Virus record (IMG/VR): IMGVR_UViG_3300022208_000278
Coordinates: 1 to 58,515 of that record
Strand: one strand, 5' to 3'
Length of the DNA: 58,515 nucleotides
Origin: a virus
Taxonomy: Duplodnaviria > Caudoviricetes
Both the position numbers and the translations under genes were made by a program. This document shows positions 1 through 58,515 of this stretch, piece by piece (within the stretch, counting starts at the first letter, position 1; each line of letters begins with the position of its first letter). The notes beneath the pieces are model-generated. The model did no database searches and was not told where the DNA came from. It saw nothing but the letters and a program-made list of their open reading frames with translations.

Positions 1-228
1 ATGACAAAGAATGAGGCAATAACAGAACACCTAAAACACTGGGAGAAATTCCCCGTTTTCGTGTGGAAAGAAGGAAACGACCTTGTGACCGAGGTTGACG
101 GAAACATACTGCGTGCAAAGACAGTATTCCAGATGGACACGAAACTAGATGGGATAGCACCAGCCCCAAGGAATTTGTATTTTGTGGACGCGCCAGATTA
201 TGAAACAGAGTGTGCAGAACGGAACTGA
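1..228 (+). CDS. hypothetical protein at distal end of array A
   Basis: 75-aa ORF ending within the first attC-like site. Confidence 0.65.
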   Translation: MTKNEAITEHLKHWEKFPVFVWKEGNDLVTEVDGNILRAKTVFQMDTKLDGIAPAPRNLYFVDAPDYETECAERN

Positions 229-297
229 GCTAACCGGACACGCCGTAGGCGTGTCCGAGTTGAGCGAGTGGTTAGCCGACAAATTTAACAACGGAGA

Positions 298-567
298 ATG
301 AACATGCGTATTTGGAAATGGGTAATTGGTATATCCGACGAATTAACTTTGATGATGCCTATCGGAGCAAAGCTGCTTGACGTTCAAATGCAAGCAGACC
401 AATGCTACATTTGGGCGCTGTGCGATCAGAACGCCGAAAAAGAACCGCGACACTTGGCGATATATGGAACCGGGAACCCGATGCCGGATGATCCTGGTGA
501 GTACGTGGCAACCTTCCAAATGCACGGTGGGGCGTTGGTATTCCATGCGTTCGAGATTGGCGGCTAA
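298..567 (+). CDS. cassette protein (small phage protein, ...IYGTGNPMP...VATFQMHGGALVFHAFE)
   Basis: RBS acGGAGa; stop TAA inside the GGCTAAC box. Confidence 0.8.
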   Translation: MNMRIWKWVIGISDELTLMMPIGAKLLDVQMQADQCYIWALCDQNAEKEPRHLAIYGTGNPMPDDPGEYVATFQMHGGALVFHAFEIGG

Positions 568-654
568 CGCCTGAGATAACCGGAGCGACGCGGCTTTATT
601 GCGGCGCGTCCGGTTGATTGACGGGTTAGGCCCGTCTTAACTACGGAGAACAAA

Positions 655-885
655 ATGGAAACACTTGAAACACTTGATGAAATGATTGATAAGCTAAAAA
701 ATTTACGCGAATCAATTGGGAGAAATTGCAATGTATTTGTGTCTGGGTGGAACGATACCGGAATAGTTCGCCCGACGAACACGGTAGCAATATTTGTTAA
801 AAGGACAGGGCTAAAAGAAGACGGTGAGATAAGCCGCGTTTGGGAAGAATCAGATGATGGTGATATAGCGGTAATCATATCGTGA
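655..885 (+). CDS. cassette hypothetical protein
   Basis: RBS acGGAGa; fills cassette 625-899. Confidence 0.75.
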   Translation: METLETLDEMIDKLKNLRESIGRNCNVFVSGWNDTGIVRPTNTVAIFVKRTGLKEDGEISRVWEESDDGDIAVIIS

Positions 886-959
886 TTGAGGGGCATAACG
901 CAGAAATAACCGGCGGCTGAAAGCCGTCCCGCTGGATTGACGGGTTAGCGAACATAAGG

Positions 960-1121
960 ATGATTGAAATGGAAGACTTAATTGGGCCACCAGAGCAAGG
1001 CGCTTTGGTCGAGATTTACGCAAAAGGAATGCGCGTAAAAATTCGCGTGAACGATTCGGAAGATGCGGAGATTGTGAGGTTGGCATTAGAGATGGCTGAA
1101 CGTCGCAGGTATGGACGCTAA
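960..1121 (+). CDS. cassette hypothetical protein, 53 aa (MIEMEDLIGPPEQGALVEIYAKG...RRRYGR), not in ORF track
   Basis: Manual translation; AAGGA upstream of the second ATG (969); TAA in CGCTAAC box. Confidence 0.65.
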   Translation: MIEMEDLIGPPEQGALVEIYAKGMRVKIRVNDSEDAEIVRLALEMAERRRYGR

Positions 1122-1159
1122 CAATTGAATTAACGCGCCGCCGCTTTTGGCGGTCGCGG

Positions 1160-1348
1160 TTGAATGAGGGGTTCGACATACAGGAAGCGTGGAGAACTGG
1201 CGAGCGGGTGAGTCTCAATCCAGGGCCACCAGACCCGGTGAAGATGGCCGTATTGATGCGGCAGCGAGATATGGGGCGGTGGGTATTTGGCGCTATGGCC
1301 GTTGGTTTTCTGGTCATGGCGATTGCGGCGGTGATTCGTGATGTCTAA
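1160..1348 (+). CDS. cassette small membrane protein (start uncertain)
   Basis: C-terminal hydrophobic helix; TAA in GTCTAAC box. Confidence 0.55.
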   Translation: MNEGFDIQEAWRTGERVSLNPGPPDPVKMAVLMRQRDMGRWVFGAMAVGFLVMAIAAVIRDV

Positions 1349-1431
1349 CGTGGAGTTAACTCGGCTGCGCATCGCGCAGTCCGGTGGAGCGAAGCGGAAC
1401 GAAAGTTGAACGTAAAGTTAGGGGTGAAACT

Positions 1432-1701
1432 ATGGAAATAAGTACACACAAAGCGGCAGAGCTTTTAAAGCTGATGACCGGAGAACTGAGACAAGATGAA
1501 TACGGAGAAACCGCATTCATGCTTGATGATGGACGCGCATTACTACTCACAACATCGGTACATATCGGGGTGCATACGTCATCGGCTCGGGTTGTATACC
1601 ATCACGTTATGGGATATATCGCGGAGGAATTCGAGCCGCTACCAAAAGCCCCTAACGTGGAGGTAAGCCGCAACCAACAGCGGCCACAAAATGACGAATA
1701 A
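1432..1701 (+). CDS. cassette hypothetical protein; C-terminus read into next attC
   Basis: ATG 15 nt after GTTAGGG; ends PNVEVSRNQQRPQNDE, encoded by the attC. Confidence 0.7.
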   Translation: MEISTHKAAELLKLMTGELRQDEYGETAFMLDDGRALLLTTSVHIGVHTSSARVVYHHVMGYIAEEFEPLPKAPNVEVSRNQQRPQNDE

Positions 1702-1990
1702 AACTACAACACAAAGCCCGCTGTTGGTTGTCGGACTTGACCGTAAAGTTAGGGGTGATGCGCAATTTGTTGAGGCCGTGAAAAAATGGAGGCTCGACAC
1801 TGGCGGAACGGAATTGCATCTCGTGCTAAATAACGGGAAGCCGCAGGCGGCATACCCGCGCAAGGTGCAAGCGGAAATATATGCGAGTGGATTTTCAAAA
1901 AACGAAGGCGTGAAAATCATTAGCGGAACTTTCACCCCTAACGTGCAAGTTCAGCGGGACGCCGCTTTTGGCGGCTCCGCTGGAACGTAG
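1691..1990 (+). CDS. cassette hypothetical protein with attC-encoded leader and tail
   Basis: ATG lies in loop of attC 1650-1754; stop lies in attC 1936-1998. Confidence 0.65.
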   Translation: MTNKTTTQSPLLVVGLDRKVRGDAQFVEAVKKWRLDTGGTELHLVLNNGKPQAAYPRKVQAEIYASGFSKNEGVKIISGTFTPNVQVQRDAAFGGSAGT

Positions 1991-2023
1991 GGTTGTGCGT
2001 CAACTTAACAACGGAGAACGAAA

Positions 2024-2263
2024 ATGAAAAAAGAATTTGGAGAAGCGCCGCTTACATGCCCAGAATGTGGCAGCCAAGAAGTTACAGTAAGCCACCTACA
2101 AAGGTTCATGGCTAACACTGGTGATCATTACTGCCACAGTGTAAAGACACAAGATGCGGACTCAGAATCGACATGTCTTGCTTGCCAATGGATTGGAAGG
2201 CGCGACCAGTTAATGACGCACAACGTAGAGCTAACCGGCGCTGCGCGCCACGAAAAGGAGTAA
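2024..2263 (+). CDS. cassette Zn-ribbon protein (CPECGS...CLAC)
   Basis: RBS acGGAGa; two CxxC motifs. Confidence 0.75.
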   Translation: MKKEFGEAPLTCPECGSQEVTVSHLQRFMANTGDHYCHSVKTQDADSESTCLACQWIGRRDQLMTHNVELTGAARHEKE

Positions 2264-2268
2264 GAGAT

Positions 2269-2577
2269 ATGAAGATCGAGAAACCACATGACTCAGCAAC
2301 GCCTACGGGCGCAGCGTCCGCGTTGAGCGCCGGGTTAGCCGTGCGGGTTGATCCTTTATACGTTTCCGTTCGCGGAAGCGAGGGGATCACCTTCAAGGAA
2401 GGCTGGAGCACTGGGAACATGACTGCGCCGGGAGTACAGATCGACACGGTTTGGTACGCAGAGCAGAGCAGAGCATTCGGCGGGTGCATTGACAGGGCCG
2501 AAGCTACGCAAATACGCGACTGGCTGAACTCGTGCATAGCCAAATGGGATCAGGAGAAGGTGAAGGCTAACGTCTGA
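2269..2577 (+). CDS. cassette hypothetical protein with attC-encoded leader
   Basis: AAGGAG-N8-ATG inside attC 2218-2340. Confidence 0.7.
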   Translation: MKIEKPHDSATPTGAASALSAGLAVRVDPLYVSVRGSEGITFKEGWSTGNMTAPGVQIDTVWYAEQSRAFGGCIDRAEATQIRDWLNSCIAKWDQEKVKANV

Positions 2578-2642
2578 CATAAGGGGCTGGCCGTAGGCCA
2601 GTCCCTCTTGGTGGAAAAGTTAGACCACATTGGAGACAGAAG

Positions 2643-2957
2643 ATGATGATAGATATTAGATGCCAGCGAGAACCGTGGAGAGACGGGATAGAGGTTGCGG
2701 TATTTCAGAAGCGAGAATTTGGAATGATGGTTGCCGAACCGTTGACGCTTAGAGAACTGAAGGACGGAGAAAACCTCAACGAGCCAACTATGCGCCTGCG
2801 GAACGAAGAGGCGCAACAATTGATAGATGAACTCTGGCGATGCGGACTGAGGCCCAGTGAAGGAACGGGCAGCGCCGGAAGTTTGGCGGCAACCGAAAAG
2901 CACTTGGCAGACATGCAGAAAATAGCGTTGGGGCTGCTTAAAGTTCATGGGGTCTAA
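2643..2957 (+). CDS. cassette phage hypothetical protein (...AQQLIDELWRCGLRPSEGTGSAGSLAATEKHLADM)
   Basis: GGAG RBS; TAA in GTCTAAC box. Confidence 0.8.
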   Translation: MMIDIRCQREPWRDGIEVAVFQKREFGMMVAEPLTLRELKDGENLNEPTMRLRNEEAQQLIDELWRCGLRPSEGTGSAGSLAATEKHLADMQKIALGLLKVHGV

Positions 2958-3002
2958 CGACAAAATTGAGCAGCCGCCCACTAAAACACTGGAGAAAACA
3001 CG

Positions 3003-3344
3003 ATGAACGATGAGACAAAACTGAATGACGAAAACCCCGCTGATGGGCGGTCTGACTCGAATGGAGGGTTAGGCGAAGTTGATTTTTATAATTATCTTCG
3101 AGAAGAAATAACTGATTTAGATAGCGCCAAAATGTTCATGTGGAAATGGGTGAACGAAATGGATCAGGAACTCCCCAAATTTGGCTCGATAAGCTCAAGA
3201 GCGCTGTGCGCCCACGTTAGCGCGATATTGGAAGGAAAGGAACAAGACGATTCAGGGGGTGATGGATATACTCAATACCTGAATACAAAGTATGGGCCTG
3301 AACTCTACTATTCAGCGTGGGGAGGGCGGCCTAACGTGATATAG
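3003..3344 (+). CDS. cassette hypothetical protein with attC-encoded leader; stop supplied by attI-like site
   Basis: GGAG + ATG inside attC 2952-3074; ends PNVI* in AACGTGATATAG. Confidence 0.7.
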   Translation: MNDETKLNDENPADGRSDSNGGLGEVDFYNYLREEITDLDSAKMFMWKWVNEMDQELPKFGSISSRALCAHVSAILEGKEQDDSGGDGYTQYLNTKYGPELYYSAWGGRPNVI

Positions 3345-3394
3345 ACACCTTTGCAGGTGTATAACACCCTGCGAAGGCAGTTTTACACCTAAAG
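3329..3394 (-). other. attI-like recombination site A
   Basis: - strand reads ...GGTGTAAAAC...GGTGTTATACACCTGCAAAGGTGTCTATATCACG|TTAGGC; near-identical copies at 6141-6206 and 40125-40190. Confidence 0.7.
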
Positions 3395-3406
3395 GAGAAA
3401 AATAAA

Positions 3407-3437
3407 TTGACAAAACATTAATTTGCTTTAACATAAT
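3407..3437 (+). promoter_or_regulatory. sigma70-like promoter upstream of Q-like gene
   Basis: TTGACA 3407-3412; TAACAT (16-nt spacer) or CATAAT. Confidence 0.45.
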
Positions 3438-3455
3438 GACCCACAACGAAGCGGA

Positions 3456-3989
3456 TTGGTTGGATACAATTTAAAAGATGGGGACGAATTGCGAATATCA
3501 ATTAAATCTTATTCACAGGCAGTAAACTCGTCGAATTTAATTGATAATACAATTAAGCAAGATACGGCGATATTGGCCGCTGTAGCTCTATCATCAGAGC
3601 TTGGGTCAATGCTATTCCGGGCTAAATATGCTGGAGACGAGCACAGCGTCATGATGCTCATGGATGCGTGGCGAATAAAAGTCTCTGCGGTGGCAAAAAA
3701 ACGCAGATTTTTGGAAAAGGCAAATGAGGTTGCTGATACGTCCTTGCGATATTGGCTGCAAGGCGTATGCCGAGTATGTGATGGTCGAACTGCACCGAAA
3801 ATTGATAACACACCAATGCTGGCCGATCTTGTGTGCCCAGCGTGCGGTGGGAGCGGGCAAGCCAGATTAAAGTGCGATGAGAGCATAAAAGATCATGTTC
3901 GTGATGCAATCGAAACGCTAAACCAAATGGAACGCGAGGCAGGCGGCGCAGCGATCAGGAAATTGTCGGATGATGTGCGTGCGGTATAA
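3456..3989 (+). CDS. antitermination protein Q-like (Zn finger CRVCDG...CPACGGSG); start may be TTG 3489
   Basis: Size and paired CxxCxG motifs typical of lambdoid Q antiterminators. Confidence 0.6.
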   Translation: MVGYNLKDGDELRISIKSYSQAVNSSNLIDNTIKQDTAILAAVALSSELGSMLFRAKYAGDEHSVMMLMDAWRIKVSAVAKKRRFLEKANEVADTSLRYWLQGVCRVCDGRTAPKIDNTPMLADLVCPACGGSGQARLKCDESIKDHVRDAIETLNQMEREAGGAAIRKLSDDVRAV

Positions 3990-3998
3990 ATTTACAAA

Positions 3999-4085
3999 GG
4001 AAGATGCCGCTAGGTTGGCTGGCAAGCGGTTTTGAAAACCGTGGTGTCCGAAAGGGTAAGGGTTCGACTCCTTCATCTTCCGCCA
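3999..4085 (+). tRNA. tRNA-Ser (anticodon TGA)
   Basis: Acceptor GGAAGAT/ATCTTCC, discriminator G + CCA, anticodon arm GCGGT-TTTGAAA-ACCGT, long variable arm, GGTTCGACTCC T-arm. Confidence 0.9.
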
Positions 4086-4126
4086 TTATTACCATTATTA
4101 AACGCCACAGGCAGCTTGACCGTAAA

Positions 4127-4265
4127 GTTAGGGGTGAAAGTGGTGGGGATTATTAAAGCGCATCCAAGCGCAAGTGTTCCGGGAGGCATACCGGGTAGTG
4201 CAGGCCGTTCGACACGGCGGCACGGCATGTTGGATATAGTAGTCCTCACCACTTTCGCCACTAAC
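4127..4265. ncRNA. ORF-less cassette, candidate structured RNA
   Basis: 23-bp terminal inverted complement (3 mismatches); internal GCCG-TTCGACA-CGGC T-loop-like hairpin; no RBS/ATG-led ORF filling the cassette. Confidence 0.35.
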
Positions 4266-4326
4266 GTAGAGCTAACCGGCAGGCCGCTTGGATGCCGTGT
4301 TAGGCACGACCAAACAGGAGAACGAA

Positions 4327-4635
4327 ATGAAATTGCTGGACATGGTTTCCGCTCTATCAAAAGCAGGTGTTGCTACAACAGTGCGCGGTGTAGGGGAAAC
4401 ATTGATAGCCGAGTTTGAGGATGGGTTTTATAAATCAGACGGAATGGCGCACCTACGCGAAGAAAACGGGCGACTGTATCTAAACGCCAGATATGGCGAG
4501 AAGAAAGAGGTTTTAGGGATTGATGACGTTATCAAATGCTCTAAAGAATGGCACGAATTCAGCCACGATAGATTCGATGGATGGGAAACACCGCCAGCAC
4601 ATTGGGCCGCGCTGTATGAGACGTTGAGTGCCTAA
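4327..4635 (+). CDS. cassette hypothetical protein
   Basis: AGGAG RBS; TAA in GCCTAAC box. Confidence 0.8.
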   Translation: MKLLDMVSALSKAGVATTVRGVGETLIAEFEDGFYKSDGMAHLREENGRLYLNARYGEKKEVLGIDDVIKCSKEWHEFSHDRFDGWETPPAHWAALYETLSA

Positions 4636-4658
4636 CGTGGAATTAAGCGGGCGCGAAA

Positions 4659-4868
4659 ATGACCTCTGATAAAACCAGCCACGCTGAACGCGCTCCGCTT
4701 GAATGTAGGGTTATGCCTCTGCCACTTGGAACGCAAACCCAATGGGGAAAAATTGAAATGGTCGGCATCACTGGAGGCGAACGGTACTACTGGATGCTCG
4801 ACAAACATAAATGCGTGTCCATGATTCCTGCCTTCATGGTAGAACAGGGGCATAACGACAAAGCTTAG
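4659..4868 (+). CDS. cassette hypothetical protein with attC-encoded leader
   Basis: ATG within attC 4630-4716. Confidence 0.65.
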   Translation: MTSDKTSHAERAPLECRVMPLPLGTQTQWGKIEMVGITGGERYYWMLDKHKCVSMIPAFMVEQGHNDKA

Positions 4869-4938
4869 GGGCGACGCCGTAGGCGGCGTCCCACTAGAGC
4901 GGCGGGTTGTGCGCCGCCGTTCAACGGAGATAAACACG

Positions 4939-5226
4939 ATGAAGCGATACCGAACACCGAAGGCGAAACCCGGCGAACTGCTGGTGAAGTACGGGCAGGA
5001 ACATGGAGACCGTGACCTGTACTTTTGCTACGGGGCTGGCGGGGCAACAAGACGAGATTCAAATGTCGTGATGATGGCTTTCAATAGCGAACTGAAACTT
5101 GGGAATGGGAATTCACTCGTTAAAGAACTAGAGGCTCGTGGATACGACATCACAACGCTGAAATTCACGGTGCAATTGAAGGCGCACAACGTGAAGCTAA
5201 GAGACAGGCCGACCGAAAAACTTTAA
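4939..5226 (+). CDS. cassette phage hypothetical protein (...SLVKELEARGYDITTLKFTV)
   Basis: acGGAGa RBS; reads into next attC. Confidence 0.75.
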   Translation: MKRYRTPKAKPGELLVKYGQEHGDRDLYFCYGAGGATRRDSNVVMMAFNSELKLGNGNSLVKELEARGYDITTLKFTVQLKAHNVKLRDRPTEKL

Positions 5227-5240
5227 AGGAGAAATGAACC

Positions 5241-5498
5241 ATGAACACACGCAACTTTGGAAAGAAATCACTTATCGGCCTGTCCCTCTTGAGCGTAGGG
5301 TTAGTGGGTTGCGAACTTGCATCACCGTGGCAAGGTGCAGGTGCTCTTTACATTTACGATCATGGTGTTTCGCGTTGTGTAAATGTTAAAGAGGTAGCTT
5401 TCAATGCGTCTCGATCTACAGATTATATTGATCTTGATGGTATCCAATATTTGGCGCGTGAACCTGTGGCATATTACGCTGGTGAGAAATGCAAATGA
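5241..5498 (+). CDS. cassette lipoprotein; signal peptide encoded by attC
   Basis: MNTRNFGKK-SLIGLSLLSVG-LVGC lipobox; residues 1-22 lie in attC 5184-5306. Confidence 0.65.
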   Translation: MNTRNFGKKSLIGLSLLSVGLVGCELASPWQGAGALYIYDHGVSRCVNVKEVAFNASRSTDYIDLDGIQYLAREPVAYYAGEKCK

Positions 5499-5553
5499 AT
5501 ACCCCTAACGGGGAGCTAAGGGGCTGCGCGCATCACGAAACTTTGAAGGAGCG

Positions 5554-5901
5554 ATGAGCATGGAATCAGCGAACGAAACTGGAAAGAACCCCGCTGGCGC
5601 GCAGTCCGGTGGAGCCGAAGGCGGAACGAACTTGAGCGGATGGTTAGCCGCCGAGAAGCAGCAGGAAGCGGAATGGGACAATTTTTGGCGCGAGCGCGAA
5701 CTAGAAGAACGAGAGCTTTTTGAGCAGAGCTACCGCCGCCACAAACTGAACCGGCATCATGGCGGAACAGGAGAATATGAGCATCGCTACGTCGAGCATT
5801 GTTGGCATGGCTGGATGGATAGGGCATTCGTGATCTACACAGAGGCGGCTAACGTGCAAGTTCAGCGGGACGCCGCTTTTGGCGGCTCCGCTGGAACGTA
5901 G
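5554..5901 (+). CDS. cassette hypothetical protein with attC leader and tail
   Basis: AAGGAG + ATG inside attC 5503-5649; tail identical to that of 1691-1990. Confidence 0.7.
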   Translation: MSMESANETGKNPAGAQSGGAEGGTNLSGWLAAEKQQEAEWDNFWRERELEERELFEQSYRRHKLNRHHGGTGEYEHRYVEHCWHGWMDRAFVIYTEAANVQVQRDAAFGGSAGT

Positions 5902-5934
5902 GGTTGTGCGTCAATCAAACTATGGAGAATAAAA

Positions 5935-6156
5935 ATGTGCGTAATAGTCATGGTCGGAGATATTGAGTGTAGTACAAAAGCAGAACTGAGAAATGCTATC
6001 GGAATTGAACCGGAGCGCAGAAAGAAAGATTACAAAACATTTGAGGACGGAGATTGTCTTTGTCCATGCGATCTTGAGAAAACAGCAAAGCTCGCAAATA
6101 TGACTTTGAGCGGCGATTCTTGGGATGTGCAGATTTTGACGCACAACGTGATATAG
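5935..6156 (+). CDS. cassette hypothetical protein (DCLCPCD)
   Basis: GGAG RBS; ends HNVI* in attI-like site. Confidence 0.75.
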   Translation: MCVIVMVGDIECSTKAELRNAIGIEPERRKKDYKTFEDGDCLCPCDLEKTAKLANMTLSGDSWDVQILTHNVI

Positions 6157-6206
6157 GCACATTTGCAGGTGTATAACACCCAACGAAGGCAGTTTTACAC
6201 CTAAAG
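6141..6206 (-). other. attI-like recombination site B
   Basis: AACGTGATATAGGCACATTTGCAGGTGTATAACACCC...TTTTACACCTAAAG, near-identical to sites A and C. Confidence 0.7.
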
Positions 6207-6321
6207 ACAATAGGATTGAATTTTGAATCTGAAAAAAAACAGTAGCTAGTCAATATCTCAAAGTGGAATAGTTCGGGTGTTAAGGTTCATGCCAAGCTGA
6301 ATATCAAGATGATGAAGAGTC

Positions 6322-6579
6322 TCATTTCCTAGGGAGCATCCTACGCTCTTTCTCGTTGATTATTCTTGATTCTGTGATTTTTATTCTGATACAAACAAGC
6401 CAGTAAATAATTAGCACAAATGATAATAACGCACCCATAGCCGAGGCTAGCTTCCCAATGTCATTGGGTATCCATTCAAGCACCGTGCTGAGTCCAGATG
6501 CCGCCGTCGCGCTACCCAATGCTATCGCCGTCTTTGGGCTTGTAGCCATTCCTGCTAGTACGCTTTTTAAGTCTGTCAT
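6322..6579 (-). CDS. small membrane protein (holin-like)
   Basis: Two hydrophobic segments, basic C-terminus, end of lysis cluster. Confidence 0.55.
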   Translation of the reverse strand: MTDLKSVLAGMATSPKTAIALGSATAASGLSTVLEWIPNDIGKLASAMGALLSFVLIIYWLVCIRIKITESRIINEKERRMLPRK

Positions 6580-7040
6580 GTTTGTGTTTCGCTTCTAGGT
6601 AAAGATGAATTGCTTTCGCTATTATGACTATCGAGGTCAACACCCCGCCGACCCATTGCAATATTTCCATAGCTCTTGTCCTTCCCCGACATGATGTAAA
6701 TGGTGTAGATGTACAGCGAAGCGAAAGCATAATTATAGTAAATTGGCGAAAGGTAAAGCATGTAGATGACCCACCCAAAGATATTCAAAACGATTGCGCC
6801 AATACAAATCCGAATCAAAATCAAGATAAAATCTGTGATTTCCGATAGCGCGACCAATGTGAAAATGATCCACAAATGCAAAAACATATCTGAAAAGTAA
6901 TAATTAATATCACTAAAATAATCAGACAGTAAGTTATGTACCAGCGTTAAAGATGCAAAGCAAATCGCCGCCAAAGCTCTTTCTTGCGTCGGCTGAAAGA
7001 GCGCGACGAACACTAGTACGATAACTAGAAAATCAATCAT
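6576..7040 (-). CDS. multi-pass membrane protein
   Basis: 4-5 hydrophobic helices; coupled to downstream ORF. Confidence 0.65.
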   Translation of the reverse strand: MIDFLVIVLVFVALFQPTQERALAAICFASLTLVHNLLSDYFSDINYYFSDMFLHLWIIFTLVALSEITDFILILIRICIGAIVLNIFGWVIYMLYLSPIYYNYAFASLYIYTIYIMSGKDKSYGNIAMGRRGVDLDSHNSESNSSLPRSETQT

Positions 7041-7120
7041 TTTTTAGGTTTAGGCCATTTAGATTTATCATCACGCTTACGACCTTTACCACCGAAAAGT
7101 TTGTGCATTGCATTTCTCCT

Positions 7121-7525
7121 TTATTTATTTACTTCTATTGCGTCAATGTTTAGTTGGTCGGCTCGCTTGATAATCCTTCCAACTCTTTCTGCATGATTTC
7201 CGTAGATTTCATCAGTTCTTTCTGAAAGTAACCTACTTCCTCCGTCTTTATCTGCTTCCTTGGCAGATTTACAGATCGGGAAGTGGACGCGCACCCGGCC
7301 AGCAGCAGCAATGGCAAGGCTATCAATAATACCTTGGTTAGTGTCATGCTCCTCCCCTTTCCTTACCAATTCGTTTGCGTACTCAAGAACCACATTTTTA
7401 TTTTCCTCTGAATCAGCAGATTTCTGCGCGTTCCATTGGCTTTGTACATACATCATACCACTCTTTACGCCAGCGCCAAATAGGGCTATTACAAGGGCGG
7501 CATACACGTATAAGCGCGGGGTCAT
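7121..7525 (-). CDS. i-spanin (Rz-like)
   Basis: N-terminal TM anchor plus helical periplasmic region, downstream of endolysin/holin, hosts an embedded lipoprotein ORF. Confidence 0.65.
   Translation of the reverse strand: MTPRLYVYAALVIALFGAGVKSGMMYVQSQWNAQKSADSEENKNVVLEYANELVRKGEEHDTNQGIIDSLAIAAAGRVRVHFPICKSAKEADKDGGSRLLSERTDEIYGNHAERVGRIIKRADQLNIDAIEVNK
7150..7347 (-). CDS. o-spanin (Rz1-like lipoprotein) embedded in Rz
   Basis: LLLLAGC lipobox in alternate frame within the i-spanin gene. Confidence 0.6.
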   Translation of the reverse strand: MTLTKVLLIALPLLLLAGCASTSRSVNLPRKQIKTEEVGYFQKELMKSTEIMQKELEGLSSEPTN

Positions 7526-7749
7526 CCCTCATACTCCGAATTTTCATAATGTGACATCGGCTTATGCGTGTTATTACGCAGCCAATAGGTGATTAATCCG
7601 CCTAATATTATAGCGCCAGTGTAAACCCATTTTGGTAAATCTGGCATTAATTCAGGCGTAACAAATACAAGAACTGATCCAATTGATCCTAGAATCATTT
7701 GGACGTGACCCCAGTTTATCGTTTTACTCTTTGTGGTTAGTATCTTCAT
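7522..7749 (-). CDS. putative holin (2 TM)
   Basis: MKILTTKSKTINWG...; ATG overlaps endolysin stop. Confidence 0.6.
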   Translation of the reverse strand: MKILTTKSKTINWGHVQMILGSIGSVLVFVTPELMPDLPKWVYTGAIILGGLITYWLRNNTHKPMSHYENSEYEG

Positions 7750-8216
7750 CGTATCCTCTCCGGTATAGTTTTTTGGCCATTCAATGCAGGTGCTAACGGT
7801 GGCTTCATTGATGGGATGTAGATACGATGCCCCGATTTCGGAGGTATAGATTGAAAATGACACCACCCTGGAGTCCATCTAAAATCTTCGCAATACAACC
7901 CATTTCTGTCCAGCTCGTCCTGATTATTCACACACCATTGAGCCAAGATTCTTTCTGGGTCGTAAATATCTATTCCCAAGCCTGATTTGTGAGCCGATGA
8001 CGGTGCGCCAGTATTTGAATTGTACGCCCTGTATCCACCATCACCTGAGCCACCTTTCGCCCCTGAGATTTGCGTATCCGTGTCGGGATCAATCCAGTAT
8101 TTATAGGCATCAGATTTGCTGAGTAAAGTATTTACCTTACCCAATAAATTTCGGGCATTCAGAACGTGTACATCCCGCCTGTCTTTATCTTGGAAATACT
8201 GGTCTATAGTAATCAT
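7746..8216 (-). CDS. endolysin, peptidase M15 family
   Basis: SAH-x6-D (SAHKSGLGIDI) and WCHFQ zinc-ligand motifs. Confidence 0.8.
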   Translation of the reverse strand: MITIDQYFQDKDRRDVHVLNARNLLGKVNTLLSKSDAYKYWIDPDTDTQISGAKGGSGDGGYRAYNSNTGAPSSAHKSGLGIDIYDPERILAQWCVNNQDELDRNGLYCEDFRWTPGWCHFQSIPPKSGHRIYIPSMKPPLAPALNGQKTIPERIR

Positions 8217-8253
8217 TTCTTATTCCATGCGGGGTTATTTTATTTTCTATAAG

Positions 8254-8967
8254 TTAAATACTTAAATTGCTTCGTATCGCAATCACATTGTTTCCCCATA
8301 TTGCCATTGCAGTATTTACATCTGCAATAACTGCTGCTTGCCGTATTATAGCTTTTGTATCAAGGCGCTTTTTGCGTAGATCAATTTTAGCGGTATTCAG
8401 TGCAAGTGCAAGTGCTAAGATGTTATCTGTTGCTTGCTGAGGGGTTGAGGCACTACCACGGTCTACCTCATCTTGAATAATGCTTGGCACAATTCCTGTA
8501 TATCCAGCATCGCGGTACAGTATGGCTTCTTTTTCTGCTAGAAGGTAATCAGGTACTCTCTGCCCAACCGCATCAAGGTATATTGCATCAACATCAGAAT
8601 CTACTTTACGAATGGCCTTATCCTTCGCTTTGGCTAAGTTGAGGGCTATTGTTTCAGCGGGTAATGCAACTATTACTCTGGTGAATGTTGTATTACCTGC
8701 TGTGAAGTTTATGACACCTGTATCCTCATGCGTAGTTGAGTCGAATGCAGGGGTGGCATCTATAGCCTCATAGAATCCAGCCTCTTGCTGCACAGCAACA
8801 TTCAGCCCGACAAATCTTATGTTTTTAGAGTTATCATTCAGATATTTATTGCACGCGCTGATAACCGCATCGGTCGCTAATTCCGGGTATAGTATTTCGC
8901 CGTCGCTAGATACAATCATCCCAAGTGCCTGCAAGCCGCTCAAATTAACCAACTCTGAAATGTTCAT
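8254..8967 (-). CDS. tail fibre assembly/chaperone-like protein
   Basis: Follows tail fibre gene; helical C-terminus typical of fibre chaperones. Confidence 0.55.
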   Translation of the reverse strand: MNISELVNLSGLQALGMIVSSDGEILYPELATDAVISACNKYLNDNSKNIRFVGLNVAVQQEAGFYEAIDATPAFDSTTHEDTGVINFTAGNTTFTRVIVALPAETIALNLAKAKDKAIRKVDSDVDAIYLDAVGQRVPDYLLAEKEAILYRDAGYTGIVPSIIQDEVDRGSASTPQQATDNILALALALNTAKIDLRKKRLDTKAIIRQAAVIADVNTAMAIWGNNVIAIRSNLSI

Positions 8968-8977
8968 ATTGTATGTC

Positions 8978-11299
8978 CTATAATTTATTAAATAGCGCGG
9001 ATGCCATCAGTGATGGGGGCACCTCAGCCTGCGAATACTCTTGGATGTAATGCCAACTAGTTTGATTAGACTGAGAGTATGGGACTAGATATATTCTGTT
9101 CTGCGTTGGAGAGTAAACACCACCACGATACCCGTTCGTAACTACAGTTGCTCCGTGAGTGTAAGCTACGACTGTGCCAGTTGCGCAATCAATGTAGTGC
9201 CAACTCGTTTGATTAGACTGTGCTAATGGGACTAGATATATTCTGTTCTGTGTTGGAGAGTAAACACCACCAATATACCCGTTCGTAACTACAGTTGCTC
9301 CGTGGGTATAAGCTACGACTGTGCCAGTTGCGCAATCAATGTAGTGCCAACTCGTTTGATTAGACTGTGCTAATGGGACTAGATATATTCTGTTCTGAAT
9401 CGGGGAATAAACACCACCATAATACCCGGTCGCAACTACAGTTGCTCCGTGAGTGTAAGCTACGACTGTGCCAGTTGCGCAATCAATGTAGTGCCAACTC
9501 GTTTGATTAGACTGAGAGTATGGGACTAGATATATTCTGTTCTGCGTTGGAGAGTAAACACCACCATAATACCCGGACGCAATTACAGTTGCTCCGTGGG
9601 TATAAGCTACGACTGTGCCAGTTGCGCAATCAATGTAGTGCCAACTCGTTTGATTAGACTGAGAGTATGGGACTAGATATATTCTGTTCTGTGTTGGAGA
9701 GTAAACACCACCAGCATACCCGGTCGCAACTACAGTTGCTCCGTGAGTGTAAGCTACGACTGTGCCAGTTGCGCAATCAATGTAGTGCCAACTCGTCTGG
9801 TTAGACTGAAAGTATGGGACTAGATATATTCTGTTCTGTGTCGGGGAATAAACACCACCAGCATACCCGGACGTAATTACAGTTGCTCCGTGGGTATAAG
9901 CTACGACTGTGCCAGTTGTGCAATCAATGTAGTGCCAACTCGTCTGGTTAGACTGTGCTAATGGGACTAGATATATTCTGTTCTGTGTTGGAGAGTAAAC
10001 ACCACCAATATACCCGTTCGCAACTACAGTTGCTCCGTTCAAATACGAGCCTACGCCGAATCCTATATTTATATTTTTCGAGTGTATCCGTGATAGGTAT
10101 GAGACAAGGTTGGGTATACTTATCGTATCCATCCTGACGGACGGGAATGGCGCGGTTAGTATGTTTGTTGCGCTGGTGAGCGTTTTATTGGTTAGCGCCT
10201 CGGCTCCCGTGGGAGTTGTTAGGTCAGTCCCCAGCGTGAGTTCGGCAGCCATACCACCCGCATCAAACCCTGCGACCTTAAGCGCTGTTCCGGTATGCCC
10301 AGAGCCAGACCATGCCAGATCGGTCAAGTTGGGGTGGCTTGTCGGTGCCAAGGCGGTAGGTGCGGAGCTTCCGATAACAGGGCGCAAATCGGAGATGGTC
10401 GAGGGCGAAGTAGCGCCATTCAAGAATGTGATTTTTGCAATCACCATCCCGTGTTCCATGTATTCCTCTGGACGATTTGTCGGGGTGGCTTCAGCCAGCG
10501 CTTCGGCTTCCGTTGCGTATTGAGCGCGTCCGTATTGAACTACGACATCCCCCAAGTAACCCTGTATCACGTAATGATTGCTGTACCACCCAACGGTCGT
10601 TGCTGTGAGCACGCCAGCATTGTCGTATTGGGTATTGTCCCATTGAGTTTGAGCGGCTACATAGGTGTATGTGCCTGTCCCATAAATAGCTGTGAACGTG
10701 CCACCAGCGTTGGAATCGAACAGGCTTATATGTTCCTGATCCATGCTTCTGGACACTTCAATCGTCCCAGCGGTTATGGCTATTTTCCTCGATGGTGCTG
10801 ATGGGTCATAAGTCACCAGCCCCGCAGAAACTCTATCCCCGATTGTTCTCTGCGCCCATCCCTGCGCACGATTTACAAAGTCTCCGATTGGCCGTGCATC
10901 CGGGTGAATCTTGAGCACCCCTCCCCGGTTGTGAACCTCTCCCAAATAGATCAGGTCGTACCCGTTCGAGGTGTCTGTCGGGTTGAATGCGATGTTCGGT
11001 GCGCCAGAATTCCAACTCCCTATCAAGTACCTTGTGGTGTCAGTAGGAATCGCCACGCCAGTCAATCCGGCGACAGTATTCTCGTAGTAAATCGAGGATG
11101 TTGCCGTAGATCCTGAGCGTATGATGAATTCTCCAACAGCGACGTTTACCGTCGCGCCGCCAGCATCGGTAATCCCGAAGCCCTCGATCCAGCCTGACGA
11201 GCTTAAATCTTTCCACAGGCTGCGCAGGGTCGCGGTGGTTCCGGTTGAGTGGACTAGCAGCGTGCCATCAGACCGACCTCCATCTCTCCATGCTGACAT
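8978..11299 (-). CDS. tail fibre / receptor-binding protein with 7x49-aa repeat domain
   Basis: Gly/Thr-rich beta structure, LTNKTL fibre motif, C-terminal tandem repeats. Confidence 0.7.
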   Translation of the reverse strand: MSAWRDGGRSDGTLLVHSTGTTATLRSLWKDLSSSGWIEGFGITDAGGATVNVAVGEFIIRSGSTATSSIYYENTVAGLTGVAIPTDTTRYLIGSWNSGAPNIAFNPTDTSNGYDLIYLGEVHNRGGVLKIHPDARPIGDFVNRAQGWAQRTIGDRVSAGLVTYDPSAPSRKIAITAGTIEVSRSMDQEHISLFDSNAGGTFTAIYGTGTYTYVAAQTQWDNTQYDNAGVLTATTVGWYSNHYVIQGYLGDVVVQYGRAQYATEAEALAEATPTNRPEEYMEHGMVIAKITFLNGATSPSTISDLRPVIGSSAPTALAPTSHPNLTDLAWSGSGHTGTALKVAGFDAGGMAAELTLGTDLTTPTGAEALTNKTLTSATNILTAPFPSVRMDTISIPNLVSYLSRIHSKNINIGFGVGSYLNGATVVANGYIGGVYSPTQNRIYLVPLAQSNQTSWHYIDCTTGTVVAYTHGATVITSGYAGGVYSPTQNRIYLVPYFQSNQTSWHYIDCATGTVVAYTHGATVVATGYAGGVYSPTQNRIYLVPYSQSNQTSWHYIDCATGTVVAYTHGATVIASGYYGGVYSPTQNRIYLVPYSQSNQTSWHYIDCATGTVVAYTHGATVVATGYYGGVYSPIQNRIYLVPLAQSNQTSWHYIDCATGTVVAYTHGATVVTNGYIGGVYSPTQNRIYLVPLAQSNQTSWHYIDCATGTVVAYTHGATVVTNGYRGGVYSPTQNRIYLVPYSQSNQTSWHYIQEYSQAEVPPSLMASALFNKL
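9044..10036 (-). repeat. 7 tandem 147-bp coding repeats
   Basis: GATV...GGVYSPTQNRIYLVP..QSNQTSWHYIDC.TGTVVAYTH, period 147 bp. Confidence 0.95.
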
Positions 11300-11377
11300 T
11301 ATGCACCTCCAATATAGATAACAGCAGTTGATTTAGCAATATTTTCGGTTTGCGCCATGATTTAATTCCTTTGCTGG

Positions 11378-11884
11378 TTAAAGCGTTGGTTGGTATACGT
11401 TCAAGTGGCCTGATATTCTTATCGCCTGCCCTGAAATATTTGTTGCCCGAAATAAAAAGTTCTTTGTTTTGTCTAAAAGAAACTCAGAAGTAAATTCATC
11501 CAGTGATCCTCCTGTGGCATTCCCGCCATTCCCGCCTGTCACATAAGCAACCCCATTTATCGCATTCCCTGTCGCGGTTACTGTTGGCGTGTGGGTGGCT
11601 GTTCCAGAAAATACATTCGATGAGGATGTGTTGTGGTTGCTCATCGTTACGCCAGTTCCAGCCGCTGAAACAGTTGGGCTTTCAAATATGGTAACAGTGA
11701 ATTCTGCACTAGCATTAAACTTCAATGTAAGATGCGTGTTATGCAGCCCACTTCCTTGTAAATAAAGATCAAGCGTTCCATTGTTCGCAAGGGCGGGATT
11801 ATAATATCCCCCGGAAAAATACTTCCCGCGATGAACCATGCTATGAACGACATCTATTGTCGTCTGTAAATTCCATGCTGGCAT
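11378..11884 (-). CDS. virion-associated hypothetical protein
   Basis: 168-aa beta-rich ORF in late operon. Confidence 0.65.
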   Translation of the reverse strand: MPAWNLQTTIDVVHSMVHRGKYFSGGYYNPALANNGTLDLYLQGSGLHNTHLTLKFNASAEFTVTIFESPTVSAAGTGVTMSNHNTSSSNVFSGTATHTPTVTATGNAINGVAYVTGGNGGNATGGSLDEFTSEFLLDKTKNFLFRATNISGQAIRISGHLNVYQPTL

Positions 11885-11936
11885 ATCTAATCCCTTGTGT
11901 TGTTAGCTGATTGTACTACAGAACGTTTGTTCTTTG

Positions 11937-14900
11937 TCACGGGTTTTTTGAGTATCTTGCCATTGCTTTTTCGTATCTGGTCGCCAGTTGGTTTGATAGC
12001 GCAATTTGCCGATCCTCAGCCAGTTTTATCTTTGCTTTACTGCCTTCTGCACGTGCATCTTCTTCTGCTTTGCGTAGGTTCTTCATGCGCTTTTGCCAGA
12101 AGATAATGCTAGTCCCTCCTAGAACCCTACTTTGTTTTACGCCATCTTCACCGGATTTTTTCTTAACCTCGCTCAATTGGTCATAGAACCTGCCGCGATA
12201 CTCCTCAACGTCCTTTGTCGAGATAATCTTTCTGACAAATGGGGTGTGTTCAACATCGGGAAATTCTCCTGACACGGCCTCTTTCCCTGTGGCGTATAGG
12301 TTTGATGCGAACGTTCCAGTTCCGCCAGTCAAGAATCCAGCCATCATCTTCAGTGTCTCTGGTGATACATCAGCCCAAGCCAACACTGCGCTATTCGCAG
12401 CCTTATCGTAGAGTGTTCCGCGAGTGCTTCGATACATTGTTTCACGGTCAGGCTTCCCATCATCATCCGAGAAGTGCGGCACAAGTTTACCCCCAAACGA
12501 ATTCGCGTTGACCGATGACATCATCAGCGGCTTTAGCATAGTCGGGGATACGTTCACAGCAAACTTTTCTTGCGATACCTCGCCTTTATCTACGGGAGAA
12601 CCTATGGGTGTAAAGTGCTCCATGAATTGCCCTAGGGTATTTACAGCAGCCTTCATCGGGCTTATGCGGCCTTTCATCATATTTCCAGCCGTATATCCCG
12701 CTCCGAAGAAGAATCCAAGACCATAAGCCAGAATCATCTTCACTGTGTATTCGCCAAAATGCAGGTTCAGGTTATGCTCTTTGTCGTACTCACTGGTCAA
12801 TTCGTCGTCGTCGTCGCCGGTCATCATCGCCGCAAATACACCTAATGCGAATAATCCTCCGATGATAGCTTTTACCTGAGTTTTATGTTTCGTTCCGGTA
12901 GCAGCACGGAACAGGTTTTGAGTTCCTTGCACGTTCGCATTCCAGAACAGATAAGCAGCATTCCACGCTTTCGACTGTTCGCCTTTGCGATTGAAGTTGA
13001 CGGTGACATTCTTGGCTATACGAGAGGCTTCCGCCAGCACCTTCGGCGTTACTTTATCCACCCCACCGTTAGCGTCAATAAACGAGCGGAAAGCTGCCAT
13101 ACGATAAGCATTCTCTGCCGCATGGTTTAGATTCTCGATCAGCATCATCAGGCGGCTATCCAGCATTCTGTACAAGACTACCTTTCCGGCTCCAGACACG
13201 GCCTTGCCAGAACGATCTAAGATCGTGCCCTTGTGAGACAAACCCTGTTTCCATGCTCGAACGACTCCACCTCCACCGTGCCGAGCAAGCATTGAGTCAA
13301 GTTTAAGTTGCTGCGTCTCTATATCGTCCAGCATGGCAAAGGCGGTCAATGCTCCACTGTTCCTTGCGAGGTCGTAATACTTCTGCCATACGCCCATAGA
13401 CTTATCGCGGGATTGTGCAAACATCGCCTTGGCTGCGCTGGGTACATGGCTCATTGCCTTTGCAGCATACTTCGCCCCACCTTCCCCAGTTAGTACCGCA
13501 AATGCAGTTTGTGCATCACGGAACAGGTTGGTGATGATGAACTCTGGATTTTTCTGCGTATACATCTGGCGCAGGAACATATTCAGATTGGCAGATGCTT
13601 CAAGTATTCCGCCAAGTTGCGATGCGTTCAAGTTGTTATAAGCCGCCGCCATGATTGGGTCGTGGAGTTGAATGCGGAACTCTTTACCGTTCTTGATGTA
13701 CCTAACTTCCTTGGTGTTATCGAAGCCAATATCTCGCATTATGATGGTAGGCTCGCCGCCAACTTTGTTGATCTTGATGTCGCCTTCTTTGTCGTTAACA
13801 TTTCGCTTGGACTCGACAAATCGGCGCGCATCATTCAGGTTGTCAAACCGTTCAACAATAGACCCGTAATATTCGACTTCGTATCTCTGCGGAGTCTTAC
13901 CCTTTACCGGCGTTTTTTCTGGCTCTTCAATCGTCCACAATGTAGAGTCTGGGTTATCTTCCACAAGGTTACGCAGCGTCTCGCCTACGTTCGCTTTTTC
14001 TTTCAAGAATATGGCGGCGTGGTAGTCCCTGAATATATTCTCGACCACCTGACCCGCACGGCTTACCCGACCAAGAGCCTGACGCGATGCGCGCTTACTG
14101 GTTGAATACCCTCCACCGATTCCATTACCTACCTTATTCCCTGAGTCATCAATAACCTCAAAACCTTTGTATGGGACATAAAAACCCATAGCGTCACGCG
14201 CTTGCTGGGCTTGGTCGGCAGTCATTACGTTACCCTCAACAAGCAAGTCCAGCTTCGATTCGGTTACTTTTTGGATGTCTCTTGCCAGCGAATCAAACTT
14301 TTCAAAGTCAGGGCGCTTGCGGTAATCATCAATTATCTCTTGCGCTTCAAGATTGGTTATGCCCGATCCGTTGTTCGGCATGTCGTCGCGCAATGTCTGG
14401 ATATAGGCATTACGATCTTTCGCGCCCAAGGCCATCAAGTATGTGCCGATTTCCTCTGTTGTAGTTTTGAGTTCGGCTACGCGCTTCATAAACGGCTCGA
14501 CAACTTTATCCGTGAACTTTTCTTGCTGCAAAGCAACTCGGTCTGTCATGCGCTCCATAGCCTGATAGACGTTGCTTTGCTCGTCCACGATACCCCCCTG
14601 TTCTTGGATGGCATCCTGAATGACTTTTATGCGATTGAGATTGTCCTGCTGTTTGCGCTGGAGTTCCTGCAAAGATGTTTCTTGCGGGATGTTGAAGCGT
14701 TTTGGCGACTCATTATTTACAGGTGGCGCGGACTTTGAGAGCATCACACCGCCAGACTTGGAATACATTACGCCTTTTAATCCGGGTGGTAACTCGCCAT
14801 CGAAAAGCGATAGTGTCTCATCGCTTCCTCTTCTGGAATCTGATTTATCTTTAAGTGATTGTGCGAGTCCCGCTCGTACAACGCTGGCAATACCGAAAGG

Positions 14901-17900
14901 ACTCCTTTTAGCCATGTCCGGCTCAATACCGAGTCGCTTTGCTCTTGCGAATCCGCGATCCATTGCCTGATTAACGAGCTTGGTTCCCATGTCGGATTTG
15001 ATACTAACTCTGCCGTTCTCCGAGCGTAGGCGCAGTCCGTCCTGATCGGGAAGGTCGATCTCCAATTCTCCGGTAGTAAAGTTGTAGTGGACATTATTAA
15101 CCTCTGGTACAAATAATGAGATATTATCTTGCGCCGACTTAATCAAATTGTCAATGTTTTGCGCATCATTATCACCCCACTTTACAGGGGAATACTCTTC
15201 TAAAAAATAATCATTATGACCTAATTTTCCTTTGTAAAGATTAGGATACTTCTGCTCATTAGATGGCTCCATGAAGTCAGTCCTACCTCCATGACGGATA
15301 GCCGCCGATAACATTAATTCAGTTCTGCGTATCATTGCGATGTCAGTAACCCCGTATGGGTCTCCGATTAACCTTACCCCTTTGTTCTTTGCGGCATAGT
15401 CAAGTACGCCAGTATAAAGTGCAGCACCACCCGATGAGCCAGATTTAAAGTTAGATACGTTTAGCCATACGCGGCCATCATCAGCTTCGTATATAAATGC
15501 TGGATTGTCATCAAATCCTGAAACAACTTCCCAAGCCTTAACTACGCCATCTTTTTTAGCCATTTCTTCAGGGACTTCTATTTCTTTGATTTTACTTTTT
15601 GCAGAAACAGATTTTCCGTCCTCGTCTTCGCCATTCATGGCTGACAGTACATTCCCTTCAATACTTGTTTCGTTGTTCTTTTTGAATTTAAACAGATTGT
15701 CATGTACGGATAATTTCTTCCAAACTTGCTGGATAAGTGATGATGTATATTCTTGCTTACTAAATGACTGAGTATCACCCTCTACATTAACATCGCCGCG
15801 AGCTGCTTGAGCCATCCCTGCCTTGGCAAGTGCGATAATATCGTCAACGCTTAATTTGACCGCTACGCCACGCTTGAACAGTGCAGCCCTTACCTTGGCT
15901 ACCCAATTACGCACAAACTCGCTTACGCGCTTTCCTAGCTTGTCTGTGAGGTGTGCAAATAGAGTGTTGTCTATGGCGCTGAATCCGTCTTGGCGACCAA
16001 GTAATAAAGCCTGTTCAACGATGTAGGATGCAGATTCCATTTCCATTTCATCACCTACCACCCCAGCGCTTTCCATCCGCGCATAAACAGATTGCAGGAA
16101 CTCGCGTAGTTTCTTCGGGACGAGCTTGCTATCCCTCAAGGCAAGCAAGTCCATTGCCTGCTTGCGCATTTCCTTGGTATCGGTAGCATGTACTGTTTCA
16201 TGCAATGCAACAGGGGCGGCAGTCTCTTTGGTCAAATTATTGGCGACCATGAATGTCAGGCCGCTACGTGGATCGTAGAGAGCTTGGACTTTCCCGGATT
16301 TGCTGTAGCGGATGTCTGGATTATTTGGGCTAAATGTGCCACGATTTCCTATGGCTGATTTGATCTGGCTTGGCTCGAAGGCAACCCATACTTTTTGAGG
16401 ATTACGGTTTTCATCAAGCTCTGAAATAATCGCCCCATCATATCCCATCTTTTTTAATATTTCGACAAGATGATCTCCTCCATATTCTTCATCAAACAAC
16501 TCCCATAACTCATGCTGCCCATTAGTGAGCATTCTTGAGTTATACCCGTTTGCATCAAGGGTATTAAGGAAAGCATCGCGCAGGTTTGTTAAATCTGCCG
16601 GGTCTGATATTTGAAGAAATACATCCATCTTCTTGCCGCCAAACTCTGACGCAAAAGAGGCATTTTCAGCAAAGAATAATCCATATCTCTTTGCATCGTA
16701 ACTACCGAATATCGTAGCATTCTTTGTCGGTCTGCCCACCTCAAAAGAATTGAACTCGTTTTTCGTATTGTGATAAACAACCAGCGGATTACCATCAGCA
16801 TCCACCACCTTGCTATCGCCAAACCATTTCTTAAACGCTGGCGTGTCGGTCTGATTACCGGCGACCGATTGCAACACATCCTCGCCCAACTCCACCCCTG
16901 TCTTTTCCTTGAACAGTTCCGGCAGGCTTTCAATATCCTTGGCAATGACAATTCCACCCTTCTTTCCTTCGTCGCCGCGCTTCAAGAGGATGTCGGCGTA
17001 CTTTGAGGTGTTGGGATTGTCGCGCAAAGATTGGGCGATTGTCGCTGGGGTTTCGGAGGTTGTGGAGTTGGTGGTGCGGCTAAACATTAAGTCCGCATCT
17101 GTGGATAGTTGTTTGATTTTTGCCTTGCGATCCACCTCATCGCCATGCTTGTACTTAATGACGTTTTGGATTCCGCGCTTTTCGAGCGCATCCAATGCTT
17201 TCTGGCTAATATCGTCAGGCACAACAGCGCCCTTGAACTCGCTTAAATCCACGGCGCGGAGAATCTTTGCCTCGAAATATTCAGTTGGCAGGCTTCGTAA
17301 CTTGTCAAGAAACTCAGCGGCATCTTTCAGTTTTTCTTGTGGCGCATCTTCAAATCCGTTTTCACGGAATGCGCGAGGCAGTCCCATCGTGGCAGCGTCG
17401 TAGAGAGTAGACGACATGGTATCTCCAAATCCGATCTTGTTTCCTATCGGGTGGTATGCACCAAACTCTTCCGCGAGCGCAAAAAATTCTTTATCTATCT
17501 CGTCCTTCACCTTCTCAAACGCGGCTTTGTCCATCAGCCTATTTTTGGCATCCTGAATTTGCTTAATGCTTTTGAATTGTGGCGCGAACTTAGAGCGGAT
17601 CGTTCCTACGCCATAATTAAAGCTCTCTCCACCACGCAATTCTTTCTTGAGTAGCTTGATTACATTATCCAGTGTATGCGGGATGTACTTACGGTTTCCA
17701 CTTTTTGTATAGCCTTGGAATATGCGCTCATTCGCGCCAATATCATTGAAAAATTCTTTTGCGTACCCCTCCATTTCATTGCGCAAACCTGCATCGGATA
17801 TTTGTTTTTCAAGCGCATATCTTGTTTTTGTTTTATCTATGTCACCTTCGGATGCGCGATTCATAATGTGATGGTTAATCTCTTGCGCAATGCTATTCAC

Positions 17901-20900
17901 AAAATAATCTTTACCAGTCTCTTTTGCCCTGTTGCGCATATCGGATATTTCAGCATCAGCATCAGCGCGGTAGTCCTCTCCGTTGGCAGCGATCAGTTTG
18001 TCCTTGAACGTCTGGTATGCCGTATCAATGAACTCAGGGTCTTTCTGCATATCAAAATAATCTACCTCACGATTGGATAGCTTGTCAGCGAAAGGTTGCA
18101 ACGATTTATCCAGCGGCTTCGTATCATGGTACTTTATTACTGGCTTTATGCCGTTATCTTTGAGAAACTGCCACATCACAGGTGCAGAGCGTTCCAATTC
18201 ACGCGAACCGTTCTCCATATCATCCCAAGGAAGTCGCGTATTTGTTGCTGAAATAGCTTCCTTTAGCCTGCCTTCTGCGGTTTGCTTCATGTTGCTGGTG
18301 AACTGATGCTGGATGTTTGGGTAGCGCGGAGAATAGATGTCCGCACCAAACACCTTGGTCGCCGCATATCCTTTAGGATCTGCCATATCGATGCCACCCA
18401 CAAGCGTTATTTCACCGAATCCTGTCAATGGATGATCTGCTTGCGTGATTGCCAGCGAAGGGATTGGAATTCCACCCATGCGTTCCGCGTGGAGCAAGTT
18501 CTCTTCTGATAGGTTGTGCTGGATTATTAGAGTTGGCTCGCCATTCTTTGTCTTGCTGAACATGATGCCGCCAGTCTTCCCGCCTTCCGTGCTGGCGGGT
18601 TCGGCCTTGGTGGATTGGGCTGGCTTGCTTTCATTCTGTCTTGTTGCCGATTTTTCATCTGGGGTTTTTTCTGCGGATATATCAACACCGGGCTGACTTG
18701 GTTTTTCTTTCATCCACGCACTCAGTGCATCTTCTACTGTTTCAAACTGCGTTGTTCTTGCCAATAATTGATGCTTGCCGTTTTTGTTTTGGTAAATATC
18801 AATACTCGGATAATTATTTTTAGATTGGGATGGCTTGGTAGCTTTCAGTGATTCGATGTGGTCGTAAACATCTTTGCTGATTTTCTGGCTTGTACGCCCA
18901 TCAGTCAGATAATAATCAAACTCTGTAGGTTCTACGCCTAATGTTTGGCCAGTAAACTTCGGCTCTTTCTTGGTGTAAACGTCGCGACTCGTAACAACCT
19001 TTGGCGCAATTTCGGCGAATGTTTCACCCTTCCAAAACTTCTGCGATACCTTATTCAATTCTTTCGAGGCGGAAGTGCCGATGCTTGCTGCCTCGTTCTT
19101 TGCGCCGAGAACCTCATCCACAGCCGCATGTTCCCCCGCATCTGCCAGTTCTTTCAGCGCCGCGCCTTGGTCGCTGCTGATTTTTCCCTGCGCTTGGGCT
19201 TTCAGGACTTCAAGTTTCTTGGCTTTGGATTGCTCCGCTGCCGGGATGTCGGATTGCTTGATGGAGGATAGGGCGGATTCGGCGGTGGGCTTTATGTTTT
19301 CGGCGCTCTCGATTGTCGTTTCTGGCTTGATAATGCTGCGCGGTATCTCCTCTCCAGAAATGATGTCGCCATTCTTTCGTACCGTAGGAATTCTATCTGC
19401 ATATCCGTTCAAGTCGCTTTTGCGGACAAGATGCGTCCTTCCGTAACTGTCTTTTACCGATACAATTTCTCTTCCACTTCCATCGCCATTCGCTTGTACT
19501 TCTTTTGCTCCGAGTGGCTGAACAACAGGTGATACAGCCTCACCGACTGCACTAGCGTCAACTTGTGCCGATTCATCCCGTGCCTGCGATTGCGGCTTAC
19601 TCTCAATTGGCCTTTGTGCATTTACTTTCACCTCTTGTTTTGCGGCTTTTGGTACAAGCGCAAACCCGCCTTCAATCCGTTGTGAGATATGGGTCTTATC
19701 CATGCCGCGATACTTTCTGTCGAGCAGGGCAGATTTCAGGTTTTTGTATGGCTTATCACCTTCCGCCAATACCGCACCTTCTGGAATCTTGCTTACACCT
19801 AATGCGCGCTCCAGTTGAATCTTGTTCGTCTTGGCAGGGAATATCCCATTTCCTTTGCCGTCAATAAACACTTTCGGATCGGCTGCTTTTAATTGTTCTG
19901 GCGTGAATCCTACAGCCGCATGGCGACCGTCCGAAAGCATTTTGATTATAGGGGCAGCCGCAGTTTTATCCAGCGGAGGTGCAGGGGACGCTGGCTGCGA
20001 CTGCGAAACAGTTACCTCTCTTGCTGCATCAGTTTTCTGGCTTCCTTCATTTGGCGCAGGCTTTCCACCTGCCACGGCTGGAGTTTGTGCCTGTCCAGTT
20101 CGTGTAGGCGTGACTGGTGAGATTGCGGCTGCTGGTGTTGCTTGTTCACTTACTTTCTCCTGTGATTGAATTACTGCATTGTTGATTGGTGCTGGAATAG
20201 ACTGATCCTGTCCAACGCTTGCCAAAGGTTCTCCGGCAACTCCAGTTCTTCCGCTTCCCGCTGCGACATTTGTTCCGTCAGCAACTCCAGAAACGATAGC
20301 TGCATCGCCTCCTGTTGGGATATTGCTCCGGCCTGCAATGAGTCCTCCACCCACTGCGGGTGATCTAGCCACATTAATCTCGCCATTTTTAGCCTCTTGA
20401 ATTGGTTGAGTGGGTTGTATGGGCGAAGTCTGCTCATGGGCTTGCGTGGCTGTTGCAAGCTCTCCCCGTGGGGGTATGATGGGGTCTTGAGTATCGGGTA
20501 CGTCAATAGCGGCAGCGGCAGCTTGAATGGCGGAATCTGTGTCTGGGGCGAGGATGATCTTTGAGTAGTTGTATGCGGTCTCAACACTAGACTGGCCGAG
20601 GCTCATCATACCCTCTAATACCGCGCCCGTTACATCACCTTTGCCTGTAGCAGCCAATTCACCAACATATTCTCCGGCTGTTTCGCCGACCGTTTCCAGC
20701 CCAAGGCCGGTTCCAGCCATTGCTAATTTTTGACCTGCTGTTATTGAGGATTTTGCAGCAGCATTCCCTGCCGCTGCTGCCGCCGCTTTTAATGCCGGGT
20801 CTGCCGCAAGAGCTTTTGCTACGGTGGCCGGATTTGTAATGTCAATGCCAGCCTTTGCGATAACATCGGCTTCGGCAGTAGCACCAGCCTTTATTGCTGA

Positions 20901-21602
20901 CTTACCGATAGTCTGCATGGCGTATTTTCCAAGCCCAAGTGTAGCCAAGTCAACGCCAGCGATAACCGCGCCCTTAACCGCGCCCTCGGATATAGCCTCT
21001 CCGCGCTCAACGTCTGTCAAGCCTCCTTCGGCTTTCTCCATCGCCTTTGCGCCAGTTTCGATCATGGCGTTGCCAAGGAACATTCCTGTGAAAGCGCCAA
21101 GAGGAATTGTTACAGGCGCAAGAGGGCCACCCAATGCGCCGACCTGAGCACCGCCCCATCCAGCGGCAAGAACAGGTGCGGCATTAGGGAATTGTTCTGC
21201 AATAGTTTGAACTGCGCCGGTCTTATTCTCCCATGCGGCAGCGGCTACATTGCCAATTGCATCAAGCCAGCCGACATCCCCGTCATCTGCCATTGATTCT
21301 GCGGTTTTCTGTTGCAGGCTTTGCTCGAATTGACGCGCTTCTACAGGGCGCGATAATTGCGCAGCCTTACCTTCTTCGGCAAGAGCCTCAATATTTTTAT
21401 TGTCGCCAGTAAGCGCAGAGCCTGTCGCTTGGGCTGACCGGGATAGATTACCGAGACCTGATTTAAGGGCAGAAAAAGAGCCTGATATTAAACCGCTTGA
21501 AGCGGCAGGCTGCTCAGGTGGTGTATCAGACAGCGATTCCCATGTTACGGCTGTTGGGTCGGTGTCGCTCAGATCATCCCATGATGGATTTGTAAGCGCC
21601 AT
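11937..21602 (-). CDS. giant internal virion/ejection protein, polyvalent (ART-PolyVal-like, HExxH metallopeptidase-like, LPD38-like C-terminus)
   Basis: 3221 aa; FKKWFGDSKVVDADGNPLVVYH...AFEPSQIKSAIGNRGTF; VALHETVHA; NFNRKGE...YLFWNANVQG. Confidence 0.75.
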   Translation of the reverse strand: MALTNPSWDDLSDTDPTAVTWESLSDTPPEQPAASSGLISGSFSALKSGLGNLSRSAQATGSALTGDNKNIEALAEEGKAAQLSRPVEARQFEQSLQQKTAESMADDGDVGWLDAIGNVAAAAWENKTGAVQTIAEQFPNAAPVLAAGWGGAQVGALGGPLAPVTIPLGAFTGMFLGNAMIETGAKAMEKAEGGLTDVERGEAISEGAVKGAVIAGVDLATLGLGKYAMQTIGKSAIKAGATAEADVIAKAGIDITNPATVAKALAADPALKAAAAAAGNAAAKSSITAGQKLAMAGTGLGLETVGETAGEYVGELAATGKGDVTGAVLEGMMSLGQSSVETAYNYSKIILAPDTDSAIQAAAAAIDVPDTQDPIIPPRGELATATQAHEQTSPIQPTQPIQEAKNGEINVARSPAVGGGLIAGRSNIPTGGDAAIVSGVADGTNVAAGSGRTGVAGEPLASVGQDQSIPAPINNAVIQSQEKVSEQATPAAAISPVTPTRTGQAQTPAVAGGKPAPNEGSQKTDAAREVTVSQSQPASPAPPLDKTAAAPIIKMLSDGRHAAVGFTPEQLKAADPKVFIDGKGNGIFPAKTNKIQLERALGVSKIPEGAVLAEGDKPYKNLKSALLDRKYRGMDKTHISQRIEGGFALVPKAAKQEVKVNAQRPIESKPQSQARDESAQVDASAVGEAVSPVVQPLGAKEVQANGDGSGREIVSVKDSYGRTHLVRKSDLNGYADRIPTVRKNGDIISGEEIPRSIIKPETTIESAENIKPTAESALSSIKQSDIPAAEQSKAKKLEVLKAQAQGKISSDQGAALKELADAGEHAAVDEVLGAKNEAASIGTSASKELNKVSQKFWKGETFAEIAPKVVTSRDVYTKKEPKFTGQTLGVEPTEFDYYLTDGRTSQKISKDVYDHIESLKATKPSQSKNNYPSIDIYQNKNGKHQLLARTTQFETVEDALSAWMKEKPSQPGVDISAEKTPDEKSATRQNESKPAQSTKAEPASTEGGKTGGIMFSKTKNGEPTLIIQHNLSEENLLHAERMGGIPIPSLAITQADHPLTGFGEITLVGGIDMADPKGYAATKVFGADIYSPRYPNIQHQFTSNMKQTAEGRLKEAISATNTRLPWDDMENGSRELERSAPVMWQFLKDNGIKPVIKYHDTKPLDKSLQPFADKLSNREVDYFDMQKDPEFIDTAYQTFKDKLIAANGEDYRADADAEISDMRNRAKETGKDYFVNSIAQEINHHIMNRASEGDIDKTKTRYALEKQISDAGLRNEMEGYAKEFFNDIGANERIFQGYTKSGNRKYIPHTLDNVIKLLKKELRGGESFNYGVGTIRSKFAPQFKSIKQIQDAKNRLMDKAAFEKVKDEIDKEFFALAEEFGAYHPIGNKIGFGDTMSSTLYDAATMGLPRAFRENGFEDAPQEKLKDAAEFLDKLRSLPTEYFEAKILRAVDLSEFKGAVVPDDISQKALDALEKRGIQNVIKYKHGDEVDRKAKIKQLSTDADLMFSRTTNSTTSETPATIAQSLRDNPNTSKYADILLKRGDEGKKGGIVIAKDIESLPELFKEKTGVELGEDVLQSVAGNQTDTPAFKKWFGDSKVVDADGNPLVVYHNTKNEFNSFEVGRPTKNATIFGSYDAKRYGLFFAENASFASEFGGKKMDVFLQISDPADLTNLRDAFLNTLDANGYNSRMLTNGQHELWELFDEEYGGDHLVEILKKMGYDGAIISELDENRNPQKVWVAFEPSQIKSAIGNRGTFSPNNPDIRYSKSGKVQALYDPRSGLTFMVANNLTKETAAPVALHETVHATDTKEMRKQAMDLLALRDSKLVPKKLREFLQSVYARMESAGVVGDEMEMESASYIVEQALLLGRQDGFSAIDNTLFAHLTDKLGKRVSEFVRNWVAKVRAALFKRGVAVKLSVDDIIALAKAGMAQAARGDVNVEGDTQSFSKQEYTSSLIQQVWKKLSVHDNLFKFKKNNETSIEGNVLSAMNGEDEDGKSVSAKSKIKEIEVPEEMAKKDGVVKAWEVVSGFDDNPAFIYEADDGRVWLNVSNFKSGSSGGAALYTGVLDYAAKNKGVRLIGDPYGVTDIAMIRRTELMLSAAIRHGGRTDFMEPSNEQKYPNLYKGKLGHNDYFLEEYSPVKWGDNDAQNIDNLIKSAQDNISLFVPEVNNVHYNFTTGELEIDLPDQDGLRLRSENGRVSIKSDMGTKLVNQAMDRGFARAKRLGIEPDMAKRSPFGIASVVRAGLAQSLKDKSDSRRGSDETLSLFDGELPPGLKGVMYSKSGGVMLSKSAPPVNNESPKRFNIPQETSLQELQRKQQDNLNRIKVIQDAIQEQGGIVDEQSNVYQAMERMTDRVALQQEKFTDKVVEPFMKRVAELKTTTEEIGTYLMALGAKDRNAYIQTLRDDMPNNGSGITNLEAQEIIDDYRKRPDFEKFDSLARDIQKVTESKLDLLVEGNVMTADQAQQARDAMGFYVPYKGFEVIDDSGNKVGNGIGGGYSTSKRASRQALGRVSRAGQVVENIFRDYHAAIFLKEKANVGETLRNLVEDNPDSTLWTIEEPEKTPVKGKTPQRYEVEYYGSIVERFDNLNDARRFVESKRNVNDKEGDIKINKVGGEPTIIMRDIGFDNTKEVRYIKNGKEFRIQLHDPIMAAAYNNLNASQLGGILEASANLNMFLRQMYTQKNPEFIITNLFRDAQTAFAVLTGEGGAKYAAKAMSHVPSAAKAMFAQSRDKSMGVWQKYYDLARNSGALTAFAMLDDIETQQLKLDSMLARHGGGGVVRAWKQGLSHKGTILDRSGKAVSGAGKVVLYRMLDSRLMMLIENLNHAAENAYRMAAFRSFIDANGGVDKVTPKVLAEASRIAKNVTVNFNRKGEQSKAWNAAYLFWNANVQGTQNLFRAATGTKHKTQVKAIIGGLFALGVFAAMMTGDDDDELTSEYDKEHNLNLHFGEYTVKMILAYGLGFFFGAGYTAGNMMKGRISPMKAAVNTLGQFMEHFTPIGSPVDKGEVSQEKFAVNVSPTMLKPLMMSSVNANSFGGKLVPHFSDDDGKPDRETMYRSTRGTLYDKAANSAVLAWADVSPETLKMMAGFLTGGTGTFASNLYATGKEAVSGEFPDVEHTPFVRKIISTKDVEEYRGRFYDQLSEVKKKSGEDGVKQSRVLGGTSIIFWQKRMKNLRKAEEDARAEGSKAKIKLAEDRQIALSNQLATRYEKAMARYSKNP

Positions 21603-22405
21603 TAATTACCACCCCACCCAATTTTTCTCGCCGCGTCAATAATTTCCCATTGCTTTTCGGTAGGCCCGCCGCTCATATAGCGGCTAGGTAAACCATTCGG
21701 ATAGCTGGCTGCAATCTCGCGGGCTTTTGCAACAACTTCAGAGGCTCTTGGCTTGGTGACGGTAGGCGCACCGGCGATAATCCCTGGCTGACTTTGCGCT
21801 TCTGCCTTTGCTGCATCATCCCGCAAGACCGGCTTACCGTCTGCACCTTTGACCCATGCCCTGCCTTGAGCGTCATATTTCACGGTAACTTCAGGCGTAG
21901 GCTCCGGCTTATCAGCTACATACCCCGGAATGCTGGATAGCAATTTTTGCTGGCGCTTGGTTGCGGCGGATATTTCGTCTGACAACTTTGCAATACCAGA
22001 CTCCACTCCACTCCCCGTTGCGGTTGCATTGTCGATTTTTTCTTGCTTACTTTGGATGAGTTTGTCGAGAGATGCATATTCTGCCTTTACGGCAGGCGGT
22101 ATCTTTTTATCCTCCAAAAGCGCGTTAAGTTGCTCTTGCTTTAACTTGGTATCAAGCGGGTCTTTGCGCGCCGCAATAAGCCCAAGTTCTCGGTTGTATG
22201 CGGTATCACCAGCCTCCAGCTTGTCAGTCCGATCTTGCGCCCGCTCGGTCTTCCGGTTTTCCTCGATACGCGCTTTCATATCTGCGTCGATTTCAGCATC
22301 AAGCTGATCCATCGTAAGTTTTACGGCAAGATCAGTTTCCTTTTGCTTCCCTTGAGCGTACCCCTGCATTCCCCCAGACAATCCAGCTAACAGTCCGCTT
22401 GGCAT
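21602..22405 (-). CDS. putative DNA ejection protein
   Basis: Helical, Gly-rich N-terminus, upstream of giant ejection protein. Confidence 0.55.
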   Translation of the reverse strand: MPSGLLAGLSGGMQGYAQGKQKETDLAVKLTMDQLDAEIDADMKARIEENRKTERAQDRTDKLEAGDTAYNRELGLIAARKDPLDTKLKQEQLNALLEDKKIPPAVKAEYASLDKLIQSKQEKIDNATATGSGVESGIAKLSDEISAATKRQQKLLSSIPGYVADKPEPTPEVTVKYDAQGRAWVKGADGKPVLRDDAAKAEAQSQPGIIAGAPTVTKPRASEVVAKAREIAASYPNGLPSRYMSGGPTEKQWEIIDAARKIGWGGN

Positions 22406-22406
22406 A

Positions 22407-22904
22407 TTAAACCCCCTGTCCTGCGATTAAACCGGCTGGCGGCGTGGACTGAGGCTGCATTTGGTTGGGTTGAGTGGGTTGCGCTCCACCGGGCTGACTG
22501 CCTTGACGCGCCACACCATCCTCGACCTGCTTTTTTATACCTGCCGACATAATCTTGTTCGCCTCAGAGAATATATCCATCGTCATCCCTCCCTGTGTTT
22601 TATCCACATACTCGCCAGCGGACACCAGCAAAATCGATCCAGCCGGGACAAGCAATTGCAGCTTCAAATTCCCTTGCGAATGCTGGAACACCAACCCCAT
22701 TAATTCTACCATACCTACACCCAATTTTTCAGATAAATCTCCTTGCTTTTCTAGCATCTGAATCATGTACTTGTGCGTTTGCTTGGAAAACATTATTTTC
22801 TTTCCTGCAATGATAATACGCCTTAGCGATTCCTTGTCTTCGGGGGCTATCTTTTCCTCAAGATACCCGATGTATTTTTTTCCTTCTTCCGAGAAATTTT
22901 CCAT
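22407..22904 (-). CDS. virion hypothetical protein
   Basis: Tightly packed in late operon. Confidence 0.6.
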   Translation of the reverse strand: MENFSEEGKKYIGYLEEKIAPEDKESLRRIIIAGKKIMFSKQTHKYMIQMLEKQGDLSEKLGVGMVELMGLVFQHSQGNLKLQLLVPAGSILLVSAGEYVDKTQGGMTMDIFSEANKIMSAGIKKQVEDGVARQGSQPGGAQPTQPNQMQPQSTPPAGLIAGQGV

Positions 22905-23576
22905 TTATGCCCCCGTGTATCTATTGGTTAAAGTCTGGTTATTTGTTGGCCGTTGGTCTGGAGCTACCCCACTGATTAACCCGCTAAAATTAGGCAGCGC
23001 AATATGAGGAACTTTTATAGGCGACATGGGATTTAGGTTTTTTGTTCTTCGTTCTGATTGAGCACGCTCGTAATTTATTTTATCCTGCATCAGTTTGTTT
23101 TGTTCTGACGCAGCTTCGTTTTGGTAGTACCCGGTGATGGCTCCGCTTGCAGTTTGCATCAATGTATTCTGCTGCTGCATTTCCATCAGGCTTTTTGTGG
23201 CATCAGCGTATTTCTTTGTCAGCTCTGTTGCCACATCTACGCTGGATGCGCCACCCAGCCCACCTGCTGTAGTTGGTGTAGTTGTAGCGGCTGTTGGTGC
23301 AACTCCAGACGTGCCCCCCGGCAATGCTGACCCCATTGCGCCTTCCGCTGCTGCACTTGCTGTTCCTCCAAAAGCCATTGTTCCAAGCGATCCAACCGCA
23401 CCTATCATCATGCCATCGTTCGCTAGTTTTTCATTGCCAGTTGCCCCACCATAAACAGACATGGCCCCGCCGACTACCATAGCACCTGCCGCGACATATG
23501 CCACTGCGCTACCCGCCACACCCCATGCGGTTATTCCGCCCCATATTGATGCTGCTCCGACGACTACTGCTGGCAT
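22905..23576 (-). CDS. putative DNA pilot/ejection protein
   Basis: Hydrophobic Gly/Ala N-terminus, Gln-rich helical C-terminus. Confidence 0.6.
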   Translation of the reverse strand: MPAVVVGAASIWGGITAWGVAGSAVAYVAAGAMVVGGAMSVYGGATGNEKLANDGMMIGAVGSLGTMAFGGTASAAAEGAMGSALPGGTSGVAPTAATTTPTTAGGLGGASSVDVATELTKKYADATKSLMEMQQQNTLMQTASGAITGYYQNEAASEQNKLMQDKINYERAQSERRTKNLNPMSPIKVPHIALPNFSGLISGVAPDQRPTNNQTLTNRYTGA

Positions 23577-24016
23577 GATGATTCTCCTTTATTTATTCCC
23601 AATTCGATTACGTCATACAAAACCCCACGCTTCTGGAATGATTTTGTATTGACTCCGTATTTCACAAACCCAACTTTCAGCGCAAGCCGTAAAGCAAGCG
23701 GGTTAAATTCCGGCACTCTCGTTATGATTCTTTTCGCATCCGTGTTATCCCAAGCCCACTGCAATGCAGTCTTACCTATTTCTACCGCCTTGCCTTTGGC
23801 GCTTGGCAGTAATATCGTATGCACCTCATGGGTAGCGCAATTCAGCTTAGTCAGCATAAACACCCCGTAATCCTCAACTCTCACCCAAAGCACATTCATC
23901 GGTGGAAAGTAAAACTCAACATCCGGTGATGCGTCATCAGTTAAATGATCCCATACCAATGGGTGCGTTACGCATTTAACAATAAAGTCTGTGTCAGTTG
24001 TTTGCTCCGCTTTCAT
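23564..24016 (-). CDS. GNAT-fold acetyltransferase (podovirus assembly type)
   Basis: HEVHTILLP..KGKA; FNPLALRLALKVGF motif. Confidence 0.75.
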   Translation of the reverse strand: MKAEQTTDTDFIVKCVTHPLVWDHLTDDASPDVEFYFPPMNVLWVRVEDYGVFMLTKLNCATHEVHTILLPSAKGKAVEIGKTALQWAWDNTDAKRIITRVPEFNPLALRLALKVGFVKYGVNTKSFQKRGVLYDVIELGINKGESSCQQ

Positions 24017-25431
24017 TATTGTGGGCGCGGACCGAGCGCGGCCAACGCTTCCCGCCTTGCAGCGTTTTGTTGTGGATTTGTCATGGTTTCAGGCCCTATT
24101 GCTGCCACTGCGGCATCCCATTGCGCAGGGTTGGTAGATGCGTTTGGATATGCCGCTATGGGGCTATTGGGATACTGTGCTAAGTACATGCTCCATGTTG
24201 ATTGCCCGCCAGTTGTTGGTGTGAGCGATGATCCCCCCCCGCCAGTTGTTGGTGTGAGCGATGATTCCCCCCCGCCAGTTGTTGACGTTAGCCCAGAAGG
24301 TGGTGTTGGTGTTGGTGTTGGTGTTGGTGTTGGTGTTGGTGTTGGTGTTGGTGTTGGTGTTGGTGTTGGTGTTCCAGGTGGAGTATTTAAAATTCTCGAT
24401 ATTCCAAGCTCATCTATTGTAGTGTACATCTCCAGACCGTTATTCAACCCACTCTCCAATGTCGCAATCATATTATCGGCTGGTGAAGGCATTGGGTCTC
24501 CGATATTCCAACGTGGCGGGACTTGGGTGTCTGCAACAGTGTAATTACCCGGAGAGTCTTTGCTTATCTCATCGTTATTCATGATGTTTGCAACTCCTGC
24601 GAGGAAGTTTGTATATAAACCACCTACCGCTTCCGAATTCCGCGCCTCGACATTGTATCTGCCAGCAATATTTTCCAGATTAGCTCTATTTTTTGCGCTT
24701 AATTTCTCCATGTTTATATTGTTCATGGCCTCAGCAGCATAGCGAGACGCACTCGTTCCAATTTCAGCGTTGAACATAGATGCCTTGTCAGCAGAAGTAG
24801 CCCCGTGCTGACCTGCTGCTGCGAACGTGTTGGCATCAGGGACAGCCATTTGCAGAGCCTGCTTATACAATGCCTCTTGCCCGGCACCAACTGCCAGACT
24901 GCTAGCCGACAACCCCATTTCGTTCATCTGCTGCTTTGATCTGGTATCGGCCATTTGTTGCAGCGGCCCGTTTCCAGCAATAATCCCTTGCACTTGCCCT
25001 GCCACCGTTTGCGGTGCTGTTACTTCCCAAGCTGCTGGCTTAACGGTTTCAGCCGTGTAGGTTGATGGGGTGTTTAGCGATGTCGTTAAATTTGCACCTT
25101 GTACTGGTTGCGTTTCTGGCTGAGGTGTTGTTGGCCGCGCCCAAGGAAGATTGGTTCTTACTTGGTTCGCGCCAGATGTGGCCTCCCCTGCTATCAGGCC
25201 GCGATCAGGGCGAGTTCTATCCCTCGTTCTAATATCCGTAACCACTGGCTGTGGTTCGGTTGGCGCAGTGTTAAATCTGTTCGCGTCGTTGAAGCGACTA
25301 GGTGGCACAAATCCTGAACTGGCGTTTGTTTGGTCAACTGGCGCTATTGGATTTCCGCTGATAAGCCCATCCCTGTTTCGCCTATCTCTTTCTTGGGGTG
25401 TGCGCAAACCTGTAATTGGGTCAATGGGCAT
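24016..25431 (-). CDS. virion protein with Pro-Thr linker
   Basis: 471-aa ORF; (TP)n tract. Confidence 0.65.
   Translation of the reverse strand: MPIDPITGLRTPQERDRRNRDGLISGNPIAPVDQTNASSGFVPPSRFNDANRFNTAPTEPQPVVTDIRTRDRTRPDRGLIAGEATSGANQVRTNLPWARPTTPQPETQPVQGANLTTSLNTPSTYTAETVKPAAWEVTAPQTVAGQVQGIIAGNGPLQQMADTRSKQQMNEMGLSASSLAVGAGQEALYKQALQMAVPDANTFAAAGQHGATSADKASMFNAEIGTSASRYAAEAMNNINMEKLSAKNRANLENIAGRYNVEARNSEAVGGLYTNFLAGVANIMNNDEISKDSPGNYTVADTQVPPRWNIGDPMPSPADNMIATLESGLNNGLEMYTTIDELGISRILNTPPGTPTPTPTPTPTPTPTPTPTPTPTPPSGLTSTTGGGESSLTPTTGGGGSSLTPTTGGQSTWSMYLAQYPNSPIAAYPNASTNPAQWDAAVAAIGPETMTNPQQNAARREALAALGPRPQ
24302..24373. repeat. (GGTGTT)12 coding microsatellite
   Basis: Direct inspection. 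Confidence 0.95.
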
Positions 25432-25533
25432 TTAGAATCTCCTTAACTGCTTAATTATAACACGTTTTTTATGCTTATACCGCTTTTATTATGGCAACAT
25501 CTTTTATAACTGCAAAGTTTATGGTAATTGCTT

Positions 25534-26214
25534 CTATATTCTCTTAAATGACATTGTACCAAGAATGGTCTGACTAGGGTTAGGCCCAATAAATTCAGGC
25601 GAAGTAGTCGTGGTGGCTGAAACAACTTTAGAACCCACAACAACACCAACACCACCACCACCACCCTGACTATTAGCTATACTAAGTAATAACGGGGCAG
25701 TTGCGCTCCAGAGGTCAGCACCATCATTTGCCCCCCAGCATACCACCAACTCATCGGCTTGTGATAATGTCCCAGTTGCAGGGCAAGCAAAGGGTGATGT
25801 TATGTCTGATGTAATGTTTGCAGTGTTAACGTCAATCGGCGAAGTAACAAACAAGCCTTGGTAAACAGCGGCAACTCCGGCCCACTTATCAGCACTTGCC
25901 GTACAGGATATATTAATAGTGGTAAGTTCGCCAGCTACGGTAACACGAGAGTAAAACGCTCTCCCTGTTACATTACCCGCATCAGTACCCGCGTTCTGCG
26001 CTGTGTAACTATTGCCAAGATTGTCAGTTACTGCTGTCGAGGTTAGATTATCCCTTTCTGCGGAAACAACCACAATTAGGTCGCCAGCAATAACAAAAAC
26101 AGAGCCATTCAGGGGTGCAGGGTTGGTAATGCCATTAATTTTGCCAAATAGTGTTCCGCGAAGGCCGCCAAAGTCCGCGCCTCCCCCTGCTAATAATAGT
26201 GCCTGAGCACTCAT
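25534..26214 (-). CDS. tail-associated protein
   Basis: Beta-rich; ATGA overlap with upstream fibre gene. Confidence 0.6.
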   Translation of the reverse strand: MSAQALLLAGGGADFGGLRGTLFGKINGITNPAPLNGSVFVIAGDLIVVVSAERDNLTSTAVTDNLGNSYTAQNAGTDAGNVTGRAFYSRVTVAGELTTINISCTASADKWAGVAAVYQGLFVTSPIDVNTANITSDITSPFACPATGTLSQADELVVCWGANDGADLWSATAPLLLSIANSQGGGGGVGVVVGSKVVSATTTTSPEFIGPNPSQTILGTMSFKRI

Positions 26215-27236
26215 GTTAATCCAACTCCTGTGATTACCCACTCTGTAGCACTAATTTTCAAGGCAGTCGCCATACCCCCCGCAGCTAAAGTCCTACTTCC
26301 AGTCGTTACATAAGGCAACCAAGTGAGTGTATCGGTGGTAATAGCTATAGTGACGATATTAATCTTGTTCACGAAAGTAAGCGTTGTACCTATGTCGTAG
26401 GCTACGTTTGCATTTGAGTCTATCGTAAATGTACGAGGGTTGTTGTCTGTGGTAGGATGGAGAATGTGCTTATTTGCGTCGCCAATGACCGTAGTATAAT
26501 TGGCACTTTTATTATTCTGCGGTATACCTGCTGTGGTTGCTGTGGTTGCCGATGTTGCTGTGGTGGCTGTAGCAGCATTCCCGCCTATCGACAGTCCGGC
26601 AGCAGTTCCGGTAATATTCGTCCCGACCAACGCTGACGGGGTTCCCATATCCCCATTAGCGAAAAGCAATGCACCAGTTCCAGATTCGTCCGTAATAGCT
26701 GCGCGAAGATTTGCGCTTGACGGGGTGGTGAGGAATGTCCCGATGTTTGCCGCCGGGGTGATCCCAGCCCAAGTAGTAAGGTCAGCATCGTATGCCTGTA
26801 CCGTTGTGCCGATAGCTGCTGAAACTAGTGCTGTTCCAACAACTCCCGCAGCAGGCAACCCGGTCACATTTGTAAGCGTTCCCGATGAAGGTGTGCCGAG
26901 CGCTCCGCCATTAGCCACCAGCGCACCGGCAGAGCCTACGTTTACCGCCAGCGCCGTTGCCACACCAGTTCCCGGCGTTACGCCAGCCCAAGTAGTTAAA
27001 TCAGCATCATACGCTTGGACATCCGTGCCAATTACCAGACCAAGCGTAGTTCGCATGGATGCAGCGCTTACAGCCTCATATCCAGTTTCTCCAGCGTTTA
27101 CCTTGAGCGGCAGGCCGGCATTGCCAACGTAGACTGATATTGCGTCAAATTCTGTCTTTATGTTGGCAAATTCAGTCCTCATTTCAGCAGAAACTGGAAC
27201 CCCAGTTACCGGCTTCCCAGATGGTGTGTATGTCAT
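26211..27236 (-). CDS. tail fibre protein
   Basis: Repeated VQAYDADLTTWAG motifs, ALGTPSSGTLTN, GNAATAT fibre motifs. Confidence 0.75.
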   Translation of the reverse strand: MTYTPSGKPVTGVPVSAEMRTEFANIKTEFDAISVYVGNAGLPLKVNAGETGYEAVSAASMRTTLGLVIGTDVQAYDADLTTWAGVTPGTGVATALAVNVGSAGALVANGGALGTPSSGTLTNVTGLPAAGVVGTALVSAAIGTTVQAYDADLTTWAGITPAANIGTFLTTPSSANLRAAITDESGTGALLFANGDMGTPSALVGTNITGTAAGLSIGGNAATATTATSATTATTAGIPQNNKSANYTTVIGDANKHILHPTTDNNPRTFTIDSNANVAYDIGTTLTFVNKINIVTIAITTDTLTWLPYVTTGSRTLAAGGMATALKISATEWVITGVGLT

Positions 27237-27237
27237 A

Positions 27238-29619
27238 TTAACCCCTTATCCCGCGCCGTGGCGTGTAGTGATAAATAAAACTGTTTAGTGTGAATGGCAT
27301 GATGTAATCGCCAGTGCCTGACACGGTGACTTGGTGGTTTACCGAAGTCCCCTCCATCTCAACTTCTACTGGTACGTTAGACTGAGCATCCCAGAACGGG
27401 AGTCCAGAATCCCAATACGGGCCTACGTCCCATAGTGCATAAGCCATGTTCGCTATGTAGTTTGCCGAGCTTGGTTGCATCTCATCAGTACCGCCCCACG
27501 CCAAACTGTACCCAAAGTTAAGTTCAGCATAATGCTCTCCTTGCATTTCAATGCTGCACCTTCTCCAACGCTTTAGCACCCGTGGTGATCCAGCAAAATT
27601 CCATGCAAACGTTGCATGCCAATCAATATCCGCACCATCGAACGATGACCCCTTATCCAGTTGGTATACATAGCCGTCTGTAGCACCGATAAGCAAAACT
27701 TCTTCTCCGGTTGATAGTGTTGAGCTGCTTGCGCAGTACGGTACAAATGGGAATTTGATCTGCGCTGCACCAACAAACTTTCCATTTATGATGGTCACGT
27801 ACAAAGCATATCCGTCGCTGAAAAATATGCGGTATTGGCTTCGCTCCTTACTTACACCAGAACATGACACATATGGAACTTTTTCTTTTATGAATTTCTT
27901 AATGTTGTTCGTCAGGGTCGCGTCTTCGAAGTTACCGAATATTTGAGATGCTTGAAGACTGGTTACACCGTGCGCCCCCATGAAATATGTCTGAGACATA
28001 TTTTGGATTGAGTAAGGAATTGAACCTACCCCGTTTGCGTAGCTTTCTGGCCTCCATGTGTTACCTGATAAATCAGCCGAAGTTCCATATAGGATCGTCA
28101 TCTTTGATTTTCCACCGATAAGCAGTGCGGCAGTTAAATCAGAACCGGGCAGCGAACTAAATCCTGTCACTGTATCGCCAATGTTTATTTCTGATGCTCC
28201 AGCGGTTACAGTCCAGTTGTAAGGTGCGCCAATACCGGAGCTTAAAATGCTCGTCCCATATGAAATAAACAAATGGTTCTTGTGCGCTTTGATATGGTTA
28301 GGTGCGTCCGTGGTGAGTGCGGAAGTAATTGGCACAAAGTAATCACCATCGAACTCAAATGCTCTATTAACTCCATCACATCCGTACAGCCTTTTGCTCC
28401 CAGACTGTCCTTGGCCGGAGAATCTTTCGATGTCGAATTCAAACTTTTGGTTTGAGCCTGTTGCGAGGGTGATAGCTGAATAATTTCCAGTCAGTGTTAG
28501 CACTCCAGAGCCAGAACCTGTTGCCGTTGCGTTGCTGGCTGTAGCAGTATGTGTTCCAGAACCCAATACCGTTGTATTTATCGCAGCGCCTCCTATGGTC
28601 AAACTCAGCGTGAATGTGTCTGCTCCTGTAGATGTAACGTAATACGGTGTCCCTGCAACAAGCGGGGCGTCTAATGTACCAGTGGTGGAGAATGTGACAA
28701 TTGAGTCGGTCGCTCTTCCGTGCGCCACCCATGTAACTACCGCTGGGCTGGCAACGCCAATCGTTACAGCCGATGAAGCAACCGTACCGCTAAATGCCCC
28801 AGTAGGTGATTGTACGATAAGCCGCCCTGAATTTATTCCAGAGGCCAAAGTGCCTGACTGAACGACAACCCTTCTTATTGTTGCTGTCTGCCCGTTGTTA
28901 GTGAGCGTGTCACCTTCGCTTACAAATGAATTCGCGTTTGTAAACGAAACTTCGTACAGAAAATCAACCAGCGTCCATCCGCTAGTCGTTGACTTATACA
29001 TCTCAACCAGCGCCGCCCCAGCCTTCTTTTTGAAGGCGTATTTCACATCATTGTAAACAACAACGCCAAGCACGGTTTCAGTCGTCGCATCGCCCGGAAC
29101 TTTACCGATCAGAGCGCGATACACGTCTGCTGCGTAATTCATGAATTGAGCTGCGAGTTTGTGCGTGATAGAGATTGTTAATGCTGTGACTACGCCGACC
29201 GTTACTGGGCCGGTTGTTGTTACAGTCTCGCCGTCAACATAGGTGGCAGTACCAGTAAGCGCGGTGACTACCATGTAATTTGCGCCTACATAAGCTATCG
29301 TCCCACTATGTGCTCCACCAGATACGCCGTCGAGTGGCTGTCCTATACTCGGCGTATTGGTAAAGCTGACCACTTGGACAATGACGTAAGTTGCAGAACT
29401 CGGCGCACTCCTTCCATCTGTGCGCTCGTATCCGCCAACCCTTGAATATCCTCCAGTGTTCGATACTTCTGCGTTCAACACATCACGCAAAATACCGGGC
29501 TTAAGTTGCATTGTCGGGGTGTTTTGATCCCATCCGCCACGACATTCTACGATGTCGTACTGGACTTCTAGACCTTGCACGTTTTGTGCGTGCGGCCTTT
29601 TAGGCGGAACCATCCTCAT
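27238..29619 (-). CDS. tail hub / packaged-DNA stabilisation protein
   Basis: 793-aa beta-propeller-like protein after the adaptor; podovirus synteny. Confidence 0.65.
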   Translation of the reverse strand: MRMVPPKRPHAQNVQGLEVQYDIVECRGGWDQNTPTMQLKPGILRDVLNAEVSNTGGYSRVGGYERTDGRSAPSSATYVIVQVVSFTNTPSIGQPLDGVSGGAHSGTIAYVGANYMVVTALTGTATYVDGETVTTTGPVTVGVVTALTISITHKLAAQFMNYAADVYRALIGKVPGDATTETVLGVVVYNDVKYAFKKKAGAALVEMYKSTTSGWTLVDFLYEVSFTNANSFVSEGDTLTNNGQTATIRRVVVQSGTLASGINSGRLIVQSPTGAFSGTVASSAVTIGVASPAVVTWVAHGRATDSIVTFSTTGTLDAPLVAGTPYYVTSTGADTFTLSLTIGGAAINTTVLGSGTHTATASNATATGSGSGVLTLTGNYSAITLATGSNQKFEFDIERFSGQGQSGSKRLYGCDGVNRAFEFDGDYFVPITSALTTDAPNHIKAHKNHLFISYGTSILSSGIGAPYNWTVTAGASEINIGDTVTGFSSLPGSDLTAALLIGGKSKMTILYGTSADLSGNTWRPESYANGVGSIPYSIQNMSQTYFMGAHGVTSLQASQIFGNFEDATLTNNIKKFIKEKVPYVSCSGVSKERSQYRIFFSDGYALYVTIINGKFVGAAQIKFPFVPYCASSSTLSTGEEVLLIGATDGYVYQLDKGSSFDGADIDWHATFAWNFAGSPRVLKRWRRCSIEMQGEHYAELNFGYSLAWGGTDEMQPSSANYIANMAYALWDVGPYWDSGLPFWDAQSNVPVEVEMEGTSVNHQVTVSGTGDYIMPFTLNSFIYHYTPRRGIRG

Positions 29620-30299
29620 TCCGGGCGCACCGTCATCACTACGCCATCCATCCGCCTTCCGATTTGGTTGGGGCGATACTTAGCTTCCAGTTTGTCAAGT
29701 AAGAAGTCATATTCGATCTGCCCTGCCTGTAGAACTTCGCTAGCCGCGTAGGTCTCGCCATAAGCGATCTTTGCCTTTGCGATGATGATGCGCTCGTATT
29801 CTTCTGGGATGGGCGAAGTGGCGGAATCGGTTGTCATCTTTGCCGGGCGCTTCCAATAGTCTGCGGTGAGTGAATAGATTGCATCTGGCGGCGATTCAAG
29901 AATCAGTGACTGGTCAGGCTTGATTGCTACATAGCTCGGACTTTGATTTGTTTTTACGCCTTGGCGGTAATTCCTGCGCCATTTCGTATAGTTAAGTACG
30001 GTTAGCTTCTTGTATGTGGACAGGCTGTAGTTCAAATAGAACGAATCCTCATCCCATACGCCGATGTCCGACGGCGCAGATACGGCGGCAGTTCCGACAA
30101 CGGTATTTTCTGCCCACGATCCAATATGGAGAAAATCCCAATCAAACCACAATCCCTGAATTTCAACATCCGCGTCTTGAACGAATTTAACATGCTTCAA
30201 TGCATCGCCTGTTTGCGATACTATTGTTGTTGGTGCGCTTGCCTCTCCGCTTTCGAGCGCCGCCTTTTGCACCAATTCAAGGAACGTGGACTTTGCCAT
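29616..30299 (-). CDS. head-tail adaptor
   Basis: MAKSTFLELVQ... and PIPEEYERII motif; synteny. Confidence 0.7.
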   Translation of the reverse strand: MAKSTFLELVQKAALESGEASAPTTIVSQTGDALKHVKFVQDADVEIQGLWFDWDFLHIGSWAENTVVGTAAVSAPSDIGVWDEDSFYLNYSLSTYKKLTVLNYTKWRRNYRQGVKTNQSPSYVAIKPDQSLILESPPDAIYSLTADYWKRPAKMTTDSATSPIPEEYERIIIAKAKIAYGETYAASEVLQAGQIEYDFLLDKLEAKYRPNQIGRRMDGVVMTVRPE

Positions 30300-30300
30300 A

Positions 30301-30594
30301 TCAGCCTACCTTTATGCCTTGTCCGTTGAAGTAGTGCCCGCCTTGGACAAACCTTGCCCCCGGAGCATCAGCTATACTTCCACTGACTTTCCCGTATGGC
30401 TTGCTCTTGTCGAACACAACATCGTCCTCTTTTACGCTGATGCTCATAGCGGCTTCGGCGAGATCGACCTTCACGCCTTCTGCGGCCGGTAATTCACGCA
30501 ACAACACTAATCCATCAGCAACATTAGTGTAAACACCACCGCGCTCTTCGACAAGCTTCTTGATTTTCTTCCAGTGCATCGTCTCGTAGTTCAT
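30301..30594 (-). CDS. hypothetical protein
   Basis: Coupled ORF in late operon. Confidence 0.6.
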   Translation of the reverse strand: MNYETMHWKKIKKLVEERGGVYTNVADGLVLLRELPAAEGVKVDLAEAAMSISVKEDDVVFDKSKPYGKVSGSIADAPGARFVQGGHYFNGQGIKVG

Positions 30595-30773
30595 AGTGGG
30601 CTGCGGCTTACAAGGCCGGTCTCGTTGATTTGCTTGCTGGTTGTCTTGTCGGCTTGCTCATACGCTTCGCGCTGAGTTGACATTGGGCGATTTTCGCCAA
30701 TCATCCAATCCTTGCCTTTGGTGTGCCCTATTGGTTTTTCGTCCATGCAATCGCACATATCCATGTATTTCAT
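30591..30773 (-). CDS. hypothetical protein
   Basis: AAGGAGG RBS. Confidence 0.6.
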   Translation of the reverse strand: MKYMDMCDCMDEKPIGHTKGKDWMIGENRPMSTQREAYEQADKTTSKQINETGLVSRSPL

Positions 30774-30784
30774 GATGCCTCCTT

Positions 30785-30811
30785 AAAAAAATAGGGGGCC
30801 GAAGCCCCTAA
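30785..30811 (-). terminator. rho-independent terminator
   Basis: GGGGC-TTCG-GCCCC hairpin followed by a U-tract on - strand; second hairpin copy at 30940-30954. Confidence 0.65.
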
Positions 30812-30960
30812 AATAATGATACCTGCAAATCATCAACTAGAGCTTTAACTCTACCAAGGTAATCTCCAGACGCAATCTTCCCTTTCCAGAAGATGTGCAT
30901 TTATTTACACCGCAACATTTACAGATTTTCATTATTTTAGGGGCCGAAGCCCCCAACCAC

Positions 30961-31119
30961 TTACTTGATTTTGAAGCTACCGCGATCAGTTTTCACCGTC
31001 TCGGTTTTCGCTACAGGACGCTGACCGTTTTGGTCTCCGGTCTGCCCGCGCAGCGGTGCTTTGCCATCAAATTTCGTTTGCTCGGACAAGCCGAGTTTGT
31101 TGCCGGTATCGTTTGCCAT
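30961..31119 (-). CDS. small hypothetical protein
   Basis: AAGGAG RBS, 52 aa. Confidence 0.55.
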   Translation of the reverse strand: MANDTGNKLGLSEQTKFDGKAPLRGQTGDQNGQRPVAKTETVKTDRGSFKIK

Positions 31120-31136
31120 GATGCTTTTCTCCTTGG

Positions 31137-31526
31137 TTAGAACCACTCAATGATAACGTCGTAGGTGATAACTCCAGCGGGGGAGCCTGTCGCATTCGCT
31201 ACGGTAGTCAGAAGCAAGTCAGTATCCGCTGGCAAGTCTCGTGTGGTGACAGCCGATGCGCCGGGCAAATCATTCAAACGCGAGATGTCAGGCGCTGTCA
31301 TGGCTGGCGGCAAGAATGCAGCATATGCCGTCAATGTGCCAGTGATACCAAACTTCAACTGAGTTGGTGTTGAACCCAGAACGTGGGTAGTCGTGCAGCG
31401 GGCAATGATGTCAATCAGTCGGCCAGTCTTGCCTTTTGGCCCTGCGATTGGAATCGTCACTGCTGCGTCGGTTGTGGTAATGGCCCCGGTAGTATGGGTG
31501 ACGCTTGTTGGGTTGCTATAAGACAT
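31137..31526 (-). CDS. capsid decoration/cement protein
   Basis: Immediately downstream of MCP, beta-rich 129 aa. Confidence 0.55.
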   Translation of the reverse strand: MSYSNPTSVTHTTGAITTTDAAVTIPIAGPKGKTGRLIDIIARCTTTHVLGSTPTQLKFGITGTLTAYAAFLPPAMTAPDISRLNDLPGASAVTTRDLPADTDLLLTTVANATGSPAGVITYDVIIEWF

Positions 31527-31553
31527 ATTATTTCTCCTTATGTTGGTGAGTGA

Positions 31554-32504
31554 TTACGCTGCGCTTGCCCACTTGATGATGCGAGACTGAGCCGCCGCAG
31601 TATGAACCAGAGCAAAACCTTCCAGCGCGTACCAAGCGATACCCTTATCACGTCCAAAATCTGTAGGAACCTTGCCGCGAATTTCTTCTGGGCAAACAAT
31701 CGCCTCGATCACAGTATCCTCGCCGAAGAAGTAAGCCTCATCAGACTTGGCATTACTCCAGCCTTGGGATGCTACAGCAGTTTGCTCGAAGAAGCGGCAG
31801 CCAGCATACGACCGGCCCACTTCGCCGTTCAGAATATTCCTGAAGCCTTCTGGCGTATAAGCATGGATCGCTTCCAGATCGTCATTAAAAGACAAAAACG
31901 TGTCAGGACGGCCAATGCAGCGATAATTACCATCCGTATATGTAGGAATATTGCGCTCCTTCATTTCAGTGATAATCAACTTGACGTGAGTGTTATTCAA
32001 CGCCAGATTGTTGGTAGCCGTTGCTGTTCCAGTGGTTTCCAGAGTGATCGCGGTTGCAGAGTTCCCGGACGCAGGAGTTACGGTTAGCTTGGTTGCTGCG
32101 AACTGCGCACGCGCTTCATTTTCAAACGCCTTGTGAGCATCATTCTTCAGAGCCTTGTGGATGATCTGCTTGATCGGCTGCTTGGACAGGTCGTCCAATT
32201 TGCCGGAATACGGAACGGTTTGACCGAATTCGTACACAGTTCCAGACCCTTGAGTGATTGTCAGGCTGGATTCTGGCATCCGCTCTGTTTCAGAAATACG
32301 CCCACCTTGAGTACCCAGATCGGAATAGATGTTCCATGTGTACAAATCTCCTTTTCCGTAGCCCTTGTCGGTAAAATCTTGCGCATCGCAATGCTGGCGG
32401 AAGCGGGACATGGGTTGGAGCGCCATGCGAATTGTGTCGGAAAGTTCCTCCGAAAACATATAGCCACCGAGCGAATCGGTAGCCCATACTTGACCTTGTG
32501 CCAT
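31554..32504 (-). CDS. major capsid protein (N4-gp56-like)
   Basis: 316 aa; NGEVG..AGCRFFE and DFGRDKGIAWYALEGF motifs; follows scaffold. Confidence 0.85.
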   Translation of the reverse strand: MAQGQVWATDSLGGYMFSEELSDTIRMALQPMSRFRQHCDAQDFTDKGYGKGDLYTWNIYSDLGTQGGRISETERMPESSLTITQGSGTVYEFGQTVPYSGKLDDLSKQPIKQIIHKALKNDAHKAFENEARAQFAATKLTVTPASGNSATAITLETTGTATATNNLALNNTHVKLIITEMKERNIPTYTDGNYRCIGRPDTFLSFNDDLEAIHAYTPEGFRNILNGEVGRSYAGCRFFEQTAVASQGWSNAKSDEAYFFGEDTVIEAIVCPEEIRGKVPTDFGRDKGIAWYALEGFALVHTAAAQSRIIKWASAA

Positions 32505-32530
32505 AATAAATCTCCTTGTTAAACGTTAAG

Positions 32531-33598
32531 TTATTCAAGCCCACGCATTTTGCGCATGTTCTCGATGTATTGACTGCTTGTGGGTGCTTTTGGAGCCTGC
32601 CGAGGTACCGCCCTGGCGCTTCCACCCTTGACTACGGTTAATTGGCGTTTTGCTTCCAACTTATCGTCTTTCGACGTGTCGTCGGGGAGCTTGTTGCCGA
32701 TGCCTTTGTTACTCATCCAATCGCGGACGAACAGCGCAGATTCTTCAACGATCATTTTTGGAGACCAGTTTGGGTTCGCCTTTTGAAGATCAATTGTTTT
32801 TTGGTTTGCTATTGAACGCAATGTTTCGTCTTCTGCAATGTCGTTATGCTCTCTCCAGAACCAATCGCTGGCCTCTGTTGCTTCTGCATTTCGCTGACGC
32901 TGCCTTTCTTCTTCCTGTTCTCGCCGTATTTCGGCGCGGACTTCCGCCGCCGCGTTTTTTGCGATTTCTTCAGTGTTGACCTTACGCGAGCCTTGCATCT
33001 GCATAAGCAAGGCATCTGCTGTATCCATGTCCCCATCAAGCAGCGCTTCGCTGTATTTGCGCGCTAGTCCCTTCATTTCTTCTGCGTTCGCAGTTTTTTC
33101 TACAGGATCAGCTTGCTTGCGTTGCAACTCCTGACGAGCGGCCTGAATTTCACGTTCTTGCGCGTCAAGCTGGGCTTTTCTGGTCTCAATTTCACGGCGT
33201 TCTGCCGCAGCTTGGTTGAGCAATTCAGATGCAGCAGCGTTCTTTCTGTATGCCTCAATCCCACCAGCCGCTTCAATCTTTGATTTCGGCACCATCTTTT
33301 CTTTGCCGTTTACCTTAACCAACACCTCTTCTTCTGGAATCGGTTTTGCTGGATTGTCTGTGTCACTACCAGGGTCAACATCCTGCGTATTATCAACCGG
33401 CTTGTTCTCAGCCCCGATTACCGTCCCTCCTCCTTCCGCCTTGCGTTGCTCAGAATGCTTTTTGTAAATCGCAGCACGAGGATTGCTTTCATCAGTTTCA
33501 ACTTTTGGCTCCGGTTTCCCGGCATCCAAGTCGATAGGGTCACGCTTTTCGTTTATTACGATTTCAGGCGCTTCGTCTTGCAGTTGCTTTTGATTCAT
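32531..33598 (-). CDS. capsid scaffolding protein
   Basis: Acidic coiled-coil, VKVNGKEKMV motif, precedes MCP. Confidence 0.75.
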   Translation of the reverse strand: MNQKQLQDEAPEIVINEKRDPIDLDAGKPEPKVETDESNPRAAIYKKHSEQRKAEGGGTVIGAENKPVDNTQDVDPGSDTDNPAKPIPEEEVLVKVNGKEKMVPKSKIEAAGGIEAYRKNAAASELLNQAAAERREIETRKAQLDAQEREIQAARQELQRKQADPVEKTANAEEMKGLARKYSEALLDGDMDTADALLMQMQGSRKVNTEEIAKNAAAEVRAEIRREQEEERQRQRNAEATEASDWFWREHNDIAEDETLRSIANQKTIDLQKANPNWSPKMIVEESALFVRDWMSNKGIGNKLPDDTSKDDKLEAKRQLTVVKGGSARAVPRQAPKAPTSSQYIENMRKMRGLE

Positions 33599-33633
33599 TA
33601 TTTCTCCTTTGCCAGCCCTTACGGGAGGGGCGT

Positions 33634-33656
33634 AAAAAAATCCGCACCTAGCGGAT
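33634..33656 (-). terminator. possible rho-independent terminator
   Basis: ATCCGC...GCGGAT hairpin with U-tract on - strand. Confidence 0.5.
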
Positions 33657-33732
33657 AGATTGATGAAGCGATAAAGCTGTTCAGTACAACCCCCAATTTC
33701 TTAGGGGCTGTGGTTAACGCTTCGGTACTGGA

Positions 33733-34587
33733 TTATGTGAAGGCAGGAATGGCGGTGGAAAATACCGCACCACAAACGAACCATTCTGTGCCATTACTGT
33801 AGATTTCAATCGCAGTTCCAGCTTCAGGCGTGGTGGCGGTCAACGTCAAATGCGACGTGCCGTTGCCATAAACTGGGACTGGAGAGGCGACGGCATTCGA
33901 GTCATCCCATGTCACGCCGCCGTTGTAGAACGATGGTGTAGTTGCAACGATAGCCCAGTTCTGCGCTTCGGTAGCAACACCGCCCATGACGAACTTGTAA
34001 CTCAGACCTGCGGCGATAACCGGGAGGTTGAGTGTGATGCTGCTCGTCTGCTCAAGGATGATGTGGAGCTTGCCGCTGTTAGCCGCCAAGACAGTGTATG
34101 GAGTGGCATCAGGGACAAAAACTGGAGCCTGTACTGTGGCACCACTAACTGTCAGCGTTGATCCTGCTTCATATGTCTGTCCTGAACCAGACTGCATAGT
34201 AAGTAGTCCGCCAGTTGGCATCACGGTGTCAAGATTTGCGTCGGAAGTCCACGCCCTGCTTGCTGCCAGCGTACCAAGCGTGGTGATGTCGTTGTAGTTC
34301 AATTCTGCTGCTGTAGCGGTTACTTGCGTCTCAGAACCGCTTGCACCGATATGCAATTGAGTGACTTTGGACACACCCGTATTGACATTGGAGTCCGCTA
34401 CAACAGCCTTGCCAGCAGCTTGAGTCCCATTGGTAATTCCGTCGATCTTAGCCAGATCAGAAGCAGCAATCCCGTTGATAGCAGCCAATTCCGCCAAGTC
34501 AATCTCGGTAGTTGTGCCGTCAGAATTTACGATGGTAATTGGATGATGAAAAGTTTGTTTTGTTTTTACATGTTCAAGTACTGCCAT
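33733..34587 (-). CDS. virion structural protein (head fibre-like)
   Basis: VTATAAELNY fibre motif; AGGAG RBS before ATG 34587. Confidence 0.6.
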   Translation of the reverse strand: MAVLEHVKTKQTFHHPITIVNSDGTTTEIDLAELAAINGIAASDLAKIDGITNGTQAAGKAVVADSNVNTGVSKVTQLHIGASGSETQVTATAAELNYNDITTLGTLAASRAWTSDANLDTVMPTGGLLTMQSGSGQTYEAGSTLTVSGATVQAPVFVPDATPYTVLAANSGKLHIILEQTSSITLNLPVIAAGLSYKFVMGGVATEAQNWAIVATTPSFYNGGVTWDDSNAVASPVPVYGNGTSHLTLTATTPEAGTAIEIYSNGTEWFVCGAVFSTAIPAFT

Positions 34588-34589
34588 GA

Positions 34590-34874
34590 TTACTCTCCTT
34601 GATTTTCGATTTCTTTCAATTGATCTGCGGCGTGTTGCCCTATCGCGGCAGTATCCCTTAACCACTGACCGAACATCCTTGCGACTGCGATGGTGTTGCG
34701 CAATTCCCGGTTGGACTTAATGTCTTCTGGGTCGGCTTCGACCAACAGTGCTGTCGCTTCAGTTATTTCCTTGTCAGCTTGCTTCATCATTTCCTTGCCC
34801 AGCGGGGAGCGCATGAACGCTTCCGCCTCTATTCCTATTTTTGCTACATCAAGCAATTGGTTTTCGTTGCTCAT
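34590..34874 (-). CDS. conserved small protein downstream of portal
   Basis: AEAFMRSPLG motif; coupled to portal. Confidence 0.65.
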   Translation of the reverse strand: MSNENQLLDVAKIGIEAEAFMRSPLGKEMMKQADKEITEATALLVEADPEDIKSNRELRNTIAVARMFGQWLRDTAAIGQHAADQLKEIENQGE

Positions 34875-37072
34875 CTTTGGAATGCCTCACCATTCGGGGC
34901 TTTGCCAGCAGGCTCGAAACTTGATTCGGCTACTTGCGGTGCGTTTGCTTGGCTGAACGCCAACTCCTTTTGTGTGCGAAGACTCATAGCCTCCTTCGCC
35001 AGCATTACTTTCAGGCTTTGCAGCGTCATGTCCTGACTTCCAGCAAGTTCAGCGGACTTAATCTGAGCATCAACTTGGGCTATCCACTGCTCAAGCATCC
35101 GGTCTTTTTCTGCCTCGGCTGCGGTGAATCGTGAAGCCACAACGTTGCCTTGCTGTCTTACCTGCTCGACCTGTACGCGAGACTCTCCCTGAACCCTTGC
35201 GGCCTCTATACGGCCTTTTATCTCCATCTCCTTGCCTTGCACCATCTGCTGGAGTTGTTGTATCGTTTGCTGCATCTGGGCGATCTGAGGGTTTTGCTCT
35301 TGACCAATCTGCGGGAAGAATCGCTTTCCGTCCTTATAACCTAACGCACCGAACACCTCACCTACAACCTGTTCGCCATCCAACCCCTGCATCAGTTGCG
35401 GAACAAACCCAGCGATAGACTGCAATCCCATCGCTAGCCTTTCAATGCGCTGCTGTGGGTTGGTTGATCCAAACCCTACGTTTACCCGGACATTTACCAA
35501 ACCTTGAAGCATCGCATCGCTGACTTCACTTACCCCGAACTTCTGGAATAATTTAGCGCGCTGCCCAGCTATCGCCAGAACAACTGGATCCGTCTCATAC
35601 GCTGCTTCCATCCTGACCAGTTGCTTCAAGGCCGGTTCAGCCCATGTTTCGGCATAAACCCGCAATTGATACTCGGTCAGGATATTGGAATCGCCTTGAA
35701 GCATGTTCATGCCGCCGACTGTTTCACCAAGTTTTCGATTGCTAGCTATTGAACCTGGCGAAAATGCTCCGGCCAATTCGTCGTAATCCATGTTGATGCG
35801 GTCTTGCTCTTGGTAGGCTGATCCGGTTACTTCGCCTGGTGAGTCCCACTTAATATCACTATTAATGTTGTCTACCAGCGTCACCGATCCAGGGACGTTA
35901 CGAGTCAGGCTCTTGTAATCAATATTGGCTGTACGGTTAGCGAAATATCGCTTGTTCATAGCCAAACTTACGTTGTCCCGGCGCTGATTGCCTACGTCAT
36001 TGGCATCCTCTTGGAGTGGAGCGGTCAACTCATTCAGTCCAGCGGGGTAGTTTTTATGCGCCTCAATTAGGCAGCTACCCATCACATAAGGCCGTTCGCC
36101 GTGCCTTAGGTGTTTGTATTGCTTGCGTAATGGGACAGGCTCAGATAGCCGCAAATGCGTCCCGAGCGTGTAGAAAATGTAATCCTCGCCATCCTCGCGG
36201 ATGATGTTTCTGTGTACCCATACCGTGTTGAAATCGCTTGTGGCGTGGATTACATCGCGGGAATCTGCACGCCTTTTCCCATCCCGCGCAGATTGGATGC
36301 TGTCATACTGCTCTTTCGTCGCCGCTTGAATCTCTCCTTCTTCGTACTCGATCCATTCGCCAGACTCCATTTTTGCCTCAACGTCCCCAATGTACATCGG
36401 GATCATTTCGATGATGTATGGAGTTGTCCCAATTGGGTCACGCCAGTCAGCGGCGGGGGAGATGCGGAAGTTCTCAATAGCAATTACGTCTATAACTGGA
36501 TTGTCCAGCAATATCTTGCGAACCTCCTGCGTCTCAGGCTCTCCATTTTCGCCAATAATCTCGGCCCCCATCTCATCCATAGCTGGGTATTGCTTGACAT
36601 CTTCCTTGAAATCCCAGTATTGGTGCGAGATGCAAACCCCGACATTGAGCGCGTCCTGGTAAGTGCCTATCACCGTCTGAAACCACGGGATAGAGTCATC
36701 GAGCCGGTAATTGAGCAATTCGGTCAATACTCCCGCGCTAACCAACTGGTTTTTGTCTTCTGGATTCTCAGCCTGAATACTCACAACATCAGCGGTCGAA
36801 AAAAAAGCCGTCGCAGCGGCGGCTTCGTTTCTGCGGATACTTGCTCGCGTCTTCGGTCGGAATCCCTTTGCTCTGAATTTATAGCTGTCAGAGTGGTATT
36901 TAGAGCCGGGGGCGTGCTTATTGTTGAAGTGCGCCATCGCCTTCTCAACACCATGGCGGATTGACGAATCGAACCAATCAGTGCTTTGTTCAAAGGCATC
37001 ACGGGCTTTGTCAAGCCAGTTATCGTCCTCTGGTGATTCAGATTTATTTTCGATGTTTTCTTCCATGCTCAC
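34871..37072 (-). CDS. portal protein
   Basis: 733 aa, P22-like portal with Gln-rich barrel C-terminus; after terminase. Confidence 0.85.
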   Translation of the reverse strand: MSMEENIENKSESPEDDNWLDKARDAFEQSTDWFDSSIRHGVEKAMAHFNNKHAPGSKYHSDSYKFRAKGFRPKTRASIRRNEAAAATAFFSTADVVSIQAENPEDKNQLVSAGVLTELLNYRLDDSIPWFQTVIGTYQDALNVGVCISHQYWDFKEDVKQYPAMDEMGAEIIGENGEPETQEVRKILLDNPVIDVIAIENFRISPAADWRDPIGTTPYIIEMIPMYIGDVEAKMESGEWIEYEEGEIQAATKEQYDSIQSARDGKRRADSRDVIHATSDFNTVWVHRNIIREDGEDYIFYTLGTHLRLSEPVPLRKQYKHLRHGERPYVMGSCLIEAHKNYPAGLNELTAPLQEDANDVGNQRRDNVSLAMNKRYFANRTANIDYKSLTRNVPGSVTLVDNINSDIKWDSPGEVTGSAYQEQDRINMDYDELAGAFSPGSIASNRKLGETVGGMNMLQGDSNILTEYQLRVYAETWAEPALKQLVRMEAAYETDPVVLAIAGQRAKLFQKFGVSEVSDAMLQGLVNVRVNVGFGSTNPQQRIERLAMGLQSIAGFVPQLMQGLDGEQVVGEVFGALGYKDGKRFFPQIGQEQNPQIAQMQQTIQQLQQMVQGKEMEIKGRIEAARVQGESRVQVEQVRQQGNVVASRFTAAEAEKDRMLEQWIAQVDAQIKSAELAGSQDMTLQSLKVMLAKEAMSLRTQKELAFSQANAPQVAESSFEPAGKAPNGEAFQR

Positions 37073-37440
37073 ATTTCAGGCACAAGCCGCCCAGTAAAGT
37101 CTCGTTTTGCATCATTGAGGTCGGTCAGCACCGCATTGGTACGCTGCCCCCTTGATATTCTATATCGCTCCAACAGCTCTCCAGCAGCTCGAATCACTTT
37201 CCGACCCTCTGGGTCAATGCGGCTAATGTGCATCAAAAAACCATAATTGCCATTGAGCGCCAGATTAGTCACCTCGATCACCCCGCCCGGTTCGTTTACC
37301 TTTATGCACCAAAGACTTTGACCGGATGCTTCATCGCAGAACACGGGATAAGCCATATTCAGGCGCTTAATCAGATTCTTTGCGAGTGTGTCGGCATAGC
37401 CAGATAATGGCTGGCCTGACAGGTCAGTGAGTATGTTCAT
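37069..37440 (-). CDS. hypothetical protein
   Basis: IRAAGELLERYRISRG motif; coupled to portal. Confidence 0.65.
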   Translation of the reverse strand: MNILTDLSGQPLSGYADTLAKNLIKRLNMAYPVFCDEASGQSLWCIKVNEPGGVIEVTNLALNGNYGFLMHISRIDPEGRKVIRAAGELLERYRISRGQRTNAVLTDLNDAKRDFTGRLVPEM

Positions 37441-37589
37441 GCAGTGTAGAACCCGTGTATCTCTTCCTCGCGGAATTCACGCTTGCCACCGTTGAACTCG
37501 TACACCACAGGCAACTCGTCCATCTTTTCGCCCTCAGCCTTGCGAACTTCGTCAGCCCACTCGAAAAATGTTGTGTTTGTATCAGCCAT
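37437..37589 (-). CDS. small hypothetical protein, 50 aa (MADTNTTFFEWADEVRKAEG...), not in ORF track
   Basis: Manual translation; ATGA overlap with next gene. Confidence 0.55.
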   Translation of the reverse strand: MADTNTTFFEWADEVRKAEGEKMDELPVVYEFNGGKREFREEEIHGFYTA

Positions 37590-37696
37590 TTTAATCACCC
37601 TTTCAATGGGTTTGCGGGCATGCTGTCATTTTTGCAACATGCTGATTATTTGGATAAAAGTCATACCTCGCCAGTGGGCTGATACAACCGAAAAAA

Positions 37697-39004
37697 TTAC
37701 ACGCATTCTGGGTACAATTCAGACTCCGATGGAGTCCTGCGCGGGGTTGTGTGTGCAACAGCCATCAATCCTATTGCATCTGCGCCGTGGCTAGACCAAT
37801 CGTGGTTTGGCCCAAGCCCCACGTTTCTCACCTCATCGCGCTTCTCGTGATACCAGCCCAGCGCGTCTAGCCCAGCAGAGCATCTTCCCTCATCAAACCA
37901 CATAGAGGAAAATAGCCTGCGTGTCTCTTCAATCCTCGCCTTTGCAGCACCCTTACCTTGGTTTGGCACCACTGTAACCGTGTAACCTGCCTGTCTTAGC
38001 GCACTCTCATATGAGACATCATGAACCTTATCTTGCGTAGCCCCGTCGTGCGGGAGCCATATTTGAGCCTTGCTTGGACTGTACCCACGCTCTCTCATCC
38101 ACGTCACATGTGCTGATAGGGGCTGCCCTACCGACTCGTAGTAGTCGATCACCCTTATCTCAGTACCAATGAACTGTGCCGCCCACATCGCAAATGCATC
38201 AGCTCTCGCCCCTGTCCCGCCAATATCGCAGAACAGGCGTATGGTCATCAATGGATCAGGCTCCACCTTTCCTATCCTGCGGTCTTTTCTGGCTTCCAGT
38301 AGGTGTCTGGCGTAGTAAGCGCCCTCAACAACACTCACATACGCACCTTCCCAGATGTAATCGTACTGGTCTGGGCGCTCTCTAATGTCTCTCTGCCGGT
38401 CACGCTCCAGCTTGTCAGGGAACTTCGGATTGTCTCTCCAGTTAAGCTCAACCAGCTTGTATCTGGTGTCCTTTGAGTGCCTGAATCTCGATTCTACCGC
38501 AGCAGTCTTGCGCTTCGGGTTCCACGTTACCCACAATTCAGCGTTCCAACCAACCCCCTCTTCGCGTAGGGTAGGGATCAGAACCGTCCACGCCTCATCA
38601 GTAACCGGCTCGGCTTCGTCCACCCAGCCAACCAAAATTCGACCTTTTGACTTGATAGAGCCAATATTCCTATCCAAACCGGCGAATACAAACACTATCC
38701 GACCATCTCTGGATTTGATGTACTTGTCGCCAATATCGTAATAATCAGCGAGGAATGGCTCTTCCTCTATGGCTCTCTTGCACTCCTCTAAGGAACTATC
38801 CTCAAGCGAGTTCATGAACTGGCGTGCGCAAAGCAGTATTCCGCTCTCTCCAGCATTCCCGAACATATAGCCACGCACAGCCATCATCTTGGCGAAGCTG
38901 CGGGTCTTGCCTGATCCGCGACCACCCCACGCGCCCCTTACATCAGCCTCCCCAGCAAATACCGGGATTAGCTTGTTCGGTAATTTAATCTGTACGGCTG
39001 TCAT
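37697..39004 (-). CDS. terL: terminase large subunit (PBSX family)
   Basis: Walker A GGRGSGKT, Walker B WVDEAE, nuclease HDWSSHGADA. Confidence 0.95.
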   Translation of the reverse strand: MTAVQIKLPNKLIPVFAGEADVRGAWGGRGSGKTRSFAKMMAVRGYMFGNAGESGILLCARQFMNSLEDSSLEECKRAIEEEPFLADYYDIGDKYIKSRDGRIVFVFAGLDRNIGSIKSKGRILVGWVDEAEPVTDEAWTVLIPTLREEGVGWNAELWVTWNPKRKTAAVESRFRHSKDTRYKLVELNWRDNPKFPDKLERDRQRDIRERPDQYDYIWEGAYVSVVEGAYYARHLLEARKDRRIGKVEPDPLMTIRLFCDIGGTGARADAFAMWAAQFIGTEIRVIDYYESVGQPLSAHVTWMRERGYSPSKAQIWLPHDGATQDKVHDVSYESALRQAGYTVTVVPNQGKGAAKARIEETRRLFSSMWFDEGRCSAGLDALGWYHEKRDEVRNVGLGPNHDWSSHGADAIGLMAVAHTTPRRTPSESELYPECV

Positions 39005-39488
39005 CCGCTAATGGAATAAGCTCGATTCGGGATATTTTGATTGCGCCACCATTCTTGCCGGTAAGCTCCGTCTTAGTCTTGTCCGTGTACTCGTCTGGGA
39101 ACCGTGCAGACATGGACTTAGACCATGCTGTTGCTTGGAATGTCCCTCCACCCGGGGGAATCACCAGATTGTTTTGCGCCTGCGTCTCCCACCAGTCCTG
39201 CGAATACTGCCTCGCCTGTGTGAGCGCATCCATAAATTCCGTATGCTCTTCCGCCCACAACAGCATTGTGGTCTTTACCACTTCCAAAGCGCACGCCATC
39301 TGGATGGTGCTCTTACCTAATTTCCCAAGCTCTATTACTTGAGCGCAGTACTCTGGCTTATACTTAGATGGTGCGCCTACCCCGGCGTAGTCATCAGGGC
39401 GTTCTTCACGGGGCATCTTTGGGTTTTTAAGCAGGCCTTTACCATCTTTGGCTGCTTTCACCTTTACTGATTTTGATTTTGCGCTCAT
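38985..39488 (-). CDS. terS: terminase small subunit
   Basis: GAPSKYKPEYC...; ELTGKNGGAI C-terminal motif; overlaps terL. Confidence 0.85.
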   Translation of the reverse strand: MSAKSKSVKVKAAKDGKGLLKNPKMPREERPDDYAGVGAPSKYKPEYCAQVIELGKLGKSTIQMACALEVVKTTMLLWAEEHTEFMDALTQARQYSQDWWETQAQNNLVIPPGGGTFQATAWSKSMSARFPDEYTDKTKTELTGKNGGAIKISRIELIPLADDSRTD

Positions 39489-39904
39489 GACCCGCCTGCA
39501 TATACTGTAACAGTTGAGCCTGCTATATTGGCAGAAGAGGCGATTACCTTAACCTCGTAGGTGCCGCTTACCTCCAGCCTTACCCACCCAGACGCACCAG
39601 CAGCCAATGTGGTCAGGTCGGACTCGTCAGAGCCAATCATAATTCCGGCAGGGGATGTATAGTCTGTCGCTATTGAGTAATCTGTAACAAATGGTGCATT
39701 GGGGTGACACTTGGATTGAATTGTGAATGCGTCCAATGCTTGCCCGGTTGCTGTCACTTGGATGAACAGCACTTTAATTCCACGCACCATCAGGTGGAGT
39801 ATCTCGGTGGTGCCGGCTTGGGCGACCGATACGCTTTCTTCCGCCTCTATCAGGTGTATTCCACCTACTGATTGCGCGGTTACGAGTGTGACCATGATTA
39901 ACAC
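39485..39904 (-). CDS. hypothetical protein
   Basis: First gene of late operon, coupled to terS. Confidence 0.6.
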   Translation of the reverse strand: MLIMVTLVTAQSVGGIHLIEAEESVSVAQAGTTEILHLMVRGIKVLFIQVTATGQALDAFTIQSKCHPNAPFVTDYSIATDYTSPAGIMIGSDESDLTTLAAGASGWVRLEVSGTYEVKVIASSANIAGSTVTVYAGGS

Positions 39905-39919
39905 CTTTGGATTTGTTGG

Positions 39920-39948
39920 AAAAAAAATACCCGCACTAGGCGGGGTAA
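39920..39948 (-). terminator. terminator just downstream of late promoter (tR'-like)
   Basis: TACCCCGC...GCGGGTA + T7 on - strand. Confidence 0.6.
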
Positions 39949-40083
39949 TTGGCTGAGTGAACCGCCGGGAGGACTACATGAATCTGTGTTACGCGAATTG
40001 CGGAGACGGCTTCACACCAAATGACTCGTGAGTTTGCCGCAATATTCTCCTCACGCTGTGCGGTACTACTGTTACTTTACGCG

Positions 40084-40112
40084 AGTCTAACCAGTTTGTT
40101 TTTGGTTGTCAA
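40084..40112 (-). promoter_or_regulatory. sigma70 promoter facing packaging genes (pR'-like)
   Basis: TTGACA-17nt-TAGACT on - strand. Confidence 0.6.
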
Positions 40113-40124
40113 TTTATTTTTCTC

Positions 40125-40190
40125 CTTTAGGTGTAAAACTGCCTTCGCAGGGTGTTATACGCCTGCGAAGGTGCCTATATCATGTTGGGC
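40125..40190 (+). other. attI-like recombination site C
   Basis: CTTTAGGTGTAAAACTGCCTTCGCAGGGTGTTATACGCCTGCGAAGGTGCCTATATCATG|TTGGGC. Confidence 0.7.
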
Positions 40191-40191
40191 G

Positions 40192-40371
40192 TCATTGCAG
40201 CCACGCGAAAGACCAATTCCCGATTTCAATGTGTTTCTTGAAACCGTTCCTCTCGCTAAACGTGAGGCGGCTTTTACGCAGGTCTTTCCAGCCAAAGCCT
40301 CGCCCGAACAACCTGAACCACCCGCCATCACGGGTAAAGTATCCGTGTAAAAATTTTAATTTAATCACCAT
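40192..40371 (-). CDS. cassette hypothetical protein
   Basis: acGGAGa RBS; fills first cassette. Confidence 0.7.
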   Translation of the reverse strand: MVIKLKFLHGYFTRDGGWFRLFGRGFGWKDLRKSRLTFSERNGFKKHIEIGNWSFAWLQ

Positions 40372-40459
40372 TCCAGTTCTCCGTTGAAAGTTGACGCACA
40401 ACCCTACGTTCGAGCGGACGCTGGTAAAGCGTCGCGCCCCTCAACTACTTGTTGTGCGC

Positions 40460-40642
40460 CTATCCGCATGGTGGCTCACCAGCAAGCATATCTCCCGAAT
40501 TGAACTCTTCGCGCTTCTGATTTCGTGCAACATCGGCGAGTCGCATCAAAGCCGTTTCCATCTCTTTTGGGGTGTGTTGCTCAGTATCCCTTGCAAGTTT
40601 CAGTAGGTTTTTCCTGAAATACTCTGTATCTAATCCGTCCAT
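40460..40642 (-). CDS. cassette hypothetical protein
   Basis: acGGAGG RBS. Confidence 0.7.
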   Translation of the reverse strand: MDGLDTEYFRKNLLKLARDTEQHTPKEMETALMRLADVARNQKREEFNSGDMLAGEPPCG

Positions 40643-40710
40643 ATATACCTCCGTTGAAAATTGACGTACAACCCTACGTTCTAGCGGGACTGCGCAGAAG
40701 CGCGCAGCCC

Positions 40711-41055
40711 CTAAACTACATCGTTCTGCCCCAACCTTTTCAAAGTTGCTTCTGCTTCGTCGCTACGTTTTGTAAAGTCATCGCTCCATGCTTTAGCTTC
40801 ATTTCGCAGCGACTCAATATGACGATAAGCAGTGTGTCTTTTGTCTGTTTTATTTTTTGTCAGTTCAGCATCACATTTATTGCAGTAATACCCGTCTCCA
40901 CTTCCACTAAAATTAATCGCGTGCTTGTATTCCTTTCCCTCTGTCTTCCGACACTCGTAGCAATGCTCCGTCCCACAGCTTAGGCATTTGGTAACGTAGC
41001 CTTGTTCATCGCATGAATCACAGCAATCAGCTTCTATTTGAACAGTCTTTTTCAT
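40711..41055 (-). CDS. cassette Cys-rich (Zn-finger) protein
   Basis: Four CxxC motifs; GGAG RBS. Confidence 0.75.
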   Translation of the reverse strand: MKKTVQIEADCCDSCDEQGYVTKCLSCGTEHCYECRKTEGKEYKHAINFSGSGDGYYCNKCDAELTKNKTDKRHTAYRHIESLRNEAKAWSDDFTKRSDEAEATLKRLGQNDVV

Positions 41056-41143
41056 TTTTCTCTCCGGTTAAAAGAGGGGCAGAACCCCTCGCTCATGCGG
41101 GACGCTGCAAAAGCGCAGCGCCCCATAGCTCAATCGTTGGGCA

Positions 41144-41350
41144 CTACCAATTTTCACATCCACATACAGGACATTTTGTTACTTGGCACTCAACATATTG
41201 CCCGTCTATCGTATCGCAACTTGTGTACCAAGATTCTTCCGTGTACTCGTAAGTATCTCCACATGCGTAGCATTCTCGTCCAGTGCCCAACCCGTCATTC
41301 AACGAGGACAGGCCGATAAGTGACTCGTTTTGTTGTTCAGTGGAACTCAT
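41144..41350 (-). CDS. cassette Zn-ribbon protein with attC-encoded leader
   Basis: CYACG...CPVCG; RBS/ATG in attC 41285-41409. Confidence 0.7.
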   Translation of the reverse strand: MSSTEQQNESLIGLSSLNDGLGTGRECYACGDTYEYTEESWYTSCDTIDGQYVECQVTKCPVCGCENW

Positions 41351-41403
41351 AGTTTTAATCTCCGTTTGGCTTGCCGCTATCGGCCTGCCTGTTAATTTGA
41401 ATG

Positions 41404-41604
41404 TTATGTGTCTAAAATAATTGCGCCCAAATAAACAAGCGTAGCTATAACGCTTATGGCTAACATTACAAGCATAAAAATCGGCATGTCATATACAAAC
41501 ATTACTAACGTGGCTGGCACAAATAGAACAATATCGGCCAAAAATATATATTTAATTTTATCCCATATCTTGCATGGCAAATCACATAACAAATCATTCA
41601 ACAT
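41404..41604 (-). CDS. cassette membrane protein (2 TM)
   Basis: ATG inside attC 41584-41657; TAA in R box. Confidence 0.65.
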   Translation of the reverse strand: MLNDLLCDLPCKIWDKIKYIFLADIVLFVPATLVMFVYDMPIFMLVMLAISVIATLVYLGAIILDT

Positions 41605-41857
41605 CGCTCGTTCCTCGCTTGGGCGCCATTCCGGCGCCAGTTAATTTGTCGTTAGGCATTCTGCCTTTTAGTTCGGCGTTCTCGGCAATAATATCTGCTA
41701 TCAGGATACCCAGTTTTGTCGCCCATAATCTAGGCCCGTCAGAACTCCATTCCGCAAGTGGGGCGCGCGGCTCATCATTGATATTTAATCCGGCCATTTT
41801 TAGTAATTCTTCCAAATCCGAAACGCGCTTATCATTTTTCTCGATAATATTCATCAT
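41594..41857 (-). CDS. cassette hypothetical protein
   Basis: GGAGAGG RBS; tail read through attC. Confidence 0.7.
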   Translation of the reverse strand: MMNIIEKNDKRVSDLEELLKMAGLNINDEPRAPLAEWSSDGPRLWATKLGILIADIIAENAELKGRMPNDKLTGAGMAPKRGTSDVE

Positions 41858-41932
41858 TCACCTCTCCGTTGTAAAACCGTGCCTAACCCGGCATTCAAGG
41901 CGGACTGCTTCGCAGCCGCTTAATTTGAATCG

Positions 41933-42136
41933 TTAGGCACTCTCGTTTAATTCGCCAGTTGTGAGCAGCGTCATCGTGTCCAAATCAACACCTAAAAGTT
42001 CTCTGGCAAATGCCCGCCGGAATGCGTCGTCGTCGCCAGTGCTCACATCCACGCTGATCGTGATTTCCAAATCATCGCGCAAGCCATATATGGCACGCTT
42101 TAAGTCTATTACCTTCACGCCTAACCCTCCGCTCAA
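41933..42136 (-). CDS. cassette hypothetical protein (start uncertain)
   Basis: Fills cassette 41932-42125; TAA in R box. Confidence 0.6.
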   Translation of the reverse strand: MSGGLGVKVIDLKRAIYGLRDDLEITISVDVSTGDDDAFRRAFARELLGVDLDTMTLLTTGELNESA

Positions 42137-42189
42137 GTTCGTTCCGACCTTCGGCCTCCACGGGACTGCGCTAAAGCGCAGCCCCTTAG

Positions 42190-42459
42190 CTATGCGTTAG
42201 CCAACCGTATATGCTCGTGCGCCAGCTTCGCAAAGACAAAAAAGAGAAACGCGGCGAAGAGGGTAACACCGTCCAAGTGCATTGCTCCGTAAGTGCCGAA
42301 CGACATTCCGCACCCGGTCAGCATCCCGTAGATAAAACTGCTCCCGCATACCACTCTCGGCCTGAAATCAAGGAGCGGGAAGTTGGCTAACCCTCCGCTC
42401 AACCCAGACCGCCCATCGGCGTGTTTGTTTTCGATCACTGGTTCTTGCTCTTTCATCAC
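42190..42459 (-). CDS. cassette membrane protein with attC-encoded leader
   Basis: AAGGA + start in attC 42385-42507; 2 TM. Confidence 0.65.
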   Translation of the reverse strand: MMKEQEPVIENKHADGRSGLSGGLANFPLLDFRPRVVCGSSFIYGMLTGCGMSFGTYGAMHLDGVTLFAAFLFFVFAKLAHEHIRLANA

Positions 42460-42501
42460 TTCGTCCTTTCGCTTGGTGTCGGGCGGCTGGTTAGCTGCAT
42501 G

Positions 42502-42726
42502 TTATGCACCATCGCGCACGAAATACGCGCAGTGCTCTTTCAGTTCAGCCTTGCGCGAGATATGTCCGCCGCAAGGCTCTGGTGCGCTTCGGCCGATCCA
42601 GTACATCGAAGCCGGTAGTTGCGGCATCTTCCACTGGTATTTGCAGCGGCCATCACCGGATGGGTGGAGCCTTCCAGCCTCGGTGCGGTTCCAGTCGGCG
42701 TGTTTGCAGTTCAAGCAGCTTTTCAT
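42502..42726 (-). CDS. cassette Cys-rich protein (MKSCLNCKHADW...GRLHPSGDGRC)
   Basis: AGGAGG RBS; TAA in R box. Confidence 0.75.
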   Translation of the reverse strand: MKSCLNCKHADWNRTEAGRLHPSGDGRCKYQWKMPQLPASMYWIGRSAPEPCGGHISRKAELKEHCAYFVRDGA

Positions 42727-42802
42727 TTATCAACCTCCTGTTGCATAACTGTGCTTTCGAGCGGGACGGCTTCGCCGCCCCTCAAAGCGGCGTTAGCCGC
42801 CT

Positions 42803-43159
42803 TCATCGTTTCCCAGCTTCGAGAATTGGGATATTCGCTTCTGTTGGGACATAAATAATCTGTGAAATTTTTCCCTCTTTCAACGCTTCTGCAAAAGCAC
42901 CAATGAATTCTTGGTTTCGATACTCTGGGTATTTATGTGCAGCTTCTCCCATGATCTCTATGGCAGCAGCGCGTTCCTTGGCTGCCTCAAGTTCAGCCCT
43001 TGCCTGGGTAACTAATATTTGCCGTGTTTGGTCTGCTTTTGCCAAGTCGGCCTTGCCTGACATTTCCTGCTGCCACACTCCATACATAGGTAATCCAAAC
43101 ATCAATGAAAATACAAACACCAGTGTTGCGCTTACGCAACCAAATATCCATCCAAACAT
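42803..43159 (-). CDS. cassette phage membrane protein (TM + coiled coil, ...IIYVPTEANIPILEAG)
   Basis: AAGGAG RBS; resembles SPFH/band-7 C-terminal-like phage membrane proteins. Confidence 0.75.
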   Translation of the reverse strand: MFGWIFGCVSATLVFVFSLMFGLPMYGVWQQEMSGKADLAKADQTRQILVTQARAELEAAKERAAAIEIMGEAAHKYPEYRNQEFIGAFAEALKEGKISQIIYVPTEANIPILEAGKR

Positions 43160-43255
43160 TTCGATCTCCTTTTCACTTGCCGCGCTTTACAAAGGTAGGC
43201 GGCTAACCCGTCAATCCACAGGACGCCAGCGATAAAGCCGCTGTCGCCTGTGATT

Positions 43256-43555
43256 TCATGCGTTAGAGGACAGCAGCTTTTGCACCGCAGCCCCCGCCAC
43301 TTCTCCAAACGTGTCAGCTATCCACCGTTCGCGCGCCTCGGCCTTTGTCTTAAATCCGCAGGTTGTGCAGTCCGGTGCATCGTCCGTGGTGTATCCATAC
43401 CGCCCACCCCAGCCGGGGCCACACAGCACAATCTTGCACCCTCCAAGGTCTGCAAACTGTTTCAGGTTCATTCCAGTCCATCCTCTAACACGGCGGTCAA
43501 CAAGGACAGGCCGATAAGTGATTTCTTTCCAAAGTTGCGTGTGTTCATGGTTCAT
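43256..43555 (-). CDS. cassette hypothetical protein with attC-encoded leader
   Basis: AAGGAG + ATG in attC 43483-43605; alternative internal start MNLKQF. Confidence 0.65.
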   Translation of the reverse strand: MNHEHTQLWKEITYRPVLVDRRVRGWTGMNLKQFADLGGCKIVLCGPGWGGRYGYTTDDAPDCTTCGFKTKAEARERWIADTFGEVAGAAVQKLLSSNA

Positions 43556-43606
43556 TTCTCCTTTAAAGTTTTTCGGTCGGCCTGCCCGTTACCTTGCCGT
43601 TGGGGG

Positions 43607-43879
43607 TCACTCTACCCACGTTGTTGCCAACTCATAAACAGTCACAGGGTATGACGCATTTTCAAAACATTTTCCCATATGCATGACTCGCCCATCTGCA
43701 TCAAGCGTGATGTAAAAACCTTTGCGCACCCCGCAGTTTGCATAACGACTTTGAGCCTTGTTTACCCAGTCCTGTTTGCAATGGAAACTGAAAAGCTCAC
43801 GTTTCACCCACAACCTAACATTCAACGCGGACTGCGCCGAAGCGGACTCGTTTACATTCTCTGGCTTCTGTTCATTCAT
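43607..43879 (-). CDS. cassette hypothetical protein with attC-encoded leader
   Basis: AAGGAG + ATG in attC 43808-43930. Confidence 0.7.
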   Translation of the reverse strand: MNEQKPENVNESASAQSALNVRLWVKRELFSFHCKQDWVNKAQSRYANCGVRKGFYITLDADGRVMHMGKCFENASYPVTVYELATTWVE

Positions 43880-44148
43880 TTCTTCGTTACTCCTTTCGAG
43901 TCGGCGCAGCCGGTTAATTTAACGTTGGGCATCAATCCATGCTGCACAAACAGAGCCTTATCCTCTGCATCAGCAGCGCACGCATTTCCGCCTTGCGCAT
44001 AGAGGCTTCGCACCGCAGTTGTCAAATGGCCTTCTTCTCTCAGTAAGGCAGCCACGGCACAGTAATATCCTCGCTCCCATTCGCTGCCCAACCCGGCGTT
44101 CGAGCGGGAGCGCGCAAAAGCGTGATTCTGTGTTTTCTGTTCGGTCAT
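43876..44148 (-). CDS. cassette hypothetical protein with attC leader and tail
   Basis: ATG in attC 44086-44176; stop overlaps next ATG. Confidence 0.65.
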   Translation of the reverse strand: MTEQKTQNHAFARSRSNAGLGSEWERGYYCAVAALLREEGHLTTAVRSLYAQGGNACAADAEDKALFVQHGLMPNVKLTGCADSKGVTKK

Positions 44149-44163
44149 AGTGCGCCCGCTCAA

Positions 44164-44376
44164 CTACACGTTCGACACCTCAGCCAGTGTTTTGCCGCAA
44201 AATGGGCAGTAGTTCATCCCATTGCCGATCGGCCCTCCATCCGTGAAGCACCAGCCCTCACCGCAAGTCGTCCACCAGTTTCCATCTTCGTCATCATTCC
44301 ACACGCAGGTGCCGAACCCTCCGCTCGTGCGGGTCTGCGCGCCAGCAGGTGTAATTTCTTCACGATGTTTAAGCAT
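44164..44376 (-). CDS. cassette Zn-ribbon protein (TCGEGW...YCPFCGK)
   Basis: Typical phage Zn-ribbon motif; acGGAGa RBS. Confidence 0.75.
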   Translation of the reverse strand: MLKHREEITPAGAQTRTSGGFGTCVWNDDEDGNWWTTCGEGWCFTDGGPIGNGMNYCPFCGKTLAEVSNV

Positions 44377-44393
44377 GGTTCAATTCTCCGTAG

Positions 44394-44612
44394 TTACCAG
44401 CCGTCGGTTACGCCAGCGTTGGGCGACCCTCTGTGTTTGATTAATTCTGAGAATAAAGACAGGGGTATTTCTTTCCAAACCCAATCCTCGACATTCTCCC
44501 AGTCACATTCAATAGCCCAATAATATTTGCCATGAGCTTCTAAAATATACAAAGACCCCCTATAATTACTTATGTCTATCTTAATTCTTGCTGCCAATTC
44601 TTCTGGGGCCAT
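44394..44612 (-). CDS. hypothetical protein at distal junction of array C
   Basis: GAGGTG RBS; ends PNAGVTDGW across GTTGGGC. Confidence 0.65.
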   Translation of the reverse strand: MAPEELAARIKIDISNYRGSLYILEAHGKYYWAIECDWENVEDWVWKEIPLSLFSELIKHRGSPNAGVTDGW

Positions 44613-44940
44613 AGTTCACCTCGCTGTTTAAAAATTTGTGCGTTAAATTAGGCTTAACTTTCCGCTCCAGTGCGACGGGCAAAAAGCCGCCCTGAACCAA
44701 TAATTTTCTGGTTGCGCCAGAATCCAATCCAATCAAATCACAGTATATGTCAAACAACTTGTGTTTAAAAAACATAATAGCCGCCTGTCGGTGAGCCTTT
44801 TGGCGCAAGTCGATTATCGCACCGCCGATAATCGCTAAAATTAAATTATGCTCCGGGAGTATGTCGTCGGACATCATTTCCATGTTCCGTTTGATAACCT
44901 TCATCATTTGCTGTGGTGGACATTTTGATTTTTCGATCAT
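44581..44940 (-). CDS. hypothetical protein
   Basis: GAGG RBS; 119 aa. Confidence 0.65.
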   Translation of the reverse strand: MIEKSKCPPQQMMKVIKRNMEMMSDDILPEHNLILAIIGGAIIDLRQKAHRQAAIMFFKHKLFDIYCDLIGLDSGATRKLLVQGGFLPVALERKVKPNLTHKFLNSEVNYGPRRIGSKN

Positions 44941-44957
44941 TTTTTAACCTCATTAAT

Positions 44958-45344
44958 TTAAGCCTCATCGACAAAACTTTCCGCTAGCCATCTAGCCTTA
45001 CATACCGCCGCACACCATCGTATAGGCTTTGAATTCAATCCTTGACTCTCTGGACAATCACCGATTGCAAACGCCATCTCTATGGCTTGCATACATTGTG
45101 ATTTATTTAGCTCAAGGCTACTTCCTCCAAGCATTATCATACTATGCTTACCTTCGCCGAGGTCAATTCCGGGCATTAGTCTCCATCCCAAAAAAGTTCC
45201 CGAAAGCATATGTCGCCAATCGTCCTTCGATAACTTGAATCCGTGCCACGATATTTGGCTTGCAAGATCGCCGCAGGCAGCATTAAGTATCTTTCTCTGC
45301 TGCTCGGTCAGCGCTTCCTTCCAGTGCTCTTGCTTGTCGGTCAT
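44958..45344 (-). CDS. ninB: NinB/Orf-family recombination protein
   Basis: DLASQISWHGFKLSKDDWRH...PGID...SSLELNK motifs. Confidence 0.75.
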   Translation of the reverse strand: MTDKQEHWKEALTEQQRKILNAACGDLASQISWHGFKLSKDDWRHMLSGTFLGWRLMPGIDLGEGKHSMIMLGGSSLELNKSQCMQAIEMAFAIGDCPESQGLNSKPIRWCAAVCKARWLAESFVDEA

Positions 45345-45368
45345 GGCGGTTTCAGTTTGTAGCGGCAA

Positions 45369-45551
45369 TCACAGTGATTTAACGTCCTGCACTACCGTTA
45401 CCGTATAGCCTAGCGCCTTGATTGCCTTTATTGCGGCATCCGTCAGCGTTGTGGTTCCAGAGATGGCGCAGAACAATTCTGCTTTGTCGCAGGCTGGGAA
45501 AATCCGCTGGTTCCCGAACTGACTCACGATCCTCACTTTGATTTCCATCAC
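45369..45551 (-). CDS. small phage protein
   Basis: 60 aa, coupled to neighbours. Confidence 0.65.
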   Translation of the reverse strand: MMEIKVRIVSQFGNQRIFPACDKAELFCAISGTTTLTDAAIKAIKALGYTVTVVQDVKSL

Positions 45552-45823
45552 ATCACCCGCACAGATACGGTTGATCCATACGACACGCGCCCAAGCCTTC
45601 CTTGTTCAAATGCCGCCGCTTCGCGCACTCTGCGCGCCAGTGATTCAGCCTCGCGCTTTGTATTGCATGGGCGAGGGTTCGCAAGTCCGGTGATTGGGTT
45701 AATTATGTGCTGGCCTTGAACCTGTTGCTTTGCGAATCGCACCGCATTCGACACTCCAAATTCCCAAGCAAAGTACATAGCTGCGGTTGCACGATCTGCG
45801 GTTACGATGTATTTTTTAGCCAT
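45548..45823 (-). CDS. hypothetical protein
   Basis: AGGAG RBS. Confidence 0.65.
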   Translation of the reverse strand: MAKKYIVTADRATAAMYFAWEFGVSNAVRFAKQQVQGQHIINPITGLANPRPCNTKREAESLARRVREAAAFEQGRLGRVSYGSTVSVRVM

Positions 45824-45864
45824 GATGTTCTCCTGTTGTTTATTGATTATTCCCACTGGTTCTC

Positions 45865-45894
45865 ATAATACAGGCGGTTAATTGAGCGTGTCAA
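45865..45894 (-). promoter_or_regulatory. sigma70 promoter pointing toward array C
   Basis: TTGACA-18nt-TATTAT. Confidence 0.55.
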
Positions 45895-45902
45895 GGATTA
45901 TT

Positions 45903-46511
45903 TCATTTATTTTTCATCTTCAACTCTTTCAGTTTTTGCTTATATTCAACAATCATTTCCCTGATGCGCTCTGTGCTGATGTGTGCCTCAGTCTTTGCTA
46001 GTGCCTCTAGGCGTATCACGGTCGCCTCGCCGTAGCGTTGAATCAATCCATCTCGGTATCCAGCATGATTACCTTTAAGCCATCTATTACAGTACTTTTT
46101 CTGTGCATTCACGTTCTCTTCGTCCCAGCGTGTCGCGTAGTGTCTGCGGCTGATGTAGTGCCCTGCCTCATATTTTCCACCCACCCATCCAACGCTTAGA
46201 TGCTTGCTACAACAGATACAAGGTTTGTCCTTGTCCCTGTATCGAACGTATGCCCCGAATACGCGGTCGAGTTCGTTGATGTAGTCATCGCGCCCCTTCA
46301 ACTTGTCCTTTGCGGCTTTCAGTTCCTTTCGCTCCCGCACCTCCCGCTTGACCTTAGATTTTTCAGCCGCCTTAGTCGCATAGGCCACCTTGCACTCGAA
46401 GTCATCACACACAGGCTGAATTGATCGCACCGGCTGGAATTTCTTACGACAGATTCGGCAAGGCTTCTGCTTGAACTTTACTTCGGATGGCTTCTGCTTG
46501 GGTATTTGCAT
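45903..46511 (-). CDS. ninG: NinG/Rap Holliday junction endonuclease
   Basis: YVRYRDKDKPCICC; AGHYISR...ATRWDEENVNAQ...CN. Confidence 0.9.
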   Translation of the reverse strand: MQIPKQKPSEVKFKQKPCRICRKKFQPVRSIQPVCDDFECKVAYATKAAEKSKVKREVRERKELKAAKDKLKGRDDYINELDRVFGAYVRYRDKDKPCICCSKHLSVGWVGGKYEAGHYISRRHYATRWDEENVNAQKKYCNRWLKGNHAGYRDGLIQRYGEATVIRLEALAKTEAHISTERIREMIVEYKQKLKELKMKNK

Positions 46512-46663
46512 TGCGTATCGCCTTTCACGTACCGGCCAATTTCCTCGGGACTACGTGCAGCCGCACAAGAGCAATATCCAAACTTAGCCATATCCTGATC
46601 TCCTTTGGATGTGCCGATGTGAGCATGGATGCAGTCTCGACAGATGATTTTTATTTCCATCAT
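46478..46663 (-). CDS. small Cys-rich protein
   Basis: ICRDCIH...GYCSC; overlaps ninG start. Confidence 0.5.
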   Translation of the reverse strand: MMEIKIICRDCIHAHIGTSKGDQDMAKFGYCSCAAARSPEEIGRYVKGDTQCKYPSRSHPK

Positions 46664-46684
46664 TTTTCAGGTGTGTTTTATGAA

Positions 46685-46720
46685 TTATACACCGATAAAG
46701 GGGTCTATTCTGCGTTAGGC
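46685..46720 (+). other. attI-like recombination site D (diverged)
   Basis: TTATACACC-gat-AAAGG-g-GTCTAT-tctgc-G|TTAGGC aligns without gaps to site A TTATACACC-tgc-AAAGG-t-GTCTAT-atcac-G|TTAGGC. Confidence 0.65.
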
Positions 46721-46909
46721 ACTGGTGATAATCCTCTCGATGTCGCTGGGTTTTAACTGCATTTTCCATTTCTCTTTCCACTCTTCATGCCACTTTATTA
46801 TTTTACCTGTTACGCTATTCCTTATCACAACAGAAACGCACCCGCTAATTTTGTAATGGTACAAAACACCATTTACAACTATCTCTTTCCGTCCTTTTTT
46901 GGGCAGCAT
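46715..46909 (-). CDS. cassette hypothetical protein
   Basis: RBS GGAGG comes from the attC spacer; ATG 1 nt after R box; TAA in attI R box. Confidence 0.7.
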   Translation of the reverse strand: MLPKKGRKEIVVNGVLYHYKISGCVSVVIRNSVTGKIIKWHEEWKEKWKMQLKPSDIERIITSA

Positions 46910-46924
46910 TGCCTAACCCTCCAT

Positions 46925-47188
46925 TCAACCGCGACCGCTTCGCGGCGCGTTAATTATTGCGTTGGGCGGCGTTAAGTGATTACGCAACTTAACTTTGAAC
47001 GCCTCAAATCCATTAGCAAATTTGTTATCATCGCCACCTATCGCCACGCCTAGACCGTAGAGCACATCATTTATCAGCGTTTCATCCGTGTAATTTTCAT
47101 AGAACGGTTGGTCGCTATAGGTACGCATGTAGTTTTGCAGGTATTTAACAGCTTCTTTAATCCGCTTTTGATGTTTTTTAGTTGCCAT
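46925..47188 (-). CDS. cassette hypothetical protein
   Basis: acGGAGa RBS; tail read into attC. Confidence 0.75.
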   Translation of the reverse strand: MATKKHQKRIKEAVKYLQNYMRTYSDQPFYENYTDETLINDVLYGLGVAIGGDDNKFANGFEAFKVKLRNHLTPPNAIINAPRSGRG

Positions 47189-47309
47189 AGTATTCTCCGT
47201 TGAAAAAGCCGCCCAACCCTACGTTCGAGCGCACGGGCAACGGCGGGACAGGTTCTCTAGTTTTGCTCATGGTTTCTCCTCGCGCCGTTCCCCGGCGCTC
47301 AACTTTGCG

Positions 47310-48329
47310 TTATGCCCCATACATCACCATTTGCGCGCTGGCACTTTCTACCCGCTGCCGCGCCATTTCAAAGTTTTTCGGGCATTTCTCAACCCCGATA
47401 AATCGCCTCCCTGTTTCATGGCAGGCATGGCCTAAACTACCCCCACCCATGAACGGATCAAAAACCAAATCCCCCGCCCTTGTGCTGGAGTAAAGGATGT
47501 GCCGCAAAAGTGCCTGCGGCTTCTCGCATGGGTGCTTCCCCGCATAAGCCATTACAGGCTCAAAGTCCCAAACATCACCCCATTGGTCTTTTGCAGTCAC
47601 ATTGAACGGCCTGCGCAGCTCTTCGTACTCGCGGCGCAGCTCTTCGTACTCGCGGCGCAGTTCTTCATACTCGCGCGTCAAAAACCCTGATCCGAGTGTG
47701 TGTTGCATTGACTCATAATCAGCAGCAGAGATTAGGTTCTTTCCAAGCTCCCAGTTAAATATGTTGGCGTTCGCGCTGTCTTCGTTTTTGTAGCCCACAA
47801 GTTTCTTCGCTACATCGCGGCGGCTGATTCCTGCGCGTTCGCGCTCAAGCTGGATATAGCGGCCTAGTGGCGCGTACACCTCTTTATGCAAAGCCTTCGA
47901 TGCGTCACCGTATTGATCGCCCCGCTGCTCCGCAAATATAACCCGCTCAGTCACCGCAATCCAAGAGCGCAGGGCTTCTTTCTCGGCCTTCTGCGCCCAT
48001 CCAACAACATCGCGTCCTTTACCGCCCTTGCGCCACACGATTGAACTCAGCACGTTAAAACGCTTCCCGATCTCGCATTCAACGCGCGCCGCCATTTGTG
48101 GCGAGGCGAAAAAGTACAGGCTCCCGTTCGGCTTGAGGATGCGCTGGAACTGTTCGCAAAGCTTGCCAACCCACTCAATAAAATGGTTCGCGTCATCCCA
48201 TTGGTTATCCCAATCTTCGCCCTTCACACGGAAGTATGGGGGGTCGGTTATGATTGCACTTATGCTATGAGATTCCATATCCTTCATTACAGCCATACAA
48301 TCCGCATTGTAGAGTGCGACACTATTCAT
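47310..48329 (-). CDS. DNA amino-methyltransferase (N6A/N4C, beta class) with HTH-like insertion
   Basis: DPPY motif; HPCEKP; VFDPFMGGGS SAM-binding motif. Confidence 0.9.
   Translation of the reverse strand: MNSVALYNADCMAVMKDMESHSISAIITDPPYFRVKGEDWDNQWDDANHFIEWVGKLCEQFQRILKPNGSLYFFASPQMAARVECEIGKRFNVLSSIVWRKGGKGRDVVGWAQKAEKEALRSWIAVTERVIFAEQRGDQYGDASKALHKEVYAPLGRYIQLERERAGISRRDVAKKLVGYKNEDSANANIFNWELGKNLISAADYESMQHTLGSGFLTREYEELRREYEELRREYEELRRPFNVTAKDQWGDVWDFEPVMAYAGKHPCEKPQALLRHILYSSTRAGDLVFDPFMGGGSLGHACHETGRRFIGVEKCPKNFEMARQRVESASAQMVMYGA
47613..47675 (-). repeat. 3x21-bp coding repeat (REYEELR)
   Basis: Direct inspection. Confidence 0.9.
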
Positions 48330-48541
48330 TCCAAACTATCCTCAAACAATTTAATCTTGAACTTCAGATACAACTCATGCTTACCGTCATCATGCGCCAA
48401 CCTATCCTGTAAATAGATGATGTGCTTCAATATCTCAATTCGACGTTGCAGTGCAGGTACATGATCTAGCTTTCCTTGTGATAGCGCGATGTTCTTTTCT
48501 TCGCAAGCATTGCGGAGTTTTATTTCGGGTAGTGATTTCAT
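48326..48541 (-). CDS. hypothetical protein
   Basis: ATGA-coupled between dnaB and MTase. Confidence 0.6.
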   Translation of the reverse strand: MKSLPEIKLRNACEEKNIALSQGKLDHVPALQRRIEILKHIIYLQDRLAHDDGKHELYLKFKIKLFEDSLE

Positions 48542-49902
48542 CCGGGGAATCCTTTGCTTTTCTTTGTCTGGGGCTCGGGTTTGCGAAGGCTTCCATGATA
48601 ATCAGTGAATCTTGAATACTCTCCATGAAATTCGAGCAACACAGTTCCAGTCTCGCCCATCCGCTGCTTGACAAAATTGGCTTCTGCTAGCCCTTTGTTG
48701 ATGCTATCTGGATGATAATAATCATCACGGTAAAGCATCAATATACTGTCAGCGTCCTGCTCAATTGCCCCAGAATCGCGCAGGTCAGACATCATAGGTC
48801 TCTTATCACCGCGCTCTTCAACCTTGCGCGATAGTTGAGACAAGCAGATAACCGGCACATTCAAATCCTTCGCCATCAATTTGAACTTCCGTGTTATCGC
48901 AGAAATTTCATTATTCCGCGTGTCCCCACCATCAGCCATCAATTGCAGGTAGTCAATCACCACCAACCCTAACCCGTGCTGGCGTTTAATCCTGCGCGCT
49001 CTTGCGTGCATTTGCACTGCTGTTGTTCCGGTGTTTGAGTCAATAAAAAAAGGTGCGTCCATAACTTTACCAGCCGCATTGGTAAGCTTTCCCCAATCGT
49101 CGTCTTTTATTTTCGCGCTTCGTAGCGTACTCAAATGTACCGATCCTTGATTAGCAATCGACCGCGTTGCAAGTTGTTCATCAGACATTTCAAGCGAGAA
49201 CATCAGAACCGTCAGGCCATTTAAGATTGCCACGTTTTCTGCAATGTTTGTTGCAAGTGCTGTTTTCCCAGAACCTGGGCGACCAGCAAGAATTATCAAA
49301 TCGCCGCCATGGAAGCCACCCGTTTTATCATCAATTCCAAAAAAACCAGTTTTAAGGCCGTGAATAGTCGCTCCAGACTGATACCTTACATCAAGCGACT
49401 CTATCGCCTTCCCAACCGCTTCTGATAGCCTAACTGGTTCGTTTTTCTTGTCATCCGCAAGCAAAGTAAGCGCAGCAACTGCGTTTTCAATTTTACCTTC
49501 AATTTGCCCATGCGATTCAGCAACAGCTACAAGCTCTGATACAGCAGCCATAAAATCACGCTCTTTGCGCTTCGCGTGAACGATACTGGCATAGCTTCGT
49601 ATGTTTGCAACACTTGGGGTATTTTGTGCCAACCCGCCAAGGTATGGCAAGCCTCCGACCTTTTCCAGCTTGCCAGTAGAGTCAATGCTCTCAGCAACTG
49701 TGATTACATCAACCTGATTCCCAGATTCGATCATCCTGCTTATGTGGCGGAATATTAGCTGATGCTCTAAGCGGTAAAAGTCTCGCTCTGTTATCACGTC
49801 GGCGATATTGTCCCAAGCTGATGGGTGCAGCATCAGTCCGCCAAGTATGCTTTGCTCGGCTTCTGCGGAATGTGCTGGGAATTTTGCTTCGTCGTAATTC
49901 AA
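48538..49902 (-). CDS. dnaB: replicative DNA helicase
   Basis: AEQSILGGLM; AGRPGSGKT; VIDYLQLM; SDLRDSGAIEQDAD. Confidence 0.95.
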   Translation of the reverse strand: MNYDEAKFPAHSAEAEQSILGGLMLHPSAWDNIADVITERDFYRLEHQLIFRHISRMIESGNQVDVITVAESIDSTGKLEKVGGLPYLGGLAQNTPSVANIRSYASIVHAKRKERDFMAAVSELVAVAESHGQIEGKIENAVAALTLLADDKKNEPVRLSEAVGKAIESLDVRYQSGATIHGLKTGFFGIDDKTGGFHGGDLIILAGRPGSGKTALATNIAENVAILNGLTVLMFSLEMSDEQLATRSIANQGSVHLSTLRSAKIKDDDWGKLTNAAGKVMDAPFFIDSNTGTTAVQMHARARRIKRQHGLGLVVIDYLQLMADGGDTRNNEISAITRKFKLMAKDLNVPVICLSQLSRKVEERGDKRPMMSDLRDSGAIEQDADSILMLYRDDYYHPDSINKGLAEANFVKQRMGETGTVLLEFHGEYSRFTDYHGSLRKPEPQTKKSKGFPG

Positions 49903-50615
49903 GATAATTCCTTTTCGAGAATCTTGGTAAAGTTCTTGGAGTTAATAAGCCAGCTAAAATCAGCTTTCCATTTTCGATCATTTTCCCCAAGGTAAAATGG
50001 GAAGTTGCGAACCCATGTAAAATACTTTTCCCAGAACTCAATCGTCCGGTGCTTTTCTGATTCACGCCATCTGGCTTGCAAAGTGGATTTTCTTGCAGCG
50101 TCCATCCGGCGGATTGAAGGAAGCTCAGGGAGAATACGATGGTACGCCTCAATTATTTTTTCGTGCGGGCATAGTGGTCGACCAGCATCGCTGGCGATAA
50201 TTGTTTTTTCTTGGGTAGTGGTTAGTGGGTAGTGGTTAGTGGGTAGTGGTTGGTTAGGCACTGGGGTAGCACTGGGTATCCCACCGCTTACCACTGGGTT
50301 TTCAGCCTTGTGTTTAGGCCGTCCCCCACGCTTACCATTATCACTTTGTCGTTTTAAAAACGCATAATACTGTGCTATTTTCTCGTCTGCGTGTTTGTTT
50401 CTTCCGTCAGGAAAGAACTCGTCAATCACATTTTTCAAATCTTTTTCGTCAACTCGTAACCGACGGCTAAGTGTTGCTAACCCACCGCTTATATCAAATG
50501 GCTTTTCTGTGTCGTAATACACGTCAAGCGCCCTCCGGTATGCCAAATCTTCCCCGTTAGTTAGGTGCCCTGTCTTCTTGGCATAATCGCCTATGTTGAA
50601 ATCGTAAAAGTGCAT
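49899..50615 (-). CDS. replication initiator (YdaU/DUF1376 family)
   Basis: MHFYDFNIGDY...AYRRALDVYYDTE; NGKRGGRP; C-terminal WKADFSWL; upstream of dnaB. Confidence 0.85.
   Translation of the reverse strand: MHFYDFNIGDYAKKTGHLTNGEDLAYRRALDVYYDTEKPFDISGGLATLSRRLRVDEKDLKNVIDEFFPDGRNKHADEKIAQYYAFLKRQSDNGKRGGRPKHKAENPVVSGGIPSATPVPNQPLPTNHYPLTTTQEKTIIASDAGRPLCPHEKIIEAYHRILPELPSIRRMDAARKSTLQARWRESEKHRTIEFWEKYFTWVRNFPFYLGENDRKWKADFSWLINSKNFTKILEKELS
50213..50254. repeat. 3x14-bp iteron-like repeats (putative origin)
   Basis: GGGTAGTGGTTAGT x2 plus GGGTAGTGGTTGGT inside the initiator gene. Confidence 0.55.
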
Positions 50616-50618
50616 ATA

Positions 50619-50741
50619 TCAACCTATAGCCAACTTCAACTCAGCAAGCAATTCCAAGATCGCTTTGCGCCGGTATTGCGGCTGAACCATGGGGATGAAT
50701 TTCGACATGCGTAAAGCTGTTGCGAATTTTGGATTAACCAT
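50619..50741 (-). CDS. small protein, 40 aa (MVNPKFATALRMSKF...), not in ORF track
   Basis: AAGGAG RBS; manual translation. Confidence 0.45.
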   Translation of the reverse strand: MVNPKFATALRMSKFIPMVQPQYRRKAILELLAELKLAIG

Positions 50742-51023
50742 TTCAACTCCTTTTGTGGTGGAGGCTTGGAACGACCAAGCAGGAATAACGGACGCAACGA
50801 AGGAACGGCGTTAAACCCTGTCCCCACCACAAAAAAAGCTGAATGTGCATTTTGATCCTTCATTGTTGACGACGGGATCGTTATCCCCGACACGAATATA
50901 CTACCACAACAGCAAACAATTTCAACAAAAATGTTTGAGGTGTACTTTACCTGTTGATAACTGCGCGTAATATCGCACATTTCTCAATGTAAGCATGGAG
51001 GTACTCATTTTTTTAGCTTGCGG

Positions 51024-51060
51024 GATAGGCACCTTTGCCGGGGCCTATATCATGTTAGGC
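51024..51060 (+). other. attI-like recombination site E (core only)
   Basis: GCCTATATCATGTT identical to core of site C. Confidence 0.65.
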
Positions 51061-51061
51061 C

Positions 51062-51625
51062 TCATGATTGCTTCTCCCGTGCTTTCAGCATTTCATCGGC
51101 TTGCCGGTAGGCAAATTGAGCGCGCAATTCGTATGTGTCAAAGTCGGTGTCTTCGCAAGCGACGATTGACTGCATCGCCTTTGCCGCGAAGTAATCGCGC
51201 AAGCTCATCCCCTCGCTTGGCGCTCCGCCACCGCCACTGAACGTATATGAATGCCCACTGTTAGGGAACGCCGGGCCGCCGTTGTTGGTTTCGCTCATGT
51301 TCATTTCCTTTCCGGGCCTGAGGCCCAACCCTGCATTCGAGCGCGACGGCCCAAAAGCGGGCCGCGCCTCAATTTGAATGTTAGAGCGCTCTTTGAGTCT
51401 GCGCACCCAATACGCCACGGCTTTGTTCCACATAGCCACGTCCCGCTCGATCCCTCTGTCGTCGCCAGTATCCTCCGCTGCCTCGCATGCCTTCACGCAC
51501 GCCTCACGCTCTGCATCAACGGCGCGGCGCGCAACTTCCTTGGCATAGTCGCCGTACAGGCCATCCGACAGCCCGCCCATTTGCCATTCTCGCTCAACGT
51601 CGTCACATATCTTTTGCAAGTCCAT
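51062..51625 (-). CDS. two cassette ORFs fused in frame through an attC; distal part (start 51304) is the GMSLRDYFAAKAMQ phage family
   Basis: ORF crosses attC 51323-51386 without a stop; internal AAGGA + ATG. Confidence 0.7.
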   Translation of the reverse strand: MDLQKICDDVEREWQMGGLSDGLYGDYAKEVARRAVDAEREACVKACEAAEDTGDDRGIERDVAMWNKAVAYWVRRLKERSNIQIEARPAFGPSRSNAGLGLRPGKEMNMSETNNGGPAFPNSGHSYTFSGGGGAPSEGMSLRDYFAAKAMQSIVACEDTDFDTYELRAQFAYRQADEMLKAREKQS

Positions 51626-51691
51626 ATCGTTCTCCGTAGTTACCAGCGCTCTAACCCATCATTCCACCGGACAGCTTCGCTGCCGGTGAAT

Positions 51692-52054
51692 TCAGGCGTT
51701 AGCCGCCGCAAATGGGATCAGCTTCAAATCGTAGCCATCCACATGCCCTGATTCCCAATCGTGGGTCTCGTTGCACACAATTACCTCGTAAATCCCATCC
51801 CCGCACTCGTCGAGGTTGAGTATGCTATTCACAGCATCCGCCGCGCCGATTGCACCAGCATCTTCCTCAAGCACATTAAATCCAGTGCATTTCCTGCGCA
51901 AAAATGTGATGCTTTTCTTTGTATGCAGCCCGCGCCTGTCTGCCCATATTGTTGTGGTAATTTTAACAACGCATACGTTTTTTGGAGCGTCGGCGGCTAA
52001 CCCTGCGGTCAAGTCCGACAAACAAAAGCGGGGTTGAGTTTGTGTGTTATTCAT
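51692..52054 (-). CDS. cassette hypothetical protein with attC-encoded leader
   Basis: ATG in attC 51995-52098. Confidence 0.7.
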   Translation of the reverse strand: MNNTQTQPRFCLSDLTAGLAADAPKNVCVVKITTTIWADRRGLHTKKSITFLRRKCTGFNVLEEDAGAIGAADAVNSILNLDECGDGIYEVIVCNETHDWESGHVDGYDLKLIPFAAANA

Positions 52055-52313
52055 AGTTTTGTAGCCGCTTTTGTTTGCGGCTTACCTCCATGTTAGCCGC
52101 CTGTATGCTTTCCACTCTCTTAATTGCGCTGTCCAAGTTGACTATAGGGGTTGACCACTCATCGCAACCGTATGTTGATTTCCCACTAAACCCAGTGTGC
52201 ATTAGCATTTCGCGGATGTCGCGCAATCTCCAAAGAACGTCGGCTAACCCGTCATTCAAGCGGGGATGCCCCTCTGCGCGGCTTTTATCATTCAGTTCAG
52301 TTTCATCATTCAT
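52047..52313 (-). CDS. cassette hypothetical protein with attC leader and tail
   Basis: Leader MNDETELND resembles that of 3003-3344. Confidence 0.65.
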   Translation of the reverse strand: MNDETELNDKSRAEGHPRLNDGLADVLWRLRDIREMLMHTGFSGKSTYGCDEWSTPIVNLDSAIKRVESIQAANMEVSRKQKRLQNYE

Positions 52314-52320
52314 TTCTTTG

Positions 52321-52581
52321 TTATCCTTTCTCTATGGGGCAGCCCCTTACTTCGGAGTTGGTGGTCTTATTGCACTCCGGGCATGGAAGCCCTCTCTTTG
52401 CCGCTGTCACGCTCGGCAGTGAAATCCATCCTGATTCGTGCCCGCACTTGGCGCACACCATTGCCACAACCTGTTCGCCATCTTCGTGTTCGCCACAATT
52501 GCCATTCGCGCAGTCAACAACGTGCATCATCCATTCGCGCTGCTTTCTCGGCTTCTCGAACATTTCCAGTGTGCGTGCCAT
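52321..52581 (-). CDS. Zn-ribbon protein at distal junction of array E
   Basis: CAKCGHESGW...CPECN; GGAG RBS; tail read into attC. Confidence 0.7.
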   Translation of the reverse strand: MARTLEMFEKPRKQREWMMHVVDCANGNCGEHEDGEQVVAMVCAKCGHESGWISLPSVTAAKRGLPCPECNKTTNSEVRGCPIEKG

Positions 52582-52755
52582 CGTTTATCTCCAATATAAT
52601 GCACTTTGATATTTCTGGATCATAACTTTTTCGCCGCCCGATAAACAGAATCCCTGAGTGAATATCCTTGCTTGAAATAGCATCGGCAAAATTCCCTCAA
52701 CACCATTGGTGCCAGCCCTTTAATAAATTCTTTCATTTTCGCCTCGCGGTTTAAT

Positions 52756-53118
52756 TTATTGACTAGCGGTTTGTGGATAGGCTTGGCATGACGGCTCCTT
52801 TTGTGATTGACGGATAGTCTGATCTACCGCCCACCCATCTTTATGATTAAATGCCTCGCCAACACTCGCACCCTCACCGAATTCGGCAACAGCACGAGCG
52901 GCACGCTTCTCAACTAAATCCTTTTGGCTCCCAGACCAGCGAACAACAATACGCGAACCTTTTAATTCGAGCACCTCCCTGTAAACGGTTGAGTCTTCAA
53001 TAGAGCCAAACATTTTGGCGAATTGATTATGGACACTATTCATCATTAGTATAGGCTCCTGCATATAAATTATATGGACTCGACCTAGAGCTGGATGATG
53101 CGCTTTCGGAAGCATCAT
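52756..53118 (-). CDS. hypothetical protein
   Basis: 120-aa ORF, first long ORF of leftward early operon. Confidence 0.5.
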   Translation of the reverse strand: MMLPKAHHPALGRVHIIYMQEPILMMNSVHNQFAKMFGSIEDSTVYREVLELKGSRIVVRWSGSQKDLVEKRAARAVAEFGEGASVGEAFNHKDGWAVDQTIRQSQKEPSCQAYPQTASQ

Positions 53119-53389
53119 AATCGGCCTGTATAGCTATCAGGCTGCTGCACTTGACGGTAGCGGCTTACCCGCGAGCATCGTTTCTAAAACGATTGCAAAC
53201 TCTTCTCGTTTGCTTTTACTGCAACATCAACTACGTCTTGCAAGTTACGCACTCTACCGCTACAGCATCACCCCTTCCAACCTCCCAATTAGTATGGGCA
53301 CGCCTAGCACTTAACGGGATTGCCTACTTTATTCGGCTGTGCTTTCGGGTTGGTACTAATCACATCGCTTCCGGTCAGTGATTAATTGC

Positions 53390-53473
53390 ATTCTGCCATA
53401 ACTTATTGCACAAAGTCAATAGCTAAATCAAATAAATATTTTCCTTGCCTATGCAATAAGTTTTTGCTATGAT
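53390..53473. promoter_or_regulatory. divergent promoter pair with shared operator
   Basis: + strand TTGCCT-17-TATGAT; - strand TTGACT-18-CAGAAT; TGCAATAAGTT present in both spacers (53400-53410 and 53452-53462, inverted). Confidence 0.65.
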
Positions 53474-53480
53474 GTGCGGC

Positions 53481-53669
53481 ATGAATAAATTTAAATTGAT
53501 TGCCCATTTAGGCGGTAACTGCGCTAAAGCCGCAAGCCGACTCGGTTATACACATCGCAACAATATACAGCGGTTGTCTAACCCGCTGACTGATCGCCAA
53601 GTTAAGACAATTGTCATGCGCATGAAAGCGAAGCGAATACCAATACCTAAAGCGTTATATGATGAATGA
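53481..53669 (+). CDS. Cro-like HTH regulator
   Basis: LIAHLGGNCAKAASRLGYTHRNNI HTH; first gene after divergent promoters. Confidence 0.65.
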   Translation: MNKFKLIAHLGGNCAKAASRLGYTHRNNIQRLSNPLTDRQVKTIVMRMKAKRIPIPKALYDE

Positions 53670-53865
53670 TTTTCTGTCATGTTTTTATAGGGTGATTTAA
53701 TCATAATCGCCAATAAGTCTGGCATTTGGCAGGGACTCGACACCCTGAATACACAAGCCCTAGTGTTCCAGATGCCAGTCTTATTGGTGATCCTAAAAAG
53801 GAGGAATGCCGTCGCGCTAAAGCGCGCCCCTCTTGAATGATGGGTTAGAGAACAGGAGAAACAAC

Positions 53866-54057
53866 GTGGCGAAAAAAGAGATAAAGATCATTGAGGGAGA
53901 TGTAAGGCACGATGTGTTTGGTAGTTGGAGCGACTGCTCTCCCGGCCTATACATTGACACCGATATGGTGGAGTCCATTTTCAATTCATACAAAGGCAGG
54001 AGGGTTAGAGTGACAATCGAAGTAATAGAACCTGTTCTGGACGATGGTGATGAGTGA
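53866..54057 (+). CDS. cassette hypothetical protein
   Basis: AGGAG + GTG start. Confidence 0.65.
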   Translation: MAKKEIKIIEGDVRHDVFGSWSDCSPGLYIDTDMVESIFNSYKGRRVRVTIEVIEPVLDDGDE

Positions 54058-54159
54058 TGTTCTCTAACGCAAAGGTAACAGGCTCGCCTTCGGCGAGTCC
54101 AGCGGAGTGAAACGGAGCGGTGTTGACCGTTAGGTTATGCTGTTTTATTGGAGACGAAG

Positions 54160-54624
54160 ATGAAAGCTACTGTATGGACTTCTTACGGAAGAAACAACGA
54201 AAAGCCCAAGTGTATTTTTAATGGAGAAATAAAGTCAGTGCCAAGAGATGGCGAGTTAATCGTAGCCCGTGATGGATTTTGCTCGGAGCGAGTAATCGAG
54301 GTTACGCACGATCTTGTAACCGGAGAGGTCGAAATAAAAATTGCAGGCGGAGACCCAGATAGCGAATACGGAGATTGCAGAGTTAGCAGCCTACTCTTAA
54401 CGAAGCGCGGTACTTTGAAAGGAAACATCATGCAACCTCACCAGCAACGTGTAGTAGATGAAAAAACAGAACTCGACGTGAAGGCCCACGCACTTAGCCA
54501 ATTTATTGGTCATAGCCCGATATTTGAAACGCTCGATGCAGCGGAACAAGAACGGTTGAAGGAGCAGAACGACGTTATGTGGCAATACTCTGAGATTCTC
54601 GGAGCGAGAATTGCTGCATTTTAA
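54160..54624 (+). CDS. fusion of two cassette ORFs; distal part (ATG 54430, MQPHQQRVVDEKTEL...) is crAss001_48-like
   Basis: attC remnant at 54372-54388 inside the ORF; internal AAGGA + ATG. Confidence 0.7.
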   Translation: MKATVWTSYGRNNEKPKCIFNGEIKSVPRDGELIVARDGFCSERVIEVTHDLVTGEVEIKIAGGDPDSEYGDCRVSSLLLTKRGTLKGNIMQPHQQRVVDEKTELDVKAHALSQFIGHSPIFETLDAAEQERLKEQNDVMWQYSEILGARIAAF

Positions 54625-54769
54625 ATAGTGAAGCTTCCTGTCAGCTCGAAGGCGGCTAACAAGTAGTGAATGGGCTGCGGCGCTGACACTTTGAACAAGA
54701 AAGAAACACTTATTACCGCAGTCCCGCTTGCACGTAGGGTTGGGCGGCTTTTTCAACGGAGATATAGCT

Positions 54770-55006
54770 ATGAACACAATACCAGAAAAACATCTTGAGT
54801 TTTGCAGGGCGGTTGCCGCGCTTGCTGCTGACGCAGGAATAAACCAAGCATCTCTAACCTACCACCCCGGAATTCATGACGAATGGAGAGATGAGATACG
54901 GATGCAATGGGAAAGCGGCAGGCACGGCGAAGATTCTAGGCGAGTGTACATAACCAGCAATGTTCAAGTTAGAACAGAACTCAAGCCGCCCAACATTTCA
55001 AATTGA
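54770..55006 (+). CDS. cassette hypothetical protein
   Basis: acGGAGa RBS. Confidence 0.7.
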   Translation: MNTIPEKHLEFCRAVAALAADAGINQASLTYHPGIHDEWRDEIRMQWESGRHGEDSRRVYITSNVQVRTELKPPNISN

Positions 55007-55071
55007 GGCGCGGCGCGCTGTTGCGCCGTCGCTCTCGAATGCAGAGTTAGGCTCTGCGAAAGGAGATTGAA

Positions 55072-55227
55072 ATGGCATACCAATACAAAGAGGCAATGAA
55101 ACGGCATAGACGCACCGCATTTCAAAGGCGCGATGTTAAATCTGAAATTACAGTTTTCAGGATAGTTGAGCAAAAAGGATGCTGTGGGAGTTTTATTCCA
55201 AGGTACAAAACGAAGCCTAACGCCTGA
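55072..55227 (+). CDS. cassette small basic protein, 51 aa (MAYQYKEAMKRHRR...KPNA), not in ORF track
   Basis: AAGGAG RBS; manual translation. Confidence 0.6.
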   Translation: MAYQYKEAMKRHRRTAFQRRDVKSEITVFRIVEQKGCCGSFIPRYKTKPNA

Positions 55228-55297
55228 ATTTTGGGGCTGCCGAAGGCAGTCCCGCAACAATGACGGGTTATGCCCCGCCTTAACTACGGAGATTGCC

Positions 55298-55498
55298 ATG
55301 ATTGAAACTGCACCAGAAGGAATGACTAAAGAGCTTTGGCTGAAAAGATGCTCTGCACGATTGAGAGCAAAGATACCGGACATGGATATTTCCGAGAGCG
55401 ATGGAATTGCGGAGGCGTGCTTTGAAAATCTGGACAACGACCTCACAGAACACCCTGAGGACGCGGCAGACGAGGAACTGAGCTGCTGGTCTGAATGA
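55298..55498 (+). CDS. cassette acidic protein (...PEDAADEELSCW)
   Basis: acGGAGa RBS. Confidence 0.7.
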   Translation: MIETAPEGMTKELWLKRCSARLRAKIPDMDISESDGIAEACFENLDNDLTEHPEDAADEELSCWSE

Positions 55499-55592
55499 AG
55501 GGGCATAACGTAAAGGTAAGGGGCTGACGCGCTTTTGCGGCGGTCCCGCTTCACCGCCGGGTTGGGCGGCTTTTTACTACGGAGCAAAAAAC

Positions 55593-55856
55593 ATGGCAAA
55601 GAAATATCCTGCAATAGGTTGTAAAAAAGCGCCACGGAATGCTGGTGGATTGCCATGCATTATTTGCGGAGTGCCGACAACTGGAAAAGTTGACATAGAA
55701 GTAAGCTGGTTTCGTGGCGACGACAAACAGGTGCGTGTCTGCAAAACACACCAGACGAAACACGATACCGAAATACTGGCGGCATACGAGGCGGCTAACG
55801 CTGACATGAGGGGCTGCGCCACCGCCGAGCCGAACAACGAAGCGAGGAAGATATGA
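55593..55856 (+). CDS. cassette Zn-binding protein (CIICG...SWFRGDD...VCKTH)
   Basis: acGGAG RBS; tail read into attC. Confidence 0.7.
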   Translation: MAKKYPAIGCKKAPRNAGGLPCIICGVPTTGKVDIEVSWFRGDDKQVRVCKTHQTKHDTEILAAYEAANADMRGCATAEPNNEARKI

Positions 55857-56152
55857 CAACACAACAAACAAACAACGAAGCTCTGGCGCAGTCCCGCGCC
55901 AAAGGCGCAAACTCGATGGATGGGTTAGGGGCGGCAATGGAATGCAGGTCAATAGAAACGGCCCCGAGAGTCGGGACGCCTATCATCCTTCTCTACTTCG
56001 ATGGCGGGAGAGTATGTTGGGTTCGGGACGGGAAATTCGTTCCGCCTATCGGGTGGTATTCGATCAACGGCACTGGCGGGCTACATCCTACCCATTGGAT
56101 GCCGATGCCAGAAGCCCCTAACGACCATGCTCAGCCGACCGTAACCGCCTGA
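55853..56152 (+). CDS. cassette DUF551-like protein with attC-encoded leader
   Basis: SIETAP...PTHWMPMPEAP motif. Confidence 0.75.
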   Translation: MTTQQTNNEALAQSRAKGANSMDGLGAAMECRSIETAPRVGTPIILLYFDGGRVCWVRDGKFVPPIGWYSINGTGGLHPTHWMPMPEAPNDHAQPTVTA

Positions 56153-56214
56153 GAAGAACTTTAAATTTACCACAAAAGCCGGATGCGGTTACGGGTCGGC
56201 TGGAGCTATTTGTT

Positions 56215-56424
56215 ATGAGCGACACAGCAAAAACAGATAAAGAGGCTATGTGGGCCGAAAGCGGTACTGGCGAAGAATTCCAGTGCATCAGCATTGACGA
56301 AGCGAGGGAGATGGAAATAGTCTTACGCGAAGCCAGACAGATACTTGATGACTGGTGCGATGAATGCGGACATGTGGAATTGGAGATAATGCGAGACAAG
56401 ATTGATAAATATCTTGACTCATAA
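56215..56424 (+). CDS. cassette acidic protein
   Basis: ATG within R box GTTATGA, GGAG from attC L box; TAA in R box. Confidence 0.7.
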   Translation: MSDTAKTDKEAMWAESGTGEEFQCISIDEAREMEIVLREARQILDDWCDECGHVELEIMRDKIDKYLDS

Positions 56425-56440
56425 CATGATATAGGCACAC
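56419..56440 (-). other. attI-like recombination site F (core only)
   Basis: AACATGATATAGGCAC identical to core of site C. Confidence 0.65.
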
Positions 56441-56461
56441 AAGTTTAAATCAAACTTTCAA

Positions 56462-56490
56462 TTGACATTAACACAAACACCGCTTAAAAT
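56462..56490 (+). promoter_or_regulatory. sigma70 promoter for recombination genes
   Basis: TTGACA-17nt-TAAAAT. Confidence 0.6.
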
Positions 56491-56521
56491 AACGGCTGGC
56501 AAAATCTTAAAGGTATAGAAA

Positions 56522-56716
56522 TTGAAACTTAACCCAGAATGGAGAGTAACGATTGAGCATGTTCCGACTGGCCTAATACTTCGGCTTGCGCTCATTAAGC
56601 AGATATGGGAAGGTCGTTACTGGCTTAGATTTAATGGGAGGGCATCAGAAGAAATGCCTGAATGTACCAAAACAAAGTTCTTGAAGAAGATTGGCGAAAT
56701 CTTGCAATCACGATAA
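56522..56716 (+). CDS. hypothetical protein
   Basis: 64-aa ORF after promoter (weak start). Confidence 0.45.
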   Translation: MKLNPEWRVTIEHVPTGLILRLALIKQIWEGRYWLRFNGRASEEMPECTKTKFLKKIGEILQSR

Positions 56717-56725
56717 GGAGCGGAC

Positions 56726-56914
56726 ATGAATCAAAACGCAACAGGCAAAGGTGAATCGCACGGCAAAATAGATACTTATATTGCTATGGATGAACTTGAA
56801 CGCGAACGCAAGATTGAATATTTAGAATGGCGTCGCCGCGACATGGCAGAGGAACGCGAAGAGTGCATGACCGACACAGACCGATTTGAACGTGACCAAG
56901 GAGCCAGAGAATGA
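56726..56914 (+). CDS. hypothetical protein
   Basis: TAAGGAG RBS. Confidence 0.6.
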   Translation: MNQNATGKGESHGKIDTYIAMDELERERKIEYLEWRRRDMAEEREECMTDTDRFERDQGARE

Positions 56915-57426
56915 CTGAGAAAACACACTATCGCAAGGCGTTTAATTCTCCATACCTATCAAGCGCAGATATTGTCGAGCCAACGGTATTAACAATTAGC
57001 CGTGTTGTTCTTGCGCCAGATATGACAAAAAAAACAAAGGATCAATTTAATACCGCGCACTTTGTCGAAAAAGAAATACGGCAAGGCGAAGCATTAAAAC
57101 CGATGATTTTGAACGCAACAAACAGTAAGACAATGAAAGCCCTCACTGGATCGCCATATATTGACGATTGGCTGAATGTACGGGTTACGGTGTACGTTGA
57201 CCATAACGTAAGATTTGCGCGTGATACTGTCGAGGGGCTGCGGATTAGCACAGAGTTGCCAACTCAGAAAACACTGATGCCAGAGAATACAGTTGGATGG
57301 GAACACGCGAAGACCGCATATCTGCGTGATGGAAACTTGAAAAAAGTGCTGGCGAAGGTTTATATGTCAGACGAGCATCAGCAGCAACTTATTGAAGAAT
57401 GCGGCCAGAAGGTTGTTGCGGAATGA
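56911..57426 (+). CDS. recombination-module protein (putative ssDNA-annealing/binding partner of exonuclease)
   Basis: KTHYRKAFNSPYL...KPMILNATN motif, coupled to exonuclease. Confidence 0.6.
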   Translation: MTEKTHYRKAFNSPYLSSADIVEPTVLTISRVVLAPDMTKKTKDQFNTAHFVEKEIRQGEALKPMILNATNSKTMKALTGSPYIDDWLNVRVTVYVDHNVRFARDTVEGLRISTELPTQKTLMPENTVGWEHAKTAYLRDGNLKKVLAKVYMSDEHQQQLIEECGQKVVAE

Positions 57427-58043
57427 AGTTCATTGACATAGAACAAAATACGGATGAATGGATGGCTTTGCGTGTTGGGAAAGCTACCGCATCTCAATTT
57501 GCATGTTTCATGGCTAATTACGGAAAGCCGTTTGGTGATCCTGCAAAACGCTATGCCCTGCAAATCGCCCTTGAACGCATCAATGGCGTGAAGGATGAAC
57601 ATGGGTTCAGTAATGAGCATATGGAGCGCGGTAAAGAGCAGGAGCCTGTCGCCAAGATGCTTTATGAAGATACTTACTTCGTTGAGGCGTTAAATGGCGG
57701 ATTCTTTGATTGCGGAGATTATGGTGATTCTCCCGATGGGTTGATAGAAAGTGATGGTGTAATTGAGATAAAATCAGTTATTGCGCCAACACATTACGCA
57801 ACAATCGAAAGGGGTTCATTTGATCCCGCGTACAAGTGGCAGCTAATTGGGCATCTTGATTGCACGGGCAGGGATTGGGTAGACTTTATAAGTTATTGCG
57901 CTGGATTCCCTGAGCATAATAGGCTGATTACTTACAGGTTACATCGGTATGATTATGTTGACGAGTTGAAAATGCTGCACGAAAGGCGCACCGAATTTTT
58001 AAGCCTTGTAGAATCAATACAAAATAAACTTAAAAATCTCTAA
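57423..58043 (+). CDS. YqaJ/lambda-exonuclease family protein
   Basis: EQNTDEWMALRVGKATAS; SPDGL; IEIK; YKWQ motifs. Confidence 0.9.
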   Translation: MKFIDIEQNTDEWMALRVGKATASQFACFMANYGKPFGDPAKRYALQIALERINGVKDEHGFSNEHMERGKEQEPVAKMLYEDTYFVEALNGGFFDCGDYGDSPDGLIESDGVIEIKSVIAPTHYATIERGSFDPAYKWQLIGHLDCTGRDWVDFISYCAGFPEHNRLITYRLHRYDYVDELKMLHERRTEFLSLVESIQNKLKNL

Positions 58044-58056
58044 AGGAGAATAAGTA

Positions 58057-58515
58057 ATGAGTGTTAATCGTGTAATCCTGATAGGCCGCCTCGGTAAAGA
58101 CCCGGAGACCCGTTACATGACCAGCGGTGAAGCGGTGACAAATGCAACGCTTGCCACTTCCGAAAACTGGAAGGACAAGAGCGGCGAAAAGCAGGAAAAA
58201 ACCGAATGGCATAATCTGGTGTTCTATCGCCGTCTGGCCGAGATTGCCGGCGAGTACCTGAAAAAAGGTTCGCAGATATATGTCGAAGGCAAGCTGCAAA
58301 CCCGCAAGTGGGAGAAAGACGGCGCTACCCGTTACACCACTGAAGTCATCGTCAACGAAATGACCATGCTGGGCGGGAAATCCAGCGGTGGCAGTTTTGA
58401 AGTGGTGGAGAACAAGCCCGCTTCTTCCTCGTCCGGTGGCGGCGCATCAGCCAAGGCAGCACCGGCAGCGGCAAAGAGCAGCTTCGATAACTTTGATGAC
58501 GATATTCCGTTTTAG
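58057..58515 (+). CDS. ssb: single-stranded DNA-binding protein
   Basis: [15 protein letters not shown]; TEWH; DDDIPF C-terminus. Confidence 0.97.

Follow-up and report, generated by a model that had tools for sequence, protein, structure and literature searches.

The DNA analysed here, which we refer to as the window, is the 58,515-nt stretch from position 1 to 58,515 of the IMG/VR record IMGVR_UViG_3300022208_000278 (Duplodnaviria; Caudoviricetes). It is a lambda-like prophage, 77% complete according to CheckV, in which integron-type gene cassettes form six arrays with around 43 attC-like sites, each array being closed by one copy of the motif AAC-N5-ATAGRC. The attC-like sites were located with R1, a covariance model built from 11 hairpins of the window, that is, from phage sites only. 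R1 finds 43 sites at E<1 (39 at E<=0.022), all of them on the coding strand and within the following six arrays:

Array I, 214..3344, + strand: 10 attC-like sites by R1 (214-277 to 2952-3074), with small ORFs
Array II, 4101..6156, + strand: 6 attC-like sites (4259-4305 to 5847-5909)
Array III, 46717..47315, - strand: 2 attC-like sites (47315-47211 and 46967-46911)
Array IV, 40187..44717, - strand: 15 attC-like sites (44717-44652 to 40457-40396), downstream of NinG/NinB-like genes
Array V, 51057..52326, - strand: 4 attC-like sites (52326-52242 to 51386-51323), in the early rightward operon
Array VI, 54062..56425, + strand: 6 attC-like sites by R1 (54062-54140 to 55793-55930)

Array II opens with an attC of which only a truncated 3' half is left (4101-4139), just past a tRNA-Ser, and in array III the first R-type box includes the stop codon TAA of a DNA methylase gene. 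In array VI, one more attC-like site (approximately 56118-56217), which is missed by R1, was recognised by eye. With at least two attC sites and no integron integrase nearby, the window qualifies as a CALIN.

The sites are 47-147 nt long and have the anatomy of attC hairpins, with RYYYAAC...GTTRRRY boxes, L boxes, unpaired spacers of 5-6 nt and a variable loop. Compensatory changes are seen in 10 of the 16 pairs of the predicted consensus fold, in which bulged bases are confined to the 3' arm; the extrahelical G and T opposite AAC that are expected of an attC are evident from this fold and from the strand asymmetry of R1. When the 43 sequences were folded singly, 29 had an excess of unpaired bases in the 3' arm, five had none and nine showed the reverse. 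R1 also matched the attC of aadA1 in R100 (31.7 bits, E 8.5e-7; 11.2 bits on the gene strand) and that of aac(6')-IIc in a second integron (23.9 bits), while scores for the canonical attC of blaIMP-1 were weak on both strands. Both matches lie on the strand opposite to the cassette genes, whereas R1 reaches up to 67 bits on the coding strand of the window and at most 11 bits on the reverse strands. According to PMC5027507, an attC is cleaved on its bottom strand between the A and C of AAC, the extrahelical bases of this strand are located in the arm opposite AAC, and attI1 is likewise exchanged on its bottom strand. Because the phage-trained model matches canonical attC sites opposite to the gene strand, the phage cassettes are, judged from their sequence, encoded on the recombinogenic 'bottom' strand and are mirror images of canonical ones. 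Indeed, none of the window arrays has the canonical arrangement of an ORF on the top strand with an attC at its 3' end. Many of the long attC-like sites contain a Shine-Dalgarno sequence and an ATG inside the loop, which makes the hairpin and its downstream ORF one unit and lends independent support to this polarity. In addition, the sequence ...TAA|C supplies the stop codon TAA of 11 of the 43 upstream ORFs.

If the cassettes are encoded on the bottom strand, canonical geometry calls for an attI at the array's 3' end, and it is this end, as set by the polarity of the attC-like sites, that carries the motif:

End site A, 3329..3394, + strand: R-type box GCCTAAC with AAC at 3333-3335, 5-nt spacer, L-type box ATAGAC at 3341-3346
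End site B, 6141..6206, + strand: AAC 6145-6147, ATAGGC 6153-6158; end of array II
End site C, 40125..40190, - strand: AAC 40186-40184, ATAGGC 40178-40173; end of array IV
End site D, 46685..46720, - strand: AAC 46716-46714, ATAGAC 46708-46703; end of array III
End site E, 51024..51060, - strand: AAC 51056-51054, ATAGGC 51048-51043; end of array V
End site F, 56419..56440, + strand: AAC 56423-56425, ATAGGC 56431-56436; end of array VI

The last ORF of array I (3003-3344) has its stop codon TAA within the R-type box of site A, and the predicted crossover of this site lies after the AA of the same box. AAC-N5-ATAGRC is the reverse complement of the GYCTAT-N5-GTT of the original prediction, and a scan of both strands of the window returned six matches, at 3333(+), 6145(+), 40186(-), 46716(-), 51056(-) and 56423(+), so that all six sites lie where that prediction had placed them. 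With just 8.5 specified positions and random copies occurring in other loci, one might suspect chance copies of a short motif, yet this explanation is effectively refuted: none of 100 dinucleotide shuffles reached six copies, be it with this motif (mean 0.65, maximum 4) or with the looser AAC-N5-RTAGRC, which has the same six window matches only (shuffle mean 1.42). Placement is also non-random, as all six copies have the same orientation and are located at the coding-strand 3' end of their array, after its last cassette ORF, and the motif is found again at the array ends of five other viral records.

The core of the end sites reads RYYYAA|C-N6-TAGRC. A simple attI core, in which an R box with the AAC/GTT crossover triplet has a degenerate inverted L box a few bases away, is present as RYYYAAC-N5-(A/G)TAGRC in 11 of 11 array ends from the window and the other records, with AAC, T9, A10, G11 and C13 being invariant. 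Past approximately 17 nt, the flanks are unrelated between site types. Sites A, B and C had been described as sharing 60-80 bp, which agrees with our alignments (A-C, 85 nt at 94%; A-B, 62 nt at 94%; B-C, 70 nt at 90%), and the GGTGT-type repeats listed for them are present. Site D, said to align with A without gaps over 36 bp, matches it at 25 of 36 positions, and E and F retain the short core attributed to them (14 of 17 core positions in common with A). ATAGRC occurs in the L'' position of none of the 43 attC-like sites, which sets the end sites apart as a distinct class rather than random attC halves.

This last point bears on the possibility of a passive junction scar, which arose from an ancestral attG-like insertion or from a terminal attC minus its 3' half, was then copied between loci and between phages by ordinary recombination and is not in use. 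A joint of RYYYAA|C with the backbone is expected from any insertion of an attC into a double-stranded site, A, B and C are clear paralogues, truncated attC halves such as 4101-4139 do occur, and attG sites and the formation of CALINs by genome insertion have been described (preprint 10.1101/2022.09.11.507474). We nevertheless consider a scar unlikely. The same preprint describes for attG sites a GWT consensus only and no shared flanks, in contrast to the AAC-N6-TAGRC of 11 array ends, and a core of 14-17 nt is kept amid unrelated flanks in four site types of one genome and in four other backbones, which points to selection on the core itself. An assignment of the end sites to attG was ruled against by this conserved core and the inverted L-type box. 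What the end sites would have in common with attG (10.1101/2022.09.11.507474) is a double-stranded target outside a classical integron, which accounts for cassettes and small CALINs away from intI.

Beside the core, sites A-C contain GTATAAC at +24..30 and GTTTTAC at +47..53, in site A corresponding to a second AAC at +30 (3363-3365) and to GTTTTAC at 3380-3386, and GTTTTACACC is kept in records G002 and G003. D, E and F are without these repeats and possess just an R-box-like heptamer ending at +30; the triplet at this position reads AAC at four sites (A, B, C and F), with AAT in D and ATC in E instead. A-C, G002 and G003 have further R-box-like or GGTGT-type repeats on the side facing away from the cassettes. 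An attI1-like layout, as originally suggested, is thus seen in the R box, spacer and inverted L-box core, whereas the accessory repeats are conserved in part only. The array ends had also been called non-hairpin motifs. This holds for the core, but in A and C a 10-bp hairpin (CCTTYGCAGG/CCTGCGAAGG; ~3348-3378 in A; -22 to -23 kcal/mol, z -3.4 to -3.9) follows immediately 3' of it, and B retains a degraded copy. Site E has an inverted copy, GCCTAT, 12 nt downstream. Three of the sites are directly followed by strong promoter-like sites:

After A, 3407..3434, + strand: TTGACA-16-TAACAT, part of the 85-nt stretch common to A and C
After C, 40084..40112, - strand: TTGACA-17-TAGACT
After F, 56462..56490, + strand: TTGACA-17-TAAAAT, upstream of an exonuclease/SSB module

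A terminator-like hairpin (39944-39930) lies past the promoter-like site of C, upstream of the terminase genes. Site B is located at the convergent terminus of + and - operons and no promoter-like site follows it. Accordingly, sites A, B, C and F agree with the idea that new genes join the end of operons, but D and E do not: D is followed by a 61-aa ORF and NinG, and E by a 114-aa ORF, an O-like replication gene and DnaB, which places arrays III and V inside transcription units.

These surroundings raise the question of whether the motif belongs to the backbone and serves regulation at operon junctions, for instance as a terminator, antiterminator or promoter upstream element, with the cassettes adjacent incidentally and the arrays growing by attC x attC exchange only. 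In A and C, the stable hairpin and GTTTT are followed by one of the region's best sigma-70-like sites, B, at its convergent terminus, has the hairpin portion without the promoter, site D contains TGTATAAT, and C and the corresponding sites of records L277 and L278 directly adjoin a late-type promoter on its upstream side. On the other hand, E, F and G001 have only the ~17-nt core in common and differ in flanks and downstream genes, the invariant letters are those of the R/L core (AAC, TAGRC) and not of a -35 or -10 element, the part left of AA|C varies in the manner of attC R boxes, and the hairpins of A and C were not called by a terminator scan. Occurrence of the motif away from array ends had been named as evidence against insertion sites; the window has no copy outside the arrays and control loci have it at chance rate only. 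We therefore regard a purely regulatory role as improbable. A, B and C may still owe their 60-85 nt in common to a module of terminator-like hairpin and promoter rather than to integrase-binding repeats, a possibility that speaks against docking.

The same array-end motif is present in five other viral records (G001, G002, G003, L277 and L278). A scan of viral contigs with TAACRTGATATAGRCMC returned seven loci with five distinct sequences, and three of these loci (G001, G002 and G003) have an R1 match 135-300 nt upstream on the same strand. A motif-independent search among relatives of NinG (80 loci, 0.76 Mb) detected arrays in G003, L277 and L278 only, and the arrays of the latter two end in TAAC-AAGTA-GTAGAC. 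As background, R1 gave no match in 1.02 Mb of TerL relatives and none in 0.48 Mb of DnaB relatives. Up to the array, L277 and L278 have backbones of 97.8% identity; the match resumes 8 nt ahead of AAC, at 93.8% identity, yet L277 has three or more cassettes at the site and L278 has one different cassette, a methylase. Were the cassette next to the end site the most conserved one, this would have counted against insertion there; instead, different cassettes precede the same end site in near-identical phages. As L277 and L278 have no cassette in common, the data do not support the assumption that the end-adjacent cassette is the newest, and their left junctions differ by ~58 nt, for which a simple AA|C model does not account. 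Occupied sites are thus represented by the arrays of five other records; a clean empty site was not among the relatives compared. The array-free L275 has a different late-promoter region in place of an empty site, and L161 is ambiguous.

A canonical attI adjoins its intI. PMC9892861 describes attI1 as consisting of L and R boxes, DR1 and DR2. On the + strand of attI1 in R100 (In2), the order is attC, cassette, AAC(14335)-N7-TAGGGC, AAC at +32 and +51, and intI1; site A shows a matching order on the phage coding strand, with attC, cassette, AAC(3333)-N6-TAGAC, AAC at +30 and TAC at +51. Both are located at the array end predicted by polarity, have AA|C, a 6-7-nt spacer and TAGG(G)C on the exchanged strand, and are followed by a gene transcribed away from the array. 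Putative R-box-like elements at a distance of ~30 and 51 nt, facing away from the cassettes, are a further likeness, although one that we noticed post hoc. Unlike attI1, the phage sites have no adjacent intI and no Pc promoter, are present in six copies per genome instead of one, are faced by the cassette ORFs and lack conserved accessory repeats in D, E and F.

Based on placement and core layout, we propose that the six motifs are probably functional attI-like sites, that is, double-stranded core recombination sites at which integron-type cassettes dock in a lambda-like prophage. Each would consist of an R-type box RYYYAAC, the left part of which derives from the last inserted cassette, a 5-6-nt spacer and an inverted degenerate L-type box TAGRC. 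The cassette unit would be attC, ribosome site, ORF and ...TAA, and its recombined hairpin strand, with AAC on the 5' arm and the extra G and T on the 3' arm, would be the coding strand. Cleavage between A and C of AAC would insert new cassettes at the 3' end of the array; the main entry point would be the end site and not attC x attC exchange, and read-through from phage promoters upstream would transcribe the new genes. An IntI-type tyrosine recombinase, encoded by the host or in a part of the prophage that is missing here, might carry out the reaction in trans. PF00589 had no match in any of the seven records, namely the window and six related ones, of which one is 85% complete (15-85% overall, none complete). 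The original view of multiple insertion platforms at array ends thus gains from placement, core layout, the five other records and cassette turnover, and is weakened by the lack of an integrase in these records.

Integrons are seen as bacterial platforms with one attI beside one intI and cassettes encoded on the non-recombined strand. Here, six arrays lie in a prophage with opposite coding polarity, and an attI-like core recurs in unrelated phage backbones, which suggests that phages gather accessory genes in integron style with no integrase of their own in view. More tentatively, one might speculate that 'mirror integrons' exist in several lambda-like lineages, with several attI-like docking sites where modules meet (past cro, and ahead of NinG, the late promoter and the recombination module) and an integron integrase acting in trans to load and shuffle a phage-specific pool of cassettes encoded on the recombinogenic strand. 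This enzyme could be an SOS-induced host IntI, expressed on prophage induction, and the phage would gain an exchangeable library of accessory genes without its own recombinase or Pc promoter. If the sites are active, phages would exploit an in-trans integrase to acquire and swap accessory genes at set boundaries between modules, which would give the variability of lambdoid 'moron' and nin regions a concrete mechanism, add a phage-to-phage route to integron cassette traffic and provide a defined sequence set for the minimal-attI question.

The arrays resemble the phage CALINs of Qi et al. 2023 (PMC9892861) in their RYYYAAC/GTTRRRY boxes, unpaired spacer and bulged G and T, in site lengths of 47-147 nt and in clustering without an integrase. 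They differ from the CALINs described there in that ORFs are on the recombinogenic strand with start codons inside attC loops, in the conserved closing site of every phage array, and in number, with ~43 sites in six arrays of one prophage compared with 17 small CALINs in that whole survey. A DNA methylase as phage cassette, found here in L278, is likewise reported by Qi et al. (PMC9892861).

The window spans an entire IMG/VR record of class provirus (58,515 bases, estimated completeness 77%). It has a lambda-like gene content, with genes for DnaB, an O-like replication protein, a DNA methylase, NinG, a NinB-like protein, a YqaJ-type exonuclease, SSB and the small and large terminase subunits; the + strand is coding in 1-6156 and 53469-58515, the - strand in between. 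Its small-ORF regions are interrupted at intervals by imperfect hairpins whose 5' and 3' ends read RYYYAAC and GTTRRRY, respectively. Alignment of 11 of these hairpins gave a consensus fold of 16 pairs, with compensatory changes in 10 of the 16 and bulges on the 3' arm only, and this alignment was used to build a covariance model of phage attC-like hairpins, R1. With filters turned off, R1 found 43 matches in the window at E<1, 39 of these at E<=0.022. All 43 lie on the coding strand, where scores reached up to 67 bits, compared to 11 bits or less on the reverse strands of the sites. Single-sequence folds of the 43 sites were noisier than the consensus and showed an excess of unpaired bases on the 3' arm in 29 cases, no excess in five and the reverse in nine. 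An Rfam search returned no family match. The attC-like sites form six arrays, each closed by one of the attI-like end sites A to F:

214-3074, +, R1 sites of array I; closed by site A (3329-3394, +)
4259-5909, +, R1 sites of array II; closed by site B (6141-6206, +)
47315-46911, -, R1 sites of array III; closed by site D (46685-46720, -)
44717-40396, -, R1 sites of array IV; closed by site C (40125-40190, -)
52326-51323, -, R1 sites of array V; closed by site E (51024-51060, -)
54062-55930, +, R1 sites of array VI; closed by site F (56419-56440, +)
approximately 56118-56217, +, additional attC-like site of array VI, identified by eye

To orient these sites against known integrons, two canonical class 1 integrons were used as controls, R100 (In2) and another plasmid, which carries blaIMP-1 and aac(6')-IIc. 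In R100, aadA1 is encoded on the - strand, and R1 matches its attC on the + strand with 31.7 bits, versus 11.2 on the gene strand. blaIMP-1 and aac(6')-IIc are also encoded on the - strand, and the attC following aac(6')-IIc was matched on the + strand with 23.9 bits; the attC of blaIMP-1 scored weakly on both strands. A model derived only from phage hairpins thus recognizes two of the three canonical attC sites, in each case through the bottom strand. According to statements in PMC5027507, the integrase cuts the bottom strand within AAC, between A and C; the arm of that strand opposite AAC carries the extrahelical bases, and attI1 likewise exchanges its bottom strand. Taking the R1 matches and these statements together, the coding strand would hence be the recombinogenic strand in this phage, the reverse of canonical cassettes. 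Two further features agree with this polarity. In 11 of the 43 cases, the upstream ORF ends in the TAA of ...TAA|C, and in many of the long attC-like sites (2952-3074, 2218-2340, 5184-5306, 5503-5649 and 47315-47211, among others in the window) the ORF that follows has its start codon within the variable loop, which also contains a Shine-Dalgarno sequence. Translation therefore runs through the 3' arm of the hairpin, and hairpin and downstream ORF form one unit. No duplicated ORFs were found among the window cassettes and DNA repeats span attC sites only, so that cassette boundaries cannot be read from duplicates. Of approximately 47 cassette ORFs, 20 were searched against Pfam: 18 gave no match, one matched DUF7352 and one matched DUF551 weakly, below the cut-off.

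The original prediction described six copies of GYCTAT-N5-GTT at array ends. On the coding strand, this motif reads AAC-N5-ATAGRC, and exactly six copies are present in the window, each directly 3' of the last ORF of one array; shuffled sequences contained 0.65 copies on average, none of 100 reached six, and the looser pattern AAC-N5-RTAGRC found the same six. The lengths shared by A, B and C were also given correctly, and D agrees with A at 25 of 36 positions. Two parts of the description need to be revised: the ends were called non-hairpin, but A and C carry a stable 10-bp hairpin just past the core, and the arrays were placed at operon ends, which fails for D and E, as genes follow these sites directly and their arrays thus lie inside operons. 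In R100, the order on the bottom strand is attC, cassette, AAC(14335)-N7-TAGGGC, further AAC at +32 and +51 and then intI1; the order on the phage coding strand is attC, cassette and RYYYAA|C-N6-TAGRC, with AAC at +30 and TAC at +51 for site A. The motif therefore occupies the end of the array where attI belongs, and its core has the layout of attI1. To the left of AA|C, the sequence varies like attC R boxes (GCCTAAC, GCACAAC, GCCCAAC, TCATAAC), and the right side is conserved, as predicted for a crossover at AA|C. AAC, T9, A10, G11 and C13 are invariant over all 11 array ends. As a point against the attI-like reading, the extension shared by A to C may be a terminator-like hairpin and promoter module. 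A, C and F each have a strong promoter-like site behind them, and B, which is located at a convergent terminus, retains the hairpin part only. Arrays are found just upstream of a late-type promoter in the window and in two other viral records, L277 and L278. A strong promoter-like site with a terminator-like hairpin approximately 140 nt further on is present upstream of packaging genes (39930-40112, -, in the window; 5370-5530 in L278), a layout that resembles a late promoter under antitermination.

No close relatives of the window were found in the collections searched. A megablast search of 1-20000 against GenBank phages gave no match, and blastn with arrays III and IV returned only four weak single-gene matches in phages. 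The best tblastn match to TerL had 61.5% identity and hosts were mixed, so that no host was inferred; a DnaB search of genome contigs found only chromosomal DnaB with around 40% identity. R1 had no matches in TerL relatives from viral contigs (80 loci, 1,015,713 bases), in which six motif matches were attributed to chance, nor in DnaB relatives (33 of 80 loci fetched, 479,002 bases), and long A-C patterns gave no hits in viral contigs. A scan of viral contigs with TAACRTGATATAGRCMC identified seven loci with five distinct sequences. At three of these loci, R1 matches the motif-bearing strand 135-300 nt upstream, with just one motif copy in each of the three records:

G001, 32 kb, end site at a convergent operon end, like window site B
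G002, 9.5 kb, end site after a cro-like repressor gene and one cassette, like window site E
G003, 7.3 kb, end site preceding a 109-aa ORF and NinG, like window site D

G002 and G003 have TAAC-GTGAT-ATAGACACC-N12-GTTTTACACC in common, in which ATAGACACC and GTTTTACACC correspond to the two outer elements of window sites A to C without the intervening hairpin; a scan for ATAGACACC-N12-GTTTTACACC returned only these two records again. A CAAC variant was found at three loci, none with an attC, and was taken as chance. A search independent of the motif, covering NinG relatives (80 loci, 0.76 Mb), found arrays in G003, L277 and L278 only.

The identity of L277 and L278 is 97.8% as far as the end of the gene at the lambda-Q position, and 93.8% where they match again, from 8 nt before AAC onward. 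Between these conserved backbones, L277 carries at least three cassettes, one with reversed ORFs, and in their place L278 has one cassette only, a methylase that differs from them. In both records, the array closes with TAAC-AAGTA-GTAGAC; next come a palindrome that is related to the hairpin of A-C and a promoter with TTGACA. If the cassette adjoining the end site were the most conserved part, this would speak against an insertion site; in these two records, near-identical backbones adjoin different cassettes. The left junctions of the two records differ by approximately 58 nt, which counts against an insertion site. The reversed cassette of L277 (2590-3080) has its ORFs on the opposite strand and an apparent promoter region of its own, and is thereby reminiscent of bacterial-integron cassettes that are reversed and self-expressed. 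The original prediction also proposed searching phages for occupied and empty sites; occupied sites are present in five other records, and no clean empty site was found. The array-less relative L275 was ruled out as an empty site due to its different promoter region. In a low-GC metagenome contig (L161, 700-790), a methylase gene ends with TAAC-N5-ATAGACACC-N6-GGTGTATAAC and is followed by a dUTPase-like ORF. No attC is visible in this contig, which starts within the methylase gene, and the site could be occupied, empty or a chance match; if real, it would be present in a very different phage. A single sequencing run contains the window and may be its source, and is hence not independent. Contig joints and loose ends in this run are mostly explained by repeated attC sites of the window, and its A, B and C copies, mapping onto one another; they therefore give no evidence of excision or alternative cassettes. 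In this run, X1, the summed contig depth over three attC-like sites (54684-55267) is 166, compared to around 35 elsewhere in the phage, a hint that other DNA in the sample carries attC sites of these types; it was not used as support.

The anatomy, polarity, placement and conservation of the sites and the turnover of cassettes next to them are, in our opinion, best explained if sites A to F are attI-like docking sites for integron-type cassettes in a prophage, a reading we favor with moderate confidence. In the model we propose, an integrase of the integron type would be provided in trans and bind two partners: the R/L core of an end site, and the attC of a free cassette, folded from the coding strand. 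One strand would be exchanged between A and C of AAC and the junction resolved by replication, steps that PMC5027507 describes as established for canonical integrons and that we infer for the phage sites. Insertion would take place at the array's 3' end and leave the hairpin of the cassette upstream of its ORF, with read-through from phage promoters providing its transcription. The inferred parts of this model are the enzyme, the order of insertion and the activity of the end sites. No tyrosine recombinase domain (PF00589) was found in the window, which is 77% complete, and none of seven records, the window and six related ones, all of them incomplete, encodes a tyrosine recombinase. The predicted role as insertion platforms is partly supported, by placement, polarity and core layout, but neither intI nor a clean empty site was found. 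We regard the sites as likely to work like attI and as candidate rather than proven members, since the defining neighbor intI is absent and recombination at them is a prediction. Phage attC clusters lacking an integrase (CALINs) have been reported before, with 17 mentioned in PMC9892861 (Qi et al., 2023), and cassette insertion at genomic attG sites is described in a preprint (10.1101/2022.09.11.507474). Our literature searches yielded no account of phage arrays closed by attI-like sites, of cassettes encoded on the bottom strand, of start codons inside attC loops, or of a conserved attI-like core that is shared between backbones and terminates each of several arrays in one phage.

Several additional observations concern individual window genes. 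A single ORF of 3221 aa (11937-21602, -) lies within the virion module. A 773-aa ORF contains six tandem 147-nt repeats (9045-10079) and a 471-aa ORF a run of GGTGTT hexamers (24280-24387); the two are probably tail or fibre proteins of repetitive sequence. The attC-like sites at 5241-5306 and 43555-43483 are 89% identical and encode the same N-terminus, with the appearance of a lipoprotein signal peptide (...LVGC), ahead of different mature parts. A 187-aa ORF (51625-51062, -), of which residues 49-186 match phrog_2201, runs through the attC-like site 51386-51323, where the TAA of the R-type box is not in its reading frame, and hence appears to be a fusion of two cassettes. Lastly, a tRNA-Ser(TGA) is directly followed by the truncated 3' half of an attC-like site (3999-4139), which suggests that an older array was split by a module consisting of site A, a promoter, a 177-aa zinc-finger-like ORF and the tRNA.

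Follow-up and report, generated by a model that had tools for sequence, protein, structure and literature searches.

A back-to-front integron-type attC site that probably serves as the reusable head of a predicted lipoprotein gene in a phage

A survey of 10,705 phage genomes recovered 17 clusters of attC sites lacking an integrase, known as CALINs, with at least two sites each, and the integrase IntI1 was reported to recombine five of the six phage attC sites tested with attI1 (Qi et al. 2023, PMC9892861). In the text of Qi et al., the terms 'signal peptide' and 'lipoprotein' are absent and no site that holds a start codon is described. For the integron attachment site attI1, ORF-11 is reported to supply a ribosome site and a start codon that aid or begin translation of the adjacent cassette (PMC8876359). 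Our literature search found no paper on an attC that doubles as the head of a lipoprotein gene. Small lipoproteins by which phages block superinfection include Llp of T5 and Cor of phi80 and N15. Here we describe a locus in a viral record of 58,515 nt (IMG/VR IMGVR_UViG_3300022208_000278, hereafter the window), where positions 5184-5306 are probably a back-to-front attC of the integron type that heads the gene of a small predicted lipoprotein, the head being a putative reusable start-and-export part.

A covariance model (R1) was built from 16 short hairpins of the window only. None of the 16 seed hairpins departs from AAC, GTT and a bulged G, and compensating changes are found in six of their 11 pairs. 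An extra T lies six paired bases deeper than the bulged G, as in the aadA1 attC of R100, and the spacers are 5-6 nt. AAC and GTT, which belong to the inverse core sites RYYYAAC and GTTRRRY expected at the two ends of an attC, are also invariant in nine of nine signal-peptide heads, as we call the attC sites related to 5184-5306. At E ≤ 1, R1 returned 40 matches, of which 39 lie in the window. The remaining match is in 50 kb of R100, at its one true attC, that of aadA1 (L004, 13475-13534, + strand; 42.5 bits, E 8e-8), and the matched strand is opposite to aadA1, i.e. the bottom strand. All 39 window sites are on the sense strand of small-gene arrays, with none in the structural region (~6.3-40 kb), and each is followed by an ORF on the same strand; the usual layout, with the attC downstream of its cargo, is not seen. 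The window attC sites are back to front, the recombinogenic bottom strand being the sense strand of the phage. In 13 of the 39 hairpins an ATG in the loop opens the next ORF, and about one-third of the sites contain the ribosome site, the start codon and the first 15-30 codons of the gene. The window gave no match to PF00589 or TIGR02249, and a tyrosine recombinase is absent from the window and from three related phage records. An earlier note, made from the letters of the window, had called 5184-5306 and 43483-43605 attC sites, and their cores, paired arms, extrahelical bases and likeness to the model all bear this out. A loose signature (AAC, bulged G, GTT) gave 60 matches against 27.4 expected in shuffles and was too noisy, as was an energy-based scan for hairpins, and the covariance model was used instead. 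REP-like or terminator elements were rejected, as the hairpins lack T-runs and share their cores with true attC sites.

The elements of 5184-5306 (copy A) are collected in the table together with those of a second copy at 43483-43605 (copy B). The attC, the signal peptide and the completed lipobox described for copy A in the earlier note are all in place. Folding z-scores on the sense strands are weak, -2.17 for copy A and -1.43 for copy B, and the R1 scores of both copies listed in the table are modest. Folding energy by itself is weak evidence, and the hairpin is backed by compensatory changes instead. Of the two ATGs in the loop, ATG2 gives the signal-peptide frame and is kept in eight of nine aligned heads; ATG1 is not conserved. 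Along with the Shine-Dalgarno sequence and the ATG, the loop of copy A encodes the basic n-region MNTRNFGKK, and the 3' arm, extrahelical bases included, reads SLIGLSLLSVG, the hydrophobic core. The lipobox L-V-G-C (TTA GTG GGT TGC, 5301-5312) takes its Leu from the TTA of the 3' core, with the canonical G|TT position on a codon boundary, and the DNA past this core encodes x-G-C and the mature protein. The proposed origin of a lipoprotein signal peptide in an attC is supported in this form: n- and h-regions, ribosome site and start lie in the attC, and the Cys comes from the sequence past the 3' core. On the right, the next attC also has an ATG in its loop, opening a 115-aa ORF (5554-5901). 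No promoter-like site was found in 4800-6400, and no RNA data set was listed as containing 4900-5950.

Table. Coordinates of the two copies of the signal-peptide attC, their parts and other features of the window
Feature	Position	Strand	Basis or remark
Copy A, signal-peptide attC	5184-5306	+	sequence; model R1 25.9 bits, E 7.5e-4; stem covariation
Copy A, 5' core GCACAAC	5184-5190	+	read from sequence
Copy A, spacer after 5' core	5191-5195	+	
Copy A, 5' arm	5196-5211	+	
Central 81 nt, identical in copies A and B	5205-5285	+	
Copy A, loop	5212-5275	+	holds AAGGAG, ATG1 and ATG2
In-loop translation start	5226-5243	+	AAGGAG 5226-5231; ATG1 5234-5236; ATG2 5241-5243
Copy A, 3' arm	5276-5294	+	includes extra T, C/T and G
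Copy A, spacer GTAGG before 3' core	5295-5299	+	
Copy A, 3' core GTTAGTG	5300-5306	+	followed by GGT TGC, 5307-5312
ORF A, 85-aa predicted lipoprotein	5241-5498	+	starts at ATG2; MNTRNFGKKSLIGLSLLSVGLVGC, then mature part
Next attC	5503-5649	+	5' core a few bases past the ORF A stop codon
Third attC, related 3' arm	41285-41409	-	same-frame NESLIGLSSLNDGLGTG
ORF B, 71 aa, starts MNLKQF, non-lipoprotein	43256-43471	-	
26-codon ORF MNTRNFGKKSLIGLSLLTAVLEDGLE, signal-peptide frame of copy B	43468-43548	-	from ATG2 (43548)
Copy B, signal-peptide attC	43483-43605	-	model R1 21.2 bits, E 0.01

The signal peptide of ORF A comprises residues 1-23, leaving a mature part of 62 aa. With R4, K8 and K9, a maximal 11-residue hydropathy of 2.34 and LVGC ending in Cys24, ORF A passes a PROSITE-like lipobox rule (basic n-region, hydrophobic core, L-x-[GAS]-C, Cys at ~15-35). 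An additional Cys, at -3 or -4, makes three related proteins (L021/P0046, L026/P0045 and L040) fail this rule. The five members of the ORF A family are all 85 aa long and carry the signal peptide, and L21, G23 and Cys24 are invariant; a start downstream of the Cys, which would have counted against the signal peptide, is seen in none of them. In L003, the homologue of ORF A is preceded by the same hairpin. The AlphaFold2 model of ORF A has pLDDT above 90 for residues 30-85. The analogy with superinfection-exclusion lipoproteins drawn in the earlier note found no support in sequence or fold: ORF A matched no family in Pfam or PHROGs, and Foldseek searches of PDB and BFVD returned nothing at E ≤ 0.001; leads from an Atlas search were all below 0.9. 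The best PDB rows in Foldseek are Tudor or SH3-like barrels at E 0.2.

Eight different mature lipoprotein parts, of which seven or more are unrelated, are found behind the signal-peptide head, and the likeness ends at each core box. Besides that of ORF A, these are the mature parts of L021, L022, L025, L026, L040, P0043 and P0044, among which an all-against-all BLASTP gave a single weak cross-match (L040 with P0044). Across the eight heads with unrelated cargo (28 pairs), mean pairwise identity rises from 26% ahead of the 5' core to 72-78% within the head and drops to 27% past GTTA. The stem co-varies, with 93.8% of main-helix cells pairing and the observed score reached by one of 500 shuffles. 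The head is not complete everywhere: L040 retains only the 3' half of the hairpin, the 5' arm of L022 does not pair, and the lipobox is absent from two of 10 heads found at the DNA level (L091 and L103) and from copy B. The head is portable, with eight mature parts joined to it and likeness lost past GTTA, so that the same DNA would serve both for gene shuffling and as an export tag that can be used again. The L040 protein matches phrog_902, and that of L021 has one weak match, to phrog_10627 (E 2.3e-4), both families of unknown function. An exact 23-mer of the loop had no match in viral_contigs, nor did 5100-5560 match any deposited phage in a distant BLAST. One of six viral matches to a 17-mer (L023) was dismissed as chance, and a degenerate arm pattern gave only two further matches, both chance, inside spanin-like ORFs.

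The signal-peptide head also has bacterial copies, one in a genome of Gallionella (L091, 539-661) and one in a genome of the Sterolibacteriaceae (L103/L106), each in an array adjoining an integrase gene at 487 bits on TIGR02249; the cut-off for integron integrases is 265, which none of 14 control genomes passed. The strand recognised by R1 is the sense strand of intI in three of the three integrons examined, R100 counted. In both bacterial integrons the head is an ordinary attC with its cargo on the opposite strand, and the signal-peptide frame leads to no gene body. The two betaproteobacterial integrons show the usual arrangement of attC and cargo, unlike the window. The 17-mer had 78 loci in genome_contigs; the extended arm is found in only three, and the remaining 75 are fortuitous matches or lie at the ends of an element repeated in several genomes.

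Two alternatives were considered for the site and its genes. Signal peptides and upstream regions are often the best-conserved parts of lipoprotein families, and the genes behind the head could be diverged members of one such family, with a conserved N-terminus and with hairpin and boxes incidental. Four of the five ORF A family members keep the head, as ordinary paralogy would predict, yet we consider it highly improbable: identity falls to background within a few bases of both cores, the mature parts are without similarity to one another, the non-coding upstream arm co-varies with the coding arm, the head stands in two integrons without a lipoprotein body behind it, and P0005 joins a family A body to a different signal peptide. 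The other alternative is that the hairpins act mainly as RNA, setting the rate of translation, processing or stability for each small gene, and that their likeness to attC is a relic or convergence with no integrase acting in the phage. All 39 sites are on the sense strand and hence transcribed as hairpins, 13 of them have the ribosome site and ATG in the loop, no integrase was found in the phage records, and attC structure has been reported to affect the translation of cassettes (PMC8876359). Against this, the same family adjoins intI on the strand that does not code for the bacterial cargo, where an RNA role is unlikely, the invariant AAC/GTT cores are features of DNA recombination, as are the extra G and T, spaced as in the aadA1 attC, and an Rfam search of the whole window matched no family. 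A mainly RNA-level role is unlikely; the RNA role and the recombination role are compatible and not mutually exclusive.

Copy B is 89% identical to copy A over 121 nt (E 1.6e-41), a repeat far beyond chance. The 15 differences between the two all fall within the outer 21 nt of each side (eight and seven), and the identical centre is the signature of recent copy correction within the genome. The outer arms of copy B carry compensating changes relative to copy A and match the arms of L003, L021, L025 and L026. The recurrence of the loop, its tandem ATGs and a TGA/ATG overlap had been noted before and are all present. ATG1 of copy B (43555, - strand) is in frame with a 99-aa ORF starting MNHEHTQLW, and the TGA of the MNTRNFGKKSLIGLSLLTAVLEDGLE ORF overlaps the MNLKQF ATG of ORF B at 43471. 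ORF B has its own GAGGA 9-10 nt before its ATG, inside and just past the 3' core. In copy B the same head stands ahead of a gene for a non-lipoprotein, with a ribosome site and ATG of its own, and all that the head yields is a 26-codon ORF ending on this ATG. ORF B has no Pfam or PHROG match, and of 128 pattern matches to it in viral_contigs none was confirmed as a relative. At the third attC, NESLIGLSSLNDGLGTG falls in the polar N-terminus of a 68-aa ORF (41144-41350) and is not a signal peptide.

The earlier note went on to propose that one site offers two frames, which would make the tandem ATGs an adaptor for translating an incoming cassette in either frame, one of them membrane-targeted. 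Both ATGs are present in copies A and B, 7 nt apart, their frames are the only two that pass the GTTAG core without a stop, and in copy B the ATG1 frame is that of ORF B. This proposal did not survive the comparison of homologues and is very doubtful: the MNHEHTQLW extension occurs in none of 30 aligned ORF B homologues, 20 of which start exactly at MNLKQF, and in L005-L007, where other hairpins precede it, ORF B still has a GAGGA and ATG of its own. The tally of frames across heads likewise goes against it. ATG1 is replaced by CTG or CCG in three of the six heads with 7-nt spacing (L021, L026 and L003), three heads with 6-nt spacing (L091, L103 and L022) have the upstream ATG in the signal-peptide frame, and the ATG1 frame, which differs from that of the signal peptide, closes after 51 codons in copy A and after eight in L025. 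The tandem ATGs result from a difference of 1 nt in length between starts that once shared a frame, and are no two-frame device. Copy B could instead be a working upstream ORF, whose 26-codon translation opens the 3' arm and feeds ribosomes to the ORF B ATG by translational coupling, or whose peptide acts in the membrane. The ATGA overlap would suit this, as would the ribosome site and ATG, intact and identical to those of copy A, a short ORF that by eye runs in L005 from the upstream hairpin to 5 nt before the ORF B start, and the similar aid that ORF-11 of attI1 is reported to give to downstream cassette translation (PMC8876359). However, ORF B comes with a GAGGA of its own, an in-loop ATG is lacking ahead of the same gene in L006, and the overlap may be chance, since any ATGAAC start gives TGA in the +1 frame; we regard an upstream-ORF role as possible, though on the unlikely side.

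To return to the attC reading, the orientation of the sites bears on how heads and bodies are joined. Since the sites are back to front, the 3' core box is not the canonical integrase crossover, and head and body should form one canonical cassette. The earlier idea of the 3' core box as a cassette junction therefore stands for the Cys, which the following sequence supplies, and falls for a canonical integrase crossover at this box. Three array-end elements in the window become alike exactly at a lone 5' core, in agreement with canonical bottom-strand crossover at the 5' core. Such a crossover leaves the change of partner at the 3' core unexplained, so that re-pairing there would need top-strand recombination, the process of cassette formation or homologous exchange between attC copies. 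The identical 81-nt core of copies A and B shows that the last of these takes place here. ORF B is the only cargo family with several loci (four), and neither its upstream nor its downstream hairpin is conserved above background; linkage between cargo and flanking hairpins could be scored in only seven homologous pairs, six of them from one family, which are too few to set the polarity of exchange. For the gene product, we infer that the loop would keep the ribosome site and ATG unpaired on the early read-through transcript of the phage, and that the ORF A product would be exported by Sec, lipidated at Cys24 and cleaved by signal peptidase II. With an accessible start and this processing, the head would act as a start-and-export part for any body that follows in the right frame.

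Taken further, the phage attC sites may be substrates of integrases, shared with host chromosomal integrons (Nitrosomonadales, e.g. Gallionella, Sterolibacteriaceae), and at the same time interchangeable heads from which any body joined at the 3' core receives a start codon and an N-terminal peptide, in some cases an entire lipoprotein export signal. We put this forward tentatively, at somewhat less than an even chance. If true, phage cassettes are built back to front compared with bacterial ones, a host integrase reshuffles the early genes of the phage, and phages carry genes tagged with attC from one integron to another; where head meets body, at the cargo-facing core, a trace of how cassettes are made would then be visible. 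The shared attC family ties the accessory-gene arrays of the phage to host chromosomal integrons and suggests that integron integrases may act on phage genomes. A recombination site that, by prediction, is also coding sequence for export and lipid anchoring, common to unrelated proteins, would amount to a natural plug-in signal peptide. The fixed head-body junction at a non-canonical core bears on how new cassettes acquire their attC. In practice, such genes will be given wrong starts or orientations by gene callers and integron finders that do not expect a bottom-strand attC at the 5' end.

Compared with known systems, the window sites share with integron attC sites (aadA1 of R100; betaproteobacterial integrons) the inverse cores ending in AAC and starting with GTT, the 5-6-nt spacers, the paired arms, one strand of which has an extra G and T spaced as in aadA1, and a variable loop, and with integron cassettes the arrangement in arrays of short single-gene units. 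In contrast to integrons, the phage genes are on the bottom strand at 39 of 39 sites, the attC stands before the gene and not after it, and the phage has neither an integrase nor a recognisable attI. The window resembles the described phage CALINs in having attC arrays without an integrase, but with at least 39 sites in one 58.5-kb record it differs from those surveyed (PMC9892861). ORF A resembles Llp and Cor in the 60-80-aa class of its mature size, its lipobox and its place among early or accessory phage genes. Another parallel to the head is ORF-11 of attI1 and fused cassettes, where, as reported, a recombination site also gives a ribosome site and a start codon to the adjacent cassette; there, the start is in attI, on the usual coding strand, and provides coupling or a short fusion with no targeting signal (PMC8876359), whereas the phage head is an attC read on its bottom strand.

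The two signal-peptide attC hairpins of the window, copies A and B, matched the earlier description base for base (coordinates are listed in the table). Read from ATG2, the tandem start in the loop that opens the signal-peptide frame, ORF A is a predicted lipoprotein of 85 aa that reads MNTRNFGKKSLIGLSLLSVGLVGC, followed by 61 further residues. Copy B is 89% identical to copy A over 121 nt (E 1.6e-41); all 15 differences fall within the outer 21 nt of each side, and the central 81 nt (5205-5285) are identical. In copy B, ATG1 shares its frame with a 99-aa ORF, and ATG2 opens 26 codons whose closing TGA overlaps the ATG of MNLKQF, the start of the 71-aa ORF B.

Coordinates of the attC hairpins, array ends and other features of the window
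Feature	Position	Strand	Details
Copy A	5184-5306	+	5' core GCACAAC, 5-nt spacer, 16-nt arm, 64-nt loop
Copy A loop	5226-5231; 5234; 5241	+	AAGGAG; ATG1; ATG2
Copy A 3' side	5300-5306 (3' core)	+	19-nt arm, spacer GTAGG, 3' core GTTAGTG, then GGT TGC
ORF A	5241-5498	+	predicted lipoprotein
Copy B	43483-43605	-
ORF B	43256-43471	-	starts MNLKQF
Array-end elements	3333-3413; 6137-6206; 40106-40194	+; +; -	90-94% alike
Large terminase	37697-39004	-
DnaB-type helicase	48538-49902	-
773-aa ORF	8978-11299	-	six tandem 147-nt repeats, 9045-10079
3221-aa ORF	11937-21602	-	adjoins 773-aa ORF
attC within 187-aa ORF	51323-51386		ORF 51062-51625 (-)
First rightward gene	53469-53669	+	cro- or antirepressor-like
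Long hairpin	53690-53800	+	near-perfect, arms ~22 nt around 53705-53795
First, degenerate attC	53800-53848
Long-loop sites	42385-42507; 51995-52098		cruder scan only

The relatives of ORF A in a large protein collection comprise four other proteins of 62-78% identity, all 85 aa long. Cys24, G23 and L21 are invariant in the five sequences, and every member has the signal peptide and none starts after the Cys, in keeping with the lipoprotein reading of the earlier note. The n-region of ORF A is basic and is followed by a hydrophobic core, and the protein fits a PROSITE-like lipobox rule. An AlphaFold2 model built on the five-sequence alignment folds residues 30-85 into a five-strand beta domain (pLDDT above 90) and leaves the signal peptide disordered. 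ORF A has no Pfam or PHROG family match, a fold search of PDB and BFVD returned nothing at E<=0.001, and the Atlas search gave only leads, to small viral proteins. Superinfection exclusion is a guess from the gene class.

The same head, i.e. the hairpin with its signal peptide, is found in front of many bodies, the protein parts encoded after the 3' core. The same hairpin as in copy A stands before the ORF A homologue of L003, a contig from a related phage. Using a 17-mer, we found the head on different mature parts in four other viral contigs (L021, L022, L025 and L026); a genome contig (L040) carries only the 3' half of the hairpin, on yet another body. A search limited to the first 40 residues added the proteins P0043 and P0044 and relatives of L021 and L026. 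All-against-all BLASTP placed the 14 mature parts in eight groups, and the sole cross-group match was weak (L040 vs P0044, 32% over 41 aa; E 0.004 for a database of 14 sequences), which leaves at least seven body groups unrelated. The body supplies the Cys 2-5 codons past the 3' core (LVGC, LGGC, LCAGC, LCAC, LAGC, LCVSGC, LCGC and FGITGC). Conversely, P0005 joins a family A body to a different signal peptide, and the L026/P0045 family and family A each include heads of both arm variants. Across eight heads with unrelated cargo (28 pairs, L003 excluded), the heads themselves average 72% pairwise identity over their first 25 nt and 78% over the final 60 nt to GTTA, against 26% for the 40 nt that precede the 5' core and 27% for the 36 nt beyond GTTA. 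The stem shows compensating changes at three pairs, 93.8% of main-helix cells pair, and only 1 of 500 shuffles reached its covariation score. The G/TT position of the 3' core is a codon boundary, so that the head ends in ...G and the lipobox Leu is encoded by the TTA or TTG that follows. Judged from sequence, the attC head, back to front, appears to double as a reusable start-and-export part for lipoproteins.

The earlier note further held that one site offers two frames, a claim that we reject, as the 30 aligned relatives of ORF B lack the MNHEHTQLW extension and ATG1 is poorly kept. The ORF B family gave 37 matches, 30 of which were aligned: 20 start exactly at MNLKQF, the other 10 have unrelated extensions of 2-27 residues, and nothing similar to the 28-residue MNHEHTQLW extension occurs among the 30. 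The ORF B gene also lies behind three other attC hairpins in three metagenome loci, whose likeness to the window begins at GTTAGAGGA, which includes the gene's own GAGGA, and stops at the next hairpin's 5' core. ATG2 is retained in 8 of 9 aligned heads. Six heads have the 7-nt spacing, and three of them carry CTG or CCG in place of ATG1, whose frame closes after 51 codons in copy A and 8 in L025. The other three heads have a 6-nt spacing, which puts their upstream ATG into the signal-peptide frame. Because ATG1 is poorly kept and the 6-nt heads are in frame, the out-of-frame pair of the window seems to have arisen by a 1-nt length change and does not look like a device. Copy B is best read as a head in front of a gene that can do without it; its 26-codon ORF might help ORF B translation by coupling.

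The window, a 58,515-bp IMG/VR record of provirus class with an estimated completeness of 77%, is a tailed phage, and besides the large terminase and the helicase it encodes a small terminase, a major head protein, an O-like initiator, a DNA methyltransferase, NinG/Rap and a RecE-like exonuclease. Small genes run rightward at 1-6200 and from 53469 to the window end, and leftward at 40100-53100; the structural genes lie on the minus strand between these blocks. The adjoining 3221-aa and 773-aa ORFs, the latter with tandem repeats, are likely virion or tail proteins. In L003 a homologue of the first rightward gene directly precedes the lipoprotein. The long hairpin that separates the first rightward gene of the window from the first attC may act as a terminator or as a regulatory RNA. 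The 187-aa ORF with an attC in its middle is probably two genes, of which the second begins near MNMSETNNGG, or else a single gene that reads through the attC.

Folding energy by itself is insufficient to establish attC identity. We aligned 16 short window hairpins on the sense strand and built a covariance model from them; the AAC, the GTT and a bulged G of the 3' arm are invariant, and 6 of 11 consensus pairs keep pairing via changes on both sides. Searching the window and 50 kb of plasmid R100 at E<=1 gave 40 matches, 39 of them in the window, all on the sense strand of the small-gene blocks (+ 214-5909, + 54062-55930 and - 40396-52326), which are early and accessory gene blocks; the structural region gave none. 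The single R100 match (13475-13534, +; 42.5 bits, E 8e-8) is the attC downstream of aadA1. Since aadA1 is on the R100 minus strand, the model follows the bottom strand of this attC. Its extra bases lie in the 5' arm when read along the aadA1 coding strand, and therefore appear as an extra T and an extra G in the bottom-strand 3' arm; they are six bases apart, and the phage sense strand is arranged alike. Copies A and B score modestly (25.9 and 21.2 bits), and as the model missed the two long-loop sites, 39 is a lower bound. In 13 of the 39 hairpins a loop ATG opens an ORF of at least 20 codons beyond the hairpin, most of them reading the 3' core as xxG/TTR; gene heads in this phage fall into several classes, of which the signal-peptide head is one. 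At the DNA level, the window matches five other phage records, which bear their own arrays, mostly in hairpins alone (50-125 nt, 78-94% identity). No tyrosine recombinase was found in the window or in three related phage records, and the arrays are, in integron terms, clusters of attC sites without integrase.

We also located the head in bacterial integrons. The 17-mer of its 3' arm occurs at 78 places in one-genome-per-species contigs, about the chance expectation, and the extended arm motif at only 3 of these. About half of the 78 matches (L027-L104) are the conserved end of a repeated element found in Rhodopila, Paracidovorax and other genomes; GAATTT comes next, and these matches frequently sit at the edge of a contig. 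This element is unrelated to the attC head. Two of the three extended-motif places are full hairpins in Betaproteobacteria (Nitrosomonadales), in a Gallionella and a Sterolibacteriaceae record, within arrays adjoining a gene that scores 487 bits on the NCBIfam integron-integrase model (cut-off 265, passed by 0 of 14 control genomes). The Gallionella contig has six model matches (one cut by the contig end), all on the plus strand upstream of intI (+), and its cargo ORFs are on the minus strand with an attC after each; the Sterolibacteriaceae contig runs intI (-), one cargo ORF (+) and the head, with the model's strand on minus. Thus, the model's strand is the intI sense strand in all three integrons, R100 included. 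As the attC bottom strand is the intI sense strand in accepted integron geometry, the phage attC sites are back to front relative to their own genes. In L091 (Gallionella, 1-3140) and L106 (Sterolibacteriaceae, 1489-3150), one attC each is the phage-type head, with ribosome site, ATG and hydrophobic frame intact on the strand antisense to cargo, which hints at recent attC traffic between phage arrays and host integrons.

Read from R100, the canonical integrase cut is on the bottom strand, within the core at its 5' end, and the phage counterpart of this crossover core lies after the upstream gene's stop codon. The canonical cassette is therefore a hairpin plus the gene after it, head and body together. 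The three array-end elements agree with the 5' core as the canonical junction: they become alike exactly at a lone 5' (AAC) core, form a short hairpin and run on into a terminator-like hairpin, CCCTGCGAAGGCAG then TTTT, with a TTGACA promoter in two of the three. On the bottom-strand reading they occupy the attI place, and may be where the arrays are inserted. Heads nevertheless swap bodies at the 3' core, and conservation of the hairpins on either side of ORF B family genes does not exceed background (0.37-0.69; background mean 0.55, 95th percentile 0.72; seven pairs, six from one family).

Three routes of exchange are possible. Heads might be exchanged by rare top-strand recombination, for which the available text of Qi et al. 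(PMC9892861) gives lower but non-zero frequencies, or by a process giving new cassettes a lineage-typical attC, cassette genesis being called an open matter in the part of PMC8352920 available. Homologous exchange between attC copies could also act, and it is demonstrably active in the window phage, because copies A and B are identical over the central 81 nt but differ at 15 of the 42 arm positions around it. This identity marks a recent copy correction, and the same phage encodes the RecE-like exonuclease.

Clusters of attC sites without integrase, with at least two sites each, are known in phages from the available text of Qi et al. 2023 (PMC9892861), in which the words signal peptide and lipoprotein are absent. 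Integrase-driven insertion outside att sites, the subject of a preprint (10.1101/2022.09.11.507474), may be relevant to array entry into phage genomes. A full-text literature search found no paper on attC sites that encode gene starts or signal peptides; among known cases, ORF-11 of attI1 (PMC8876359) comes closest.
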